Source: a virus (lineage: Duplodnaviria > Caudoviricetes). Taken from it: a stretch of 45,866 bases of DNA. The DNA lies in the IMG/VR virus record IMGVR_UViG_3300021082_000048, positions 1 to 45,866 of that record. The stretch is one strand, 5' to 3'. Shown here piece after piece: positions 1 through 45,866 of the stretch. Positions within the stretch are counted from its first letter, which is position 1. Every line of letters starts with the position of its first letter. Both the position numbers and the translations under genes were made by a program. The notes below the pieces were generated by a model. It searched no databases and had not been told where the DNA came from. It saw nothing but the letters and a program-made list of their open reading frames with translations.

Positions 1-161
1 AACAGTGGATCAGTCGTGCCTTCCCACGGTGTTGATGGATCAAGGATCGTGTTCATTCGCTGACGAATATCACCCTTAAGCCCACGGATGATATCGTCCA
101 AAGTGCTACGCAGCGCTGAACCAGATGGCGCCGTTTCATCCCACGCATTAGACCATGCCAT
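1..161 (-). CDS. Partial CDS running off the window edge; probable tail/virion protein N-terminus
   Basis: Own translation from ATG at 161: MAWSNAWDETAPSGSALRSTLDDIIRGLKGDIRQRMNTILDPSTPWEGTTDPL, open to the edge; continues the late operon. Confidence 0.6.
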   Translation of the reverse strand, partial: MAWSNAWDETAPSGSALRSTLDDIIRGLKGDIRQRMNTILDPSTPWEGTTDPL

Positions 162-172
162 CTTGGTGCCCC

Positions 173-190
173 TGATTCAATGTTGAATCA
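173..190. promoter_or_regulatory. Palindromic site, copy 1 (TGATTCA-ATGT-TGAATCA)
   Basis: Exact match to the recurring motif; at a gene junction overlapping a stop codon. Confidence 0.85.
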
Positions 191-721
191 CTTCAACAAC
201 AACGCGAGTAACGCTCCAATGACTGCACCTGGTAGCGCCATGACTACCTTTTTACCAAAGCTAGGATGCGCTCGTTCTTCTGCCAACTCCCAGTCCACAA
301 TCAGTTGTTTAGTTATCCTTTGGTTCTGTGATATGATGCTATCCAGCTTTACGTCTGCTTTCGCCATTTTGCTCGTGGTATCTGATACGACAGTATCACG
401 ATTGATGAGTCCGGCCAGACGTTCCTGTACCAGTGAATCGACTGCTGCTCGTTGACGATAAGCGTTCTCCCGAGCAACGCTAGCAGCCAAGCTTTTCCTG
501 GTAGCGGCCAGTTGGGCACTAGCACTCGCCCTTCGTAGTTCGGATCGAGCCAGCTCTGCATTTGTTTTCATTAGCTCCATTTGCAGAATAAACATAGCAC
601 TATCCGCACTAAGTTGCATCGTCAATCTAACTTGCATCACCTTCGCAGAATGCCACCCATACGAAACCACAACAAGTAATATCCACGGCACGATGCGAGC
701 AAGTTTATAGACAATCCCCAC
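188..721 (-). CDS. Membrane-anchored coiled-coil protein, possibly spanin-like
   Basis: N-terminal TM (IVPWILLVVVSYGW), Ala-rich helical middle, C-terminal hydrophobic segment (LPGAVIGALLALLL). Confidence 0.5.
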   Translation of the reverse strand: MGIVYKLARIVPWILLVVVSYGWHSAKVMQVRLTMQLSADSAMFILQMELMKTNAELARSELRRASASAQLAATRKSLAASVARENAYRQRAAVDSLVQERLAGLINRDTVVSDTTSKMAKADVKLDSIISQNQRITKQLIVDWELAEERAHPSFGKKVVMALPGAVIGALLALLLK

Positions 722-1389
722 TACTCCGAGTGGTTAAAGTCTAGTCGTGAGTCGCTACCTCCCTGCGTCAGCGTAGGGACGGCAACGCCCGTATCAAAGT
801 CCATCTTCTCTTCGTCAACTTCCGTCGGCTTGCTGCTCACCCAATCGTTGAACGCTGCCATTGCCGCCTGTGCCTTCGGCAAGTCTGGCTGATCCATGTA
901 GTAATAGTACTTGGCCATCTCCACGATGCCATAGTGCCACACCACTGGCAGGATCGGCTCCTCAACATCGGACACCAGATCAACAATGTCTGCCTTGTAG
1001 AACACTTCGATCGTGTACTCATCGTCAGGCGTGGGCCTCAACATCACCCACGACTTGTACCGAGTGTAGTGCTTAGGCTTGCCCTCGTTGTCCGTCGTGT
1101 CTACTTCCCGTTCAGAATCCTGTCGAGCGTCAGACTTCATGATCCGTCCACCGTTCGACATGTCACGCATCTTGATGATGCTCAGCAGCTCAGTCGGCAG
1201 ACCATAGTTCGACTGCCCTGCGACTGTCAAGAACGTGCATAGCTTCCGGTTCTTGTGGAACCTGAACCGATCAGCCACGTCTCTGTAGCCCTGATTAATC
1301 ATCTCATTAAGCAAGTCGTCAGTCACATTGGGATCAACTGGATTCCCGATACGACGACGTAGCTTAGTACGCATTTGGCCTAGGTTCAT
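721..1389 (-). CDS. Head-to-tail adaptor / tail tubular A-like protein
   Basis: MNLGQMRTKLRRRIG start with ATGA overlap to the upstream gene; GQSNYGLP, GKPKHY, LRPTPD motifs typical of podophage adaptors; downstream of capsid genes. Confidence 0.7.
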   Translation of the reverse strand: MNLGQMRTKLRRRIGNPVDPNVTDDLLNEMINQGYRDVADRFRFHKNRKLCTFLTVAGQSNYGLPTELLSIIKMRDMSNGGRIMKSDARQDSEREVDTTDNEGKPKHYTRYKSWVMLRPTPDDEYTIEVFYKADIVDLVSDVEEPILPVVWHYGIVEMAKYYYYMDQPDLPKAQAAMAAFNDWVSSKPTEVDEEKMDFDTGVAVPTLTQGGSDSRLDFNHSE

Positions 1390-2780
1390 GTCGGCACCAC
1401 TCCCACTGGAATCCACTGGGGAATACAGTCGTCAGTGACTTCTACATCCACTGGCTCAGGCGTGCATGTGAAATCTGTATCAAAGCACGGACCAAAGATT
1501 AGGATCACCTCAACCGTCTGAGGCGAGTTATCTGCGTTCGACGACTCAACATCAAAGCTACCATGCCATGTTCCCTCAGGCACATTCTCAGTATTGCCGA
1601 TAACGCTGATCAACGTACCAGTCAGAAGCACTGTGAACCAATCATAGCCTGGCTCGATGTACGTTAGATTAGTGAGGGCCAAGTCTGCAAATGATCCCTG
1701 ACCAATGTTCAGCACATTCTGTTCAACTGCCGGCAATGCAGTAGCACGTGCGTGTGCATAGATAGTCATAGGTGATGTTACAGAGATACGTGGTATCGCT
1801 GTGATCGTCACCTGCACTGTTACTGTCTGCGGCGAGTTATCGGCCGTTGGATCAGTAATGTTGAACTGTGCTGTATATACACCGGGAGTCATGCCAGTTG
1901 TATCAATGCTCAACTGACATATCCACGGATTCTCGTCATCTGTAAATGAAGGATTCAGCCAATCTTCAGTCACAGTATCAAAGTCAATACCTGACAGCGA
2001 TCCTTCACCAGTATTGTAAACCTCAAGATTGTGTAGAATCGGTCCAGGTCCTTGTGGACCTGACAGCGTTACTGGAGAATCGACACTAATGTGTGGTGGA
2101 TCATCTTCCCACACTTCAAGATTCTGGACCCTTGTACCACTGTTCTCGTAGTGCAATCCCACACTGCTGTGATCAAAGTCCAAACCATTCCAAGTAGGTG
2201 TCAACACACCACCTGGTGAGGTTGTAAGGATCACCTGTCGTGTGCCACCAGCGAACGGTTCGATCCACAGCGTGTATGTACCACTCCCACCTGCCCCAAC
2301 CAGTGTGCATCCTACCCTGATCCCCCACGAGGGACCGATACCAAAGTCTGTATAACGATGCCCTACATCCACCGTGCCACCACCAGCACCTGCATCTAGC
2401 ACTGGTGTGACGTACACGTGTTCATCATTCGTGTCAACTTCAAACTGCAACTCGAGCCAACGATCACCTAGTACACCCGAGGCGTTGTCGAGTCCCCACT
2501 GAATACCCATCCTGTACGGCTGCGAATCCCAGTAGTACAGGTCCACCCAACTTTGAAAGTTGTCGAACACTCCTGTATCAATCTTCAACAGCGACACGTT
2601 GCGAGGCGTACCTGAATTGAACTTTGCACCATTGCTCAGAATGATAACGAAATCACTGAACGATGACGCTTGTATCCACCCACTCATGAAGCCATTCAAA
2701 GGAGCAGGTGTATGTGCTGTCAGGTTTGTACCTGGCGCATTGTCCTTGTCAAAGATATCCTGCGCAACTATGTTCGACAT
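1386..2780 (-). CDS. Virion protein with beta-rich N-terminal domain and two BACON/Ig-like repeats
   Basis: Two ~100-aa repeats (NTGEGSL..W..G.Y...ADNSPQTVTV and NIGQGSF..W..GTW...ADNSPQTVEV). Confidence 0.65.
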   Translation of the reverse strand: MSNIVAQDIFDKDNAPGTNLTAHTPAPLNGFMSGWIQASSFSDFVIILSNGAKFNSGTPRNVSLLKIDTGVFDNFQSWVDLYYWDSQPYRMGIQWGLDNASGVLGDRWLELQFEVDTNDEHVYVTPVLDAGAGGGTVDVGHRYTDFGIGPSWGIRVGCTLVGAGGSGTYTLWIEPFAGGTRQVILTTSPGGVLTPTWNGLDFDHSSVGLHYENSGTRVQNLEVWEDDPPHISVDSPVTLSGPQGPGPILHNLEVYNTGEGSLSGIDFDTVTEDWLNPSFTDDENPWICQLSIDTTGMTPGVYTAQFNITDPTADNSPQTVTVQVTITAIPRISVTSPMTIYAHARATALPAVEQNVLNIGQGSFADLALTNLTYIEPGYDWFTVLLTGTLISVIGNTENVPEGTWHGSFDVESSNADNSPQTVEVILIFGPCFDTDFTCTPEPVDVEVTDDCIPQWIPVGVVPT

Positions 2781-3116
2781 TTACAGATCCAAAATCGCGT
2801 ACACTTCAACGTCACGCTCAGACGCTTCAGTACCTGCCGACGAAATCGCCAGCGACTCAAACCCTGAGCATTCAATGAACTGCACAGTTGAAGCAGTCAG
2901 AGTCACTGCTGCACCAGCAACTCGTAGTGGAGTCATAGCCGCTGCAAGTGTGTCATCCTTTGGCCCAACCTTTACTGAAACTACACCAGTATAGGCTGGA
3001 TTGTGGAATGTCAGTCCCTTCATCATCACCAGCTCTCTCGCCGCCAGCACATTACTGACCGGCGTAGCTGCTGCAGCCAAAGACAGCCGGCCCAGATACG
3101 TCTTATGTAGTCCCAT
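2781..3116 (-). CDS. Hypothetical virion protein
   Basis: Packed ORF in the structural operon, probable start MGLHKTY; beta-strand-rich. Confidence 0.6.
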   Translation of the reverse strand: MGLHKTYLGRLSLAAAATPVSNVLAARELVMMKGLTFHNPAYTGVVSVKVGPKDDTLAAAMTPLRVAGAAVTLTASTVQFIECSGFESLAISSAGTEASERDVEVYAILDL

Positions 3117-3384
3117 CGAGCACAATCTCCACAGTAGTGGGTGACCCTAGCGTGTGGGTCTTGCTGACTCTGTATCGCTCCATTCGCTTGAACGGCAAGG
3201 GATACAGGCCAGGCTGGTCATAACTAATGGAATCCGAAAGGTCCCCGATAGTCATGTCAAACCTGACCTGTTCACCCTCAAGCAGATGTGTGATCTGCAC
3301 TGCCTGTTCATTACCCTTAGCCCGAGCCCACGGACCCTCGGAAGCGAACTTCATGGCGACGAGTGCCAATCGCTTTTGTTGCAC
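3103..3384 (-). CDS. Hypothetical protein
   Basis: GTG at 3384 after AAGGA RBS, just past the upstream stop; fills the operon gap. Confidence 0.55.
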   Translation of the reverse strand: MQQKRLALVAMKFASEGPWARAKGNEQAVQITHLLEGEQVRFDMTIGDLSDSISYDQPGLYPLPFKRMERYRVSKTHTLGSPTTVEIVLDGTT

Positions 3385-3400
3385 GGTAATGTTCCTTACC

Positions 3401-4051
3401 TCATGGTGAAAGCTCCGGGGTATCACTGATGTACCACACCTCGTAGTCATCAGTACCCCCTGGAGTACCTGCTGGAGAATACGTGCCACGGGGATCAGCA
3501 GTGGACGATGTGCTCGATACTACCACCGTACCCGTTGTAACGAGCGTACCATTCACTGTTTCCGCAAGCACGCCCGCAGGGGAGACGTTCGCCTGAAGAC
3601 CCAACACCTTGCCCGTACCAGCGACAATGGTATTGCCTGCAGCCGTCGCAGCAATCGTCTCAGTGATCGACGTAACCCGCTTGAACGTCTTAGCACCCGT
3701 GAACACCTTGCTGGTTGTACCTGCCGTAACCGACCACGCTTCCGTGATCCGCAGGCCAGCCATATCGTAACCCGTAATCGTCCCACTCATCGCTACAACA
3801 GCCGACGCATGGGTAACTGTAATCACAACGTTACGTGCATAGTCGGCACTCTGGGCTACTGCAAGCGAACCACCCAGTGTCATTTCCGTCGTGCCGGCTG
3901 CGCTCTGCCCTACATGTGACAGCGACCATCCATTAGCGACTGGCGCTGCAACATTTGTAAAGATGTCGTGGATGATAGCCGACTGGCTAATCCGACGACC
4001 CCGATGATTCTGAATCCCACGACTAGTGGAATACGTGGCTGGCAGTGGCAT
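3401..4051 (-). CDS. Probable capsid decoration/structural protein
   Basis: Thr/Ala/Gly-rich 216 aa directly after the major capsid gene; TADPRGTYSP motif. Confidence 0.6.
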   Translation of the reverse strand: MPLPATYSTSRGIQNHRGRRISQSAIIHDIFTNVAAPVANGWSLSHVGQSAAGTTEMTLGGSLAVAQSADYARNVVITVTHASAVVAMSGTITGYDMAGLRITEAWSVTAGTTSKVFTGAKTFKRVTSITETIAATAAGNTIVAGTGKVLGLQANVSPAGVLAETVNGTLVTTGTVVVSSTSSTADPRGTYSPAGTPGGTDDYEVWYISDTPELSP

Positions 4052-4054
4052 GGT

Positions 4055-4951
4055 TTACGCTCCCTGCGAACCGTACACTCCGCGCCAGTCACCCCAGCCG
4101 CTGCCATTCCGGCGAGTGAGCTTGAACAGTGCATCACCCGTGTGGAAGTCATCGCTGTTGGTGAAGGTAGCTGCCCGACGATCCCAGTAGTTGATATCAT
4201 GCTGGTCGCACAGGATGTACCACGCATCCGCGTCCGTCATGTAGTGTGACAGATGAGGAGTGAGGCCTTCCTGAGCGACTTGGTTGATATCGTTCATGTT
4301 GCCGCCCGGCAGGAACTGCGACTTCAGCACCTGATTCACGATCCAGTGATCGTTGATGCTGTAAATCACCTTCCGGGGAATGAACACTGCCGGAATACCA
4401 CTTTCATCGTTCAGCTGATGGAAGTGTTCGAGTGCTGCCTGCAGTGGAATCAGATCGAAGTCTGCATCCAGTGCCGGACGATTACGCTGGGTGGCGCCAC
4501 GGATAGTAACGTGATCCCCCAGCAGGGCCTCGCCTGCAACAAACCCCGGGAAGGCGGTGTTGAAGGCGTTGTTGTACGGAGCATGAGCAACAATCTCCTG
4601 GTTGTTCCTTGCAGAACGACCAAGCGCCTTGCTCATCCTTCCACCCATGATCCCGTACAGATCATCTTCCATCATTTCCTGCGTGATCCTGAACCCAAGC
4701 GCGTACGTCGTCCAGGTGTACCGCTTGACGGTACCCTGCACCGCGTCCTGATAGTTAACCGACGCGCCTTCCGGCTTGGTCTGCAGAGTTCCGAACCCTG
4801 CGATCGGGAAGTCTTCCTCATACGCCCGCTTCGATGAATTGAAGTTGGTGATGAGCTGACCCTCCATCTTCCGTTCCTTGTACGTCTCAAAAACGATCTT
4901 CCGATATCCCGGCGCAAGGAGGTTACTGAACGCGCCTCTTACCATAGTCAT
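4055..4951 (-). CDS. Major capsid protein (HK97 fold, Mu gpT-like family)
   Basis: GFGTLQTKPEG..Y, RYTWTTYALGFRITQEMMEDDLY and C-terminal GWGDWRGVYGSQGA are characteristic; strong codon bias. Confidence 0.9.
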   Translation of the reverse strand: MTMVRGAFSNLLAPGYRKIVFETYKERKMEGQLITNFNSSKRAYEEDFPIAGFGTLQTKPEGASVNYQDAVQGTVKRYTWTTYALGFRITQEMMEDDLYGIMGGRMSKALGRSARNNQEIVAHAPYNNAFNTAFPGFVAGEALLGDHVTIRGATQRNRPALDADFDLIPLQAALEHFHQLNDESGIPAVFIPRKVIYSINDHWIVNQVLKSQFLPGGNMNDINQVAQEGLTPHLSHYMTDADAWYILCDQHDINYWDRRAATFTNSDDFHTGDALFKLTRRNGSGWGDWRGVYGSQGA

Positions 4952-4963
4952 TGTAGGCGGTCC

Positions 4964-5452
4964 TTACGCTGTGGCAACAGTGAGATCGGCGAACTGAAGA
5001 ACATTCTGGTGTACCACGGCATAGAAAATACCGTTTGCCTCATCCACATCCACAACCTTGAAACGGCTCGCAGTTGTGGTCTTGCTCACGTCAAGCTGCC
5101 ACTGACCACCAGTTGCCCTGGTGATGCCGTAGCTGTTACCAACGTGAGTTGCCCGCACCGGCGTAGTCGTTGACGAGAATGCAATGCGCACGCTGGCACC
5201 CGTAAGGATGCGCAGTGGCACAAGACCGTCTGGCGTCAACACTCGACCAGCTTCAGTCGAGATTTCGGAGATGCCCCCGATCAGAGTCGGGTTGGTCCCG
5301 CAGCGCTTCGCCTCACCATTGTCAGAGGTATCTGCGTACCAGAAGTCCCCTGGAATGCAAGGCTCATTCGTAGCCTGTCCCGGCACGAACTGAGCGTTGT
5401 GAGTACCTGCCTCGTAGCCTTGGCATACGTAGGCGGGGAACAGAGATGACAC
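4964..5452 (-). CDS. Probable capsid cement/decoration protein
   Basis: 162 aa, beta-rich, immediately upstream of the capsid gene. Confidence 0.55.
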   Translation of the reverse strand: MSSLFPAYVCQGYEAGTHNAQFVPGQATNEPCIPGDFWYADTSDNGEAKRCGTNPTLIGGISEISTEAGRVLTPDGLVPLRILTGASVRIAFSSTTTPVRATHVGNSYGITRATGGQWQLDVSKTTTASRFKVVDVDEANGIFYAVVHQNVLQFADLTVATA

Positions 5453-5456
5453 TGTG

Positions 5457-5972
5457 TTACTCCTTGATCAAAAGTCGATCCGCACCAATCGAGATCCCAT
5501 GTTTGTCGCGGAGGACCTTGGCCACCTGATCGGCCATGTTCTCCATTTCCCGGTTATGAGACGAAAGCCGGTTTGCTGTTTCACGTTCGATTTCACGGAC
5601 ACGATGTTCGTACTCCTCTTTTGGCAGACGATACAGTGCCAAATTCCCTACCTTACGACCACCCTCATCATTTGGTACACGTTCATAACCATCAGCCTGC
5701 CGTGTGATCGCCTTCTCTTGGTTGTTCTCGTTGATCCACCGCAGACGAAAGTCCTTGTTCTTCTGCTTCGTTGCTTCGCTCACCTGCATCAGTCGCTGCT
5801 TCGGACCGAGCGGCATAATCCCTGACCGACCAGTCGTCCGCTCAACTCTATCGAGTCGTGCAAGCTCCTGCTTGATCTGTTCCTGTGCCTCAGTCTTGCT
5901 GACCTGTGCATCAATCCCAGCTTGAATCTCCTTCTCCTCGGCCTTCTTGGCCAACACCTCTTCGACTGACAT
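5457..5972 (-). CDS. Conserved head-module hypothetical protein
   Basis: FRLRWIN...GYERV...LALYRLPKE resembles a family commonly found between scaffold and this capsid type. Confidence 0.6.
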   Translation of the reverse strand: MSVEEVLAKKAEEKEIQAGIDAQVSKTEAQEQIKQELARLDRVERTTGRSGIMPLGPKQRLMQVSEATKQKNKDFRLRWINENNQEKAITRQADGYERVPNDEGGRKVGNLALYRLPKEEYEHRVREIERETANRLSSHNREMENMADQVAKVLRDKHGISIGADRLLIKE

Positions 5973-6763
5973 TAGCTCACCTTGCTCCAGTTGATGTATT
6001 CCGCAGGGGTCATCCCGAGCTTATCCGCAATCTCGAGCTGTGTGGCATCAAGCTGACCGTTCGTCGTAGCCTGCTGCCGTGGTGCCTGTGTGTTCCTCAT
6101 CGTAATACCCGACTGGCCCTCAGCTGCCTCCTGCCGAGTTTCACGCGTAGCCTGACTCCTGTACTCCACCAACTTATCAAAGTTCCGGCCACGCACAAGG
6201 CTCACCAGATCGTCCCACGCCTGCCTCGAAGTCATTGCTTGCCGTCCGCCCGGAATCGACGCCACCAACTGGTCAATGTCTTTCCCAAGGATTGCAAACT
6301 CGTCTTTATACTTGTCACGAGCGTAGTCTTCGGCTGAGTTGACATTATTGCTCATTAGCGGCCGCAGACGTTCCTCGTACTGAGCCGCCACCCTTCGTGT
6401 GGTTTGAGTGCTAATGTACTCCATCGCCGCTACAGGATCGTTGCTCATCATTTCAGCCAGCTGTTCACGAGTCAGCTCGGGCTCAGGTTCAGGAGCCTTC
6501 TGCTGTTGTGGCTGAAACTGGTTGCTCCGAAGGGCCAACTCAGCTTGCTGCTGAGCCGACACCCTGGCTTCCTCACTAATCCGTACAGCTTCCTTCAACC
6601 GTGTCGCATACTCCACAACCTCCTGCGCTGACTTTCCACGCAGTTCCTCAGGCATACCTTCCGCATCGAGCTTGATCGTCTTCAAGTCAATGGGCTGTGC
6701 ATTTGCTTCCATGCTGGAAAAGTCATCCAGCGTCACGCTTGTCGCGCCATCCTGATTCAACAT
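5972..6763 (-). CDS. Capsid scaffolding protein (probable)
   Basis: Helical, Q/E-rich; C-terminal LDATQLEIADKLGMTPAEY; between portal and capsid. Confidence 0.7.
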   Translation of the reverse strand: MLNQDGATSVTLDDFSSMEANAQPIDLKTIKLDAEGMPEELRGKSAQEVVEYATRLKEAVRISEEARVSAQQQAELALRSNQFQPQQQKAPEPEPELTREQLAEMMSNDPVAAMEYISTQTTRRVAAQYEERLRPLMSNNVNSAEDYARDKYKDEFAILGKDIDQLVASIPGGRQAMTSRQAWDDLVSLVRGRNFDKLVEYRSQATRETRQEAAEGQSGITMRNTQAPRQQATTNGQLDATQLEIADKLGMTPAEYINWSKVS

Positions 6764-6770
6764 TGAATCA
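6753..6770. promoter_or_regulatory. Palindromic site, copy 2 (TGATTCA-ACAT-TGAATCA)
   Basis: Spans the upstream stop codon and the scaffold ATG. Confidence 0.85.
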
Positions 6771-7013
6771 CTCCACTTCTGACTTCAGTTGTTTGATCGT
6801 GTCAGTGATCAGGTTGATTACTGACTTATAAGCGGCCACCTTACCCTGGTGCCGCGCCAACTGCAGCTGGTCCACCTCCACTTCCAGGAGCCGCTGGCAT
6901 TGGGCCAGCAGGTCTTTGCATCGCCCCTCCAAGTAGCTGTAGCCCGGGTGCTGGCGCAAGTCCAAGAGGAGGCTCTCCAATTCCAACGCTTCCTCCTTGC
7001 TGAGCTGGGCCAT
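6768..7013 (-). CDS. Small helical post-portal protein overlapping the portal 3' end
   Basis: GGAGG upstream of ATG 7013; HPGY...HQGKVAAY pattern typical of small post-portal genes; stop abuts the scaffold start. Confidence 0.65.
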   Translation of the reverse strand: MAQLSKEEALELESLLLDLRQHPGYSYLEGRCKDLLAQCQRLLEVEVDQLQLARHQGKVAAYKSVINLITDTIKQLKSEVE

Positions 7014-8895
7014 TCATCCCTCCGATGTACTTTTCGAGGTCTGGCAAGTAATCGTCAGGATTCCTGATATCGTACTTCGTCAGTAGATCCTTGAACATAT
7101 TACGTGCCGCAGTCATCACATCACCAATCATCTGTGTCAGTTGTGGCTGCTGCTGTTGTGCCTGCAGTGCCACCGATCCAGCATTAAGCAGCTTTTCCAG
7201 GTACTGCATCATGATCTGAATGACCTGAAGTTGCATCTGTTGCATCGCTTGCCGATTACCCGCAGCATCCGTCGCTGACAGATCAATCGCCAGTGCACCA
7301 TTCACGTTCTCCGCACTCATTGTACTAAAGAACTTCTTCAACTGCTCGGCCATCTCGTCGTCACCAAAGACGATATCATCCAAGTCCTCTAGTCCATATT
7401 GAATCCAGATATAAAGACAGTTCTCAACCATTTCCGAGAAGCCATGACGCATATTCTCCAGCACCTCTTCAACCCTACGGGTGCCTTCCTGAATTAGCGC
7501 TAGCGTACTCGTAGCAGTGGCGCGACTGCCAATGATTGGTGACTCGCGACCAGTAAGATAGTCTGAAATACCCGTACGCTTCTCGATCAACCCAAAGATG
7601 TTCTGCCGTTCGTTCAAACTACTCGGATAAATGTCACCACACTGGAACGGAACGAAGTCTTTCGTCGGATCGTCCACGAAAAAGCACCGTCCAGCGTAAA
7701 GTCGGGGTACTTCCTCAATTCCCGACTCCTTCTTCACGATGAACATACGAATATTCGCCAAATAAGCGTTATCCGTCGCCATCTGATGCCACTTAGTCAG
7801 TGCATCCTGAAACGGTGCTACCATTTCGCACAGACCCATACCCGCCAAGCTACCATTCGTCACCGAATACGGCACAACAGTGTACGGATACCGCTGATGG
7901 AAGTACCAATTGTACCTCAGCTGGAGAATTGCACCCGTATCCTTGTGATAAGTGCACACAATTGACTCAGGCAGCCCATCTCCATCAATATCGTACTGGC
8001 ACCAAATCTCATAAAGCAGGATATCGTCCCTATGCCAGCTACTTGACTGCGATTCTGACATCTCTTCCCGCTTCTGTTCCACCTGGTCGAGCGTCATAAC
8101 CCCCTGACCCTCAACCTGCTTCACATTCGCCAGCTTTCCAGACGCCTGTGCAATGCAAAGGTCCTCATATCTAGCGCGAATCCGCTCAATAATGATCGGA
8201 CAGTCTTGCACATTCTCGTACAACGACGGATACATGAAGTTATTGAGGCTTATCCCTAGAATTCGAGGCCCCTTAAACTTCGTGATCTTCTTGTCGATGA
8301 CCTTCCACTCAGGCGAACTGGTGTCATACGTCTTGATCTTGTGTTCAATCCGCTCGTAGATGGTCTTGAACACCATCGTACCATGCTTGGTCATCTCATG
8401 GATGCGTGGACTCGCTACCGTTCTCAGGTTCAGCCTGTTCTTCTGATAGAAGTCGAACCACCATTCTAGCGCTTTAGCGTAGTCCATCGTCGACTTCTTG
8501 AGCGCCTTGAAGCTAAACACCGGGTCTTGCTTAAAAACGCCGGTCTCCAGCCGTGCATGAACAGGATCAACAGCCATCGCAACTGCCGGAATAGTGTCAG
8601 AGCAAGCTCCCTTGAACGGAATATCCCTTGGGGCACCCTTCAGTCCCCTATACGCATCTTCATTCTTTGCCATCGTGTCCAGCTTCCGCGTGTGCTGACC
8701 CTCCAGATCGACGATCCACTCGTCCATCCAGCTCTTAAACCGAGTCAGCACTTCTTCGGACACCTTTAGGATCGGCGGAGGAAACTTACTCTGCGGTCCC
8801 ATGTTGCTTCCGTCGTCCAACGGCTCTTGATCTATAGTGTAGTCGGTGCCCGTATCGACCGATTCACTCACAAATCGCATAGTTGAATCAGCCAT
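6841..8895 (-). CDS. Portal protein (P22/SU10-like)
   Basis: 684 aa; HGTMVFK, YDIDGDG, GMGLCE, TGISDY..G, ATAT motifs; Q-rich then G/P-rich tail. Confidence 0.88.
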   Translation of the reverse strand: MADSTMRFVSESVDTGTDYTIDQEPLDDGSNMGPQSKFPPPILKVSEEVLTRFKSWMDEWIVDLEGQHTRKLDTMAKNEDAYRGLKGAPRDIPFKGACSDTIPAVAMAVDPVHARLETGVFKQDPVFSFKALKKSTMDYAKALEWWFDFYQKNRLNLRTVASPRIHEMTKHGTMVFKTIYERIEHKIKTYDTSSPEWKVIDKKITKFKGPRILGISLNNFMYPSLYENVQDCPIIIERIRARYEDLCIAQASGKLANVKQVEGQGVMTLDQVEQKREEMSESQSSSWHRDDILLYEIWCQYDIDGDGLPESIVCTYHKDTGAILQLRYNWYFHQRYPYTVVPYSVTNGSLAGMGLCEMVAPFQDALTKWHQMATDNAYLANIRMFIVKKESGIEEVPRLYAGRCFFVDDPTKDFVPFQCGDIYPSSLNERQNIFGLIEKRTGISDYLTGRESPIIGSRATATSTLALIQEGTRRVEEVLENMRHGFSEMVENCLYIWIQYGLEDLDDIVFGDDEMAEQLKKFFSTMSAENVNGALAIDLSATDAAGNRQAMQQMQLQVIQIMMQYLEKLLNAGSVALQAQQQQPQLTQMIGDVMTAARNMFKDLLTKYDIRNPDDYLPDLEKYIGGMNGPAQQGGSVGIGEPPLGLAPAPGLQLLGGAMQRPAGPMPAAPGSGGGPAAVGAAPG

Positions 8896-9344
8896 TACAT
8901 CATCCTCCGAGCCGCACTTGAACCAAACCCACTGGCACTCTGCTCATACATCACAGCAGGCAAATCGCTTACAGTCAACGTAACCGTAATCGACTGTGGG
9001 TTATTACTCGCTGCAGCATCCACAACTGGGATCGTAGCAATGTAAGTACCCAACGGCAAACCTGCAATGTTCACAAGCACAGTGACTGTTGATCCCACAA
9101 GGTTTGCACTCAACCAACCCGAACCGTTCACATACACAATACTACCCAACGTGGGGGCCAACGTACCACCACCACCGTTAGACACAACTACAGTCTTACT
9201 CGGTGGATTTGAGCCATCCACGGTCGCTTGAAAGAGCAGTGACGTAGGAGTCAGTACTATAATGGGGACTACGCTCTCAGTTCCCCATGACCCCGGAGCA
9301 AGGGCTCCACTGGCCCAAGCTCCAACCGCCCAAGCGTATGCCAT
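8895..9344 (-). CDS. BACON/Ig-like domain virion protein
   Basis: LTPTSLLF..NPPSKTV.VSNGGGGTL..WL..GTY.ATI.V....SNNPQSITVTLTV; start MAYAW follows the upstream stop. Confidence 0.7.
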   Translation of the reverse strand: MAYAWAVGAWASGALAPGSWGTESVVPIIVLTPTSLLFQATVDGSNPPSKTVVVSNGGGGTLAPTLGSIVYVNGSGWLSANLVGSTVTVLVNIAGLPLGTYIATIPVVDAAASNNPQSITVTLTVSDLPAVMYEQSASGFGSSAARRMM

Positions 9345-9345
9345 C

Positions 9346-10647
9346 TTACGGACCCCACGGAGTGCCGCCACTACCGTTACCATTCACGGCAGTGCCGTTG
9401 ATACTACCAACCTCCGAGTCGATCCTACCACCCACAAGTGCTGCAGGAATCCTTGTATCAAGATCAGTCACATCTGCCTGCAATGCTGCAACCGCTGCAG
9501 TCAGTGCTGGCATCTCAGTATCAAGCAGATCATCCACTGTCGTCAACGCTGCTGCCGTCGCGAGACCAGACTGAATCTCAGTCACAGCATCGCTCGCAAT
9601 TGCATCTGCATCAATCGCATTCGTTGCAATCGCTGCCGCTGTCACAACCCCAGCAGCCATAGCACCCACTGACGCATCAATCCTACCACCAGTCAACGCT
9701 GCTGGAAGCCGAGTCTGAATATCGTTCGTATCAGACTGGAGACCACCAAGCTGCGTATCAAGGTTCGCACTCGACATACCCAGCGCTGCCCGTGTAGCTG
9801 CAGCATCCAGACCACCACCAGTGTCTGGCACATCATCAATCACTACCGCCGACACCGTACTAGCGTTGTCGAAGAACGTGTTGAAGTTATCCGCCGCATC
9901 TGCCGTAACTGCATCCCCACCAATCTGCACGATGTTCGCCGGCACTGGAGCACTCGTGCTTGCCGGAGGTGAGCCCCAAATCTTGTATGTGATCGTACCA
10001 CTCGGTGTGACAGTCCACGTGTCAACCGTAACAGTGTCAGTAGACAACACATTGTCAGTGATCGACCGGAACTGCCAGTAACCCTGCGTCGAGCCAAGCA
10101 CTCCAATCACACATCCGATCAGCGTATCATCTGCGAATGCCGCAGCAGCCCTCAGCACCACTGTCGTAGCAGTTGCTGACTGAGCCGTACCCTGATCAGA
10201 AATGCCGTGCTCAGGCACAGGACCAGCTGTGCCATCGTATGCAATCTCAAGAGCGTCCGCTGCACCAGAGTCACCGCTGATCTGTACGATATTCGCATCA
10301 ACTGTTGAAGTGATGATTTCGATGTAGCATCCCATCACGATCATACCAGTAACTGTACCATGAACCAGTACACCAGCAACTCCAGCAGCAACAGCAGCGT
10401 CTGGAAGGTCCAACCGATAGTATCCATTACCGATATGCAGGAATCCACCATCTGCGTGCGCCGTTGTTAGAGCCGCCAACGTAGCTTCGGTAATGTCTAC
10501 ACTTGCTGCACCTTCCCTACGATACTCCAAGTCGATACCAGAAGTGTTATACACCACTCCTGTCTCAGGTGTGCCATCAGTCGAGTCTACAATTCGGATG
10601 ACGACAGACTGATCTGTTGACCCACCTACAATCCTCCGCGTGTGCAT
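9346..10647 (-). CDS. Tail fibre-like / structural protein
   Basis: Ala/Thr/Asp-rich, internal repeats (NIVQI.GD twice, R.PAAL.GGRID twice); GGAG RBS. Confidence 0.6.
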   Translation of the reverse strand: MHTRRIVGGSTDQSVVIRIVDSTDGTPETGVVYNTSGIDLEYRREGAASVDITEATLAALTTAHADGGFLHIGNGYYRLDLPDAAVAAGVAGVLVHGTVTGMIVMGCYIEIITSTVDANIVQISGDSGAADALEIAYDGTAGPVPEHGISDQGTAQSATATTVVLRAAAAFADDTLIGCVIGVLGSTQGYWQFRSITDNVLSTDTVTVDTWTVTPSGTITYKIWGSPPASTSAPVPANIVQIGGDAVTADAADNFNTFFDNASTVSAVVIDDVPDTGGGLDAAATRAALGMSSANLDTQLGGLQSDTNDIQTRLPAALTGGRIDASVGAMAAGVVTAAAIATNAIDADAIASDAVTEIQSGLATAAALTTVDDLLDTEMPALTAAVAALQADVTDLDTRIPAALVGGRIDSEVGSINGTAVNGNGSGGTPWGP

Positions 10648-10656
10648 CGTCAACTC

Positions 10657-11409
10657 CTAATTGTAGTGATCCATGAGTGTTACAATCCCGCCGCCGCCTC
10701 CTCCTGCTGGAGCAAGATAGTTCAGTGCAAGCACAACACAACGCCACTTCAACGTACCACCTGTAGCCGACATAGTATAGTTAGGTACCACGCTCGCATC
10801 ACCAATTGAAGTCGCAAGAATCAACGTCTGGTCACGAAAGGTCGAACCAGCAAGCTCAGACACAGATACCTGCTCTGTTCCATCACCTGCATTCGTTGCC
10901 ACACACGTCGCCCCATCTGAATGCGAAATCAAGATCAGCACCAAATCTTCTGACGCCGTCGTCGGCACAAACGCTGCAGCTCCAGACAACTGTGCAGGTG
11001 TGGTGTTTGCACCAGTATTCGTCGAAGCTGTCTGGTTTGGTGCAGCAGGGTCTACATTGTCGAAGGACGCAACAATGCCTGCATAAGTCTCAGCTGTCGT
11101 ATCACGAGTGAGAACGATCGACACTGTACCTGAAACAGCATCAGCAATGTCAGCACCCCAAACCCACTGCCTGTTTGTGTTAGTCGTAGCAGGAAAACTA
11201 AAGAGCAAGTCCATCGCTACCGCACCACCACCTAGCCCATCATCAATAGTTGGTAGTCCTGTCACCACTGCGTTCGTACCAGCTGATTCAGCAATAATCA
11301 GCAAGATGTATCTCGACAACCCAGACGGCACAGTATACGTAAGTGTCTTTGCTACAACACCACCGTTCGCCTGTGTAAACGTATCTGTGTCCATGAGAGT
11401 TACTGGCAT
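10657..11409 (-). CDS. Beta-rich structural protein
   Basis: Thr/Ala-rich 250 aa with a poly-Gly linker near the C-terminus; GGAG RBS. Confidence 0.6.
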   Translation of the reverse strand: MPVTLMDTDTFTQANGGVVAKTLTYTVPSGLSRYILLIIAESAGTNAVVTGLPTIDDGLGGGAVAMDLLFSFPATTNTNRQWVWGADIADAVSGTVSIVLTRDTTAETYAGIVASFDNVDPAAPNQTASTNTGANTTPAQLSGAAAFVPTTASEDLVLILISHSDGATCVATNAGDGTEQVSVSELAGSTFRDQTLILATSIGDASVVPNYTMSATGGTLKWRCVVLALNYLAPAGGGGGGIVTLMDHYN

Positions 11410-11421
11410 CGAGCAAACTCC

Positions 11422-12768
11422 CTAAATGAGATTAACATCTGACAAGCCAATACACAAAGCAATCCAATCTTGGTACATGTCTCTACCAACTGGTACCCTA
11501 CTACCACCACCATGTGTCAGATCGGTGTTCAACGTAGTAAAATAAGGATCAGATGGGGTAAGACCCACATCTCTTGGTGATCCACCAATAGTCGGAATGT
11601 ATGACGCACCTAGTGAAAATGCACTGTAGTACGGCTCCACGTATCGCACATTGTCTGCCGTCTCAACAAGCACACCACCCACATAAGCACGATACTTTCC
11701 ATTATCAGACCCAACATCATTCAACTGCAAAATGAACTCTTCCTTCAACAACACACCTTCTGATCCAGTGCCTACGATAGCATTAATCGAGCGTGGATTT
11801 GGGTAGATACCATACCCTGCCGTAGTACTCCATACAGGATACCCACTACCATCCACTGTCACACCATCCCACACCTTAGCGTTCTGGTTCGCAAAGTTGT
11901 ATGTAAGCCCTTCGGTAATCGCTCCTCCACCACCCGTAACATTGTAAGTACCACCACCAATGTAAGGATTGTCATACGACTGCCGTGTACCCGACTTAGG
12001 ATCAGTTCCAGCCCAGGTATAAGTAGCCGTATGCAGTGCAAAGAATGCCGGCTTGGTTCCTGCATTCGAACCAATAGTACCAGAATGTGCTACCGTGCAG
12101 ATGTAATAGTTCGTTCCCACCAACGTACCAGTCAGCTTCTTTCCCGTCTCCAACACTAGCGTTGTTGCTGTGTTGCTTTCAATCTTTACACCACGCTCAG
12201 AGTTTGCAGCAAAGCGAATAAAGCGGCCAACATGCTCATTAACTGTCCACGACTTCGCGGTGTCCACAAGCTGTGTAAGCGTTGTTCCAGTCTTGGATGT
12301 ACCAGAATCAACGATTGTATTCGTAGCAGAATACTCTCCAGCTTGTGACCAGTTGGGAGAATACCGACGCCACATATGAATGTATAGTACTTTCGGCCGC
12401 CTACCACTAGCCCCCAAGCCTCCTACCGTCAGCTTCATTGGACCAGCACCACCAAAGTCTACACCTGGCCAATACCCTCCATCAGGACCATCAATATCAG
12501 GAAACTTGATCCGCATGCAGAAGCCACTCGGGCTCGTAGGATCGGCCACGATGTTTGCTGCATACAGATAACTATGAAGAGTTGTAAACCCATAGGCATC
12601 TACCGCTCCTCCAGTAAACTGATACGAGGTAGGTAGAACATCACCTAGCCACGACTGGTATGGAGTAGTCAAGCCGTTTGGTGCGTTAGGACCAAGACCA
12701 GTAAACGAATCCGCTGATCCATGACCTACACGACGGCCAGCCTTGTGCCGAAAGAGTAGTCCACTCAT
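11422..12768 (-). CDS. Lectin/polysaccharide-lyase-like putative receptor-binding protein, paralog B
   Basis: Shares MSGLLFRHKA..RVGH, GLGPNAPNGL, KSWTVN, WDG.TVDG.GYPVW with its neighbour; LQLNDVGSDNGKYRAYVGG jelly-roll-like motif. Confidence 0.6.
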   Translation of the reverse strand: MSGLLFRHKAGRRVGHGSADSFTGLGPNAPNGLTTPYQSWLGDVLPTSYQFTGGAVDAYGFTTLHSYLYAANIVADPTSPSGFCMRIKFPDIDGPDGGYWPGVDFGGAGPMKLTVGGLGASGRRPKVLYIHMWRRYSPNWSQAGEYSATNTIVDSGTSKTGTTLTQLVDTAKSWTVNEHVGRFIRFAANSERGVKIESNTATTLVLETGKKLTGTLVGTNYYICTVAHSGTIGSNAGTKPAFFALHTATYTWAGTDPKSGTRQSYDNPYIGGGTYNVTGGGGAITEGLTYNFANQNAKVWDGVTVDGSGYPVWSTTAGYGIYPNPRSINAIVGTGSEGVLLKEEFILQLNDVGSDNGKYRAYVGGVLVETADNVRYVEPYYSAFSLGASYIPTIGGSPRDVGLTPSDPYFTTLNTDLTHGGGSRVPVGRDMYQDWIALCIGLSDVNLI

Positions 12769-14108
12769 GGCTTACCTGCCACAATCAACTTGTGCAAATC
12801 AGTGTAGATCGTGTCCTCAGGCATCTTGAGACCACCACCATAGTCAAACGACTGCCACATATAACCCCACTTAACTTCCGATACAGCTAGCGCTACATTG
12901 CGACTCACCCCACCAACCGTTACAGTAATCTGTGCTTGGTTTGCTGACACATATGCCTCAGCGTAAATCTTATCTGTAGCAGATCGCTGAAGCACACCAT
13001 TGAGCCAGTAGCGATAGATGCCATTAGCTACTCCAGGAGTGTTCAATACTAGCTCCCACTCTTCGTCAATAATCTCACCAACCACAAAGCCGGTACATGG
13101 AGCAAACGGAGTGGAAGTCGCACGTCCTGCCGTCCACACCGGATAGCCGTTACCATCAACAGTACTACCATCCCATCGCTGAGCACCTTGATAATGGAAC
13201 TCACCGTCGATCCCCTCAGTAAGAGTAGGATCACCAAAGTCTGTAGTAAACCCACCAATAAAGTGGTTATCAGCCAACGAACCCACGGAATCTACAGACG
13301 GTGGCGTAGCCGCTACATTCGCGTAAGTACGCCGACCATAAATCTTCGGCCAAAAGAAACCCTTCACACCAGTGTTCTGTCCAACCGCTGCACCAGTATC
13401 TGCAATATCATAGATGATATATACCTGTCCTGCTCCTAACGCATAGTTTGTACGATAAGGACTTACAAACGTGATAGACGTAGCAGTATTACTAGCAATC
13501 GGCCAGCCCTTACCTACTGCACCCAACGTCGAAGTATTGCGAAGCCACTTACCAGCCCATTGATTAACTGTCCATGACTTCGTACTATCATTGATGACAC
13601 TAACAGTAGTCCCTGAAGTCATCGTTCCTGAATCAAGTATCGACCCAACCATTGTTCTATCATTACCGTCAATAATCGTAAAGTTCGGACTGAACCTACG
13701 AATCGCGCGAACGTAGAGTGTCTGCCAATTCTGGTCATCTATATCCGAGCGAAGATAACCTGATCCCGGTGACTGACCACCAAAGATATTCGGTGGAAAG
13801 GACGCGCCACAGACAGCTCTATCATTTGCCCAGCCATGATGCGTGAAGCGAAGAACTGTTCCAGTCTCTTCATTCTCAGGATCAGCCACAAGCGAATATG
13901 CATACTGTTGCTGATCATAAGTGTTACCCATTCCATACTGATTATTTGTAACAGGAAACGTAGGACCTCTAGCTGGCAACTCATCCCCATAAAAGATTGG
14001 GAATGGTGTCTCAAGTCCATTAGGCGCATTAGGACCAAGGCCGAATGGCACAGCTGTAGTGTGACCTACCCGCTTTGCTGCTTTATGTCTAAATAGCAAG
14101 CCACTCAT
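12765..14108 (-). CDS. Lectin/polysaccharide-lyase-like putative receptor-binding protein, paralog A
   Basis: WELVLNTPGVANGIYRYWLNG resembles PL14/ConA-like domains; paralogous to the neighbour. Confidence 0.6.
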   Translation of the reverse strand: MSGLLFRHKAAKRVGHTTAVPFGLGPNAPNGLETPFPIFYGDELPARGPTFPVTNNQYGMGNTYDQQQYAYSLVADPENEETGTVLRFTHHGWANDRAVCGASFPPNIFGGQSPGSGYLRSDIDDQNWQTLYVRAIRRFSPNFTIIDGNDRTMVGSILDSGTMTSGTTVSVINDSTKSWTVNQWAGKWLRNTSTLGAVGKGWPIASNTATSITFVSPYRTNYALGAGQVYIIYDIADTGAAVGQNTGVKGFFWPKIYGRRTYANVAATPPSVDSVGSLADNHFIGGFTTDFGDPTLTEGIDGEFHYQGAQRWDGSTVDGNGYPVWTAGRATSTPFAPCTGFVVGEIIDEEWELVLNTPGVANGIYRYWLNGVLQRSATDKIYAEAYVSANQAQITVTVGGVSRNVALAVSEVKWGYMWQSFDYGGGLKMPEDTIYTDLHKLIVAGKP

Positions 14109-14440
14109 GAGCTATGTATCTCCTTATGACATGACTTACAAACCCACATAACGTTGCTCATATCAAAAGTCCTATCAGGATTCCAACTCATCTGTTCCTT
14201 GTGATGGACTTGTGTTCCATAGCCGCCACAATCATACTCGCATTTCCCGCCGGCTCTAGTAGCTGCGGCTCTTCTAAGCATTTCCCATTCTGGCGTAATA
14301 TAGAGCTGGCTCTTCAGCCAACCCCACGCCTTTAAAAAAGCTCTCCTGCTGAGCCCTTTCGTCCTCCGCTTTTCTCTCAGCAGATTCATTTGCTTTATCA
14401 ATTGCGAGGCAGTTAGGGCACCTGCCTGATCTTGCATCAT
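14105..14440 (-). CDS. HNH endonuclease
   Basis: CEYDC...VHH...N.MWVCKSCHKEIH motif; AGGAGAGG RBS. Confidence 0.85.
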   Translation of the reverse strand: MMQDQAGALTASQLIKQMNLLREKRRTKGLSRRAFLKAWGWLKSQLYITPEWEMLRRAAATRAGGKCEYDCGGYGTQVHHKEQMSWNPDRTFDMSNVMWVCKSCHKEIHSS

Positions 14441-14630
14441 GATCTAGCCTCTCCTCCTTTGCTTGCGCGGCGAGGTGGTGTGGTCCAGTGCGTCGGCCCC
14501 CGCGGTGTGGCGGGGCATCTGTGCCGTCCGTGGTCCACAGCGGGCGGCGGGGATCTAGGACGTGCAATGCTAAGTCGTCGAGATACTCATCGACTGTCCA
14601 TCCTAGGTCCCTACCGTCCCTGTCGTACAT
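14274..14630 (-). CDS. Hypothetical protein overlapping the HNH gene
   Basis: ATG coupled to the upstream TAA (TAATG); 167-nt overlap with HNH makes it uncertain. Confidence 0.35.
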   Translation of the reverse strand: MYDRDGRDLGWTVDEYLDDLALHVLDPRRPLWTTDGTDAPPHRGGRRTGPHHLAAQAKEERLDHDARSGRCPNCLAIDKANESAERKAEDERAQQESFFKGVGLAEEPALYYARMGNA

Positions 14631-15256
14631 TACGCAGGTGGCTGTGACGGTTCAAGCGGGTCAACAGGTGGCTCAGTAGGAGCAGCCGGAACCTGTGCCC
14701 ACATCCAGCCGTAGCCGGGAACGAACGCGTACACCCACCCACTCCCTTCAGGATCGCTTGCAGGCAGACCACCCGCCATACCCGGTGGCTGCGTGCCTTC
14801 AACTGGCGGCTCAACAGGCGGCTTCGGACCACCAGCCCACGGTGGACGTACAGCACCCGGCGGCCAGAAGATCGGCAGCCAAAGAATCGGCCCACCCGGC
14901 GCGATCGGGAATGCCACGTGCGGCGGATCAGGATCTACCGGTGGCTCAGGCTGCGGTCCACCTGCCCAAGGCGGCCGCGGAGCTCCGGGCGGAAAGAAGA
15001 TCGGCAGATGAATCTCGGGCGGAGTACCGGGAAGCCCAATGTCTGGAAACGGATCACCTCCGCCTCCACCAGTCGGTGGCTGAGGGCCTCCTGCCCAAGG
15101 TGGACGCTGCGAGCCCGGTGGAAAGTAGATCGGCAGATTGATCCCCGGTCCACTGTCCGGAAGCGTATGATCTGGGTACGCTGGATCACCCGGACCTCCA
15201 CCACCATCAGGTGGGACGCCCTTGAGTGGCGTAATGAGTGCAAGAAATGGTCGCAT
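14630..15256 (-). CDS. Pro/Gly-rich repeat protein
   Basis: Three copies of LPIx(F/W)PPGxxRPPWAGGP(Q/K)P; aromatic C-terminal hairpin WVYAFVPGYGWMW; GGGAG RBS. Confidence 0.75.
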   Translation of the reverse strand: MRPFLALITPLKGVPPDGGGGPGDPAYPDHTLPDSGPGINLPIYFPPGSQRPPWAGGPQPPTGGGGGDPFPDIGLPGTPPEIHLPIFFPPGAPRPPWAGGPQPEPPVDPDPPHVAFPIAPGGPILWLPIFWPPGAVRPPWAGGPKPPVEPPVEGTQPPGMAGGLPASDPEGSGWVYAFVPGYGWMWAQVPAAPTEPPVDPLEPSQPPA

Positions 15257-15270
15257 TGTTACTCTCCCTT

Positions 15271-15444
15271 TTAAAGTTTGTTCAACTCAGTCAACAGCCC
15301 AAATGTCCTCAACACGTACAGCACCACAAGCAACAGTACCACGATGTAGATCACCTTCTTGATCGTCTCGTCCATCGGAATCAGCTGAATCAAATACAGT
15401 GCGACTCCGACCACAATCAGCATAATGATCAGTGAGACTAACAT
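15271..15444 (-). CDS. Small two-TM membrane protein (Thivi_2564-like; holin candidate)
   Basis: Not in ORF track; own translation MLVSLIIMLIVVGVALYLIQLIPMDETIKKVIYIVVLLLVVLYVLRTFGLLTELNKL; AGGAGG RBS. Confidence 0.75.
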   Translation of the reverse strand: MLVSLIIMLIVVGVALYLIQLIPMDETIKKVIYIVVLLLVVLYVLRTFGLLTELNKL

Positions 15445-15453
15445 GCAACCTCC

Positions 15454-15471
15454 TGATTCAAGTCTGAATCG
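15454..15471. promoter_or_regulatory. Palindromic site, copy 3 (TGATTCA-AGTC-TGAATCG)
   Basis: Fills the gap between a stop codon and the next RBS. Confidence 0.85.
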
Positions 15472-15474
15472 CTA

Positions 15475-16392
15475 TCAAATCTCACTAGTTCCGCTGGGCG
15501 GAGTGTCACCGCACGACATGTCATTAGTGATCGTGCCGCCCGTGACACTAAACTGTGGACAATACGTCTTCGCCAAGTTCCTAGCGTTTGGACTGTTGCC
15601 CCATCCTGGATACTTCGTCTTCACTTGATTGACACAGTACGTGCTGTCCGATGCGCTTGCGAAATACCCCAGTGGATACCGACTGTTATCAGTGAAGTAT
15701 CCCACTGTACAAAACTGCACCTGTGCGCGTGCAGTATACGTTGCATGCACGCTATCCCGGTATCCCTGTGGTGCCCCCGCAGCAACGCTGGCACTGTCCC
15801 ACGTCTTCCACTCCTGTGCTGTGAGCGACCGTGTGACTGTGGCATTCTCTGGCAACATCTCCCAGTCCCGGAGGCCCACGACAGTCATCGACGAGTCCAC
15901 CGCTGGAATCCCAGGCGGCCCAGGAATCCTCGTTACTGCCCACGATGCCACTGAGCACTTGTTAGTGTATGTCGTGGTGCCCTTGCGGCTACAGACTGTG
16001 ATCGTGAAGTTCACGTCCGGCTGCGTGGTGTTGACCGCTCTGAGCAAGTACAGTGTCCCTGTCTGAATGAAGCTGGTCGGCAGGTTCGTCCACCCAGTTG
16101 TTGGCACTGCACTAACCGTGACCGAGTATCCGGTTGCCCGTGCTCCTGCACCCCACGTGATGTTGTACGCCAGTGTATCACCCGGCAGTTCCATATTGTA
16201 CCCGGGCGCCGGCTCAATGTTGATCACTCCGGGAGTGCCGCTGTTCTGCCCGTTCGCCTCAGGCAGCACCATATCCATCACTGTGATTACCCCAGCACCT
16301 AGAGGCGGAGCTGGCTTATGGGATAGTCTCTTTGCACCTACTGCAGTGATGGTCAGTAGAATGCAAGTGCTGATGATTAACAGTCGTCGCAT
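15475..16392 (-). CDS. Secreted protein with signal peptide and Fn3/Ig-like domain
   Basis: MRRLLIISTCILLTITAVGA signal; ITWGAGARATGYSVTV Fn3-like strands; several cysteines. Confidence 0.6.
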   Translation of the reverse strand: MRRLLIISTCILLTITAVGAKRLSHKPAPPLGAGVITVMDMVLPEANGQNSGTPGVINIEPAPGYNMELPGDTLAYNITWGAGARATGYSVTVSAVPTTGWTNLPTSFIQTGTLYLLRAVNTTQPDVNFTITVCSRKGTTTYTNKCSVASWAVTRIPGPPGIPAVDSSMTVVGLRDWEMLPENATVTRSLTAQEWKTWDSASVAAGAPQGYRDSVHATYTARAQVQFCTVGYFTDNSRYPLGYFASASDSTYCVNQVKTKYPGWGNSPNARNLAKTYCPQFSVTGGTITNDMSCGDTPPSGTSEI

Positions 16393-16418
16393 ACAGATTC
16401 GTCCTTCTTACGTTAAAG

Positions 16419-18080
16419 TTAGTTACGCAACTCGTACACACCTACTGGACCAAACTGCGGTACTTCATCAAGACCAATGTCATCAGGGTGTGGCCCTTCG
16501 CCCCTACGTGTGGGCAGCCACGACTCAGTTGGGGCGGCTGACATCTGCAGCTGATCCATCCGACGAAACAATGCTTGCTCAGACTGTTGGTACTTCATCC
16601 AGCGCTCAGGTGACATGATCCCACGCCACATCGTAAGCTGGTGTGCCAGCGCATCTGCCACATCGTCGTGTTCTCCCAACGGGAAGTCTGCCAGCTCATT
16701 TCGCAGGATGTGTTGTGTGGGCAGAATATACATGTGCCCTGTGGCGGCGATGGGCTGGAGACCTCGAATACGCATTTCTTTGCTATTCGACCCTGTTCCC
16801 CTCTTTGATGCTACTGCCTTCAGCTCGATGATGTTCATGTACACGTTACGGCGTTCACACTCAGCCTTCAAGAAGTACTTGAATGCCTTCTGGTAGACCA
16901 CACCTTCGATGCCTACAGCACGGATCGCATACCGCTTCCGTAGCCATAGCAGATGCTCGATCACCTCCAATGGAGTGCAACGTCTTGCCCAAGCATCGAG
17001 GACCACTACATCACCTCGACGGGTGACACCACAGGTTACGATGGCGTTTCGATCTGACGTAATCTTCTCAGCGACCGCGAGGTCCACGCTAGTTGTGATA
17101 TCAAGATGTTGCACCTCCTCGACGTAGTTGATCGTCCCGTCGTGGTTATAAAGCACTACGGACTCTTCGTCCGACGACCAGCGCCAGAACTTCAGATCGG
17201 CGATGTTGAAGTCTTGGTTAGCCACGTCCCTTGGATTGTTCTGGTATAGACATGAGAACATGTACTCGCCGATCTGTGCTCTGATCTGTGCCAGTGTGTC
17301 AAGCGAAATGAGTTCTGGGAATATCGGCTGGCCGTCTGGACCAATACTGGCCCTAATGAATCGAGCCATCTTAGTCCCCAAGACCTTCTGGAAGTAACTG
17401 TACACATCATATAGTGCCCACCGTGTACCGATGAGGTCGAACGTGTCGAGGTCTGGCTTCACCATCAGTGAGAAGAACTTGTCGATACGGGTGATAGTGT
17501 CCTGCATGACCGCAGCGCTCTTGGCGGCCTCTTCGGAGATTGGGTCATCCACCGTGATGTGAGTATAGTGTCGGGACGTGAGGGCACCTGTCATACCACC
17601 CGTGTCGATCGTGGGTTCTGGTCCCATCCACTGTCGTACGAGTGTTAGTTCCGTAGATGACCACGATCCGTTCTTTCGAGTGTCCTTGGGGATTATATCT
17701 GAGTACAACGCCCTCATGACAGGGTTCGACTCGAACTGCTGCTTGATTGCCGACATAAACCGTTGAGCGTTGGTCGAAGTTTCGTTGGCAAGTAGCACAC
17801 GCTGGTTCGGGTCGCGGATTACTTTTTGGGTTACGCGGCCAATGGTGCATAGCGATGTCTTGAAGTGGCCTCGCGGCATTAGCACTAGCTTGAATCGACT
17901 ATCGTGGTGATCGAGGTACTGGCACAGCGGACCATGACAATTGAGCGACATGTCACGGTAACCTAGGATTCCTTTGGCGAGGAAGAACAAATCGTTCTTG
18001 CCGCGCTCAGCCAAGTCATCCCGTATGTCAGACGACAGCTGGGTGACGTGCGAATCCAGGTGGGGCAGATCGGTGGCCAC
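16419..18080 (-). CDS. terL: Terminase large subunit
   Basis: Walker A PRGHFKT, Walker B HITVDD, coupling motif GTRW, nuclease VDLA and HDDVADA. Confidence 0.93.
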   Translation of the reverse strand: MATDLPHLDSHVTQLSSDIRDDLAERGKNDLFFLAKGILGYRDMSLNCHGPLCQYLDHHDSRFKLVLMPRGHFKTSLCTIGRVTQKVIRDPNQRVLLANETSTNAQRFMSAIKQQFESNPVMRALYSDIIPKDTRKNGSWSSTELTLVRQWMGPEPTIDTGGMTGALTSRHYTHITVDDPISEEAAKSAAVMQDTITRIDKFFSLMVKPDLDTFDLIGTRWALYDVYSYFQKVLGTKMARFIRASIGPDGQPIFPELISLDTLAQIRAQIGEYMFSCLYQNNPRDVANQDFNIADLKFWRWSSDEESVVLYNHDGTINYVEEVQHLDITTSVDLAVAEKITSDRNAIVTCGVTRRGDVVVLDAWARRCTPLEVIEHLLWLRKRYAIRAVGIEGVVYQKAFKYFLKAECERRNVYMNIIELKAVASKRGTGSNSKEMRIRGLQPIAATGHMYILPTQHILRNELADFPLGEHDDVADALAHQLTMWRGIMSPERWMKYQQSEQALFRRMDQLQMSAAPTESWLPTRRGEGPHPDDIGLDEVPQFGPVGVYELRN

Positions 18081-18082
18081 GG

Positions 18083-18265
18083 CTACTTCGCTGTCTCGTC
18101 GATAGCGTAGCCTTCCTTACGGTTACGTTCCGAGAGTGGGGTTGCGTACTTCATCGTGTCCTCGTAGATTCTCTGCGAGGCTTCCTTGAGCGTAGGCATC
18201 CTCTCCTCGATTGGCTTCGAGGGCTTTGGTGGCGCCTTAGGGATTTGGTTGATCTGTTTCGGCAT
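18083..18265 (-). CDS. Small hypothetical protein
   Basis: MPKQINQIPK..., 60 aa, fills the gap before terL. Confidence 0.5.
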   Translation of the reverse strand: MPKQINQIPKAPPKPSKPIEERMPTLKEASQRIYEDTMKYATPLSERNRKEGYAIDETAK

Positions 18266-18863
18266 GATCTCGCTGCTCCAGTGTGGGGATGGTAGGCACG
18301 GTATCAAGTGCAACCTCAATCCGTCCATGCAGCGCATCCTCGGCGAACAGGTGACGTGCCTGTGCTGACTCGACAAGTGCAGCTGCCATTGCCTTGGCGT
18401 CATGCCCAGCGATTGTAAGGGTGCTGACTTGGTGACGCTGAATCTTACTGGTCTCAGTGCTACGGTCCGCAAGGTCCTGTGCGGCCTTGAGCTGTACGTC
18501 TGGCTTGACCCCTGGGTCATCCATGATCGCTGCAAGCTTGGCGACACCTGCGCGGCCCAGTGTGCGAAGCACTACGTTCATGTCGAGTGTCTCATCCTCG
18601 AGTCGACCATCGAGGTCTGCCATCGCTGTCTTAAGAACCGATGACCCATGCTTCTGGCCGGTGAGCATTGACAGGTAATTCTCGTTTAGGCCAGCCACCT
18701 GGGATGCCTCCTTTTTGGTCTTGCAGGCGCCCGTTGTGTATAGGCGCATCGCCATCTTGACGCGGGGCGAGAGCTTCTTTACATCGAAGGTGCCTTTGTA
18801 ATCGGTGGCTGGTGCTCGCTCACCATCGGGACCATAGTAGATGTATTCTCTGGCAGCACCCAC
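18237..18863 (-). CDS. Terminase small subunit candidate
   Basis: HTH-like TKKEASQVAGLNENYLSML then helices; first late gene upstream of terL; AGGAG RBS. Confidence 0.6.
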   Translation of the reverse strand: MGAAREYIYYGPDGERAPATDYKGTFDVKKLSPRVKMAMRLYTTGACKTKKEASQVAGLNENYLSMLTGQKHGSSVLKTAMADLDGRLEDETLDMNVVLRTLGRAGVAKLAAIMDDPGVKPDVQLKAAQDLADRSTETSKIQRHQVSTLTIAGHDAKAMAAALVESAQARHLFAEDALHGRIEVALDTVPTIPTLEQRDHAETDQPNP

Positions 18864-18928
18864 AAGTGATCTCCTATGGAAATTATCCGCAAGCGCAGCG
18901 CCGCGGATATATGTAACAGCCCATTACC

Positions 18929-18957
18929 AAGGTAACACATATATTGGCCGTTCGCAA
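18929..18957 (-). promoter_or_regulatory. Putative sigma70-type promoter for the late arm
   Basis: TTGCGA-17 bp (ending ATGTGT)-TACCTT; same spacer end as the early promoters. Confidence 0.55.
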
Positions 18958-18983
18958 GTCAGTGATGGGAATTGTTACATTAG

Positions 18984-19001
18984 TGATTCAAGGTTGAATC
19001 G
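18984..19001. promoter_or_regulatory. Palindromic site, copy 4 (TGATTCA-AGGT-TGAATCG)
   Basis: Between the divergent late and early promoters. Confidence 0.85.
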
Positions 19002-19098
19002 CTAAGAAAGTTTTTGAAGTGTGCGAGTTGATGAGAGTTAGCTTTCGATTTTGGGCCATCTGATTGCGGGTGCCCCACCGGTCCCATGTGCCCCAGAT

Positions 19099-19127
19099 TT
19101 GACATGGCACATGAAATGTGTTATGTT
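19099..19127 (+). promoter_or_regulatory. Sigma70-type promoter P1
   Basis: TTGACA-17 bp (ending ATGTGT)-TATGTT. Confidence 0.75.
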
Positions 19128-19165
19128 ATATGTGTTGGTGATGGACGTTCTTTGACAATTGATTC

Positions 19166-19184
19166 GGTGTGTGGACATGGCGGG
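19166..19184. repeat. Inverted repeat, left arm (pairs with 19658-19676)
   Basis: GGTGTGTGGACATGGCGGG, 18/19 complementary to CCCGCCAAGTCCACACACC. Confidence 0.85.
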
Positions 19185-19231
19185 ATGTGGATTCTGAACA
19201 ACACATCCAACTCGAAACAACGGAGATTACC

Positions 19232-19648
19232 ATGTCCAACGATACCCGTCCCACGTCGGCCGTGATCGCGGCGAACCCGGAAGCATACGGCTTCAGCTGG
19301 AACACGGAAACCCTGCACAAGGCTGGCTCCACGCTGCCGAACTGCCCGACGATGGAACACAAGGATGAGGCCAAGCTGCGCTCCACCTTCGGTGAGACGT
19401 ACTTCATCGAGATGGCGAACGGCACCTCAGGCCGGGTGAGGGATCAGGAGGTCGCTCGCACCATGATCTACGAGAATCGCAACGTCGATCGCATGGCTGT
19501 CAAGATTGCCATCGTTGACCGCGCATTCGGGATCAGGGTTCGGAAGGCCGCTACGGTGATCAAGGTCCAGTCGTGGCTCGCGAACGACGGCACTGAGTTC
19601 ACTGACAAGGCAGAATGCATGGCTTACAACGCATCACTGACCGCGTGA
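19232..19648 (+). CDS. Early hypothetical protein, paralog of 28318-28746
   Basis: AACGGAGA RBS; own promoter and terminator; strong C/G-ending codon bias; EMANGTSGRV motif. Confidence 0.85.
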   Translation: MSNDTRPTSAVIAANPEAYGFSWNTETLHKAGSTLPNCPTMEHKDEAKLRSTFGETYFIEMANGTSGRVRDQEVARTMIYENRNVDRMAVKIAIVDRAFGIRVRKAATVIKVQSWLANDGTEFTDKAECMAYNASLTA

Positions 19649-19657
19649 TCTGAATAA

Positions 19658-19676
19658 CCCGCCAAGTCCACACACC
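19658..19676. repeat. Inverted repeat, right arm
   Basis: CCCGCCAAGTCCACACACC just after the stop codon. Confidence 0.85.
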
Positions 19677-19688
19677 ACAACTGACCAA

Positions 19689-19723
19689 GGCCCCGGTGGA
19701 TTCTTCCATCGGGGTTTACTGTT
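19689..19723 (+). terminator. Intrinsic terminator
   Basis: CCCCGGTGGA-TTCT-TCCATCGGGG followed by TTTACTGTT. Confidence 0.75.
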
Positions 19724-19752
19724 ATCTATCCCCTCCTACTATATTACCTTAG

Positions 19753-19887
19753 CTCGACCACTAGTGTAGTGTCCTCTTGGCCTCTAGTGAAGTGTTCACT
19801 TGGCCCACTAGTGAGATGCCCTTGGCCCAGTTGGATTGGCTAGTCTTGATTACTAGTGCTATGCAAGGCTAGTCTTGGGCACTAGTG
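19753..19887 (+). repeat. Iteron-like direct repeats, approx. CTYGRNNWCTAGTG
   Basis: Units start at 19753, 19776, 19799, 19821 (partial), 19845, 19874; seven CTAG in ~130 bp. Confidence 0.75.
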
Positions 19888-19964
19888 AGAGGCAAGTTGA
19901 CATTAGCAAGGTGGGGATGCTATACCATTGGTCCCAAACCAAGAAGAGAGTTACCATTTTCTGC

Positions 19965-20030
19965 TATAATCCAGCCAATATTAAAATAGTATATCTAAAA
20001 AAAAAATATACTATAAAAGAATGAAAGAAG
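19965..20030. other. AT-rich tract with an inverted repeat around a poly-A run
   Basis: ATAGTATAT-CTAAAAAAAAA-ATATACTAT; by eye the most AT-rich stretch in the window. Confidence 0.7.
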
Positions 20031-20114
20031 GTGGGACTTACTTTGGTACTCACTACATGGATTGGGACATATGGTGTAGCATCCCCACACACAACCACAA
20101 CTATCAGCCGGGGG

Positions 20115-20143
20115 TTGACAACTGGAACAAGATGTATTATATT
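20115..20143 (+). promoter_or_regulatory. Sigma70-type promoter P2
   Basis: TTGACA-17 bp (CAAGATGTAT end)-TATATT. Confidence 0.8.
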
Positions 20144-20244
20144 GTAATGGGCATTGGACTCACCCATTACGGAGCCACATCATGTCAGTATTATCATCGC
20201 CATCAGTATACATGCAGCAGCTTCAAACATGCTCAGTCACCGAT

Positions 20245-20775
20245 ATGCCCAGACTGATATGGACACTCAAGAAACTATCCGAATCATCTCTATACACTGG
20301 ATACAATAAGTATGGCAACAACCCAAGGACACAGAAGGGCTTTCGTCTCTGTGGTAATGTCACTGGTGAACTAGCTAACTATCTAGATACATTGGCATAT
20401 CTGAATGTCAGTGCAGATGATATGCAGAAAGTGCTTGAGTTCACAATCGTTGCCTTGCCCAAGATCACCTTCAGTATGGAAACACTGGTCCAAGCTGAGA
20501 TGGCAGTTGGTCGAATCAAGCTGATACATGATCGCTACATAAAGAAGCCAGACGCATCAGTCTTTACAGCTGTGGCGGCTGAGGCGATACAGAATGGGGT
20601 TGTGCCTAAGCCAGAGGGTATTGATCCACAATATGCTGAAGCACTTGCGGCATTTAAGGCCAATTACGCAGCTAAACAGGAGCTTAAGCGGCCATATCTT
20701 AGTGATGAAGAGAAGGATAAAATACTGAATGCAGTTGAGGGTGTTGATCTATCTGATCCAGATGACAGAATGTAA
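20245..20775 (+). CDS. Hypothetical protein
   Basis: Long ORF downstream of P2; start uncertain (MPRLIW). Confidence 0.7.
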   Translation: MPRLIWTLKKLSESSLYTGYNKYGNNPRTQKGFRLCGNVTGELANYLDTLAYLNVSADDMQKVLEFTIVALPKITFSMETLVQAEMAVGRIKLIHDRYIKKPDASVFTAVAAEAIQNGVVPKPEGIDPQYAEALAAFKANYAAKQELKRPYLSDEEKDKILNAVEGVDLSDPDDRM

Positions 20776-20776
20776 G

Positions 20777-20794
20777 CGATTCAATGTTGAATCA
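20777..20794. promoter_or_regulatory. Palindromic site, copy 5 (CGATTCA-ATGT-TGAATCA)
   Basis: Directly after a stop codon, 28 bp upstream of the P3 -35. Confidence 0.85.
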
Positions 20795-20822
20795 GTTGCA
20801 TAGCATATTCGCAAGTCCACAT

Positions 20823-20851
20823 TTGCATTCTTGACCATCTTGTGTTATATT
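20823..20851 (+). promoter_or_regulatory. Sigma70-type promoter P3
   Basis: TTGCAT-17 bp (TGTGT end)-TATATT. Confidence 0.7.
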
Positions 20852-20906
20852 TAAAGGTGGATTTGATTTTTGCTTCACATTCAACATGAAAGGTGGTGAT
20901 GATCAG

Positions 20907-21071
20907 ATGGTGGCTAAATTGCTTTGTCCCGTATGTGGATGCAACCGGGTCGACTTCGAGATTCTCGAGCCCATCGTACCCACCGCACCCAACACCGAGC
21001 TCATCAGACACACGTGTGACGACTGTGGTTGTGTCGAGGATGTGGTGGTCCACTTCAATGGTGGGGAGTAA
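20907..21071 (+). CDS. Small zinc-ribbon protein
   Basis: CPVC...CDDC; AAGGTGGTG RBS. Confidence 0.65.
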   Translation: MVAKLLCPVCGCNRVDFEILEPIVPTAPNTELIRHTCDDCGCVEDVVVHFNGGE

Positions 21072-21076
21072 CACAC

Positions 21077-21466
21077 ATGATACGGTGCGCTGATTGTGAA
21101 TTACCTGCCAGCGGCGTCTGGCGGATAATCACTAAAACTTACACCGACGCAAAGTATCTATGCGCCGCTTGTGGGTTCCACAGCTACAGGCAACGCAGAT
21201 TGTTCTTCGTTCCCTCAATGAGGGTCGAACTGTACAAGTCATTCGTTACCGACTTCATCGCATCCGAGACACCACCTGTCCAGGACATACCTGAAAAGCA
21301 TTGGGCAGATCACAAGCTCCCAGCTGAAAAGCTACATCCATCAGGTGTACCAATCAGCCAATTCGTTGCCCAGCTGCGTCGTACCAAGGGTGGTCCATCA
21401 CAAGTTTCAAGCAACATCATGAATAGTTTCCGTGGTTCCAGCAATCCCAATTCCAACGCGGACTAA
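21077..21466 (+). CDS. Hypothetical zinc-binding protein
   Basis: CADC...CAAC; GGGGAG RBS. Confidence 0.6.
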   Translation: MIRCADCELPASGVWRIITKTYTDAKYLCAACGFHSYRQRRLFFVPSMRVELYKSFVTDFIASETPPVQDIPEKHWADHKLPAEKLHPSGVPISQFVAQLRRTKGGPSQVSSNIMNSFRGSSNPNSNAD

Positions 21467-21472
21467 AAGAAA

Positions 21473-21700
21473 ATGGCTCGCAAGTTTCTCATCACATTCT
21501 ATCGCGAGTTGGTACGCGATAACGGGAGTGGTTACAGTTGCACAGAATGCCACTCTGAACCAGAGATGGAAGCAGAGACTATCGACGAGGTGTTAGCATA
21601 TGCCTTGCGGCTGCCCATCGCCAGAGAGTACGAGTCGCTAGGGATCATGGAGGAGGCTGCCCTCCGCAAGATGATGCAGCCACGTGATGAGTCCATGTAG
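21473..21700 (+). CDS. Hypothetical protein
   Basis: Packed ORF in the early operon. Confidence 0.6.
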   Translation: MARKFLITFYRELVRDNGSGYSCTECHSEPEMEAETIDEVLAYALRLPIAREYESLGIMEEAALRKMMQPRDESM

Positions 21701-21725
21701 TTCAACCTGCACAACGGAGAACAAA

Positions 21726-21860
21726 ATGAAGACCCTGACTTTCAGCTTCATCAAGCAGTCCAAGAACTACAGCGTCTACAACGAAGTTGGTGGCTTCAAC
21801 AAGTTGTACCTGCCCCTCTCGATCACGCAAGACACCATCACGGTAGAGGTGAAGTCATGA
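21726..21860 (+). CDS. Small hypothetical protein (44 aa)
   Basis: Not in ORF track; MKTLTFSFIKQSKNYSVYNEVGGFNKLYLPLSITQDTITVEVKS; AACGGAGA RBS; ATGA overlap with the next gene. Confidence 0.75.
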   Translation: MKTLTFSFIKQSKNYSVYNEVGGFNKLYLPLSITQDTITVEVKS

Positions 21861-22309
21861 CCAACCGCTGGAGCAAGCTCGTGACCAGTCCCGAACTCGA
21901 GGAAATGGAGGAGGAACTCCGTTCCATTGAGAACCGACTGGCCCGCCTGACCCAAGACAGGCACTGGATTCAGGCACAAGAAGCAGAACAACTGAAGAAG
22001 TACGACAAGATCAATCTCAAGGGCTGGGAAGTTCTCGATCAAGTCAATGAGGCCAAAGATAAGTGGCCCCATGATTTCGAGTACGAAGGTATGAACTTCA
22101 AGGTGGTCACTGAGTTCGGTGAGTACATCACTGTTCACGAGGGCAAGATTTACGGTGTCGCTATGATGCACACAGGCGAACCAGAGACCATCGGGCACAC
22201 GGGTGAGATGAATCTCATAGATATCACTGCACCCGATGAAGCTTGTCTCGCTACCATCAACGAGAAGTTCGGAACCAACTTCACAGTCGACCAGTTCCCA
22301 GGGAGGTAG
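21857..22309 (+). CDS. Hypothetical protein
   Basis: GAGGTG RBS; coiled-coil N-terminus. Confidence 0.75.
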   Translation: MTNRWSKLVTSPELEEMEEELRSIENRLARLTQDRHWIQAQEAEQLKKYDKINLKGWEVLDQVNEAKDKWPHDFEYEGMNFKVVTEFGEYITVHEGKIYGVAMMHTGEPETIGHTGEMNLIDITAPDEACLATINEKFGTNFTVDQFPGR

Positions 22310-22310
22310 C

Positions 22311-22496
22311 ATGATCGTCCGCAAGATCACATCGCTTGAGCTCACAGATATCACAGCACCAGAACTTGGGGTGCAGGTCTCGATATCTGCTGACGGTAAG
22401 AAGGTGTGGGTGAATGTAGATGGTGTATGTGTACTGCGTATTACCGAGATTCCAGAGCTCGAAGTCGACAATCTGCACGCTAACAAAGAGGTATGA
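22311..22496 (+). CDS. Hypothetical protein
   Basis: GGAGGT RBS, MIVRKITS start. Confidence 0.7.
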   Translation: MIVRKITSLELTDITAPELGVQVSISADGKKVWVNVDGVCVLRITEIPELEVDNLHANKEV

Positions 22497-22497
22497 C

Positions 22498-22614
22498 ATG
22501 AAGAAGCTTTGGGCAATCTGTATCGTGGTCTATCTGATTTGGGCAATAGCAGTACTCTTGCCCGAGCCAGCAGAACCGTGCTTCACCGATGAACAGTGCG
22601 GAGAACCCCGCTAA
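22498..22614 (+). CDS. Small single-TM protein
   Basis: MKKLWAICIVVYLIWAIAVLL; GAGGT RBS. Confidence 0.6.
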   Translation: MKKLWAICIVVYLIWAIAVLLPEPAEPCFTDEQCGEPR

Positions 22615-22937
22615 TGAAAAAGCCTATCATACTCATCACTGACGATGGGAAAGAGACCGAGCTGCCAGGTATGTGGACCATCTGCCACAAGTGTCGTGGC
22701 AAGGGCCACTCATCAGCACACCTTGGTGTCGTGGATCGTAACGACTTCACCGATGAAGAGTGGGCACAGTACCTCGAAGGTGGCTACGATCGTCCATGTG
22801 GCTGCTCAGATGGTAAGCTGTGGATCATCAATCCTATCGCTTGCACCATCGAAGAGTGGAATGCGTGGACTGAACAGCAGCGTGACTTCGCAGCGATCGA
22901 CCGTATGTCTGAAATGGAAAGGCAGATGGGAGCATGA
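22614..22937 (+). CDS. Hypothetical protein with DnaJ-type zinc motif
   Basis: CHKCRGKG...CGCSDG; TAATG coupling. Confidence 0.7.
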   Translation: MKKPIILITDDGKETELPGMWTICHKCRGKGHSSAHLGVVDRNDFTDEEWAQYLEGGYDRPCGCSDGKLWIINPIACTIEEWNAWTEQQRDFAAIDRMSEMERQMGA

Positions 22938-23221
22938 TCGGTTACCACTGTGGAAAGCCGGTAGTGACGATCTGCGATCGAGCCACTTTCTTCGGTCGCA
23001 GGTGCGTCGTGTGCAACAAGAAGTTCTACCAGCGTAAGCGTGCTAGTAAGAAGTCTATCCTTCCAACAGCCAAGTTGGATGCGTACAGAATGATGATACG
23101 GGAGAACGAGAAGGCTGCACTACGTCAGATTGCAGATCAACGGTTCGCACATGCTGTTGAAGTGGCCAAGCGGGAACTCGACAAAGCCATGAAGGAAATT
23201 GACGAAAGGGTCATAGAGTAA
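22934..23221 (+). CDS. Hypothetical zinc-finger/coiled-coil protein
   Basis: HC...CVVC; ATGA overlap. Confidence 0.65.
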   Translation: MIGYHCGKPVVTICDRATFFGRRCVVCNKKFYQRKRASKKSILPTAKLDAYRMMIRENEKAALRQIADQRFAHAVEVAKRELDKAMKEIDERVIE

Positions 23222-23517
23222 TGGGCTACTATCTTGAATTCGCTGAGCACAACAAGGCTCACGCTCTTGCCACAACCAAGGGCGTGAAGGAAGTCAGTGT
23301 GCATGAAGCCAAGCAGTATGTGCCCAACGTGGTGTGTTGTGTCTACAATCCTGGGCAAGGATTCTGGGCAGCAGGATGGTGTTACTCGAAGCGTGAGTAC
23401 AATGAGTTCTCAGACCCGTATGATCGTCGTCAGAAGCGTTGGTTCTGGGTACCGGATGAGATAATCACTGCTACCTACCCAAAACAGTTCGAGCTAGCGA
23501 AGAAAGGGGAGCTATAA
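23221..23517 (+). CDS. Hypothetical protein
   Basis: TAATG coupling. Confidence 0.7.
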   Translation: MGYYLEFAEHNKAHALATTKGVKEVSVHEAKQYVPNVVCCVYNPGQGFWAAGWCYSKREYNEFSDPYDRRQKRWFWVPDEIITATYPKQFELAKKGEL

Positions 23518-23519
23518 CA

Positions 23520-23864
23520 ATGGCACTCGACGCACTGTTGTCTCTCATCAAGAACAACCCACCACCTGATGGCTGGCGTGCAAGCCAGCTTTCAATGCGT
23601 ACTCGCAAGAGTAACAGCTGTCCTATCGCATGGGCAGTGTGTTGTGCTGACAAGAACTATTGTGGCCTGCCTCTCAATGGCAGAGCTGCAAGTGGGGAGT
23701 TCGACTCCATGCTGGGCCTCACAGTGGACGAGCGGGTGAACATAGTGACAGCTGCTGATGGGTTCGCTACCACACCGGAAGAGTTGAATGTCAAAGCTCT
23801 GTTGTGGGAAGCTTGTGATGTTCCATCTGTGCCGTCTGAGTACAAGCCCGAGGACGCATTCTAA
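23520..23864 (+). CDS. Hypothetical protein
   Basis: GGGGAG RBS. Confidence 0.7.
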   Translation: MALDALLSLIKNNPPPDGWRASQLSMRTRKSNSCPIAWAVCCADKNYCGLPLNGRAASGEFDSMLGLTVDERVNIVTAADGFATTPEELNVKALLWEACDVPSVPSEYKPEDAF

Positions 23865-24169
23865 TGGCAACTCATGAAGTCGCAGTGCTCAACGACAAAG
23901 GAGAAGTCGTACGCTTGGGCTTCTCCGATGGTCGTAAGAAGGGCGATGACTACGTGTTCGTGGATGGAGTGCAGTACTTGTTTACTCAAGTGGTACTGCG
24001 CTCTAGTGCAAGGGCATACTCGCAGCTGCTATACAAACAGTACATGGAAATGCAGAACCTGAAGGAAATGCACATCAAGATGCGTGCTCAAGCCTATACT
24101 ACTATGGGCGTACCAACCAAGACTCGTGGACGCTGGGTAGAGGAAGAAGAAGAGGAGACCAAAGAATGA
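23864..24169 (+). CDS. Hypothetical protein
   Basis: TAATG coupling; acidic tail. Confidence 0.7.
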   Translation: MATHEVAVLNDKGEVVRLGFSDGRKKGDDYVFVDGVQYLFTQVVLRSSARAYSQLLYKQYMEMQNLKEMHIKMRAQAYTTMGVPTKTRGRWVEEEEEETKE

Positions 24170-24345
24170 AAAGGAAAACTGTGACCATCAAGGGCATTCG
24201 TGGCAAGTGCATTTCGTGCGAAGAAGTAAAGTGGCTACACCCAGAACTAGATATGTGTGGCACTTGCACCACCGGCAAAGCGGATGACCTCGAGTTGTTC
24301 AAGGGATTGTGGGAAGAAACTGTCACAGAGTTTGGTCTCAAGTGA
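24166..24345 (+). CDS. Small zinc-finger protein (59 aa)
   Basis: Not in ORF track; MKRKTVTIKGIRGKCISC...CGTC; GAGGAG RBS; ATGA overlap. Confidence 0.7.
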   Translation: MKRKTVTIKGIRGKCISCEEVKWLHPELDMCGTCTTGKADDLELFKGLWEETVTEFGLK

Positions 24346-24539
24346 GTGTGATCCTAAGTCCCTGTGTAGGTACCAGGGGCGAACCAAGCTTTGAAGTAGT
24401 GGGTCACAGATACCACTTTGCATCACGCAAGTGGTTCCTTAAGTGGCTCAAGTATCATCATGGTGCTTGGAAAGATCAAAGCATCACCCGATTGAAGTCG
24501 TCAGTAGGTACAATCCCAGACTGGGAGTTGCTCAAGTAA
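24342..24539 (+). CDS. Hypothetical protein
   Basis: GTGA overlap with the previous stop; ends before P4. Confidence 0.5.
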   Translation: MSVILSPCVGTRGEPSFEVVGHRYHFASRKWFLKWLKYHHGAWKDQSITRLKSSVGTIPDWELLK

Positions 24540-24561
24540 CGAAACCCGATCGCCACTAAGC

Positions 24562-24590
24562 TTGACAAGATTCACAAGATGTGTTATATT
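24562..24590 (+). promoter_or_regulatory. Sigma70-type promoter P4
   Basis: TTGACA-17 bp (CAAGATGTGT end)-TATATT. Confidence 0.85.
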
Positions 24591-24617
24591 GTAATATGGC
24601 AAATTGTTGGATTCCAC

Positions 24618-24635
24618 TGATTCAATCCTGAATCA
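24618..24635. promoter_or_regulatory. Palindromic site, copy 6 (TGATTCA-ATCC-TGAATCA)
   Basis: In the 5' UTR just downstream of P4; flanks extend the symmetry (TTCCA...TGGAA). Confidence 0.85.
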
Positions 24636-24671
24636 CTGGAAGTACGTCACTTAAAACTACGGAGAAGTAAC

Positions 24672-24827
24672 ATGACCCCGATGACTTACATCGTGAAGGC
24701 CGGTGCTTGCACGCTGGCGGAACTCTCCCAGCTGGCACGCACTGACAAGCCCGCCGTGGACACGCTCAAGGTCTGGGCGAAGGAGGAGATGGCAGCGCTG
24801 GGCATCGAGCCCACTGTTGCCGCGTGA
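24672..24827 (+). CDS. Small hypothetical protein (51 aa)
   Basis: Not in ORF track; MTPMTYIVKAGACTLAELSQLARTDKPAVDTLKVWAKEEMAALGIEPTVAA; ACGGAGA RBS. Confidence 0.75.
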   Translation: MTPMTYIVKAGACTLAELSQLARTDKPAVDTLKVWAKEEMAALGIEPTVAA

Positions 24828-25186
24828 GACTCATCGCGTGTGTAGCACTCGCGTTCACTCTGGGCTGTGCCGAAGCCACTAGCCCAGAACCTGAGCCGGA
24901 GACGGTAACCATACCTCCCATACTGGCCCAAGCGGACAGTGTGATGGTCAGTATGGATCGGGAAGTCATGTTCATGACAGCACCGGGAGCTGGAGACGAC
25001 AGCCCTGCATGCCGTCAAGCGATTCGTGATTACGCTATTGTGGCATCACTGTATGCAGTGGCAGTTGCAGCTGTCCGCATTTCACCCAACGCAGTGAACG
25101 TTGCAACAGCGGCACTCATGGCATTGGCAGTGCTCAACGCATCGTCTAATGTCTACAACAACTGTTCGTCCACGAGGCCAGCATGA
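24824..25186 (+). CDS. Lipoprotein with a C-terminal hydrophobic helical hairpin
   Basis: Signal peptide with lipobox TLGC, PEPEPE linker, two Ala-rich hydrophobic helices bracketed by Cys. Confidence 0.7.
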   Translation: MRLIACVALAFTLGCAEATSPEPEPETVTIPPILAQADSVMVSMDREVMFMTAPGAGDDSPACRQAIRDYAIVASLYAVAVAAVRISPNAVNVATAALMALAVLNASSNVYNNCSSTRPA

Positions 25187-25353
25187 AGAACCTCTGGAAG
25201 TGGATGCTCCTGCTCATCCCGGTAAGCTTGATTCTGGCAGTGTTCGGGCCAAGGCTGCCCACTCTTCCAGATGGTTGGAGTACCGCCATCGTACTGGTGG
25301 GTGTGTTAGGGCTGTTGTGGAACACGTTCGCACAACAGAAGCGCAAGCAGTAA
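25183..25353 (+). CDS. Small two-TM membrane protein (56 aa)
   Basis: Not in ORF track; MKNLWKWMLLLIPVSLILAVFGPRLPTLPDGWSTAIVLVGVLGLLWNTFAQQKRKQ; ATGA overlap. Confidence 0.75.
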   Translation: MKNLWKWMLLLIPVSLILAVFGPRLPTLPDGWSTAIVLVGVLGLLWNTFAQQKRKQ

Positions 25354-25359
25354 TGTAGG

Positions 25360-25426
25360 TGGCTGACGGTGGTGGGTAGAGTTTCAACGCGACACTCTAC
25401 CGTGGGTTCGAATCCCACTCAGCCAT
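25360..25426 (+). ncRNA. tRNA-like element lacking a D-stem and canonical anticodon loop
   Basis: Acceptor TGGCTGA/TCAGCCA (7 bp); T-arm GTGGG-TTCGAAT-CCCAC; 8-bp stem GGTAGAGT/ACTCTACC with 11-nt loop. Confidence 0.65.
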
Positions 25427-25430
25427 TGAT

Positions 25431-25541
25431 GGACTCGGCGGTGGAGGCGAAAACCTCTCCCGTTGAAAGGGACAAAGATAGGGCGGCTGACACCGACCTT
25501 ACGACAAAGCCCTTTATCCTGTCAGGGATTCAACCGGGTCC
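25431..25541 (+). ncRNA. Candidate multi-stem pseudoknotted RNA
   Basis: Closing stem GGACTCGG/CCGGGTCC; hairpins GAGG/CCTC, TCCC/GGGA, AGGGC/GCCCT; CTGACA complementary to downstream TGTCAG. Confidence 0.45.
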
Positions 25542-25551
25542 TTTTACTTTG

Positions 25552-25629
25552 GGAAGCACGGGCCGAAACAGTTGGGTTATCCTGCTAAGATATACCCCAG
25601 CTAGAAGTCCTTGTCCGTGCTTTCCTTTT
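25552..25629 (+). ncRNA. Long stem-loop followed by a T tract (ncRNA domain or terminator)
   Basis: GGAAGCACGGGC/GTCCGTGCTTTCC outer stem, AGTTGGG/CCCAGCT inner stem, then TTTT. Confidence 0.4.
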
Positions 25630-25654
25630 GCCGTTCTCTATAATGGAGGATAGA

Positions 25655-25996
25655 ATGCCGCTACCTAGTATTTTCATTTGGAAAGAATCACCTCTCATCG
25701 AGGAAGGTGAGCGACACTTCACAGTCTATGCGATGACACAAGATGGTACCATGCTGGTGTTGGCTGAGATGCACAGTCTCATCTACGCCAAGCATCTCCT
25801 CGGCTTGAACTCCAAACAGCAACACGAGTTGTATAACAATCACTACCCCGAAGGATGGGTGCTAGTGGACCTCACGGAGCTTAACGATGATCAACTTGAC
25901 ACGCATCCAGAGTTCACTGCGGCGCTTGATCGCTGGGATAGGGCAGTCCTCGGTAGAGGAGAAGTCGTGGCTGAATCATCCAATCAAGGAACCTGA
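25655..25996 (+). CDS. Hypothetical protein
   Basis: GGAGG RBS before MPLPSIF. Confidence 0.75.
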   Translation: MPLPSIFIWKESPLIEEGERHFTVYAMTQDGTMLVLAEMHSLIYAKHLLGLNSKQQHELYNNHYPEGWVLVDLTELNDDQLDTHPEFTAALDRWDRAVLGRGEVVAESSNQGT

Positions 25997-26100
25997 GTAC
26001 GTCGATGTCACTCGTCATGCTATTGCGTGTGGACTGCTTGCACTAGATGACGAAGAGCAGCGTGCTGCGTTGTCACGATACCTGATCGAGCAGGAACTAG

Positions 26101-26442
26101 ATGGATGTTGGTACTCGTTGCTTCTACCTGGATTCAGAAAGGCAGCAAACGATGCTCGCAGATGTAAGGATCAAGTGGGAAGCGAATGGATTTCCGACTT
26201 CCTACCGGGACATTACGGATTTGTCGCCTCAGGAACTAAACCAGTTTCTCCAGAGCAGGAACCGGGAGAGACTAGTAAAGATTTGCACCGTGTTAGTCTC
26301 TTTAGTACAATCCTTGACCACGCCTGACATGATGGAGGTACCAGATGGCAAAGAAACAGAAGCATCTGCCAACGCAGCCGAGCAAGCAACTCAAGACCCA
26401 GAAGTTCTTCAAGAAGGTACGCAAGCCCTCGATGAGGGGTAA
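26101..26442 (+). CDS. Hypothetical protein
   Basis: AGGA RBS; competes with overlapping ORF 25887-26327. Confidence 0.5.
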   Translation: MDVGTRCFYLDSERQQTMLADVRIKWEANGFPTSYRDITDLSPQELNQFLQSRNRERLVKICTVLVSLVQSLTTPDMMEVPDGKETEASANAAEQATQDPEVLQEGTQALDEG

Positions 26443-26447
26443 GTAAC

Positions 26448-26660
26448 ATGACGGTCGAGCAGCTGATGGAGGACCTAAAGAAGTACCCACTGTGGTACAA
26501 GGTCCACATCGACATGATGGTAGACGAAGATCGGCACGTGGTGAACATTACAAGCTTGCGTCAGCAGCCAGGATTCGACGCGGTAGCGATTGACTGTGGT
26601 GACTACGATTACGTGAACGACGATGGCTCAGCGGGTGACAAAGAAGCAGAGAGGAACTGA
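26448..26660 (+). CDS. Hypothetical protein
   Basis: MTVEQLMEDLKKYP is a common phage small-protein start; GAGGGG RBS. Confidence 0.75.
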   Translation: MTVEQLMEDLKKYPLWYKVHIDMMVDEDRHVVNITSLRQQPGFDAVAIDCGDYDYVNDDGSAGDKEAERN

Positions 26661-26662
26661 CA

Positions 26663-26884
26663 ATGCCACGAGTATTCTTGGAGCAGCAGGTGCTTGATCG
26701 AATCGCAGGGCTGTCGCTGGAGAATGGTGCGATGGCCTTCAACAGCACGAAGGATGCGAATGGTGAGATATACCTGAGCGAGGACATTCACGACATGATC
26801 GCTCAGGTCGCAGAGAAGTACGAAGTGTCCATGTCGGATGCTGTCACCATGATGCTAGACGCGAGGCTACCTAGCGATGGCTAA
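26663..26884 (+). CDS. Ribbon-helix-helix-like DNA-binding protein
   Basis: EIYLSEDIHDMIAQVAEKYEVSMSDAVTMML fits the RHH pattern; GAGGA RBS. Confidence 0.55.
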   Translation: MPRVFLEQQVLDRIAGLSLENGAMAFNSTKDANGEIYLSEDIHDMIAQVAEKYEVSMSDAVTMMLDARLPSDG

Positions 26885-27041
26885 CAGACGTGCTGAAGCT
26901 GAACGTTTGCTTGAGTTGCTAGTGCTACAACACAATCAAGCAATGAGTTCAAATCTGACTGATGAAGAACGCACACGGGCATTTGTGAGGTACGCCGCTA
27001 CGCGAGAGCAGGTCCTCGAACTGATGGGAGCAGACACATGA
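26877..27041 (+). CDS. Small hypothetical protein (54 aa)
   Basis: Not in ORF track; MANRRAEAERLLELLVLQ...; ATGA overlap with the next gene. Confidence 0.6.
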   Translation: MANRRAEAERLLELLVLQHNQAMSSNLTDEERTRAFVRYAATREQVLELMGADT

Positions 27042-27304
27042 AGAAGCACTGGACTCAAACGACAGCTGGTCGTAAGCGCATAGCAGAGCTAACGCGCGAG
27101 CGCCATGCTGCTAAAAGAAAGGCGATCACTCATGTCCCGAAAGAAGAAGCGCCACTCACCCTCCACACGACGTACCTCTTCGGGAGGGTCGAGACGATCA
27201 TCGAGCTCTACGCAGCAGGGATTGGTCTACCTAAGGCCGCTCTTGCCCGTGGGGTGGGCGAACTACTTCAGCATCAAGCGAGCGGGGCGGTACTGGGGGC
27301 TTAG
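27038..27304 (+). CDS. Basic hypothetical protein
   Basis: MKKHWTQTTAGRKR; GGGAG RBS. Confidence 0.65.
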   Translation: MKKHWTQTTAGRKRIAELTRERHAAKRKAITHVPKEEAPLTLHTTYLFGRVETIIELYAAGIGLPKAALARGVGELLQHQASGAVLGA

Positions 27305-27430
27305 CATTATCTGTCCTCGGTGTGAGGCTGTGCCGCCTGCCAAGCTGTTAGGCGCTCAGCGTTGGCGATGGATCACTGTCCACATGGTGACTGAGTGCAA
27401 GGGAGTGGTTACGATTGGAGAGCTCAAGCC

Positions 27431-27670
27431 ATGACCGAGGATAAACTGGATGACGTAGAGATATACTCAGAGGGGATGTTTCGTATGTCCATCTGTGTCA
27501 TCGACAAGATGCCTAAGGAGGAGGCGCTCGAGTACATCAGGCGTGCCCATCCATCAGGCACTCGGAACAACTGGCAGTTCTGTAGTGACAAGGAGTTTGC
27601 AGCTGGTCTACCCAACCCCTGTCCGTGTGAGAAGCACGAGGGCCGTACGCATTACCTGTTGGAGTGTTGA
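27431..27670 (+). CDS. Hypothetical Cys-containing protein
   Basis: GGAG RBS; PSGTRNNW, PCPC...HYLLEC. Confidence 0.7.
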   Translation: MTEDKLDDVEIYSEGMFRMSICVIDKMPKEEALEYIRRAHPSGTRNNWQFCSDKEFAAGLPNPCPCEKHEGRTHYLLEC

Positions 27671-27671
27671 T

Positions 27672-27830
27672 ATGCCAAACTACGCGCACATGGTAGACGA
27701 CAAGATTTGGAAGTGGTCGGGTGACTACTACTGGGAGGACGGCGAGGGAAACTGGGAAGAGAATGGACCCTATAAAACAAAGGAAGAAGCACTCGCTGCA
27801 TATCTGGAGGCACTACCCGTGGAGAAGTAA
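27672..27830 (+). CDS. Small hypothetical protein
   Basis: GGAG RBS; GPYKTKEEALAA motif common in phage early proteins. Confidence 0.7.
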   Translation: MPNYAHMVDDKIWKWSGDYYWEDGEGNWEENGPYKTKEEALAAYLEALPVEK

Positions 27831-27831
27831 C

Positions 27832-28011
27832 ATGCAAGTAGCATACGTGCGCCCTGTATGGGTAGAGAAGGATGGACTAGTGGATATGCCACTAGATGAT
27901 TGTTCAACAGAGTTCATCAAGCTCGTGGACAAGATCAACGGCCGTTTGCTTACTGATTCAGAATTGAATCACTACATGAAGGAGTTAGAACAATGCCCAA
28001 GTACACCGTAG
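27832..28011 (+). CDS. Small hypothetical protein
   Basis: GGAG RBS, MQVAYVRP start. Confidence 0.65.
   Translation: MQVAYVRPVWVEKDGLVDMPLDDCSTEFIKLVDKINGRLLTDSELNHYMKELEQCPSTP
27954..27971. promoter_or_regulatory. Palindromic site, copy 7 (TGATTCA-GAAT-TGAATCA)
   Basis: Inside a CDS (encodes DSELNH), just upstream of the next RBS. Confidence 0.8.
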
Positions 28012-28205
28012 AAGTTGCCCGCACGGCAGTACATACCACGTCCTTCACGGTCACTGCGAAGGATGACGACGAAGCAACTGAGAAGGCACAAGCACTGTGC
28101 GACCAGGCAGATGAAGGTAACAACTTGCCCAAGGAGTTGGGTGAGTCAGCTGAGTGGACCGAGGACAACACGACCTACGAAATCAATTCAGTAGACGGAG
28201 AGTAA
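27993..28205 (+). CDS. Acidic hypothetical protein
   Basis: AAGGAG RBS; MPKYTVEV...VTAKDDDEA common phage family pattern. Confidence 0.75.
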   Translation: MPKYTVEVARTAVHTTSFTVTAKDDDEATEKAQALCDQADEGNNLPKELGESAEWTEDNTTYEINSVDGE

Positions 28206-28233
28206 CGTGGATGGGGCTGGGTAATATTGGGGG

Positions 28234-28262
28234 TTGACAACTCGGCCAAGATGTGTTATATT
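28234..28262 (+). promoter_or_regulatory. Sigma70-type promoter P5
   Basis: TTGACA-17 bp (CAAGATGTGT end)-TATATT, followed by a 5' hairpin CATCCC-GAAT-GGGATG. Confidence 0.85.
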
Positions 28263-28317
28263 GTGGGACCATCCCGAATGGGATGCCACTGTCAAACCTA
28301 AAAGAAAGGTTGTCCGC

Positions 28318-28746
28318 ATGTCTCGTACCGTCCAAGCCCCAACAGGCGCACGCTTCGATGACGAAGAGGTTCGCACTGCCAAGGGCACCCAGTCACTGGG
28401 ACTCGTGCCGATCCTGGTGTGGGAAGATCACGAAGCTATGGCAGCCCACTACGGTGCACAGGGTCTGCTCGACATGGCTGATGGCACGTCCCTCCGAGTT
28501 TCTTTCCAGTCCATCGCTCGCCGATTCAAGGCGGCAGAAAAGTCCGATGACGAGATTGCCAACGCGCAGATTGCCTATCGTCCCGGCAAGCGCGCCGCAG
28601 GCGTTTCGACACCCGAGTCTCGTGCTGCCAGGTCTGCACGTGCGGCGGTCGAGAAGACTGGCAACAGCGAGGCGATCACTGCACTGCTCGACAAGATTTC
28701 TCGTGGCGAAATCAGCGCAGAAGATCTGGCGCAGCTGACTAGCTAA
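28318..28746 (+). CDS. Hypothetical protein, paralog of 19232-19648
   Basis: GAAAGG RBS; DMADGTSLRVSFQSIAR aligns with EMANGTSGRVRDQEVAR. Confidence 0.85.
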   Translation: MSRTVQAPTGARFDDEEVRTAKGTQSLGLVPILVWEDHEAMAAHYGAQGLLDMADGTSLRVSFQSIARRFKAAEKSDDEIANAQIAYRPGKRAAGVSTPESRAARSARAAVEKTGNSEAITALLDKISRGEISAEDLAQLTS

Positions 28747-28751
28747 GGGGG

Positions 28752-28783
28752 ATGGGCCAGGGGATGGCCGTCCTCTGGCCCAT
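28752..28783 (+). terminator. GC-rich hairpin after the stop (no clear U tract)
   Basis: ATGGGCCAGGGGA / TCCTCTGGCCCAT. Confidence 0.5.
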
Positions 28784-28860
28784 ATGGACACTGCTGGGTG
28801 CCAAAAGATAATGGCTGTTTCTCCGTGGCGATGTGTCTTTTGTGAGGTTCGATTCCTCAA

Positions 28861-29451
28861 GTGTCCCTAGGTATTGCATACATCACAGCTAAACACGCAT
28901 TCTTTGCGGTGTGTGACCAGTTCGTGTGGCCCAAGGATGTGTCTGTAGCGCATGATATGGACTTTGCGTGCGATGCAGTTCGGTTCAGGTTCCAGTTGCA
29001 TAACTATGCTGTCGGCTTTATGCTTGATCGTTATGCTATTGAGAGCATGGGACCACATCAGCTCGCAATGAAGTTGTATTCATTAGTGAAGGACTGTCAT
29101 CACACAATCTGTACACACGCTAGCCACTACTCAACGAAGTCACAGTCAGACTTTGTGATACCAGATGAAATGCTTAAGCAGGGCTTAGCATTTGTTAAGA
29201 TAAAGAATGATGTAGAGAAGGAAAAGAAGTCGATCTATCCAGGTAAGATCTTCTTTGTGGATGATAAGGAAGAAACTGTGATAGTCAAGGGAGCGTTCAA
29301 CAAGCTATTACAACCTGGCTTAAAGGAACAGATACAAAAGGAATTGTTGATAGCGTTCGCAGGTCTGAGTTTAGATAGGCATAAGCTACGCATGAGACAG
29401 TTTAACGATGGGATTCTATTCCCTGAAGAGTGCGAACCAGGAGAAATCTAA
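28861..29451 (+). CDS. Hypothetical protein (relatively AT-rich)
   Basis: 196-codon ORF; TAATG coupling to the next gene. Confidence 0.65.
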   Translation: MSLGIAYITAKHAFFAVCDQFVWPKDVSVAHDMDFACDAVRFRFQLHNYAVGFMLDRYAIESMGPHQLAMKLYSLVKDCHHTICTHASHYSTKSQSDFVIPDEMLKQGLAFVKIKNDVEKEKKSIYPGKIFFVDDKEETVIVKGAFNKLLQPGLKEQIQKELLIAFAGLSLDRHKLRMRQFNDGILFPEECEPGEI

Positions 29452-29717
29452 TGGCTGGTGATGATGGGTACTTGTATCCAGAGAGCTATGCAGCGTTGGC
29501 TAATTCAAGTTTGAATCGCTCATGGTGGCTAGGCAGTGTGCACATGCAGGCTAAGTACGAATCAATTCACGGCGCGGCTAACATGCCAGAGCCACAGCGC
29601 TCACAGCGTAATGCGATCCTTGAGATTGCTTCCAAGCTGTTCGATGCAGCCAGCAAAAGGGAAGCAGCTCAGGCGATTCAAGAATGGAAGGGGTTCTTTA
29701 ATGCCAGCCAGCGATAG
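29451..29717 (+). CDS. Hypothetical protein
   Basis: AGGAG RBS, MAGDDGY start. Confidence 0.65.
   Translation: MAGDDGYLYPESYAALANSSLNRSWWLGSVHMQAKYESIHGAANMPEPQRSQRNAILEIASKLFDAASKREAAQAIQEWKGFFNASQR
29501..29518. promoter_or_regulatory. Palindromic site, variant copy 8 (TAATTCA-AGTT-TGAATCG)
   Basis: One mismatch to consensus; inside a CDS. Confidence 0.6.
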
Positions 29718-30084
29718 TCCGGGTACGGTATTCATCTCGAACATGAATCGAGCACACGACTATGGCAGTGCAACGAAGTACGGTGCTCTACGTCCGGTCA
29801 CCACTGGAAACTACCCAGTGTTCAAGACCAGCAGACTCATTGAAGAGATCATTGATGCCCTCGTGCATTCCGGTCCCGAGGATTACCTACTCCTATCCGG
29901 ATCGTCCACTATTGCGGGTATCTGTCAGGTTGTTTGGATTCAGCTTCACGGTAAGTGTAAGTTTCTGCTCTGGTCGCGAGACGAGGACAGTTACGTTGTC
30001 AGAGTAATCGACAAGCCTGCAATCGTCCTACTGATTGAGGAAACTAAGGATAAGCTTTTTGGCAGACAAAGGGCAGCCGGTTGA
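29701..30084 (+). CDS. Small alpha/beta (Rossmann-like) phage protein
   Basis: VFISN..HDY..A.KYG.L...DYLLLSG...LLW...Y pattern; AAGGGG RBS. Confidence 0.7.
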   Translation: MPASDSPGTVFISNMNRAHDYGSATKYGALRPVTTGNYPVFKTSRLIEEIIDALVHSGPEDYLLLSGSSTIAGICQVVWIQLHGKCKFLLWSRDEDSYVVRVIDKPAIVLLIEETKDKLFGRQRAAG

Positions 30085-30370
30085 GAAGCGAGTGGGATTG
30101 TATGTACTCGTTCCTGCAACCCTGAAGAAGAGATTCGATGAACTATTTATATCGCGAGGAGCAAAGACAAAGCTCATCGTAGCCATGTTACGCTTGGCCG
30201 TCAACGAAGAGGAGGACCGACAAGATGAGCGTATTCGACGTGAGTCACGGGACACTGAAGGAAGTAGCACAGTCGATGCAGGAAGGGAAGAAGATGGCAC
30301 GGTCGCTGGAGAATCTGGCGACAAGTATGATCCCACTGACGGAGGACGAGAAAACACTGGTGATGCTTAA
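30035..30370 (+). CDS. Possible RHH-like protein, boundaries uncertain
   Basis: VGLYVLVPATLKKRFDELFISRGAKTKLIVAMLRLAV; overlaps neighbours. Confidence 0.4.
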   Translation: MRKLRISFLADKGQPVEKRVGLYVLVPATLKKRFDELFISRGAKTKLIVAMLRLAVNEEEDRQDERIRRESRDTEGSSTVDAGREEDGTVAGESGDKYDPTDGGRENTGDA

Positions 30371-30455
30371 CAAGATCGCAGCATGTGGTAACGAGGCAGC
30401 AGAGAAATGTAATCAGATTTACGTCTCGATTGCAAGGGAGGCACTCAAGGAATGA
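30225..30455 (+). CDS. Hypothetical helical protein
   Basis: GAGGAGG RBS; ATGA overlap with the nuclease. Confidence 0.65.
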   Translation: MSVFDVSHGTLKEVAQSMQEGKKMARSLENLATSMIPLTEDEKTLVMLNKIAACGNEAAEKCNQIYVSIAREALKE

Positions 30456-31375
30456 AAATCGACAACTTCGCCATCAGCAACTTCATGGCGTGCCCAGCGA
30501 AGTTCAAGCTGCGGATGATCGACGGATGGACTGCGCGCAGAAGGTCAGCTGCACTGGGCTTTGGCTCGGTGCTGCATGAGGCACTCGCTGCGTGGTATAA
30601 AACTGGCAACCCTGTCAAGGGACTGGAGGCCATCAACGAAAACTGGCCGGATGCACACCCGGTAGATGACTACCGTACGAAGGCCAAGTGTGCTGAGGTG
30701 TTCCTCGCATACGTCAAGCACTACCCCGCTGAGACGTTCAGCATCGTGGGTATGCCTGACACCCCACAGATCGAAGTGACGTTCACACTTGAGACTGGTA
30801 TGTACCTGCCATGTGATTGTGGCTGGGAAGATCACAACAAGTGGGATCGGTACTGCGGTGGATGTGGAAAGGAGAAGGAGCAGATTGAGTATGGCGGAAT
30901 CTTCGATGGACTGGTTGAGTTTGCTAGCAATGTTTATGTACTTGAACATAAGTCGACTAGCCAACTGGGCGCGTACTACTTTAACCAGTTCAAGCCGAAC
31001 AACCAAGTCACTGGCTACACATGGGCTGGAGGTAAGCTCACTGGAGGTCGTGTGGCTGGTGCCATCATCAACGCTATCGGAGTCTACAAGGCAAGTGCCA
31101 CGAAGTTCCTCAGAGAGATTACCACTCGATCGACATTCGAGGTAGACGAGTGGCTGGAGAACTTGTACAATGTCTGCGTTCAAATCAAGGACTGTGAACG
31201 TCGTGGGTACTGGCCGATGTATACTCCCAGCTGCACGCAGTATGGGAAGTGTGAGTACCACGATATCCACGTGCTTGGTCATCCAGTCGAACGCGAGAAG
31301 CGACTCGAGCAAGACTATGTGAAGTCAACATGGTCCTACGAGCATCGTGATCTAGAGGTGCCGGCCAGTGAGTAA
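30452..31375 (+). CDS. PD-(D/E)XK exonuclease, Cas4/RecB-like
   Basis: CPAKF, GSVLHEAL, GIFDGLV, LEHKST, QVTGY, C-terminal CTQYGKCEY. Confidence 0.85.
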   Translation: MKIDNFAISNFMACPAKFKLRMIDGWTARRRSAALGFGSVLHEALAAWYKTGNPVKGLEAINENWPDAHPVDDYRTKAKCAEVFLAYVKHYPAETFSIVGMPDTPQIEVTFTLETGMYLPCDCGWEDHNKWDRYCGGCGKEKEQIEYGGIFDGLVEFASNVYVLEHKSTSQLGAYYFNQFKPNNQVTGYTWAGGKLTGGRVAGAIINAIGVYKASATKFLREITTRSTFEVDEWLENLYNVCVQIKDCERRGYWPMYTPSCTQYGKCEYHDIHVLGHPVEREKRLEQDYVKSTWSYEHRDLEVPASE

Positions 31376-31472
31376 GATTGACTGGTCAAAGGTCGTCACA
31401 GTACTGGTTGTTCTTGTAGTACTTGCGTTGACTACGTATGGTTACGTCGTCTACAAAAGGTCGTTGCCGTAG
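31368..31472 (+). CDS. Small single-TM protein
   Basis: Own translation MSKIDWSKVVTVLVVLVVLALTTYGYVVYKRSLP; GAGGTG RBS. Confidence 0.5.
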   Translation: MSKIDWSKVVTVLVVLVVLALTTYGYVVYKRSLP

Positions 31473-31648
31473 TGTGGTACGTGTACCGGCCACACAACTA
31501 CATTCGTCAGACGTACGGTGAGTACAGGGTACAATGTAGAATCGTGGAACACGAACTCGCAAGTGGCTTTGCGTGTTGCTTCCAACATAAAGAGTATTGG
31601 TTGTGTAGTCAAGTAGCAGTTATCATGAACACTTACAACGGAGGGAGT

Positions 31649-32074
31649 ATGGCGGAACTGAAGGACCTGTTCTATCACGGTCAGATTCAGCAGATCAAGA
31701 GGGTGCTGGACAAGATGACCCCTGATCAGATCGACAAGGGATTGAATTCCTTTGTTGATGGCGACAGCAACTGGTCCCAGTGCTTCTTCGCACAGGCCTT
31801 GGAGATGGACAAGAACTACGACAAGAAGGGCAACGCCGAGTTCTGGGTCATGCGTACGCTGGGACTGGAGAGCATCGTTCCTGTCAGGATTGTGTATAAC
31901 ATCTTCGACGGGGCAGGTGGTAACCTTGGATGGTCGCGACAGAAGCTCGGTGAGTTCTGCTCGAACATCCGAGACGACAAGCGGCCGCAGGAAGTACTCG
32001 ACCTGATCAAGTCGCTCAAGATCGACTGGAACAATGTCGAGGGTCGTGAAATGGTAATGAGCTGCAAGCCGTGA
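31649..32074 (+). CDS. Hypothetical protein
   Basis: AACGGAGGGAG RBS before MAELKDLF; codon bias begins here. Confidence 0.75.
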   Translation: MAELKDLFYHGQIQQIKRVLDKMTPDQIDKGLNSFVDGDSNWSQCFFAQALEMDKNYDKKGNAEFWVMRTLGLESIVPVRIVYNIFDGAGGNLGWSRQKLGEFCSNIRDDKRPQEVLDLIKSLKIDWNNVEGREMVMSCKP

Positions 32075-32460
32075 AGCCGTTCATCGCTCTGATCCAAGCA
32101 GCCTATGAGGCCGAGGATGAAGCTGAAGCCCGGCTCATTGCAGAGCGACTGGTTGATAACGCGAGCCAAGACCTCGAACCAGAAGAAGGGGATGAGGTCT
32201 GGCTCAATCAGCTAGTATGCATCGACGCACAGCAGGTAACTCCGGATGAGTCAGTTGTCCGGTTAAGGGTAGCCCGCAATGCGCTGATCAAGACACGCAA
32301 CCGACGTTGCATCGACCAAGCCCGTGAGTTGGATAAACTCATTTGGCAAATGGTTCACGACAGTCTTGACTCAGACTCACTTGCAGGTTATGATTACACA
32401 GCGTTTCTGGATGTGTGTGAGGCCATACTCGTAAGAAAGGAGAACAACCCGAATGCCTGA
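32071..32460 (+). CDS. Hypothetical protein
   Basis: GTGA overlap. Confidence 0.7.
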   Translation: MKPFIALIQAAYEAEDEAEARLIAERLVDNASQDLEPEEGDEVWLNQLVCIDAQQVTPDESVVRLRVARNALIKTRNRRCIDQARELDKLIWQMVHDSLDSDSLAGYDYTAFLDVCEAILVRKENNPNA

Positions 32461-32650
32461 GAACAAAGAGCCACAAGTCGGGGAGGAAGTCAACTTCAAG
32501 GATGAAGACGACGAGTGGCAGACTACAACGATCACTGCTGTACACGATCAGGACGGCAACAAGTGGGTCGTGGACACTGAGGTCGGTGACACGATGACCG
32601 TCGAGTGGAACGTCGAAGACGAATCTTGGGATGACGTGGAGGCTGTGTAA
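32453..32650 (+). CDS. Very acidic small beta protein
   Basis: AAGGAG RBS; D/E-rich, SH3-like strand pattern. Confidence 0.75.
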   Translation: MPENKEPQVGEEVNFKDEDDEWQTTTITAVHDQDGNKWVVDTEVGDTMTVEWNVEDESWDDVEAV

Positions 32651-32651
32651 G

Positions 32652-33491
32652 ATGCCAAGCACCAAGGACCTTGTACTCGATACTTGCTTGCAGATTATGA
32701 TCTTTGCGCCAAGCAAGGCAGGCAAGTCGTTTGGTGCTTACAGTTTTCCACGGCCAAACGTGCTTGACTTCGACAACGGGATTGCCACTGCACTGAATCC
32801 TGCATTCATCAAGAAGTATGGACGCAGAGATATCATGTACCAGCAGTTCCGTGAGAAGAACATACAAGGAGGAATCGTTCAGGTTCCTCAAGCGTTTGAT
32901 GATGCGTGCAGGTACTTCGATCTGTGTATGCAGCCAGCGAACCGCGACAAGTTTGACACTTGGGTCATTGATTCAGGTACCACACTTGTTGAACTTGCCA
33001 TGAACAAAGCGATCATGGTACTCGGTGGAGCGAACCTATCGAAGACCTTCGAGTCGGCAAAGAAGACTGGCGTCATCATGCTGAAGATGCAGGACTACGG
33101 TAGTGAGCGTAGTCTTACTGAACAGTTCGTGGACATGGTAAAGGGAAGTGGTAAGCATGTGGTGTTCATCTGCCACGAGAAAGAGAAGTACGCTGATGAT
33201 GGACAGACCATTACGGCTAAGGTCCCACTGCTGACAGGCAAGAGCGTTGAAGCCATTAGTCTCAAGTTCGATGAGATATATTACCTCAAGGTAACTGGCA
33301 ACGCACCTGATCAGAAGCGCGTACTTCAGACACAACAGACGGGCCTAGTAAAGTGTGGCTCACGCTACGGGATTCCCGATGGTACCGCGTGGGACTACGA
33401 TAGTATCATGAAGGAGCTGACAGCAATTAGGACTGCGGTTGGTAAGACTGCGGATACTCCCAGTGACACTAAGGTCGCTGGACCAAAGTAG
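32652..33491 (+). CDS. Sak4-like / AAA_24 P-loop ssDNA-annealing protein
   Basis: Walker A APSKAGKS, VLDFDNG, Walker B VIDS, FICHE; between exonuclease and SSB. Confidence 0.8.
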   Translation: MPSTKDLVLDTCLQIMIFAPSKAGKSFGAYSFPRPNVLDFDNGIATALNPAFIKKYGRRDIMYQQFREKNIQGGIVQVPQAFDDACRYFDLCMQPANRDKFDTWVIDSGTTLVELAMNKAIMVLGGANLSKTFESAKKTGVIMLKMQDYGSERSLTEQFVDMVKGSGKHVVFICHEKEKYADDGQTITAKVPLLTGKSVEAISLKFDEIYYLKVTGNAPDQKRVLQTQQTGLVKCGSRYGIPDGTAWDYDSIMKELTAIRTAVGKTADTPSDTKVAGPK

Positions 33492-33529
33492 CCAACCGTT
33501 CACAGGGCGGAAGCCCAAGGAGTAGTACA

Positions 33530-33919
33530 ATGCCTATGATTCAGCCGGACACCAGCGCAGCTACCGAGATGCAGGCCATCGCGCCTGGCACGTACGCTGG
33601 CAAGATTCTCAAGGTGGACTACGGGATGAGCGCCAAGGGGAACCCGATGCTCACCATCACCTACGAGCTGCAGGTGGACGGCAAGGCTCGGGTCCGTAAG
33701 GGGTACCACGTCATCACTGGCGAGGGCGCCTACGGGTTCGACAACCTTCTGCGTAGCACGGGGTTCGATGCTATCGCGGATCAGTACAAGGCGAAGGATG
33801 GGGAGAAGCCCAGCTTCGACACCGATGATCTGATCGGCAAGGAACTTCAGATCGTGATCGACAGCCAGCTCTACAACAACGAGCTGCGCGACCAGATCAA
33901 GTCGTTCCTGAAGGCGTAA
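33530..33919 (+). CDS. Single-stranded DNA-binding protein (DUF669-like OB fold)
   Basis: PGTY...I..V...SAKGNPML...DTDDLIGKEL.I pattern; follows the Sak4-like gene. Confidence 0.75.
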   Translation: MPMIQPDTSAATEMQAIAPGTYAGKILKVDYGMSAKGNPMLTITYELQVDGKARVRKGYHVITGEGAYGFDNLLRSTGFDAIADQYKAKDGEKPSFDTDDLIGKELQIVIDSQLYNNELRDQIKSFLKA

Positions 33920-33933
33920 GGTACGTAGACATT

Positions 33934-33975
33934 GGACGGGTAGCGATTCAGCCTTGAATCACTATCCGTCCTTTG
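33934..33975 (+). terminator. Long hairpin/terminator enclosing a palindromic site
   Basis: GGACGGGTAG...CTATCCGTCC then TTTG. Confidence 0.55.
33944..33961. promoter_or_regulatory. Palindromic site, copy 9 (CGATTCA-GCCT-TGAATCA)
   Basis: 37 bp upstream of the ParB-MTase start. Confidence 0.85.
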
Positions 33976-33998
33976 TCGTATCCTAGAAAGGAAGTAGT

Positions 33999-35246
33999 GT
34001 GCACATTATCCAAGTAGAAGTCTCTGCTATCGTAGTCCCTGATGACAGGTTCAGGGGAATCAACAAGAAGGTTGAGGATATTGCCACAAGCATCCTCAAG
34101 TATGGGCAGCTACAGCCTATCATCATTACGCCTGAAGGTGTCCTAGTTGATGGTGGTCACCGTCTTGCCGCCGCCAAGCTCAACTGTTCCAGCCACATCG
34201 CGGCAGTCTACAGCAACGACGTTGATCCGTTGTACCTCAGGGAAGTGGAACTAGAAGCCAACATCATGCGGCTTGAGATGACTTGGCAGGAGAAAGCACA
34301 TGCACTCAAGACATTGCACGAACTCAAAGTTGCACGCAATCCTAACGCTTCCCAAGCGCAGACTGCTGCAGCTGCTGGTGAAGGATCGCAGCGGGCGATC
34401 AGCCAGGCGATTAGCATTTCTCGTATGGTTGAACTCTTCCCAGAAATCGGAGAGGCGAAGTCCCTCAACCAAGCACTGAGCCTAGCAAAGGCCAAGGCTA
34501 AGGGGGTCATGCGAGTAAAGGAAGTTCGAGACGATCCGGAAGTCTATGCTGCCATCGAGGACAAGCTGATCCTCGGCGACTCAGTCGAAGTCATCAAGAC
34601 GATCCCAGATCACACGTTCAACGCTATCATCACCGACCCTCCATTCGGAATCAACTACGATGACCGTAAGGCTGGAACCGTTGGAAGTATTACAGATTAC
34701 GAAGATGGTCCTGAGGCATATGAACGCCTCCTCACAATGGCGCCGGATTTGTACCGCACTATTAAACCGGACGGCTGGCTCATCTGGTTTCTCGGAGTGT
34801 CTTGGTACGAGCGGTGCAAGGCCGTCTTCCGTGATGCTGGATTTATTGTCGACGAGATACCCGTTATCTGGGACCGCAGTCAGGGTCGTTGTTTTACCAC
34901 TAGACCTGATCGGTATTTTGGCAGAGCGTATGACATTGCTCTTCATTGTATCAAGGGAGACCCGCAGATGGTACTGCGAAGTCGCCCCAATATCATTAGG
35001 GTCGAGCCCGTATCTAACGCCGATCGAGAGACTCTCGTTGAACGTCCAGTTGAGCTCTATGCTGAACTCATCCGACGGCTTACTGTTCCCGGCGAGACGG
35101 TCGCTGATTTCTTTGCTGGGTCAGGCAGCTGTCTGGCTGCGGCGGCAAGCACGGGCCGTAGGTACTTCGGAGTCGAAATGAATCCTGAGCGTCGTGCTTG
35201 GGCACTCAAGAAGATTCGTGCCCACACGCGGGATGATGCAGCATGA
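33999..35246 (+). CDS. ParB N-terminal + HTH + beta-class N6A/N4C DNA methyltransferase fusion
   Basis: GQLQPI, DGGHRLAA (GxxR), ANIMRLEM; HTH-like SQAQTAAAAGEGSQRAISQ; TDPPF precedes DFFAGSGS. Confidence 0.88.
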   Translation: MHIIQVEVSAIVVPDDRFRGINKKVEDIATSILKYGQLQPIIITPEGVLVDGGHRLAAAKLNCSSHIAAVYSNDVDPLYLREVELEANIMRLEMTWQEKAHALKTLHELKVARNPNASQAQTAAAAGEGSQRAISQAISISRMVELFPEIGEAKSLNQALSLAKAKAKGVMRVKEVRDDPEVYAAIEDKLILGDSVEVIKTIPDHTFNAIITDPPFGINYDDRKAGTVGSITDYEDGPEAYERLLTMAPDLYRTIKPDGWLIWFLGVSWYERCKAVFRDAGFIVDEIPVIWDRSQGRCFTTRPDRYFGRAYDIALHCIKGDPQMVLRSRPNIIRVEPVSNADRETLVERPVELYAELIRRLTVPGETVADFFAGSGSCLAAAASTGRRYFGVEMNPERRAWALKKIRAHTRDDAA

Positions 35247-35536
35247 ATGAGTTCCTATTGAAGCCGGGCAGCCACATCTCGATGAAGGCTGGCTGCACAT
35301 GCCCAATGCTAGAGAACCATCTGGGACTGGGCGTCTCAGGCCACAGCATCGTACCACTCTTTCAAGTCGACAGGGAGTGCCCATTACATGCTCACTGGAA
35401 TGGAGCTTCAGCAGGTAGTCAGCCTGCTGGACGACGGGTGGAGTTACCAAAACGTAGCGAGTATGTTGGTACAATCAAAGCTGCACTCACTATCACTAGG
35501 CGAGTACGCCGCGAAGATAAGGACAGCGATGTATGA
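35243..35536 (+). CDS. Hypothetical Cys/His protein
   Basis: GCTCP..N..G.G...CPLH; ATGA overlap. Confidence 0.65.
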   Translation: MNEFLLKPGSHISMKAGCTCPMLENHLGLGVSGHSIVPLFQVDRECPLHAHWNGASAGSQPAGRRVELPKRSEYVGTIKAALTITRRVRREDKDSDV

Positions 35537-35769
35537 CTGTGAATCCGCAAATAGATTTCAACGAGGGTTTCCTAAAGCACACGGAAACTCTAAAGCTGGC
35601 GTTCGCGAACTATCAGGACTTGATGGAGAAGCACGGGACGATGATCGCTGAATACAAGGCAGTGTGTCAACAGGTTGACTATGCACGAAAGCGCATCACT
35701 GATGCACAGACGAGTCTCAATGACTTCGTCGGAAAGGCAGCACGTGAAGCTAATACAAGAGGGACCTAA
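35533..35769 (+). CDS. Coiled-coil hypothetical protein
   Basis: ATGA overlap. Confidence 0.65.
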   Translation: MTVNPQIDFNEGFLKHTETLKLAFANYQDLMEKHGTMIAEYKAVCQQVDYARKRITDAQTSLNDFVGKAAREANTRGT

Positions 35770-38158
35770 AAACGCGAAGATAGTACTCGTGGGCGAAGCA
35801 CCAGGTTCAACGGAGATGGCTACGGGTCTACCCTTCCAAGGAGGCGCAGGTGAAGTCCTCAACCGCATGCTGGATAGAACAGGAATTGAACGACACCTAT
35901 GTTTCGTTACTAACATTTGTCACGTCCAGCCGCCGGGAAACAAGTTCGACTGGTTCCTTAAGCCGAAGCCCCGTGCTGAGTTCGTGCTTGGGCTCATGCA
36001 GCTCAAGAAAGACATTGAGGAGATTAAGCCTAATCTTGTCATTGCCCTCGGGGCACAGCCACTAAGGTTCCTAACGGGTAAGCAGAGTATTGATAAATGG
36101 CGTGGGTCCATCCTTGAGTCTACACTGGTCAAGGGCCAAAAGGTCATTGGCACCTATCACCCTGCTTACATCTTGCGGATATGGGACTACAAGGCGGTAG
36201 CCGAGTTTGATCTTTCCCGGTGCGCTGGGGACCAGCACTACCCAGAACTCCGCCACCCGGCCCGAAACCTCACACTCGACCCCCCGCCACACCTACGCCC
36301 GCAACTCCAAGCGGAGCTACTCGCCGCACCGTACCTCAGCGTGGATATAGAATGTGTCGAAACTCCCACTGGATGGAAGCTCAGCTGCGTCGGGTTCGCT
36401 GACCGACCGGGCCGGGGCGTTGTCATTCCTATCAGGGATGCAGAAGACCTTCGGTATGTCAAGACTCTCTGCGAGTCCAATGTCCCGAAAGTATTCCAAA
36501 ACGGATCTTTTGATTGCACAGTTCTTCTCCAAAACGGTATCCGAGTGGCTAACTTTGCATGGGATACCATGCTCGCTCACCACTCGCTATATCCCGAATG
36601 TGCGTCTAGCGCCGATGAGGTTTCAAGCCTTGGCGGCAAGAAGCGGCAAAGTGCTATTGCTAAGGGCCTGGCTTTTCTCAACTCCATCTATACGCGCCAG
36701 CCGTTCTACAAAGACGACGGTAAGCTATGGACGGAAACAGGCGACCTGCAAATGTTTTGGCGCTATAACGGCCTTGACGCTACGGTTACTGCCGAAATAC
36801 ATGAGCTACAAAAAGATGACCTACGAGCGTTCGGAACTGAGGGAGTGTTCCAACACGAAATGTCGCTTGTGCAGCCGCTCATGGATATTACTCGTCGAGG
36901 CATCAAAATAGACTTGGCGCTGCGCGCACAACTCAAGGAGAAGAATGAGTGGGAAATCAACAACCTGCAGAACTTCCTTGATGCAGCGCTGGGTGAGACG
37001 GTCAACGTCAAGTCATCACCACAGATCACACGCATCCTCTACGAGAAGTTGAAACTGCCCGTCAAGAAGAACAAGAAGACCGGCAACCCAACAGCTGACA
37101 AGGATGCGGTAACAGAACTGGCGGCTAAGTACAGCCACCCAATGCTCCTCACAATTCTCAAGATTCGCCAGCGTAGGGATTACGTTGAGCGCTATCTGAA
37201 TGCGAAGGTGGATGATGATGGAAGAATGCGATGCAGCTTCGATATCACAGGAACCCGAAGCGGCAGGCTATCGTCGCGTCAATCTATCTACGGATCGGGG
37301 ACAAATCTACAGAATATTCCTTCGCGGAAGCCTGAGGGAGAAGCCATTCGTAGAATGTTCGTGGCCGATGATGGAAAGATCTTGGTGTCCCGTGACTATA
37401 AACAGGCCGAAGCTTGGTTGGTGGCGTATCTCTCAGGCGCCGAAGGACTCATCGAACTCCTTAATGACCCTAGCCGAGACATGCATACTGAGAATGCTGC
37501 TCGCATCTTCGGTATCAAAGTTGAGCAAGTTAATCCAGAACAACGGTACTTGGCAAAGAGAGTCGTTCACGCTTCTAACTATGGAATGGGAGCAAATCGC
37601 CTCGTCGAGTTGGTCAACGAAGATACTGAAGCTACGGGGATATCGCTTAAGCATCGTGATGCTCAGACTCTCATCGACAAATACTTTCTGCTTTACCCTG
37701 AGATTCGATCGGTCTACTGGCGAGAGGTACTCAATGAGCTTCGGTATTCTAGAACATTGAACACGCCTTTCGGCAGAAAGAGAATGTTCTATGGGCGCTG
37801 GGACGACAAGCTCGAGCGTGAGGCTTATAGTTATATCCCTCAATCAACGGTCGGAGACTTGGGTGGAAGAGCAATTGTTTCTTGCTATGATACCGTCGAG
37901 CGAGTCGTGCCGAATGCTGAAGTCCTGCTCAATGTCCACGACTCGATTCTCATGCAGTGTGATCTACAAGACTTGGAAGTCGTTCAAGCAGGAATGGCCA
38001 GAGCTATGGAGATTCCTGTCACTGTCAAAGGACGGACGTTCACCATTCCTACTGATTGTAAAGTGGGGTTCAACTGGGGGAACCGTCCCAAAAAGAATCC
38101 AGAACTAAACCCCCTAGGCCTTCGGGACTATGAGGTTTGGATAAAGGAGGCCGCATGA
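35744..38158 (+). CDS. polA: Family A DNA polymerase with N-terminal uracil-DNA glycosylase (family 4-like) domain
   Basis: UDG motifs GEAPG, PFQG, HPAYILR; exo motifs VDIE, NGSFD, YNGLD; pol motifs SGRLSS, DYKQAE, R...K...H..NYG, VHDS. Confidence 0.93.
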   Translation: MKLIQEGPKNAKIVLVGEAPGSTEMATGLPFQGGAGEVLNRMLDRTGIERHLCFVTNICHVQPPGNKFDWFLKPKPRAEFVLGLMQLKKDIEEIKPNLVIALGAQPLRFLTGKQSIDKWRGSILESTLVKGQKVIGTYHPAYILRIWDYKAVAEFDLSRCAGDQHYPELRHPARNLTLDPPPHLRPQLQAELLAAPYLSVDIECVETPTGWKLSCVGFADRPGRGVVIPIRDAEDLRYVKTLCESNVPKVFQNGSFDCTVLLQNGIRVANFAWDTMLAHHSLYPECASSADEVSSLGGKKRQSAIAKGLAFLNSIYTRQPFYKDDGKLWTETGDLQMFWRYNGLDATVTAEIHELQKDDLRAFGTEGVFQHEMSLVQPLMDITRRGIKIDLALRAQLKEKNEWEINNLQNFLDAALGETVNVKSSPQITRILYEKLKLPVKKNKKTGNPTADKDAVTELAAKYSHPMLLTILKIRQRRDYVERYLNAKVDDDGRMRCSFDITGTRSGRLSSRQSIYGSGTNLQNIPSRKPEGEAIRRMFVADDGKILVSRDYKQAEAWLVAYLSGAEGLIELLNDPSRDMHTENAARIFGIKVEQVNPEQRYLAKRVVHASNYGMGANRLVELVNEDTEATGISLKHRDAQTLIDKYFLLYPEIRSVYWREVLNELRYSRTLNTPFGRKRMFYGRWDDKLEREAYSYIPQSTVGDLGGRAIVSCYDTVERVVPNAEVLLNVHDSILMQCDLQDLEVVQAGMARAMEIPVTVKGRTFTIPTDCKVGFNWGNRPKKNPELNPLGLRDYEVWIKEAA

Positions 38159-39339
38159 CACGGCTAGTAAAGAACTGGTTGCAAGGATATCTAGCGTACA
38201 CTGCTGAATCCGAATCACCAGAGGGGTACCATCTATGGGTTGGAATAAGTTGTATCGCGGGAGCTATTCGTCGGAAAGCGTTTTTTCCGATGGGGTACTT
38301 CCTACTATATCCAAATATGTATACTGTCCTCGTGGGACCTCCTGGTCGATGCAAGAAGTCCACGGCTATGCGTGTTGGACGGCAGATGTTGGGTGGAGTG
38401 GAAGGCATTCACTTCACTACGGATTCTGTCACACGCGAGCGCTTGATAATGGACTTGGGCCAGACGTTTGTAGACGGCCATTCATCTATGACCGCATTCT
38501 CCAGCGAGTTTGCGTCATTGCTGACGTCATCAGGTATGGATATGGTCGTGTTCTTGACAGACATCTTCGATTCACCCGACGAGTGGACACATCGAACCAA
38601 GATTGGTGGGACGAATACTATCAAGGCGCCGTACCTGAACCTTATAGGCGCCACTACGCCGGACTGGATTGCGAAAGCTATGCCCTTGGATACGATTGGC
38701 ATTGGACTGACTTCTCGGATTGTCTTTGTTTACGAGGATACCCCACGTATCAAGGATCCATTCCCGGTCTTGTCGGAGGGCCAGAAGAAGCTGGGTCAGA
38801 TGTTGATACAGGATTTGTCGAAGATTGCTTTAATCGCGGGACAATACCGCTTGACTGGTGATGCAGAAGAATACTACACGATATGGTATCGTAAGCGAAT
38901 CGAGAACCCTAACCCTACGAATGACCCACGGTTGAATGGGTACTTCGAGCGCAAGCCTATGCACATGCTCAAGCTATGCATGATCCTTGCAGCTGCCGAG
39001 ACGGACAGTACAATAATCGAACTTGAGCATGTGCAAGAAGCGATGGCTCAGCTCGAACGTACCGAGCAGTCAATGCCAAAGGTCTTTGCCAATGTAGGTA
39101 AGAATCCTTTCGCTACGGATATTGAAGAGATCTATACTGCACTCGTACAGGTCCATCCTGACGGTATGATCTTTGGAGAGATACTCAACCGATTCAAGCA
39201 TAACCTGCAAGTCGAGGACCTGTCTGGTATCCTCAATGGGATGCAACAGATGGGACATGTAGTGCTGCGGGAGTCACACTATTACGCGAACTTAGCGTTT
39301 CTCCGCACAGCACTACAGAAGGAGGTTAGCGATTCATGA
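38155..39339 (+). CDS. P-loop helicase-like protein (DUF3987-like)
   Basis: PNMYTVLVGPPGRCKKST, SEF, NLIGATTP, GLTSR; coupled to polA by ATGA. Confidence 0.75.
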   Translation: MTRLVKNWLQGYLAYTAESESPEGYHLWVGISCIAGAIRRKAFFPMGYFLLYPNMYTVLVGPPGRCKKSTAMRVGRQMLGGVEGIHFTTDSVTRERLIMDLGQTFVDGHSSMTAFSSEFASLLTSSGMDMVVFLTDIFDSPDEWTHRTKIGGTNTIKAPYLNLIGATTPDWIAKAMPLDTIGIGLTSRIVFVYEDTPRIKDPFPVLSEGQKKLGQMLIQDLSKIALIAGQYRLTGDAEEYYTIWYRKRIENPNPTNDPRLNGYFERKPMHMLKLCMILAAAETDSTIIELEHVQEAMAQLERTEQSMPKVFANVGKNPFATDIEEIYTALVQVHPDGMIFGEILNRFKHNLQVEDLSGILNGMQQMGHVVLRESHYYANLAFLRTALQKEVSDS

Positions 39340-42300
39340 TTGAATCAGTCGGAGGACTCATACTGTCGTTTGCCGTTTGCTGCTGGGCAATGGCAGTCTT
39401 GGCTGACCTCGCAGCAAGGTTTGTTTGCTTTGCAAGTTCAATCATTGCTTCCTGTATCTCACGGATCAGGGACTCTTTCGTCTGACCCTGTGGCATCATC
39501 TTGGGATCGAGCTGACGGATATCTTGGATAGCCTTCCTCATATCCGTCAGATCGGCCCTCGACTTACGATACAGTTCTGCAACACCCAAGTCCTCAATGT
39601 GATCTACAGCGTACTTCCCTGCCTCAACACCCAGCTGCTGGTCAACAAGTTCCTTCACACCCTGTTCCACACGATCAGACTTGTTAGCCATGATATAGAA
39701 CTCATGGATCGACTGAGTCTGCACAGCTGGCCACTGTGGGAACGCCGAGCCAACAAATGGAATCTCCTCGTGCATCGGCATCTCCTGCGTCCGGCTATAC
39801 TTAAGCATATTACTGATGCCCTGCAGTGCAGCATACGTCAGTGTACCACCGAGGTTCCTAGCAATGTAATCAAGTCCCGCAGGTGAAAGGGCTCGCTGTA
39901 GCCCTTGGCTATCAACATCATCTGTCCACTTTCCCATAAGACTAGATACTTCTTGTGAAATACCAGTAGTGTTCTGGTTCCGCAAGAACTGAGGATCAAG
40001 GTTTCGGTCGGGAGTAATCTGTCCACCGAAGTTCAAGTCCTTGTTAGCCCACAGTGACAACGGTACACTCGCAACAAGTGGTGTAAGATTCAGCTGCACA
40101 TCATTGAGCATCGCTTCCTTCCAAGTATCGTAAGCAATAGGATCATTGTTACGCTTGTTATCAAGTACAGCTTCAATCGCAGTACCGAACAGCTCACCCT
40201 CAAACAAGGGCTTTGGAATCTTAATCAGACCATGATCTGGTCCACGCATCCACCAGAACTTACGCCCTGAAGGAGTACCACGAAGCTCCTTGATCTGTTC
40301 ATCATCCTCATATGCAAAGTACAGTAGCATACTGGGGATCATCACTCCAGCCACACCTCGGGCAAACCATTTCGCTGGAGCTTCCTTTGCTGCATCGAAC
40401 GTAGCTGACATACCTTGGATCGAAGGATTCAAGAACAGTGTCATCTTGTTCAACGCTTGTGCTACCGCCCAGTCACCACGATTGCTGAAGTTAGCACCGT
40501 ACTTCTTTGTGGAATACACAGCATCCAGAACACTACTACCACGACCGCGCTCAGATAGATAAGCCCCAACCCTAGCCGCATCGCTAATCGAGATGATGGC
40601 ATTGGCATACGCGTCCTTCACTCCTGTCCACGTAAGCGTCTTCGCGTCGTTGATTACCTCTCCAATCTTTGTTCTTGCCGGAGCAGTCTGCACCTGTCGG
40701 AGAAGAGATAGACCGTCTCTAGTAACCTGGAGTCCTTGGGACGCGATAGAATCTCCAACTCCGCCAGCAGTGATAAACTTACGGTACTCCGGAGATTTAG
40801 TAATGATATGGAAAGCTCCAGCAATTGAACCTCCCGCCGACCGCAGCAAGCTAATTCCAGGCGTACCACCGTAGGCTCCGTTCATGTAGTATTGCCATAC
40901 ATCACGGATAGACTGGTATGCTACAAACACAGGATTGGCTGTAATACCAATCTTGGCTACGTTAGTCAGGGCTTCAATGGGAGCAAGACCTGCCATCACG
41001 TATTGCATTTCCTGCGGTCGAAAAGACCGAAACATTCTCTCAAATGGTTCAGCAAGCCGGACAGCAACTGGTTCACCGTTCTCATAGTAACGTAGTATTC
41101 CATTCGTCACATTGAGGGATTCATCGGTAAGACCCATCAGCATGTTCTTGGCTTCGCTAGCACTTATCTCAGTTCCTGACGCTGCGAGGTCTGCCTTCAA
41201 TGCCTTGGCTTGGTCATCAAGACCAGCAATGTCAGGTGCCTTGCTCAACCGTTGACCAACAAACTGACGGGCTTCCTTTGGGAGCAGATCAATGTATTGC
41301 ACGAACACCTTCGCCATCTTGTTCAACTCAGCAGCACGCTGGATTCTACCTGTCATGTCGATGGCAGCCTCAAAGGGATTCTGGATATCTCTAGTAGAGC
41401 CCACCATCTTATGACTGGTCTGCGGAACTGCAGCACCCTTGATGTTCTTCTTTACATCTAGTTGTCCCGCCGACTGTCCTGGCTTATCGTTAAACAGTCT
41501 ACGGATCGCAACGTACATTTCGTCACTATTGAACTTCTGTCGGACTTCTGCGCTGATAAGCCCATCCCGCACTTGCAAATCAGCGAGGGCGCGAAAGTAC
41601 TTTGTGAGAGCTTCTCTGGCCTTATGCATCTTTGGAGTAGCTCTAGTAAACATCTCTCGTGCGGCGTCATAGTCAATACCCAATGTCTTTCCCCGCGTAG
41701 CACGGACCTCCAGCTCACGTGCAGCGGCAGCAAGATCACCAATCGTTCGAGTATCACCATCGTTCAAAGCTGCGATATGTTGCAGCGACGGGATTGGCTG
41801 ACCCTCATCATCCAAGAATGGACGAGGATTACCCAGCTCGTCGAAGTACGCTGGACCATCACCCTTCACCCATGCATCTGTCCGTCCCCGGTACAGACCA
41901 AAGAGTTCAGCCTGCTTACCAAGGTTCGACTGGAAGCTTACCTTCGCTCGGCCAATCGCAGCCGTGAGACGCTCTGCTGGAAGGCTTCTCCTCGCTATAC
42001 CCATCCAAGCGTTGTGGAGATAATGGCTAAGACCGATACGTTCAGTGAAGTTCTGATCCTCAATTGAACGAACCTTCTCACGCAGCTTACGCTGATAAGC
42101 AGGGGTACCATCAGTCTTAGCTTGCTGGAAACGCTTGTTCACATGTGAAGCACCAAGTGCCCCAGCAACGCCAATGTACAGTGCATGCTCAAGCCGCTGC
42201 TGATCGCTGTCAGCAGGCAACAGAAAACCTCCTGCGAACCCAGCCACAAAGCCAGTCACTGCAGGGTTCGTCTGTACGATCATCCCTCCAGCTCCACCAG

Positions 42301-45300
42301 GATTGTTCCTACGTGAAGCCTGTTCAGCAATCACATCATCCAGACGCTTAACCAATGGATGCGTACGACGTTCGATCTTACCAATCATCGAGGTCTCAAC
42401 TCGAAGAGCATCAGCTACCTTGTCGAGCGTAGCATCATTCATGCTCTTGACTGGAGCCTTCTTCACCGTGTTGTTGTCCAGCTTGGCTTCGACAGGTTCC
42501 TTTGCCTTGGCCTTAACTGACATAGTATTAATGCCAGTCTTTTCTCCTACCACCTCAACCGGAACATGCTCGTATGTAACATCAACAAGCTTCTCACGCT
42601 CAGGTGTAGTAAGTGTGTGATAATTGTCTGGCAGATCGCCAGCCTTGATTGCCTGACGCTCGGCGTCTGCGTTGTTGAGGGCACGATATTCGTTACCATT
42701 GGCCTTGATCTTGACGACCGCACGAGCGATAGATGGCCCATCGGGGACCACGATTGGGCCTTCCACAGGCTGCTTGGTGCCTTTCTTCTTAGCTGCAGCT
42801 GAAGCTCTAGCTGCTGCGAAGTCCTCAACAGTAAAGGCTTTCTCTGTTGGAGGCAGAGTACGACGGTGTTCCTTGACCTGTCGAAGGGCATCACCATAGG
42901 CTGCAAGTGTGATCTGCTTAGCATCAAGCGCGTCTTCAAGCTTGTCGAGCAGTCCATTCGTCTTGTCCAAATCATTAGAGGTCATGTCGCTAATCGACTT
43001 CTCAAGGACAAAGCCCTCGACAGTCTGGTTAACGGGACCAGCAGCCTTCTTCTGTCCACGAGGCTTCGTTGGCTTACTTGCAGCAGCCACATGATCCTTC
43101 GTCATCTGAGCAATCTCTTCCTCAGATGGCTTCAACGTCTTGATCTTCTCAAGAGTCAATGCACGATCAGCCTCAACAGTGTTCTTACCATGTGCAACTG
43201 AAATACCAGTCACGTACTTCTTCCACTTCTTAACCCCCGTGATCGGTTCGTCAGGGATCAGCTCACGTAGCCGCTTTGCGAATGCTTCAGCCTTACCCTT
43301 AGGCACGGCAACCGCAAACTCATCACCACCAACACGGAACCCACGGCTACCGTCTTGTACGATACCAAGCTCGTGTTCGATCTGACGGATGGCATCTCCC
43401 ACACGGGCAAAGAATGCATTCATACCTTCATGTGTACGAACTGCATTGCCAGCATGGAGAGACTTCATGTCAGCATAGACTACCTCAACTTCAGGATCAG
43501 CGTCGATAGACTTCTGAGCCTTTGCCCATGCATTAGCGTTACCAAGACCAGTCTGGGGATCAATCTCAGCACCCCGCTGAGCTTCCATTCGCTCGTTAAC
43601 AGTACGAGCAAGATGCTCAACTGCAACTTCAAGCTCTTCCTTGGACAGCTCCAGCTCGTCGTCGCTCATCTCCTCAACTGGCTTCTTCGTCTCAGCATCA
43701 GGCTTGATTTCCCCAACAACTTTACCCTCTGCACCAGTCGACACTTCTGGTTCTTCAGATGGTGTAATGTCAGGCTCATCTGGCTGCTTAGCTATCTGCT
43801 CATCAGCAAGTTCTGCTGTTGGCTTCTTAAGCTTCTCCATTACTGCATCTGCAATCTTAGCATTTGCTTCTTCTCGCGTAAGCAGTGCAGTCCCATCCTC
43901 CTGGGGCGCCGTGGGCGCAACAGCGTCCGGGGTGGTCGAGACCTGAGCGGCGTCGGCAGGGGCAGGCGGGGGAGTAGGTGTAGCCTCTCCCGCGGTGGCG
44001 TCCGTTGGTGCGGTGTCCAGACCGTAGCTGGTATGACCCTCAGCCAGATGCCCAATCTCACCCTCACCCATTATAAAGGTGCCATCAATCCCTTCAAACT
44101 TAACCTCGTAGAATCCCTCACCAGCGTGATTCTTCTTGAACTTCACGACAGTTCCACGAGTGTCCTTTGAGGGTGTAGCAGTTTCGATGACACCAGCTGT
44201 GCCTTCCTTTGTGGTAGTATGAGCACCACGTTGTAGGGCTCTATCAGGTGCACGGATGATCGTGCCAACGACAGGCTTCCCACTGAGTGGATGACCTTCT
44301 GGTACATCCTTCCATGTATTCTCAGCGGCAACAGCTGTAGTCGTGGCTTCGGGTGTAACTGTACCAACCTCTGGCTGATTCACGTTTGAATCAGGTACAG
44401 GCGCAGCTTCTGGTGGAGCAGCCTTCTTAGTCTCGATGGCAGCCTTAACCTTGGCGATCGCTTCACGGGTAGTTTGAGCAGTAGCCTCATCCTTCGCTTC
44501 AAGCACCGACCGTTCCAGTTGCTTAAGCACACGCTGAAGCTGATCCTTGCTCGCCTTCTGCATCCACTCAGGCTGATTAAGGACTCGATTCTCGTTGATT
44601 ACATTCTGCTGACCAACCTTAGTCAGGTCCTTGGTCCACGACTTACCGGGATTCGCAGCTTCCCACTTAGAGCGAATACCCTTCCTGGTCTCCTGCTCAG
44701 CCTTACGCTGGGCAATCATCGCAGACTCTTGTTCCTTCAGCTTGGCTGCTTGTGCTGCCCTTGCGGGATCAACTGAACCACCTTCACCAGCTGGCTTGGT
44801 GGGGTCAACGTCTGGTAGCTTCTTACCACCAAACCCAAACTTCGGGAACTTGACAGTGGACAATGCGGCCGCGAACGTGCTTGGTCCAACCACAGCAGCC
44901 AGTGCCTGCATCCGTTGAGTGTCGCTTTCGTACCTTGGATTCATGAACACGTCTGCGACCTGCACTACATCAACAGCCCCGGAGCCTACGAGGTTAGCGA
45001 TGATCTTCTGTGTTCTAGTCGCATTCGGGCCAAACCCTACACTGATCGCTTCGAGTGCCGCAGCCGCCCGTGGACTTGTGCGTGCTGCAAGTTGCAACGC
45101 CTTGAACCCTTGGTTGTTAGCAATCGCCCAAGGATTCGCTTCACCCATTACACCAGTTGCCAGTGTACCAGCGACGTTGCCTACCGTGCCTTCGATGCCC
45201 TGTGGATCAAGCCCAAGCTTCACTGTAGCCTGTGCCTCTTCGATTCTGCCACGCATCTTCTCAGCTACGTCGATACCCAGATTGGATGGTAGCGACAATG

Positions 45301-45784
45301 CAAGGTCTGACAACCCGAGTAGGTTGTTGTTGACAAGACCTACCGCTGCACCACGTGCAAGATTGTCACCAACCTTACGTTGGACAGTCTTCTGGTTCGT
45401 CCAGAATGGGTCCTCGATCTTACTGCGAAGCATTGTCAGACGTTTACGCTGTGCCTCACCAAGATTCGGACGCTTGAGAAGTTCGTCGATCTTCGCGACG
45501 TTCTCGGCCTGCCCTTCATGTTCAGCTTCCAGAATGTCAAGTGAGCGTGGCTGCTCGTTGTTATCGAGAGCCATCTGCACACGAGCCTTCGCAGTGACTG
45601 GCGTCAAGCGATCCTTACCACCAGCTTCTACGTTCCTGCTAACTCGTGGTGCAGGTGCTTCGTCCTCGAACTGTGGCTGTCCAGAAGATGCCGTGCTATC
45701 AGCATCCTCCCACTCAATCCCCTCTACGGCCTGAGTGGAGTCAGTGCTTTCCCACTCAAGGTCCGAAAACTTAGGTCCGGTCAC
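39326..45784 (-). CDS. Giant internal virion/ejection-type polyvalent protein with GGDEF and C-terminal LPD38-like domain
   Basis: 2152 aa; DPQTGLGN...RVGGDEF at codons 819-823; IKIPKPLFEGELFG LPD38-like motif; Gly-rich hydrophobic segments. Confidence 0.8.
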   Translation of the reverse strand: MTGPKFSDLEWESTDSTQAVEGIEWEDADSTASSGQPQFEDEAPAPRVSRNVEAGGKDRLTPVTAKARVQMALDNNEQPRSLDILEAEHEGQAENVAKIDELLKRPNLGEAQRKRLTMLRSKIEDPFWTNQKTVQRKVGDNLARGAAVGLVNNNLLGLSDLALSLPSNLGIDVAEKMRGRIEEAQATVKLGLDPQGIEGTVGNVAGTLATGVMGEANPWAIANNQGFKALQLAARTSPRAAAALEAISVGFGPNATRTQKIIANLVGSGAVDVVQVADVFMNPRYESDTQRMQALAAVVGPSTFAAALSTVKFPKFGFGGKKLPDVDPTKPAGEGGSVDPARAAQAAKLKEQESAMIAQRKAEQETRKGIRSKWEAANPGKSWTKDLTKVGQQNVINENRVLNQPEWMQKASKDQLQRVLKQLERSVLEAKDEATAQTTREAIAKVKAAIETKKAAPPEAAPVPDSNVNQPEVGTVTPEATTTAVAAENTWKDVPEGHPLSGKPVVGTIIRAPDRALQRGAHTTTKEGTAGVIETATPSKDTRGTVVKFKKNHAGEGFYEVKFEGIDGTFIMGEGEIGHLAEGHTSYGLDTAPTDATAGEATPTPPPAPADAAQVSTTPDAVAPTAPQEDGTALLTREEANAKIADAVMEKLKKPTAELADEQIAKQPDEPDITPSEEPEVSTGAEGKVVGEIKPDAETKKPVEEMSDDELELSKEELEVAVEHLARTVNERMEAQRGAEIDPQTGLGNANAWAKAQKSIDADPEVEVVYADMKSLHAGNAVRTHEGMNAFFARVGDAIRQIEHELGIVQDGSRGFRVGGDEFAVAVPKGKAEAFAKRLRELIPDEPITGVKKWKKYVTGISVAHGKNTVEADRALTLEKIKTLKPSEEEIAQMTKDHVAAASKPTKPRGQKKAAGPVNQTVEGFVLEKSISDMTSNDLDKTNGLLDKLEDALDAKQITLAAYGDALRQVKEHRRTLPPTEKAFTVEDFAAARASAAAKKKGTKQPVEGPIVVPDGPSIARAVVKIKANGNEYRALNNADAERQAIKAGDLPDNYHTLTTPEREKLVDVTYEHVPVEVVGEKTGINTMSVKAKAKEPVEAKLDNNTVKKAPVKSMNDATLDKVADALRVETSMIGKIERRTHPLVKRLDDVIAEQASRRNNPGGAGGMIVQTNPAVTGFVAGFAGGFLLPADSDQQRLEHALYIGVAGALGASHVNKRFQQAKTDGTPAYQRKLREKVRSIEDQNFTERIGLSHYLHNAWMGIARRSLPAERLTAAIGRAKVSFQSNLGKQAELFGLYRGRTDAWVKGDGPAYFDELGNPRPFLDDEGQPIPSLQHIAALNDGDTRTIGDLAAAARELEVRATRGKTLGIDYDAAREMFTRATPKMHKAREALTKYFRALADLQVRDGLISAEVRQKFNSDEMYVAIRRLFNDKPGQSAGQLDVKKNIKGAAVPQTSHKMVGSTRDIQNPFEAAIDMTGRIQRAAELNKMAKVFVQYIDLLPKEARQFVGQRLSKAPDIAGLDDQAKALKADLAASGTEISASEAKNMLMGLTDESLNVTNGILRYYENGEPVAVRLAEPFERMFRSFRPQEMQYVMAGLAPIEALTNVAKIGITANPVFVAYQSIRDVWQYYMNGAYGGTPGISLLRSAGGSIAGAFHIITKSPEYRKFITAGGVGDSIASQGLQVTRDGLSLLRQVQTAPARTKIGEVINDAKTLTWTGVKDAYANAIISISDAARVGAYLSERGRGSSVLDAVYSTKKYGANFSNRGDWAVAQALNKMTLFLNPSIQGMSATFDAAKEAPAKWFARGVAGVMIPSMLLYFAYEDDEQIKELRGTPSGRKFWWMRGPDHGLIKIPKPLFEGELFGTAIEAVLDNKRNNDPIAYDTWKEAMLNDVQLNLTPLVASVPLSLWANKDLNFGGQITPDRNLDPQFLRNQNTTGISQEVSSLMGKWTDDVDSQGLQRALSPAGLDYIARNLGGTLTYAALQGISNMLKYSRTQEMPMHEEIPFVGSAFPQWPAVQTQSIHEFYIMANKSDRVEQGVKELVDQQLGVEAGKYAVDHIEDLGVAELYRKSRADLTDMRKAIQDIRQLDPKMMPQGQTKESLIREIQEAMIELAKQTNLAARSAKTAIAQQQTANDSMSPPTDSIMNR
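39330..39347. promoter_or_regulatory. Palindromic site, copy 10 (CGATTCA-TGAT-TGAATCA)
   Basis: Lies where the two convergent arms overlap. Confidence 0.85.
44376..44393. promoter_or_regulatory. Palindromic site, copy 11 (TGATTCA-CGTT-TGAATCA)
   Basis: Inside a low-complexity linker of the giant protein (encodes DSNVNQ). Confidence 0.8.
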
Positions 45785-45866
45785 TTTGGCCGTTCTCCGA
45801 ATACTCGAGTGACATATGCACGGTTCGACTCACCAGCCTTCTTGGGACGACCCTTGATCTGCTTGC
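45781..45866 (-). CDS. 3' end of an upstream gene (partial), probable internal virion protein
   Basis: Own translation KQIKGRPKKAGESNRAYVTRVFGERPK*, GTGA overlap with the giant gene start. Confidence 0.55.
   Translation of the reverse strand, partial: KQIKGRPKKAGESNRAYVTRVFGERPK

Follow-up and report, generated by a model that had tools for sequence, protein, structure and literature searches.

The closest described counterparts of the sites reported here are the ParB-parS and Noc-NBS systems, in which a protein composed of a ParB fold and a helix-turn-helix reads a 16-bp palindromic core present at several sites per replicon. In these proteins, R173 contacts guanine 1 of parS, while Q at the same position contacts adenine 1 of NBS (PMC7383237). 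KorB of plasmid RK2 is a ParB-family sliding repressor that works with KorA, and its dispersed OB operators, some adjacent to promoters and some far away, lie 4 to over 1,000 bp from them (PMC11790492). Mycobacteriophage stoperators, as presented in the available part of PMC9283540, are asymmetric sites occupied in large numbers throughout the genome by one monomeric immunity repressor of a temperate phage, and differ between related phages. Phage proteins joining a ParB domain to an N6-N4 methyltransferase (PF02195 + PF01555) are reported as frequent and perhaps serving anti-defence, the portion of that source at hand giving no DNA site, helix-turn-helix specificity or mechanism for them (PMC12704722). 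A phage ParB is likewise coupled to a DNA-modifying enzyme in the ParB-activated T-dioxygenases, where, according to the part of PMC13229309 at hand, the two are separate proteins, the ParB has no DNA-binding domain and its nucleotide pocket is not needed.

The window, which is the whole 45,866-nucleotide stretch of caudoviricete phage DNA analysed here, contains eleven palindromic sites with a 16-bp core, located as follows.

171..192, site 1, flanked by two tail-region genes
6751..6772, site 2, overlapping the start of the scaffold-position gene that follows the portal gene
15452..15473, site 3, intergenic in the terminase/portal interval, adjoining the RBS of a 57-aa ORF (15271-15444)
18982..19003, site 4, in the divergent early/late region, centred 35.5 bp upstream of a predicted late promoter
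20775..20796, site 5, directly past ORF 20182-20775, centred 37.5 bp upstream of a predicted early promoter
24616..24637, site 6, some 29 bp past the predicted start of an early transcript
27952..27973, site 7, within or past a small early ORF
29499..29520, site 8, the copy with one mismatch
33942..33963, site 9, in the interval separating the SSB gene from the ParB-methyltransferase gene
39328..39349, site 10, where two convergent genes, one primase-like and one of 2152 aa, overlap at their ends
44374..44395, site 11, inside the 2152-aa LPD38-containing gene

The full site spans 22 bp, (A)SYGATTCA-N4-TGAATCRS(T), and is thus longer than the 18-mer of the original prediction, whose start coordinates agree with ours, GATTCA beginning one base further in. 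Ten exact copies of GATTCA-N4-TGAATC (174, 6754, 15455, 18985, 20778, 24619, 27955, 33945, 39331 and 44377) and a single copy with one mismatch (29502) were recovered as predicted, while 100 dinucleotide shuffles of the window held none (mean 0.00, maximum 0). When up to two mismatches were allowed, the window gave 12 matches against a shuffled mean of 2.13, and among spacers of 0-14 bp only the predicted 4 bp yielded matches. With a weight matrix built from the ten exact copies, 11 sites score 22.7-33.6 bits and the next-best sequence 7.0 bits, a gap which closes the set at 11. The outer Y/R positions vary independently, as had been claimed, with C opposite A in three copies (20778, 33945 and 39331). 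Codon-preserving shuffling, a check the original prediction had named, was performed as synonymous-codon resampling of 51 ORFs (500 rounds) and left a mean of 5.58 and never more than 8 exact sites, against 10 real ones, five of which are intergenic and hence untouched by the resampling. A 22-bp pattern scan of viral contigs returned 10 stretches with only one site in each, and the exact 16-mer occurs in 0 of 45 fusion-bearing records, so the exact letters are private to this phage.

As to copies within genes, the peptide DSNVNQ (44377) is indeed read in frame in the 2152-aa gene, but DSELNH and NSSLNR fall in two small ORFs that may not be true genes, as neither has a homologue in seven relatives. 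The proposed argument that a stop-free frame betrays selection is circular, since any copy inside a gene necessarily lies in an open frame. A contig of 50,494 bases from the same phage (L159; 100% identity over 14,951 bases) joins both window ends, and the 4.6 kb absent from the window contains no further site. Neighbouring sites are 1,547-8,701 bases apart, matching the predicted 1.5-8.7 kb. On the 50.5-kb circle their spacing is evener than random (CV 0.44, P=0.004), as it is at P<0.05 in 14 of 18 other genomes, under a null model that takes no account of gene structure.

Site 9 precedes the gene of a protein which, as its sequence and a structure model show, unites the domains listed below.

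33999..35246, plus strand, ParB-fold/helix-turn-helix/beta-class N6-N4 DNA methyltransferase fusion of 415 aa, the presumed binder
33999..34337, plus strand, ParB nucleotide-binding domain (residues ~1-113; Box II G52/R55, Box III E86/N88/R91)
34353..34436, plus strand, helix-turn-helix (model helices 119-126 and 131-146)
34389-34391, plus strand, codon of Q131, the position equivalent to ParB R173/Noc Q173
34551..35225, plus strand, methyltransferase domain, with motif IV DPPF (213-216) ahead of motif I FxGxG (372-376)

Over its N-terminal half, up to and including the helix-turn-helix, the protein resembles ParB, Spo0J and Noc (E 7e-15 to 2e-13), Noc being among the best matches, while the match to NCBIfam TIGR00180 (E 7e-9) is below the family cut-off. 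Both Box II and Box III of the ParB fold are present, and the GKxRxxV helix of Spo0J and ParB has its aligned counterpart in a helix of one relative. All 120 homologues share G52, R55, DPPF and G374/G376, and E86, N88, R91 and F372 are conserved in 118-119 of them. The predicted fold of the C-terminal part is of the CcrM, PvuII, RsrI and MboIIA type (Foldseek, E 7e-15 to 4e-11). Beta-class methyltransferases act as dimers and carry motif IV (D/N/S)PP(Y/F/W) before motif I FxGxG (PMC7544214), which is the motif order of the fusion, so that it falls within that definition of a beta-class N6/N4 enzyme. The protein starts straight at the ParB fold, and its gene lies in the replication module, in the order SSB, fusion, DNA polymerase.

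Conservation in relatives, the other check named beforehand, is clear. All 11 close relatives that are nearly complete, at 40 kb or longer, and bear the fusion gene have their own variant, a 9-4-9 family of 6-13 sites each. The 198 half-sites invariably have G/C at position 2, with T at position 6 in 197 of them and C at position 8 in 196; the geometry is thus kept while the letters change. The sites recur at the same gene positions (before TerS, after TerL, before the fusion gene and inside the large LPD gene), and 16 of 19 close loci have one no more than about 480 bp ahead of the fusion gene. With score cut-offs chosen after the data were seen (45 for whole genomes, 35 for loci), a genome-wide family was found in 18 of 24 distant fusion-bearing phages examined whole (23-34% identity) and in 0 of 10 control stretches lacking the fusion; for loci of 15-21 kb the counts were 16 of 47 with the fusion versus 3 of 26 with a methyltransferase alone. 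One of the distant families, TGTTTCA-N3-TGAAAC, is parS plus one base; Desulfofustis phage LS06-2018-MD01 has 9 sites and Vibrio phage VS-ABTNL-3 has 4 weaker ones, while the six of the 24 without a clear family include Microcystis phage Mel-JY34. MW202554.1, an intended control, encodes another type of ParB-fold methyltransferase without an alignable helix-turn-helix, has no site family and was left out of both groups. By capsid, the closest relative is G012 (81%), whose 23.8-kb fragment holds no site. A polymerase-based scan for relatives found none, a second fusion-based scan added no close relative, and no paper describing such sites was found in the literature. A 43%-identical capsid occurs on a phage-sized contig in an Acidobacteriota bin, too distant to assign a host.

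The amino acid residue equivalent to R173/Q173 accompanies a particular base of the site. In the register of PMC7383237, which the phage sites share, the seventh base from the dyad centre corresponds to G1 of parS and A1 of NBS. At this base Q goes with A in 6 phages and R with G in 9, the same pairs as in Noc and ParB, and of the remaining phages one has H with G and two have P or K with T; the match was noticed post hoc, and 4 of the 18 motifs are based on 1-2 sites. Among 2,618 columns scored across 29 gene families none ranks higher than this one, but capsid and exonuclease columns separate the Q/A and R/G classes nearly as well, so the match partly reflects kinship. On the polymerase tree only 2-3 of the Q/A versus R/G pairs are independent, which is not enough for a sign test, and in two further sister pairs residue and base switch together, giving about 4-5 independent switches altogether. 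The helix-turn-helix and its residue-base match, on these few switches, may point to a protein that reads a 16-bp palindrome, and together with the co-occurrence of fusion and sites they make the ParB-HTH-methyltransferase very probably the binder.

Host LexA-type boxes were considered as an alternative but dropped, as the motif differs between close relatives. CcrM methylation does not account for the sites either: both arms hold its target GANTC here, but the motifs of relatives do not. That another protein (a stoperator-type repressor, the helix-turn-helix family F21, the small terminase or a host transcription factor) binds them is very unlikely, even though mycobacteriophage repressors do occupy many genome-wide sites in the available part of PMC9283540 and kinship could account for part of the ParB residue-base correlation. 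The sites here are symmetric, unlike stoperators, and no repressor or integrase family is matched among the 77 ORFs of the window; for a host factor, a change of motif between such close phages would be surprising. F21 is present in 15 of 29 genomes or fragments, but a search of the complete window genome did not recover it (best E 0.57). The small-terminase candidate has a helix-turn-helix and a site upstream, yet its helices are alike across different motifs and unlike across the same motif. Among the four binders originally proposed, the ParB-methyltransferase is the one supported, while the terminase candidate and two RHH-like ORFs, for which tblastn finds no match in the sequences of 24 relatives, are not; distant phages, moreover, share fusion and palindromes, whereas controls without the fusion lack them. 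RNA hairpins acting as processing or termination signals are scarcely credible: stems of 6-8 bp with four-base loops do occur, several at gene junctions, and site 4 passes a terminator-like scan, but on the strand presumed to be transcribed, 20 arm pairs depart from Watson-Crick pairing, and 18 of these are true mismatches and only 2 G-U. This largely refutes hairpins and agrees with the earlier preference for a dimeric DNA-binding protein, as do halves that each fit one weight matrix independently and loops that vary freely.

The role of the bound protein is less certain, and the sites near predicted promoters bear on it. The predicted promoters near sites of the window are listed below.

18929..18957, minus strand, predicted sigma-70-type late promoter upstream of the small-terminase candidate, identified by matrix match only
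19099..19127, plus strand, predicted early promoter, divergent from the late one and 106 bp from site 4
20823..20851, plus strand, predicted early promoter adjoining site 5
24562..24590, plus strand, predicted early promoter upstream of site 6

The same protein may have KorB-like transcription control as its main job, loading, sliding and stalling at promoters or contacting RNA polymerase from fixed upstream positions, and so timing early and late genes, with methylation secondary or unlinked to the sites; this is unlikely, though it is the foremost rival. As with KorB, the candidate sites of a ParB-family protein are dispersed, some of them proximal to (predicted) promoters. For 20 of 73 predicted promoters a site lies upstream with its centre 21.5-45.5 bp from the -35 box, and these distances cluster at 21.5-25.5, 34.5-38.5 and 41.5-45.5 bp; within 200 bp of predicted promoters 31 sites lie upstream and 4 downstream, a bias that may merely reflect where non-coding space lies; and a site stands ahead of the late operon in all 13 of the compared genomes that include a TerS gene. 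Against this, 29 of 157 sites are within 120 bp of a predicted promoter, leaving 128 away from one, as are 8 of the 11 in the window, and sites are written within large late genes. The earlier preference for loading or genome organisation over simple operators is upheld, given the even spacing and the distance of most sites from predicted promoters, with the correction that three of the 11 do adjoin one. The phage protein also differs from KorB in its fused methyltransferase, with catalytic motifs invariant among homologues, and in having no conserved KorA-like partner, the two RHH-like ORFs not being conserved among relatives; no second palindrome family was found. A structural use, in which the fusion binds and spreads for partition, Noc-like membrane anchoring or compaction for replication or packaging and the methyltransferase mainly dimerises, is quite improbable. 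It would suit the even coverage, the similarity to Noc and the position of the gene in the replication module. However, no ParA/MinD family member is found among the 77 ORFs (the part missing from the window holds tail-region genes), there is no N-terminal extension ahead of the ParB fold, and the catalytic and SAM-binding motifs are invariant in the 120 homologues. Unlike parS or NBS, the sites are evenly spread rather than clustered in centromere fashion, have conserved 3-bp flanks and a free 4-bp centre, and differ in letters among close relatives.

The palindromes are instead probably parS-like docking sites for the phage's own ParB-HTH-methyltransferase, which would load, slide and methylate its own genome. 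The fusion would load at each site as a nucleotide-gated clamp and, once loaded, would slide outwards, methylating the phage DNA around it; with a site every 4-5 kb, the entire phage genome would be covered, and no other DNA. By analogy with ParB, Noc and KorB, clamp closing and sliding are likely, with a methyltransferase dimer standing in for the C-terminal dimer of ParB. At a minority of sites the protein would also be able to act on promoters close by, the late-operon promoter among them. Two sources count against this reading, each in the part at hand: N6N4 fusions are among 50 proteins chosen in PMC12704722 and are not named among its 11 nucleotide binders, and the phage ParB of PMC13229309 activates its partner enzyme without needing the nucleotide pocket. 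That the main purpose is methylation in cis, probably against host restriction, falls a little short of an even chance. ATCGAT (0 versus 15 expected) and CCATGG (0 versus 8 expected) are missing from the window and strongly avoided in the family, which argues against blanket protection by methylation, and word counts for a methylation target revealed these avoided sites and no enriched target.

More tentatively, these phages may represent a widespread class that writes private parS-like addresses every few kb, on which a ParB-gated methyltransferase would load on its own genome only, slide and methylate in cis. Address and reading helix would diverge together between relatives, whereby protection would be kept from the host chromosome and from co-infecting kin. 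Fusions of ParB to a methyltransferase are widespread among phages and, to our knowledge, without an established function. The palindromes provide them with candidate DNA targets, a residue-base code matching that of ParB and Noc, and a testable mechanism, and the naturally occurring protein-site pairs form a ready-made series in which to study how specificity diversifies in the ParB family. If methylation is confined to address-bearing DNA, this would be a novel means by which a virus distinguishes its own genome from those of its host and rivals, and would offer a natural blueprint for methyltransferases that target a region instead of a sequence.

The palindrome family in the window, an IMG/VR virus record of 91% completeness, is real. 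The ten exact copies of GATTCA-N4-TGAATC and the further copy with one mismatch were confirmed (mean of 0.00 in 100 shuffles), and a scan of spacers from 0 to 14 gave matches at 4 alone, in agreement with the original prediction. The repeated unit had been described as 18 bp, but the full site extends to 22 bp, (A)SYGATTCA-N4-TGAATCRS(T), and a weight matrix scores 11 sites in the window at 22.7–33.6 bits and the twelfth at 7.0. Synonymous-codon resampling lowers the exact sites from 10 to a mean of 5.58, a figure that includes five intergenic sites which the procedure leaves unchanged. Of the 20 imperfect arm pairs, counted on the strand presumed to be transcribed, 18 are true mismatches, which argues for recognition of the double-stranded DNA by a symmetric protein and bears out the proposed dimeric DNA-binding protein over an RNA hairpin. 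L159, a contig of 50,494 bases from the same phage, joins both window ends; its 4.6 kb absent from the window (L159: 14952–19590) carries tail-region genes, including those of a 537-aa protein and an acetyltransferase-like protein, and no site.

Judged by its genes, the phage is podovirus-like, with the terminase of the nearest annotated phage sharing 33% identity. The minus strand encodes the terminase, SU10-type portal and adaptor, capsid and a 2152-aa LPD38 protein, while the plus strand encodes small early genes, an exonuclease, a Sak4-like protein, SSB, a ParB-methyltransferase fusion, a family A polymerase and a primase-like gene. ParA, integrase and repressor families had no match among the 77 ORFs scanned. 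Plus-strand features include:

33999–35246, plus strand, fusion ORF with ParB fold, HTH and beta-class methyltransferase
35675–38158, plus strand, family A DNA polymerase with an N-terminal uracil-DNA-glycosylase-like domain (Pfam PF03167, E 3e-26)
19099, 20115, 20823, 24562 and 28234, plus strand, sigma-70-type early promoters sharing an extended AAGATGTGT-TATATT-like element

Promoters resembling these five occur in relatives. Two paralogous genes (19169–19648 and 28234–28746) each lie directly behind an early promoter; the family to which they belong occurs in 19 of 25 genomes or fragments, without a match in Pfam or PHROG. Between the first early genes, a CTAG/ACTAGT-rich stretch (19740–19900) is followed by an A-rich run (19990–20010), and together they are possibly an origin.

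Relatives gathered by terminase, capsid and fusion-protein scans form a clade with 47–81% identity in these three proteins. The exact window motif is absent as a family from all relatives searched; each relative has instead a private palindrome of the same 9-4-9 geometry, set off by a sharp score gap.

Palindrome families of close relatives (genome or fragment, motif)
G023, AGGTATTCA, 11 sites
G001, G002 and G004, AGGTGTACA
G018 and G032, ACTTGTACA
G033 and G034, CTTGTCC
G035 and G037–G039, AGTTGTCCA
G031, AGTTATTCA
G042, AGCGTTGCA
G041, AGTGGTACA
G003, AGCGTTGAA
G040, AGATATCCA

Four more families occur in G060, G062, G063 and G064. A co-varying palindrome was found, as an own variant, in 11/11 relatives of at least 40 kb that include the fusion gene, and a clade-wide matrix detects a site in 19 of 22 further small fragments. 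By capsid the closest relative is G012 (L053, L054; 81%), whose 23.8 kb contain neither a site nor a palindrome family; it may have lost the system. One contig of phage size (L117), whose capsid is 43% identical, falls in an Acidobacteriota metagenome bin.

Among 24 distant fusion-bearing genomes examined whole (16 of 62 distant loci, picked for length, four from the capsid search and four named records), 18 contain a genome-wide palindrome family scoring at least 45, most with a TCA-N5-TGA core and one with TGTTTCA-N3-TGAAAC; none at this score was found in G044, G069, G084, G087, G101 and Mel-JY34. Controls that lack the fusion, ten stretches taken from nine records, showed no genome-wide family. 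Three of them carry clustered families within 3–6 kb each (W07, 41777–45569; G054, 2089–7580; G105, 105307–107950), which are probably ordinary operators. In loci of 15–21 kb the finder picks out 16 of 47 that carry the fusion versus 3 of 26 that have a methyltransferase alone, two of these three being near copies; this comparison overlooks many genomes that are positive when examined whole. The cut-offs for whole genomes and for loci were both chosen after the data were seen.

A profile built from eight members of the fusion family matches, up to and including the HTH, Myxococcus ParB, Spo0J and Noc (E 7e-15 to 2e-13), and the helix of the G033 protein can be aligned position by position with the GKxRxxV helix of Spo0J and ParB. 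The structure model (mean pLDDT 73, pTM 0.51) places helices at residues 119–126 and 131–146 and gives, for the C-terminal domain, matches to N4-cytosine and N6-adenine enzymes, for example CcrM, PvuII and RsrI. All 120 homologues compared share G52, R55, DPPF and G374/G376, and almost all share E86, N88, R91 and F372. Residues 346–350, just before motif I, read LVERP in the close clade and HPxEKP in distant members.

According to PMC7383237, ParB R173 bonds guanine 1 of TGTTTCAC-GTGAAACA, while the equivalent glutamine of Noc reads adenine 1, base 1 being the seventh from the dyad centre. In 18 phages having both protein and motif, with the motifs of G061, G066, G067 and L255 based on one or two sites each, a seventh base A accompanies Q in six (window, G023, G060, G062, G064, G067), G accompanies R in nine and H in one, and T accompanies P or K in two. 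This match was spotted post hoc, and no additional relatives were found on which to test it blind. The R173/Q173 column ranks first among 2,618 columns scored in 29 gene families, but almost the same score is reached by one column of the capsid and several of the exonuclease, so the Q/A and R/G classes partly follow kinship. In 200 bootstrap trees of the fusion without its HTH, neither residue class ever forms a single group. The polymerase tree yields two supported independent Q/A versus R/G pairs (three in all), both concordant, numbers at which significance is unreachable; in two further supported sister pairs, G037/G063 and G041/G042, residue and base switch together. Twelve distant phages with a G-T-x-x core have R or K, where support is weaker because G079 deviates and the register is displaced by half a base. 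From the co-occurrence of fusion and sites and from the residue-base match we infer, with good support, that the fusion binds the palindromes. The RHH-like ORFs and TerS, proposed beside it originally, were dropped, as the former are not conserved and the helices of the latter do not track the motifs. F21, an HTH family of 15 of 29 genomes or fragments (e.g., G001: 3526–4086), was rejected as it is not found in the complete genome of the window phage; an AT-rich ORF without homologue (20182–20775) lies at a similar position.

A site lies upstream of TerS in 13/13 genomes compared, and no more than about 480 bp ahead of the fusion gene in 16 of 19 close loci (exceptions G060, G064 and L256). 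Sites also recur downstream of TerL, downstream of the gene that follows the capsid, near the nozzle, in the SSB/fusion gap and within the large LPD gene. The peptides encoded by in-gene copies are unrelated from phage to phage, so the DNA word is kept, not the protein. Against random placement without regard to gene structure, with linear records handled as circles, the sites of the window are spaced more regularly than chance predicts (CV 0.44, P=0.004; largest gap P=0.03), as are those of 14 of 18 other genomes at P<0.05; in 15 of these 18 the finder merged sites less than 300 bp apart.

By analogy with ParB and KorB, as described in PMC12704722 and PMC11790492, a fusion dimer would bind the site via its two HTHs, close upon nucleotide binding, depart and slide along DNA. 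Since beta-class methyltransferases must dimerise, as stated in PMC7544214, the methyltransferase domain could provide the ring closure for which ParB uses its C-terminal domain. Evenly spaced sites would let sliding cover the genome and confine methylation to the phage, and their divergence among relatives would keep it private. Against this mechanism, PMC12704722 does not name N6N4 fusions among its nucleotide binders, and another phage ParB functions without its pocket, according to PMC13229309. The window and close relatives strongly avoid ATCGAT (0 versus 15 expected in the window), CCATGG (0 versus 8) and GGATCC (1 versus 10), so protection by methylation is not general; G037 is almost without AATT and TTAA, and G063 almost without AATT. 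The main rival is KorB-like transcription control by the site-bound fusion: 29 of 157 sites have a predicted promoter no more than 120 bp away, and 20 of 73 predicted promoters are preceded by a site whose centre is 21.5–45.5 bp from the -35 box, the distances falling into three clusters. In the window, sites 4, 5 and 6 (18982–19003, 20775–20796 and 24616–24637) lie close to predicted promoters. The methylation role and this transcriptional role can coexist.

ParB-N6N4 fusions are frequent in phages and of unknown function, according to PMC12704722, whose text supplements gave no match to N6N4 terms; no published work on their binding sites was found in a search mostly outside subscription journals. 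The palindrome system would work like ParB-parS or KorB-OB, but it is not ParABS, because it has neither ParA nor a centromere cluster.

What the first reader, a model, noticed from the sequence alone, without database searches (positions are those of the whole stretch)
43150..43570. GGDEF nucleotide cyclase domain inside an ejection-type virion protein, with an altered base-specificity residue
Seen: DPQTGLGN, then YADMKSLHAGNAVRTHEGMN, then RVGGDEF (43316-43330). Against the consensus DxDxFKxxNDxxGHxxGD, the metal-binding Asp, the Asn and the His are kept, the Lys becomes His, and the guanine-reading Asp (PleD D344 equivalent) becomes Asn. There is no RxxD inhibitory site. Known: Ser/Thr at that Asp in Hypr GGDEFs (e.g. 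Geobacter GacA) switches the product to 3'3'-cGAMP, and large polyvalent phage proteins are proposed to be delivered with the DNA. Inference: the virion may inject a feedback-free cyclase making c-di-GMP or a non-canonical dinucleotide at entry, to alter host surface or receptor state or to jam nucleotide-signalling defences.
Basis: partly seen in the sequence, partly recalled or inferred. Interest (0 to 1): 0.85.

Follow-up and report, generated by a model that had tools for sequence, protein, structure and literature searches.

The report
Remodelled GGDEF cyclase in phage protein
A giant protein of an uncultured short-tailed phage, likely carried in the virion and injected, contains a real GGDEF signalling-enzyme domain whose base-reading pocket is heavily altered yet conserved, so it is predicted to make c-di-GMP and possibly mixed purine cyclic dinucleotides in the host; the design was predicted in 2017 and no activity has been measured here.

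Summary
Residues 741-885 of a 2152-aa LPD38 protein (39326-45784, minus strand) form a GGDEF-fold domain (Z 15.3 to WspR). It keeps the metal Asp, the guanine Asn, GGDEF and the phosphate Lys, has Asn at the PleD D344 site and no RxxD. GGDEF cargo in phage polyvalent proteins, and the interference idea, were published in 2017 (PMC5512222); this scan has noted it on at least five other genomes. Asn alone is not special: 13 of 154 related domains against 8 of 171 cellular-type controls (p=0.18). It is not the Hypr Ser/Thr. What is unusual is that six of seven scored pocket positions deviate, yet a relative keeps 15 of 18 pocket residues (linker 15%). Among ten GGDEF-bearing orthologues the site is Asp 6, Asn 3, Ser 1, and none keeps the cross-dimer Arg. 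Syntenic relatives lack the domain, so it is swappable cargo. Best reading: a feedback-free cyclase, likely delivered at entry, with relaxed G/A selectivity. Activity, product, virion presence and host are untested. New variant of a known kind.

The parts
39326..45784 (-). 2152-aa large polyvalent / ejection-type protein (P0001), last gene of the minus-strand morphogenesis block, tail-to-tail with the primase gene
   Evidence: GTG start overlaps the upstream stop (GTGA) with GGAG upstream (sequence printed); same position in syntenic phages L174-L176
43130..43564 (-). GGDEF-fold domain, residues 741-885
43565..43654 (-). Helix leading into the domain (residues 711-740), likely the dimerising stalk
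   Evidence: helix in model for residues 730-739; 19 of 30 identical in P0003 against 37 of 250 in the linker before it; dimer role inferred
43535..43537 (-). A750, at the cross-dimer Arg site (GacA Y304; PleD R300 by offset)
   Evidence: role of the site from PMC6456294 section 13
43418..43471 (-). Remodelled base-binding segment D772-N789: D772 and N780 kept; H777 for Lys, A781 for Asp, T784 for Gly, M788 for Gly, N789 for Asp
   Evidence: 15 of 18 identical in P0003
43346..43357 (-). Position of the I-site; reads QDGS, no RxxD
   Evidence: sequence; family count
43316..43330 (-). GGDEF signature (G819-F823), preceded by R817
   Evidence: D821 and E822 invariant in 156 of 156 domains
43145..43147 (-). 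K880, phosphate-binding Lys (PleD K442-like)
   Evidence: Lys in 145 of 156 domains
43655..44404 (-). Variable Pro/Ala/Thr-rich linker, residues 461-710
   Evidence: 37 of 250 identical in P0003
40265..42274 (-). Conserved chassis, residues 1171-1840
   Evidence: 548 of 670 identical in P0003; C-terminal half matches 49 phage records including PTXU04
39755..40261 (-). LPD38 domain, residues 1842-2010
   Evidence: Pfam PF18857 E 2.9e-14, 54 bits, cut-off 27

Best explanation
The domain is a GGDEF module carried as swappable cargo in an LPD38 giant protein that is likely packaged in the virion and released into the cell with the DNA, where two copies would pair through the lead-in helix and, lacking an I-site, are predicted to condense purine NTPs into cyclic dinucleotides with relaxed G/A selectivity (c-di-GMP plus some 3'3'-cGAMP). 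Shown: the fold, the intact metal/phosphate/general-base residues, no RxxD, loss of both known guanine determinants (D344-site Asn, cross-dimer Ala), conservation of the altered pocket in a relative, presence/absence of the module among orthologues. Inferred: packaging, delivery, dimer, catalysis, product, and a role in shifting host second-messenger state (surface/motility or nucleotide-based defence) in the first minutes of infection.
For: Fold and core: (D772 155/156, N780 156/156, D821 and E822 156/156, K880 145/156). Pocket conserved rather than decaying: 15 of 18 against 94 of 150 for the domain and 37 of 250 for the linker. Two guanine determinants lost together; Hypr enzymes with Ala or Ser at the cross-dimer site make mostly cGAMP, and a GGDEF (not GGEEF) motif is what tolerates a non-Asp reader (PMC6456294 sections 12-13); this family has Asp there in 154 of 154. 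Orthologues picked by the C-terminal half: 10 of 13 carry GGDEF, site D 6 / N 3 / S 1, cross-dimer Arg 0 of 10. One clade for five Asn domains is rejected, p-AU 0.0004. Three syntenic phages have the same chassis without GGDEF, one with an HATPase domain instead. LPD38 proteins found in virions: phi24B gp47, JC1 gp69; PTXU04 gp25 needed for infection.
Against: Asn at the site is not enriched: 13 of 154 against 8 of 171 controls, p=0.18; its scatter on the tree equals shuffled labels (12 changes, shuffled mean 12.6), which fits neutral tolerance as well as tuning. All characterised Hypr enzymes in the papers I saw have Ser/Thr; I found no test of Asn. The transition-state Lys is His, the R446-like site is Leu, L294-like is Gln and the GD Gly is Met: this copy is among the three most deviant of 154 and may be slow or not a synthase. 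Non-Asp and loss of the cross-dimer Arg are not significantly linked (p=0.08). Only one close relative supports conservation, with no DNA for dN/dS. A few injected copies give little product (own estimate). A phage making 3'3'-cGAMP could trigger cGAMP-type CBASS (recalled).
Confidence: 0.35

Rival explanations
1. It is an ordinary feedback-free diguanylate cyclase: Asn still reads guanine and the product is c-di-GMP only.
For: Asn occurs in 8 of 171 cellular-type controls, mostly with otherwise canonical motifs; 140 of 154 family members and 6 of 10 orthologues keep Asp; a Ser swap in GSU3350 still gave only c-di-GMP.
Against: Six of seven scored pocket positions changed together and are kept in P0003; 160 of 171 controls deviate at one position or none; a close orthologue has the Hypr Ser (P0060).
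Confidence: 0.3
2. It no longer makes a cyclic dinucleotide alone: it binds NTP or nucleotide signals, makes a linear or other product, or pairs with host GGDEF proteins to poison or hijack them.
For: Positions that are near-invariant in controls vary widely in the family: Lys 106/154 vs 169/171, ND Asp 88/154 vs 168/171, GH His 89/154 vs 168/171. Degenerate GGDEF domains with GTP-sensing or ATPase roles are described.
Against: The general-base Glu, which acts across the dimer, is invariant (156 of 156; role), and the lead-in helix is conserved.
Confidence: 0.2
3. The cyclase acts late, from newly made protein in the producing cell, rather than from the few injected copies (this can combine with either product).
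For: The gene lies in the late block; related standalone GGDEF genes occur in Yuavirus phages beside a KlcA anti-restriction gene, with no virion chassis; few injected copies limit yield (inference).
Against: Repeated fusion to virion-type chassis (118 of 153 hit proteins are 1000 aa or longer; LPD38 in 10 of 20 hand-picked) makes most sense if delivery matters.
Confidence: 0.15
4. It is a dead, drifting relic kept only as part of the chain.
For: Below the Pfam cut-off; long stem branch of 1.4 in the domain tree; 3 of 13 orthologues lack the module.
Against: Pocket (15/18) and GGDEF loop (13/15) are more conserved than the rest of the domain; all metal ligands intact.
Confidence: 0.07

Closest known systems
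GGDEF domains in phage/prophage polyvalent proteins (Iyer et al. 2017, PMC5512222; section 22 read whole, passages elsewhere)
   Same: GGDEF inside a giant late-gene protein; same proposal of interference with host nucleotide signalling; LPD38 listed as phage-type
   Different: Paper calls it 'not very widespread' and, in the parts I read, does not analyse the pocket; here 316 clusters at 50% identity match, and the specificity site toggles D/N/S. Its supplement could not be read.
Hypr GGDEF enzymes (GacA, Bd0367; PMC6456294 sections 12-13 and passages, PMC9140294 passages)
   Same: Non-Asp at the D344 site, GGDEF rather than GGEEF, non-Arg cross-dimer residue
   Different: Asn instead of Ser/Thr; no I-site, no sensor domain; Lys-to-His and further pocket changes; phage cargo. 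Works possibly like one, not filed as one.
Canonical diguanylate cyclases (PleD, WspR)
   Same: Fold (Z 13.6 and 15.3), D327, N335, E370/E371, K442 equivalents, lead-in helix
   Different: D344, K332, R300 and R446 equivalents changed; shortened domain; no RxxD
LPD38 virion proteins: phi24B gp47, JC1 gp69, PTXU04 gp25 (passages)
   Same: LPD38 near the C-terminus, giant size, end of morphogenesis genes; sequence match to PTXU04 E 3e-7
   Different: No GGDEF reported for them in the passages seen
Standalone GGDEF genes of Yuavirus/Bordetella phages (MP1412_43)
   Same: Short phage GGDEF domain related to standalone members of this family
   Different: About 156 aa, not fused to a virion chassis
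Panoptes OptS/mCpol (PMC12657218, passages)
   Same: GGDEF-related palm fold (Z 8.3); a Ser/Asn swap shifts product ratios
   Different: Host defence enzyme making 2',3'-linked signals, no GGDEF motif; its Ser/Asn site was not shown here to equal N789

Membership tests
GGDEF domain (fold family) | [quoted passage not shown] | tested here: met
   (Z 15.3, rmsd 3.4, 146 aligned)
GGDEF domain (fold family) | GG[D/E]E[F/Y] signature with metal Asp and guanine Asn | tested here: met
Pfam PF00990 as curated | Score over gathering cut-off 23.8 bits | tested here: not met
   15 to 20.3 bits; a divergent member by fold and profile, many relatives pass
Canonical diguanylate cyclase | Asp at PleD D344 | tested here: not met
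   N789
Canonical diguanylate cyclase | Transition-state Lys (K332) and cross-dimer Arg | tested here: not met
   H777, A750 (roles)
Canonical diguanylate cyclase | Phosphate-binding K442 and R446 | tested here: inconclusive
   K880 kept; Leu at +4, with Lys at +2 and +5
Canonical diguanylate cyclase | c-di-GMP synthesis from GTP | not testable with these tools
   needs assay
Hypr GGDEF | Ser/Thr at the D344 site | tested here: not met
   Asn; Ser only in orthologue P0060
Hypr GGDEF | GGDE[F/Y] (Asp in the middle) and mostly non-Arg cross-dimer residue | tested here: met
Hypr GGDEF | 3'3'-cGAMP synthesis | not testable with these tools
   needs assay
Phage large polyvalent protein (LPD38 type) | LPD domain plus unrelated enzymatic cargo in one large chain | tested here: met
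Phage large polyvalent protein (LPD38 type) | Encoded with late virion genes; cargo varies among orthologues | tested here: met
Phage large polyvalent protein (LPD38 type) | Present in the virion and delivered with DNA | not testable with these tools
   only homologues shown in virions

The most novel reading that the evidence does not exclude
Phages inject a family of cyclic-dinucleotide synthases whose product is retuned lineage by lineage (Asp, Asn or Ser at the base reader, cross-dimer Arg dropped) to match, jam or avoid the host's nucleotide signals; this copy, with the most rebuilt pocket in the set, makes a mixed or non-canonical dinucleotide and would define an Asn-type third specificity class of GGDEF enzyme.
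Probability: 0.22. Interest if true: 0.8.

Novelty: new variant of a known kind. Interest (0 to 1): 0.45.

Why it matters
Phages are known to destroy or soak up nucleotide signals; an injected enzyme that makes them has only been predicted. This family is large, and natural D/N/S variants on nearly the same chassis give a ready-made panel to ask two open questions in one LC-MS experiment: are phage cargo GGDEFs active, and what does Asn at the base-reading site do to product choice.

Tried and rejected
Single-sequence PDB search gave nothing significant; single-sequence AF2 model was weak, pLDDT 60. Viral-contig scans with the query domain or the C-terminal half found no close relative. No cultured phage with this domain in a giant protein was found: 2 weak unannotated hits among 50,697 records. 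'Asn is phage-specific' rejected. 'Asn lineage is one clade' rejected. Whether the domain was swapped onto this chassis is unresolved (p-AU 0.50 and 0.21). Read laying gave no strain variants for dN/dS; no RNA holder listed. No Rfam match or tRNA; 35 early ORFs gave no anti-defence, sponge or c-di-GMP receptor family in Pfam or PHROGs. No 19-residue window over 1.6 hydropathy in the protein. Host not found: best genome hit is a 2776-aa GGDEF-DnaJ-methylase-SNF2 protein in a Gemmatimonadales MAG (L096), a different chassis with Asp. Literature searches with no paper: phage+GGDEF+ejection protein (69), viral diguanylate cyclase (70), GGDEF+D344N (79); listings without an experimental test seen. 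Hallberg 2016 was not held and may include Asn variants; eLife 2019 supplements had no hit for five terms.

Full report
Setting. The window is a 45,866-base virus record, 91% complete by CheckV. It has terminase, SU10-type portal and adaptor, capsid, a UDG-PolA fusion and a primase: a short-tailed phage. Runs holding the DNA are freshwater sediment. The host is unknown. The finding lies in the 2152-aa ORF at 39326-45784, minus strand, the last gene of the morphogenesis block, with LPD38 at residues 1842-2010.

Observation. The segment scores under the Pfam GGDEF cut-off (20.3 against 23.8 bits), but a model from a four-row alignment has pLDDT 81 and matches GGDEF structures best (WspR Z 15.3, rmsd 3.4, 146 aligned; PleD 13.6; GacA 13.9; adenylyl cyclases 9.4 or less). 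The register is ungapped against canonical relatives, so N789 stands at PleD D344. PleD roles are from PMC7288161 and PMC12943098 (passages); numbers G339, H340, G343 and R300 are by offset. Kept: D772, N780, R817, GGDEF, K880. Changed: A750 (cross-dimer Arg), H777 (Lys), A781, T784, M788, N789, and Leu at the R446-like site. No RxxD. A contig from another study matches 43296-43446 without a difference.

The family. A search of 1.84 billion representatives gave 316 hits at E<=0.001; the best 150 were listed. With three earlier proteins, 153 proteins gave 156 domains; 118 of 153 are 1000 aa or longer, median 1924. These have no genomic context, so phage origin is not shown for each; 10 of 20 hand-picked ones carry LPD38 and others carry ART, SNF2 or ddrB-ParB domains, and viral contigs L002, L003, L009, L012 encode such proteins. 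The catalytic residues are near-invariant. The specificity site is Asp 142, Asn 13, Ser 1.

Is the Asn special? As controls I used GGDEF domains from 158 metagenome and genome loci: 175 domains, 2 giant ORFs dropped, 171 of the remaining 173 with intact core; 154 of 156 family domains have an intact core. Asn: 13 of 154 against 8 of 171, Fisher p=0.18. The controls are biased (picked by likeness to the query, with near-duplicates, cellular origin not checked for each). So Asn alone is no sign of a phage innovation. What differs is the rest of the pocket: Lys 106/154 vs 169/171, ND Asp 88/154 vs 168/171, GH His 89/154 vs 168/171, cross-dimer Arg 58/154 vs 89/171. The query, P0003 and P0017 deviate at six of seven scored positions, the most in either set. 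RxxD is at the exact place in 1 of 154 family domains and absent in 42 of 77 controls.

Decay or selection? P0003 is 61% identical overall. It shares 15 of 18 pocket residues, 13 of 15 around GGDEF, 94 of 150 in the domain, and 37 of 250 in the linker. The odd pocket is therefore being kept, on the evidence of one relative. On a quick tree the 13 Asn rows need 12 changes, as shuffled labels do (mean 12.6; starred branches force at least 3). In a 17-row tree without the trait columns, one clade of five Asn domains is rejected (p-AU 0.0004). Among 13 orthologues picked by the C-terminal half, 10 carry GGDEF: Asp 6, Asn 3, Ser 1, with Lys 5, Gln 3, Ala 1, Ser 1 and no Arg at the cross-dimer site. 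Of 7 loci found through the polymerase, the 3 closest have the same chassis in the same place and no GGDEF; the other 4 have a large gene that does not match. The module is cargo.

Mechanism. LPD38 proteins were found in virions of phi24B (preprint 10.64898/2026.04.10.717836, passages) and JC1 (PMC9144972, passages and Table 6), and PTXU04 gp25 is needed for infection (10.1101/2023.09.18.558157, passages); packaging of this protein is inferred from them. GGDEF catalysis needs a dimer, with the motif Glu acting across it (PMC6456294 section 13); that Glu is invariant and a conserved helix leads into the domain, so homodimer catalysis is likely but was not modelled. In GacA both the Watson-Crick reader and the cross-dimer residue set the product, and only GGDEF tolerates a non-Asp reader. 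The query has lost both guanine determinants and has GGDEF. An amide can in principle read G or A (own knowledge). I give relaxed G/A synthesis at entry 0.35, c-di-GMP only 0.30, non-synthase or host-DGC partner 0.20, late action 0.15 (overlapping), dead relic 0.07. Against the lead reading: Asn is untested in the papers seen, the Lys-to-His and Gly-to-Met changes could cripple catalysis, few copies are injected, and cGAMP could alarm a CBASS host (recalled).

Novelty. Iyer et al. 2017 describe GGDEF in phage polyvalent proteins and propose interference with host signalling; its supplement could not be read and may list this architecture. Five earlier notes of this scan report the same design on other genomes, one with Thr at the site (unchecked). 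Searches found no paper, and listings 11, 55, 73 and 122 showed no experimental test; subscription journals are not covered. Not filed as canonical DGC or as Hypr, since a defining residue of each is missing. Verdict: new variant of a known kind; interest 0.45. The added value is a conserved, rebuilt pocket and a natural D/N/S series on one chassis that makes product choice directly testable.

Noticed in passing
P0060 (2022 aa, residues about 583-690): Close orthologue with Ser at the D344 site, intact GGDEF and LPD38: the true Hypr signature in a phage giant protein; its nearest chassis relatives P0276 and P0278 have Asp.
   Followed up: partly
P0119, P0128, P0146, P0149, P0154 (164-176 aa): Small standalone members of the same family with a shared N-terminal helix motif; Gly replaces the transition-state Lys in 38 of 154 family domains.
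   Followed up: partly
L005-L008, L010 (viral contigs): Standalone phage GGDEF genes of about 188 aa with His for the Lys, as in the query, but Asp kept at the specificity site.
   Followed up: no
window 35675-38158: Uracil-DNA glycosylase fused to family A DNA polymerase; 284 relatives at E<=1e-100, many on 45-52 kb contigs: a large uncultured podo-like group.
   Followed up: partly
window 9346-14108: Four ORFs (435, 250, 448, 447 aa) between terminase and portal region with no Pfam, PHROG or NCBIfam match.
   Followed up: no
window 33999-35246: ParB-like domain fused to an N6/N4 DNA methyltransferase.
   Followed up: no
L174:13503-21515: Orthologous LPD38 protein carries an HATPase_c domain and no GGDEF.
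   Followed up: partly
window ends (1 and 45866): The same protein is on a 50,494-base contig, so about 4.6 kb are likely missing; in L175 and L176 genes of 170-420 aa lie upstream of the giant gene.
   Followed up: partly
P0091, P0275, P0277, P0280: One-residue deletion in the GGDEF loop with Asp and Glu kept.
   Followed up: no
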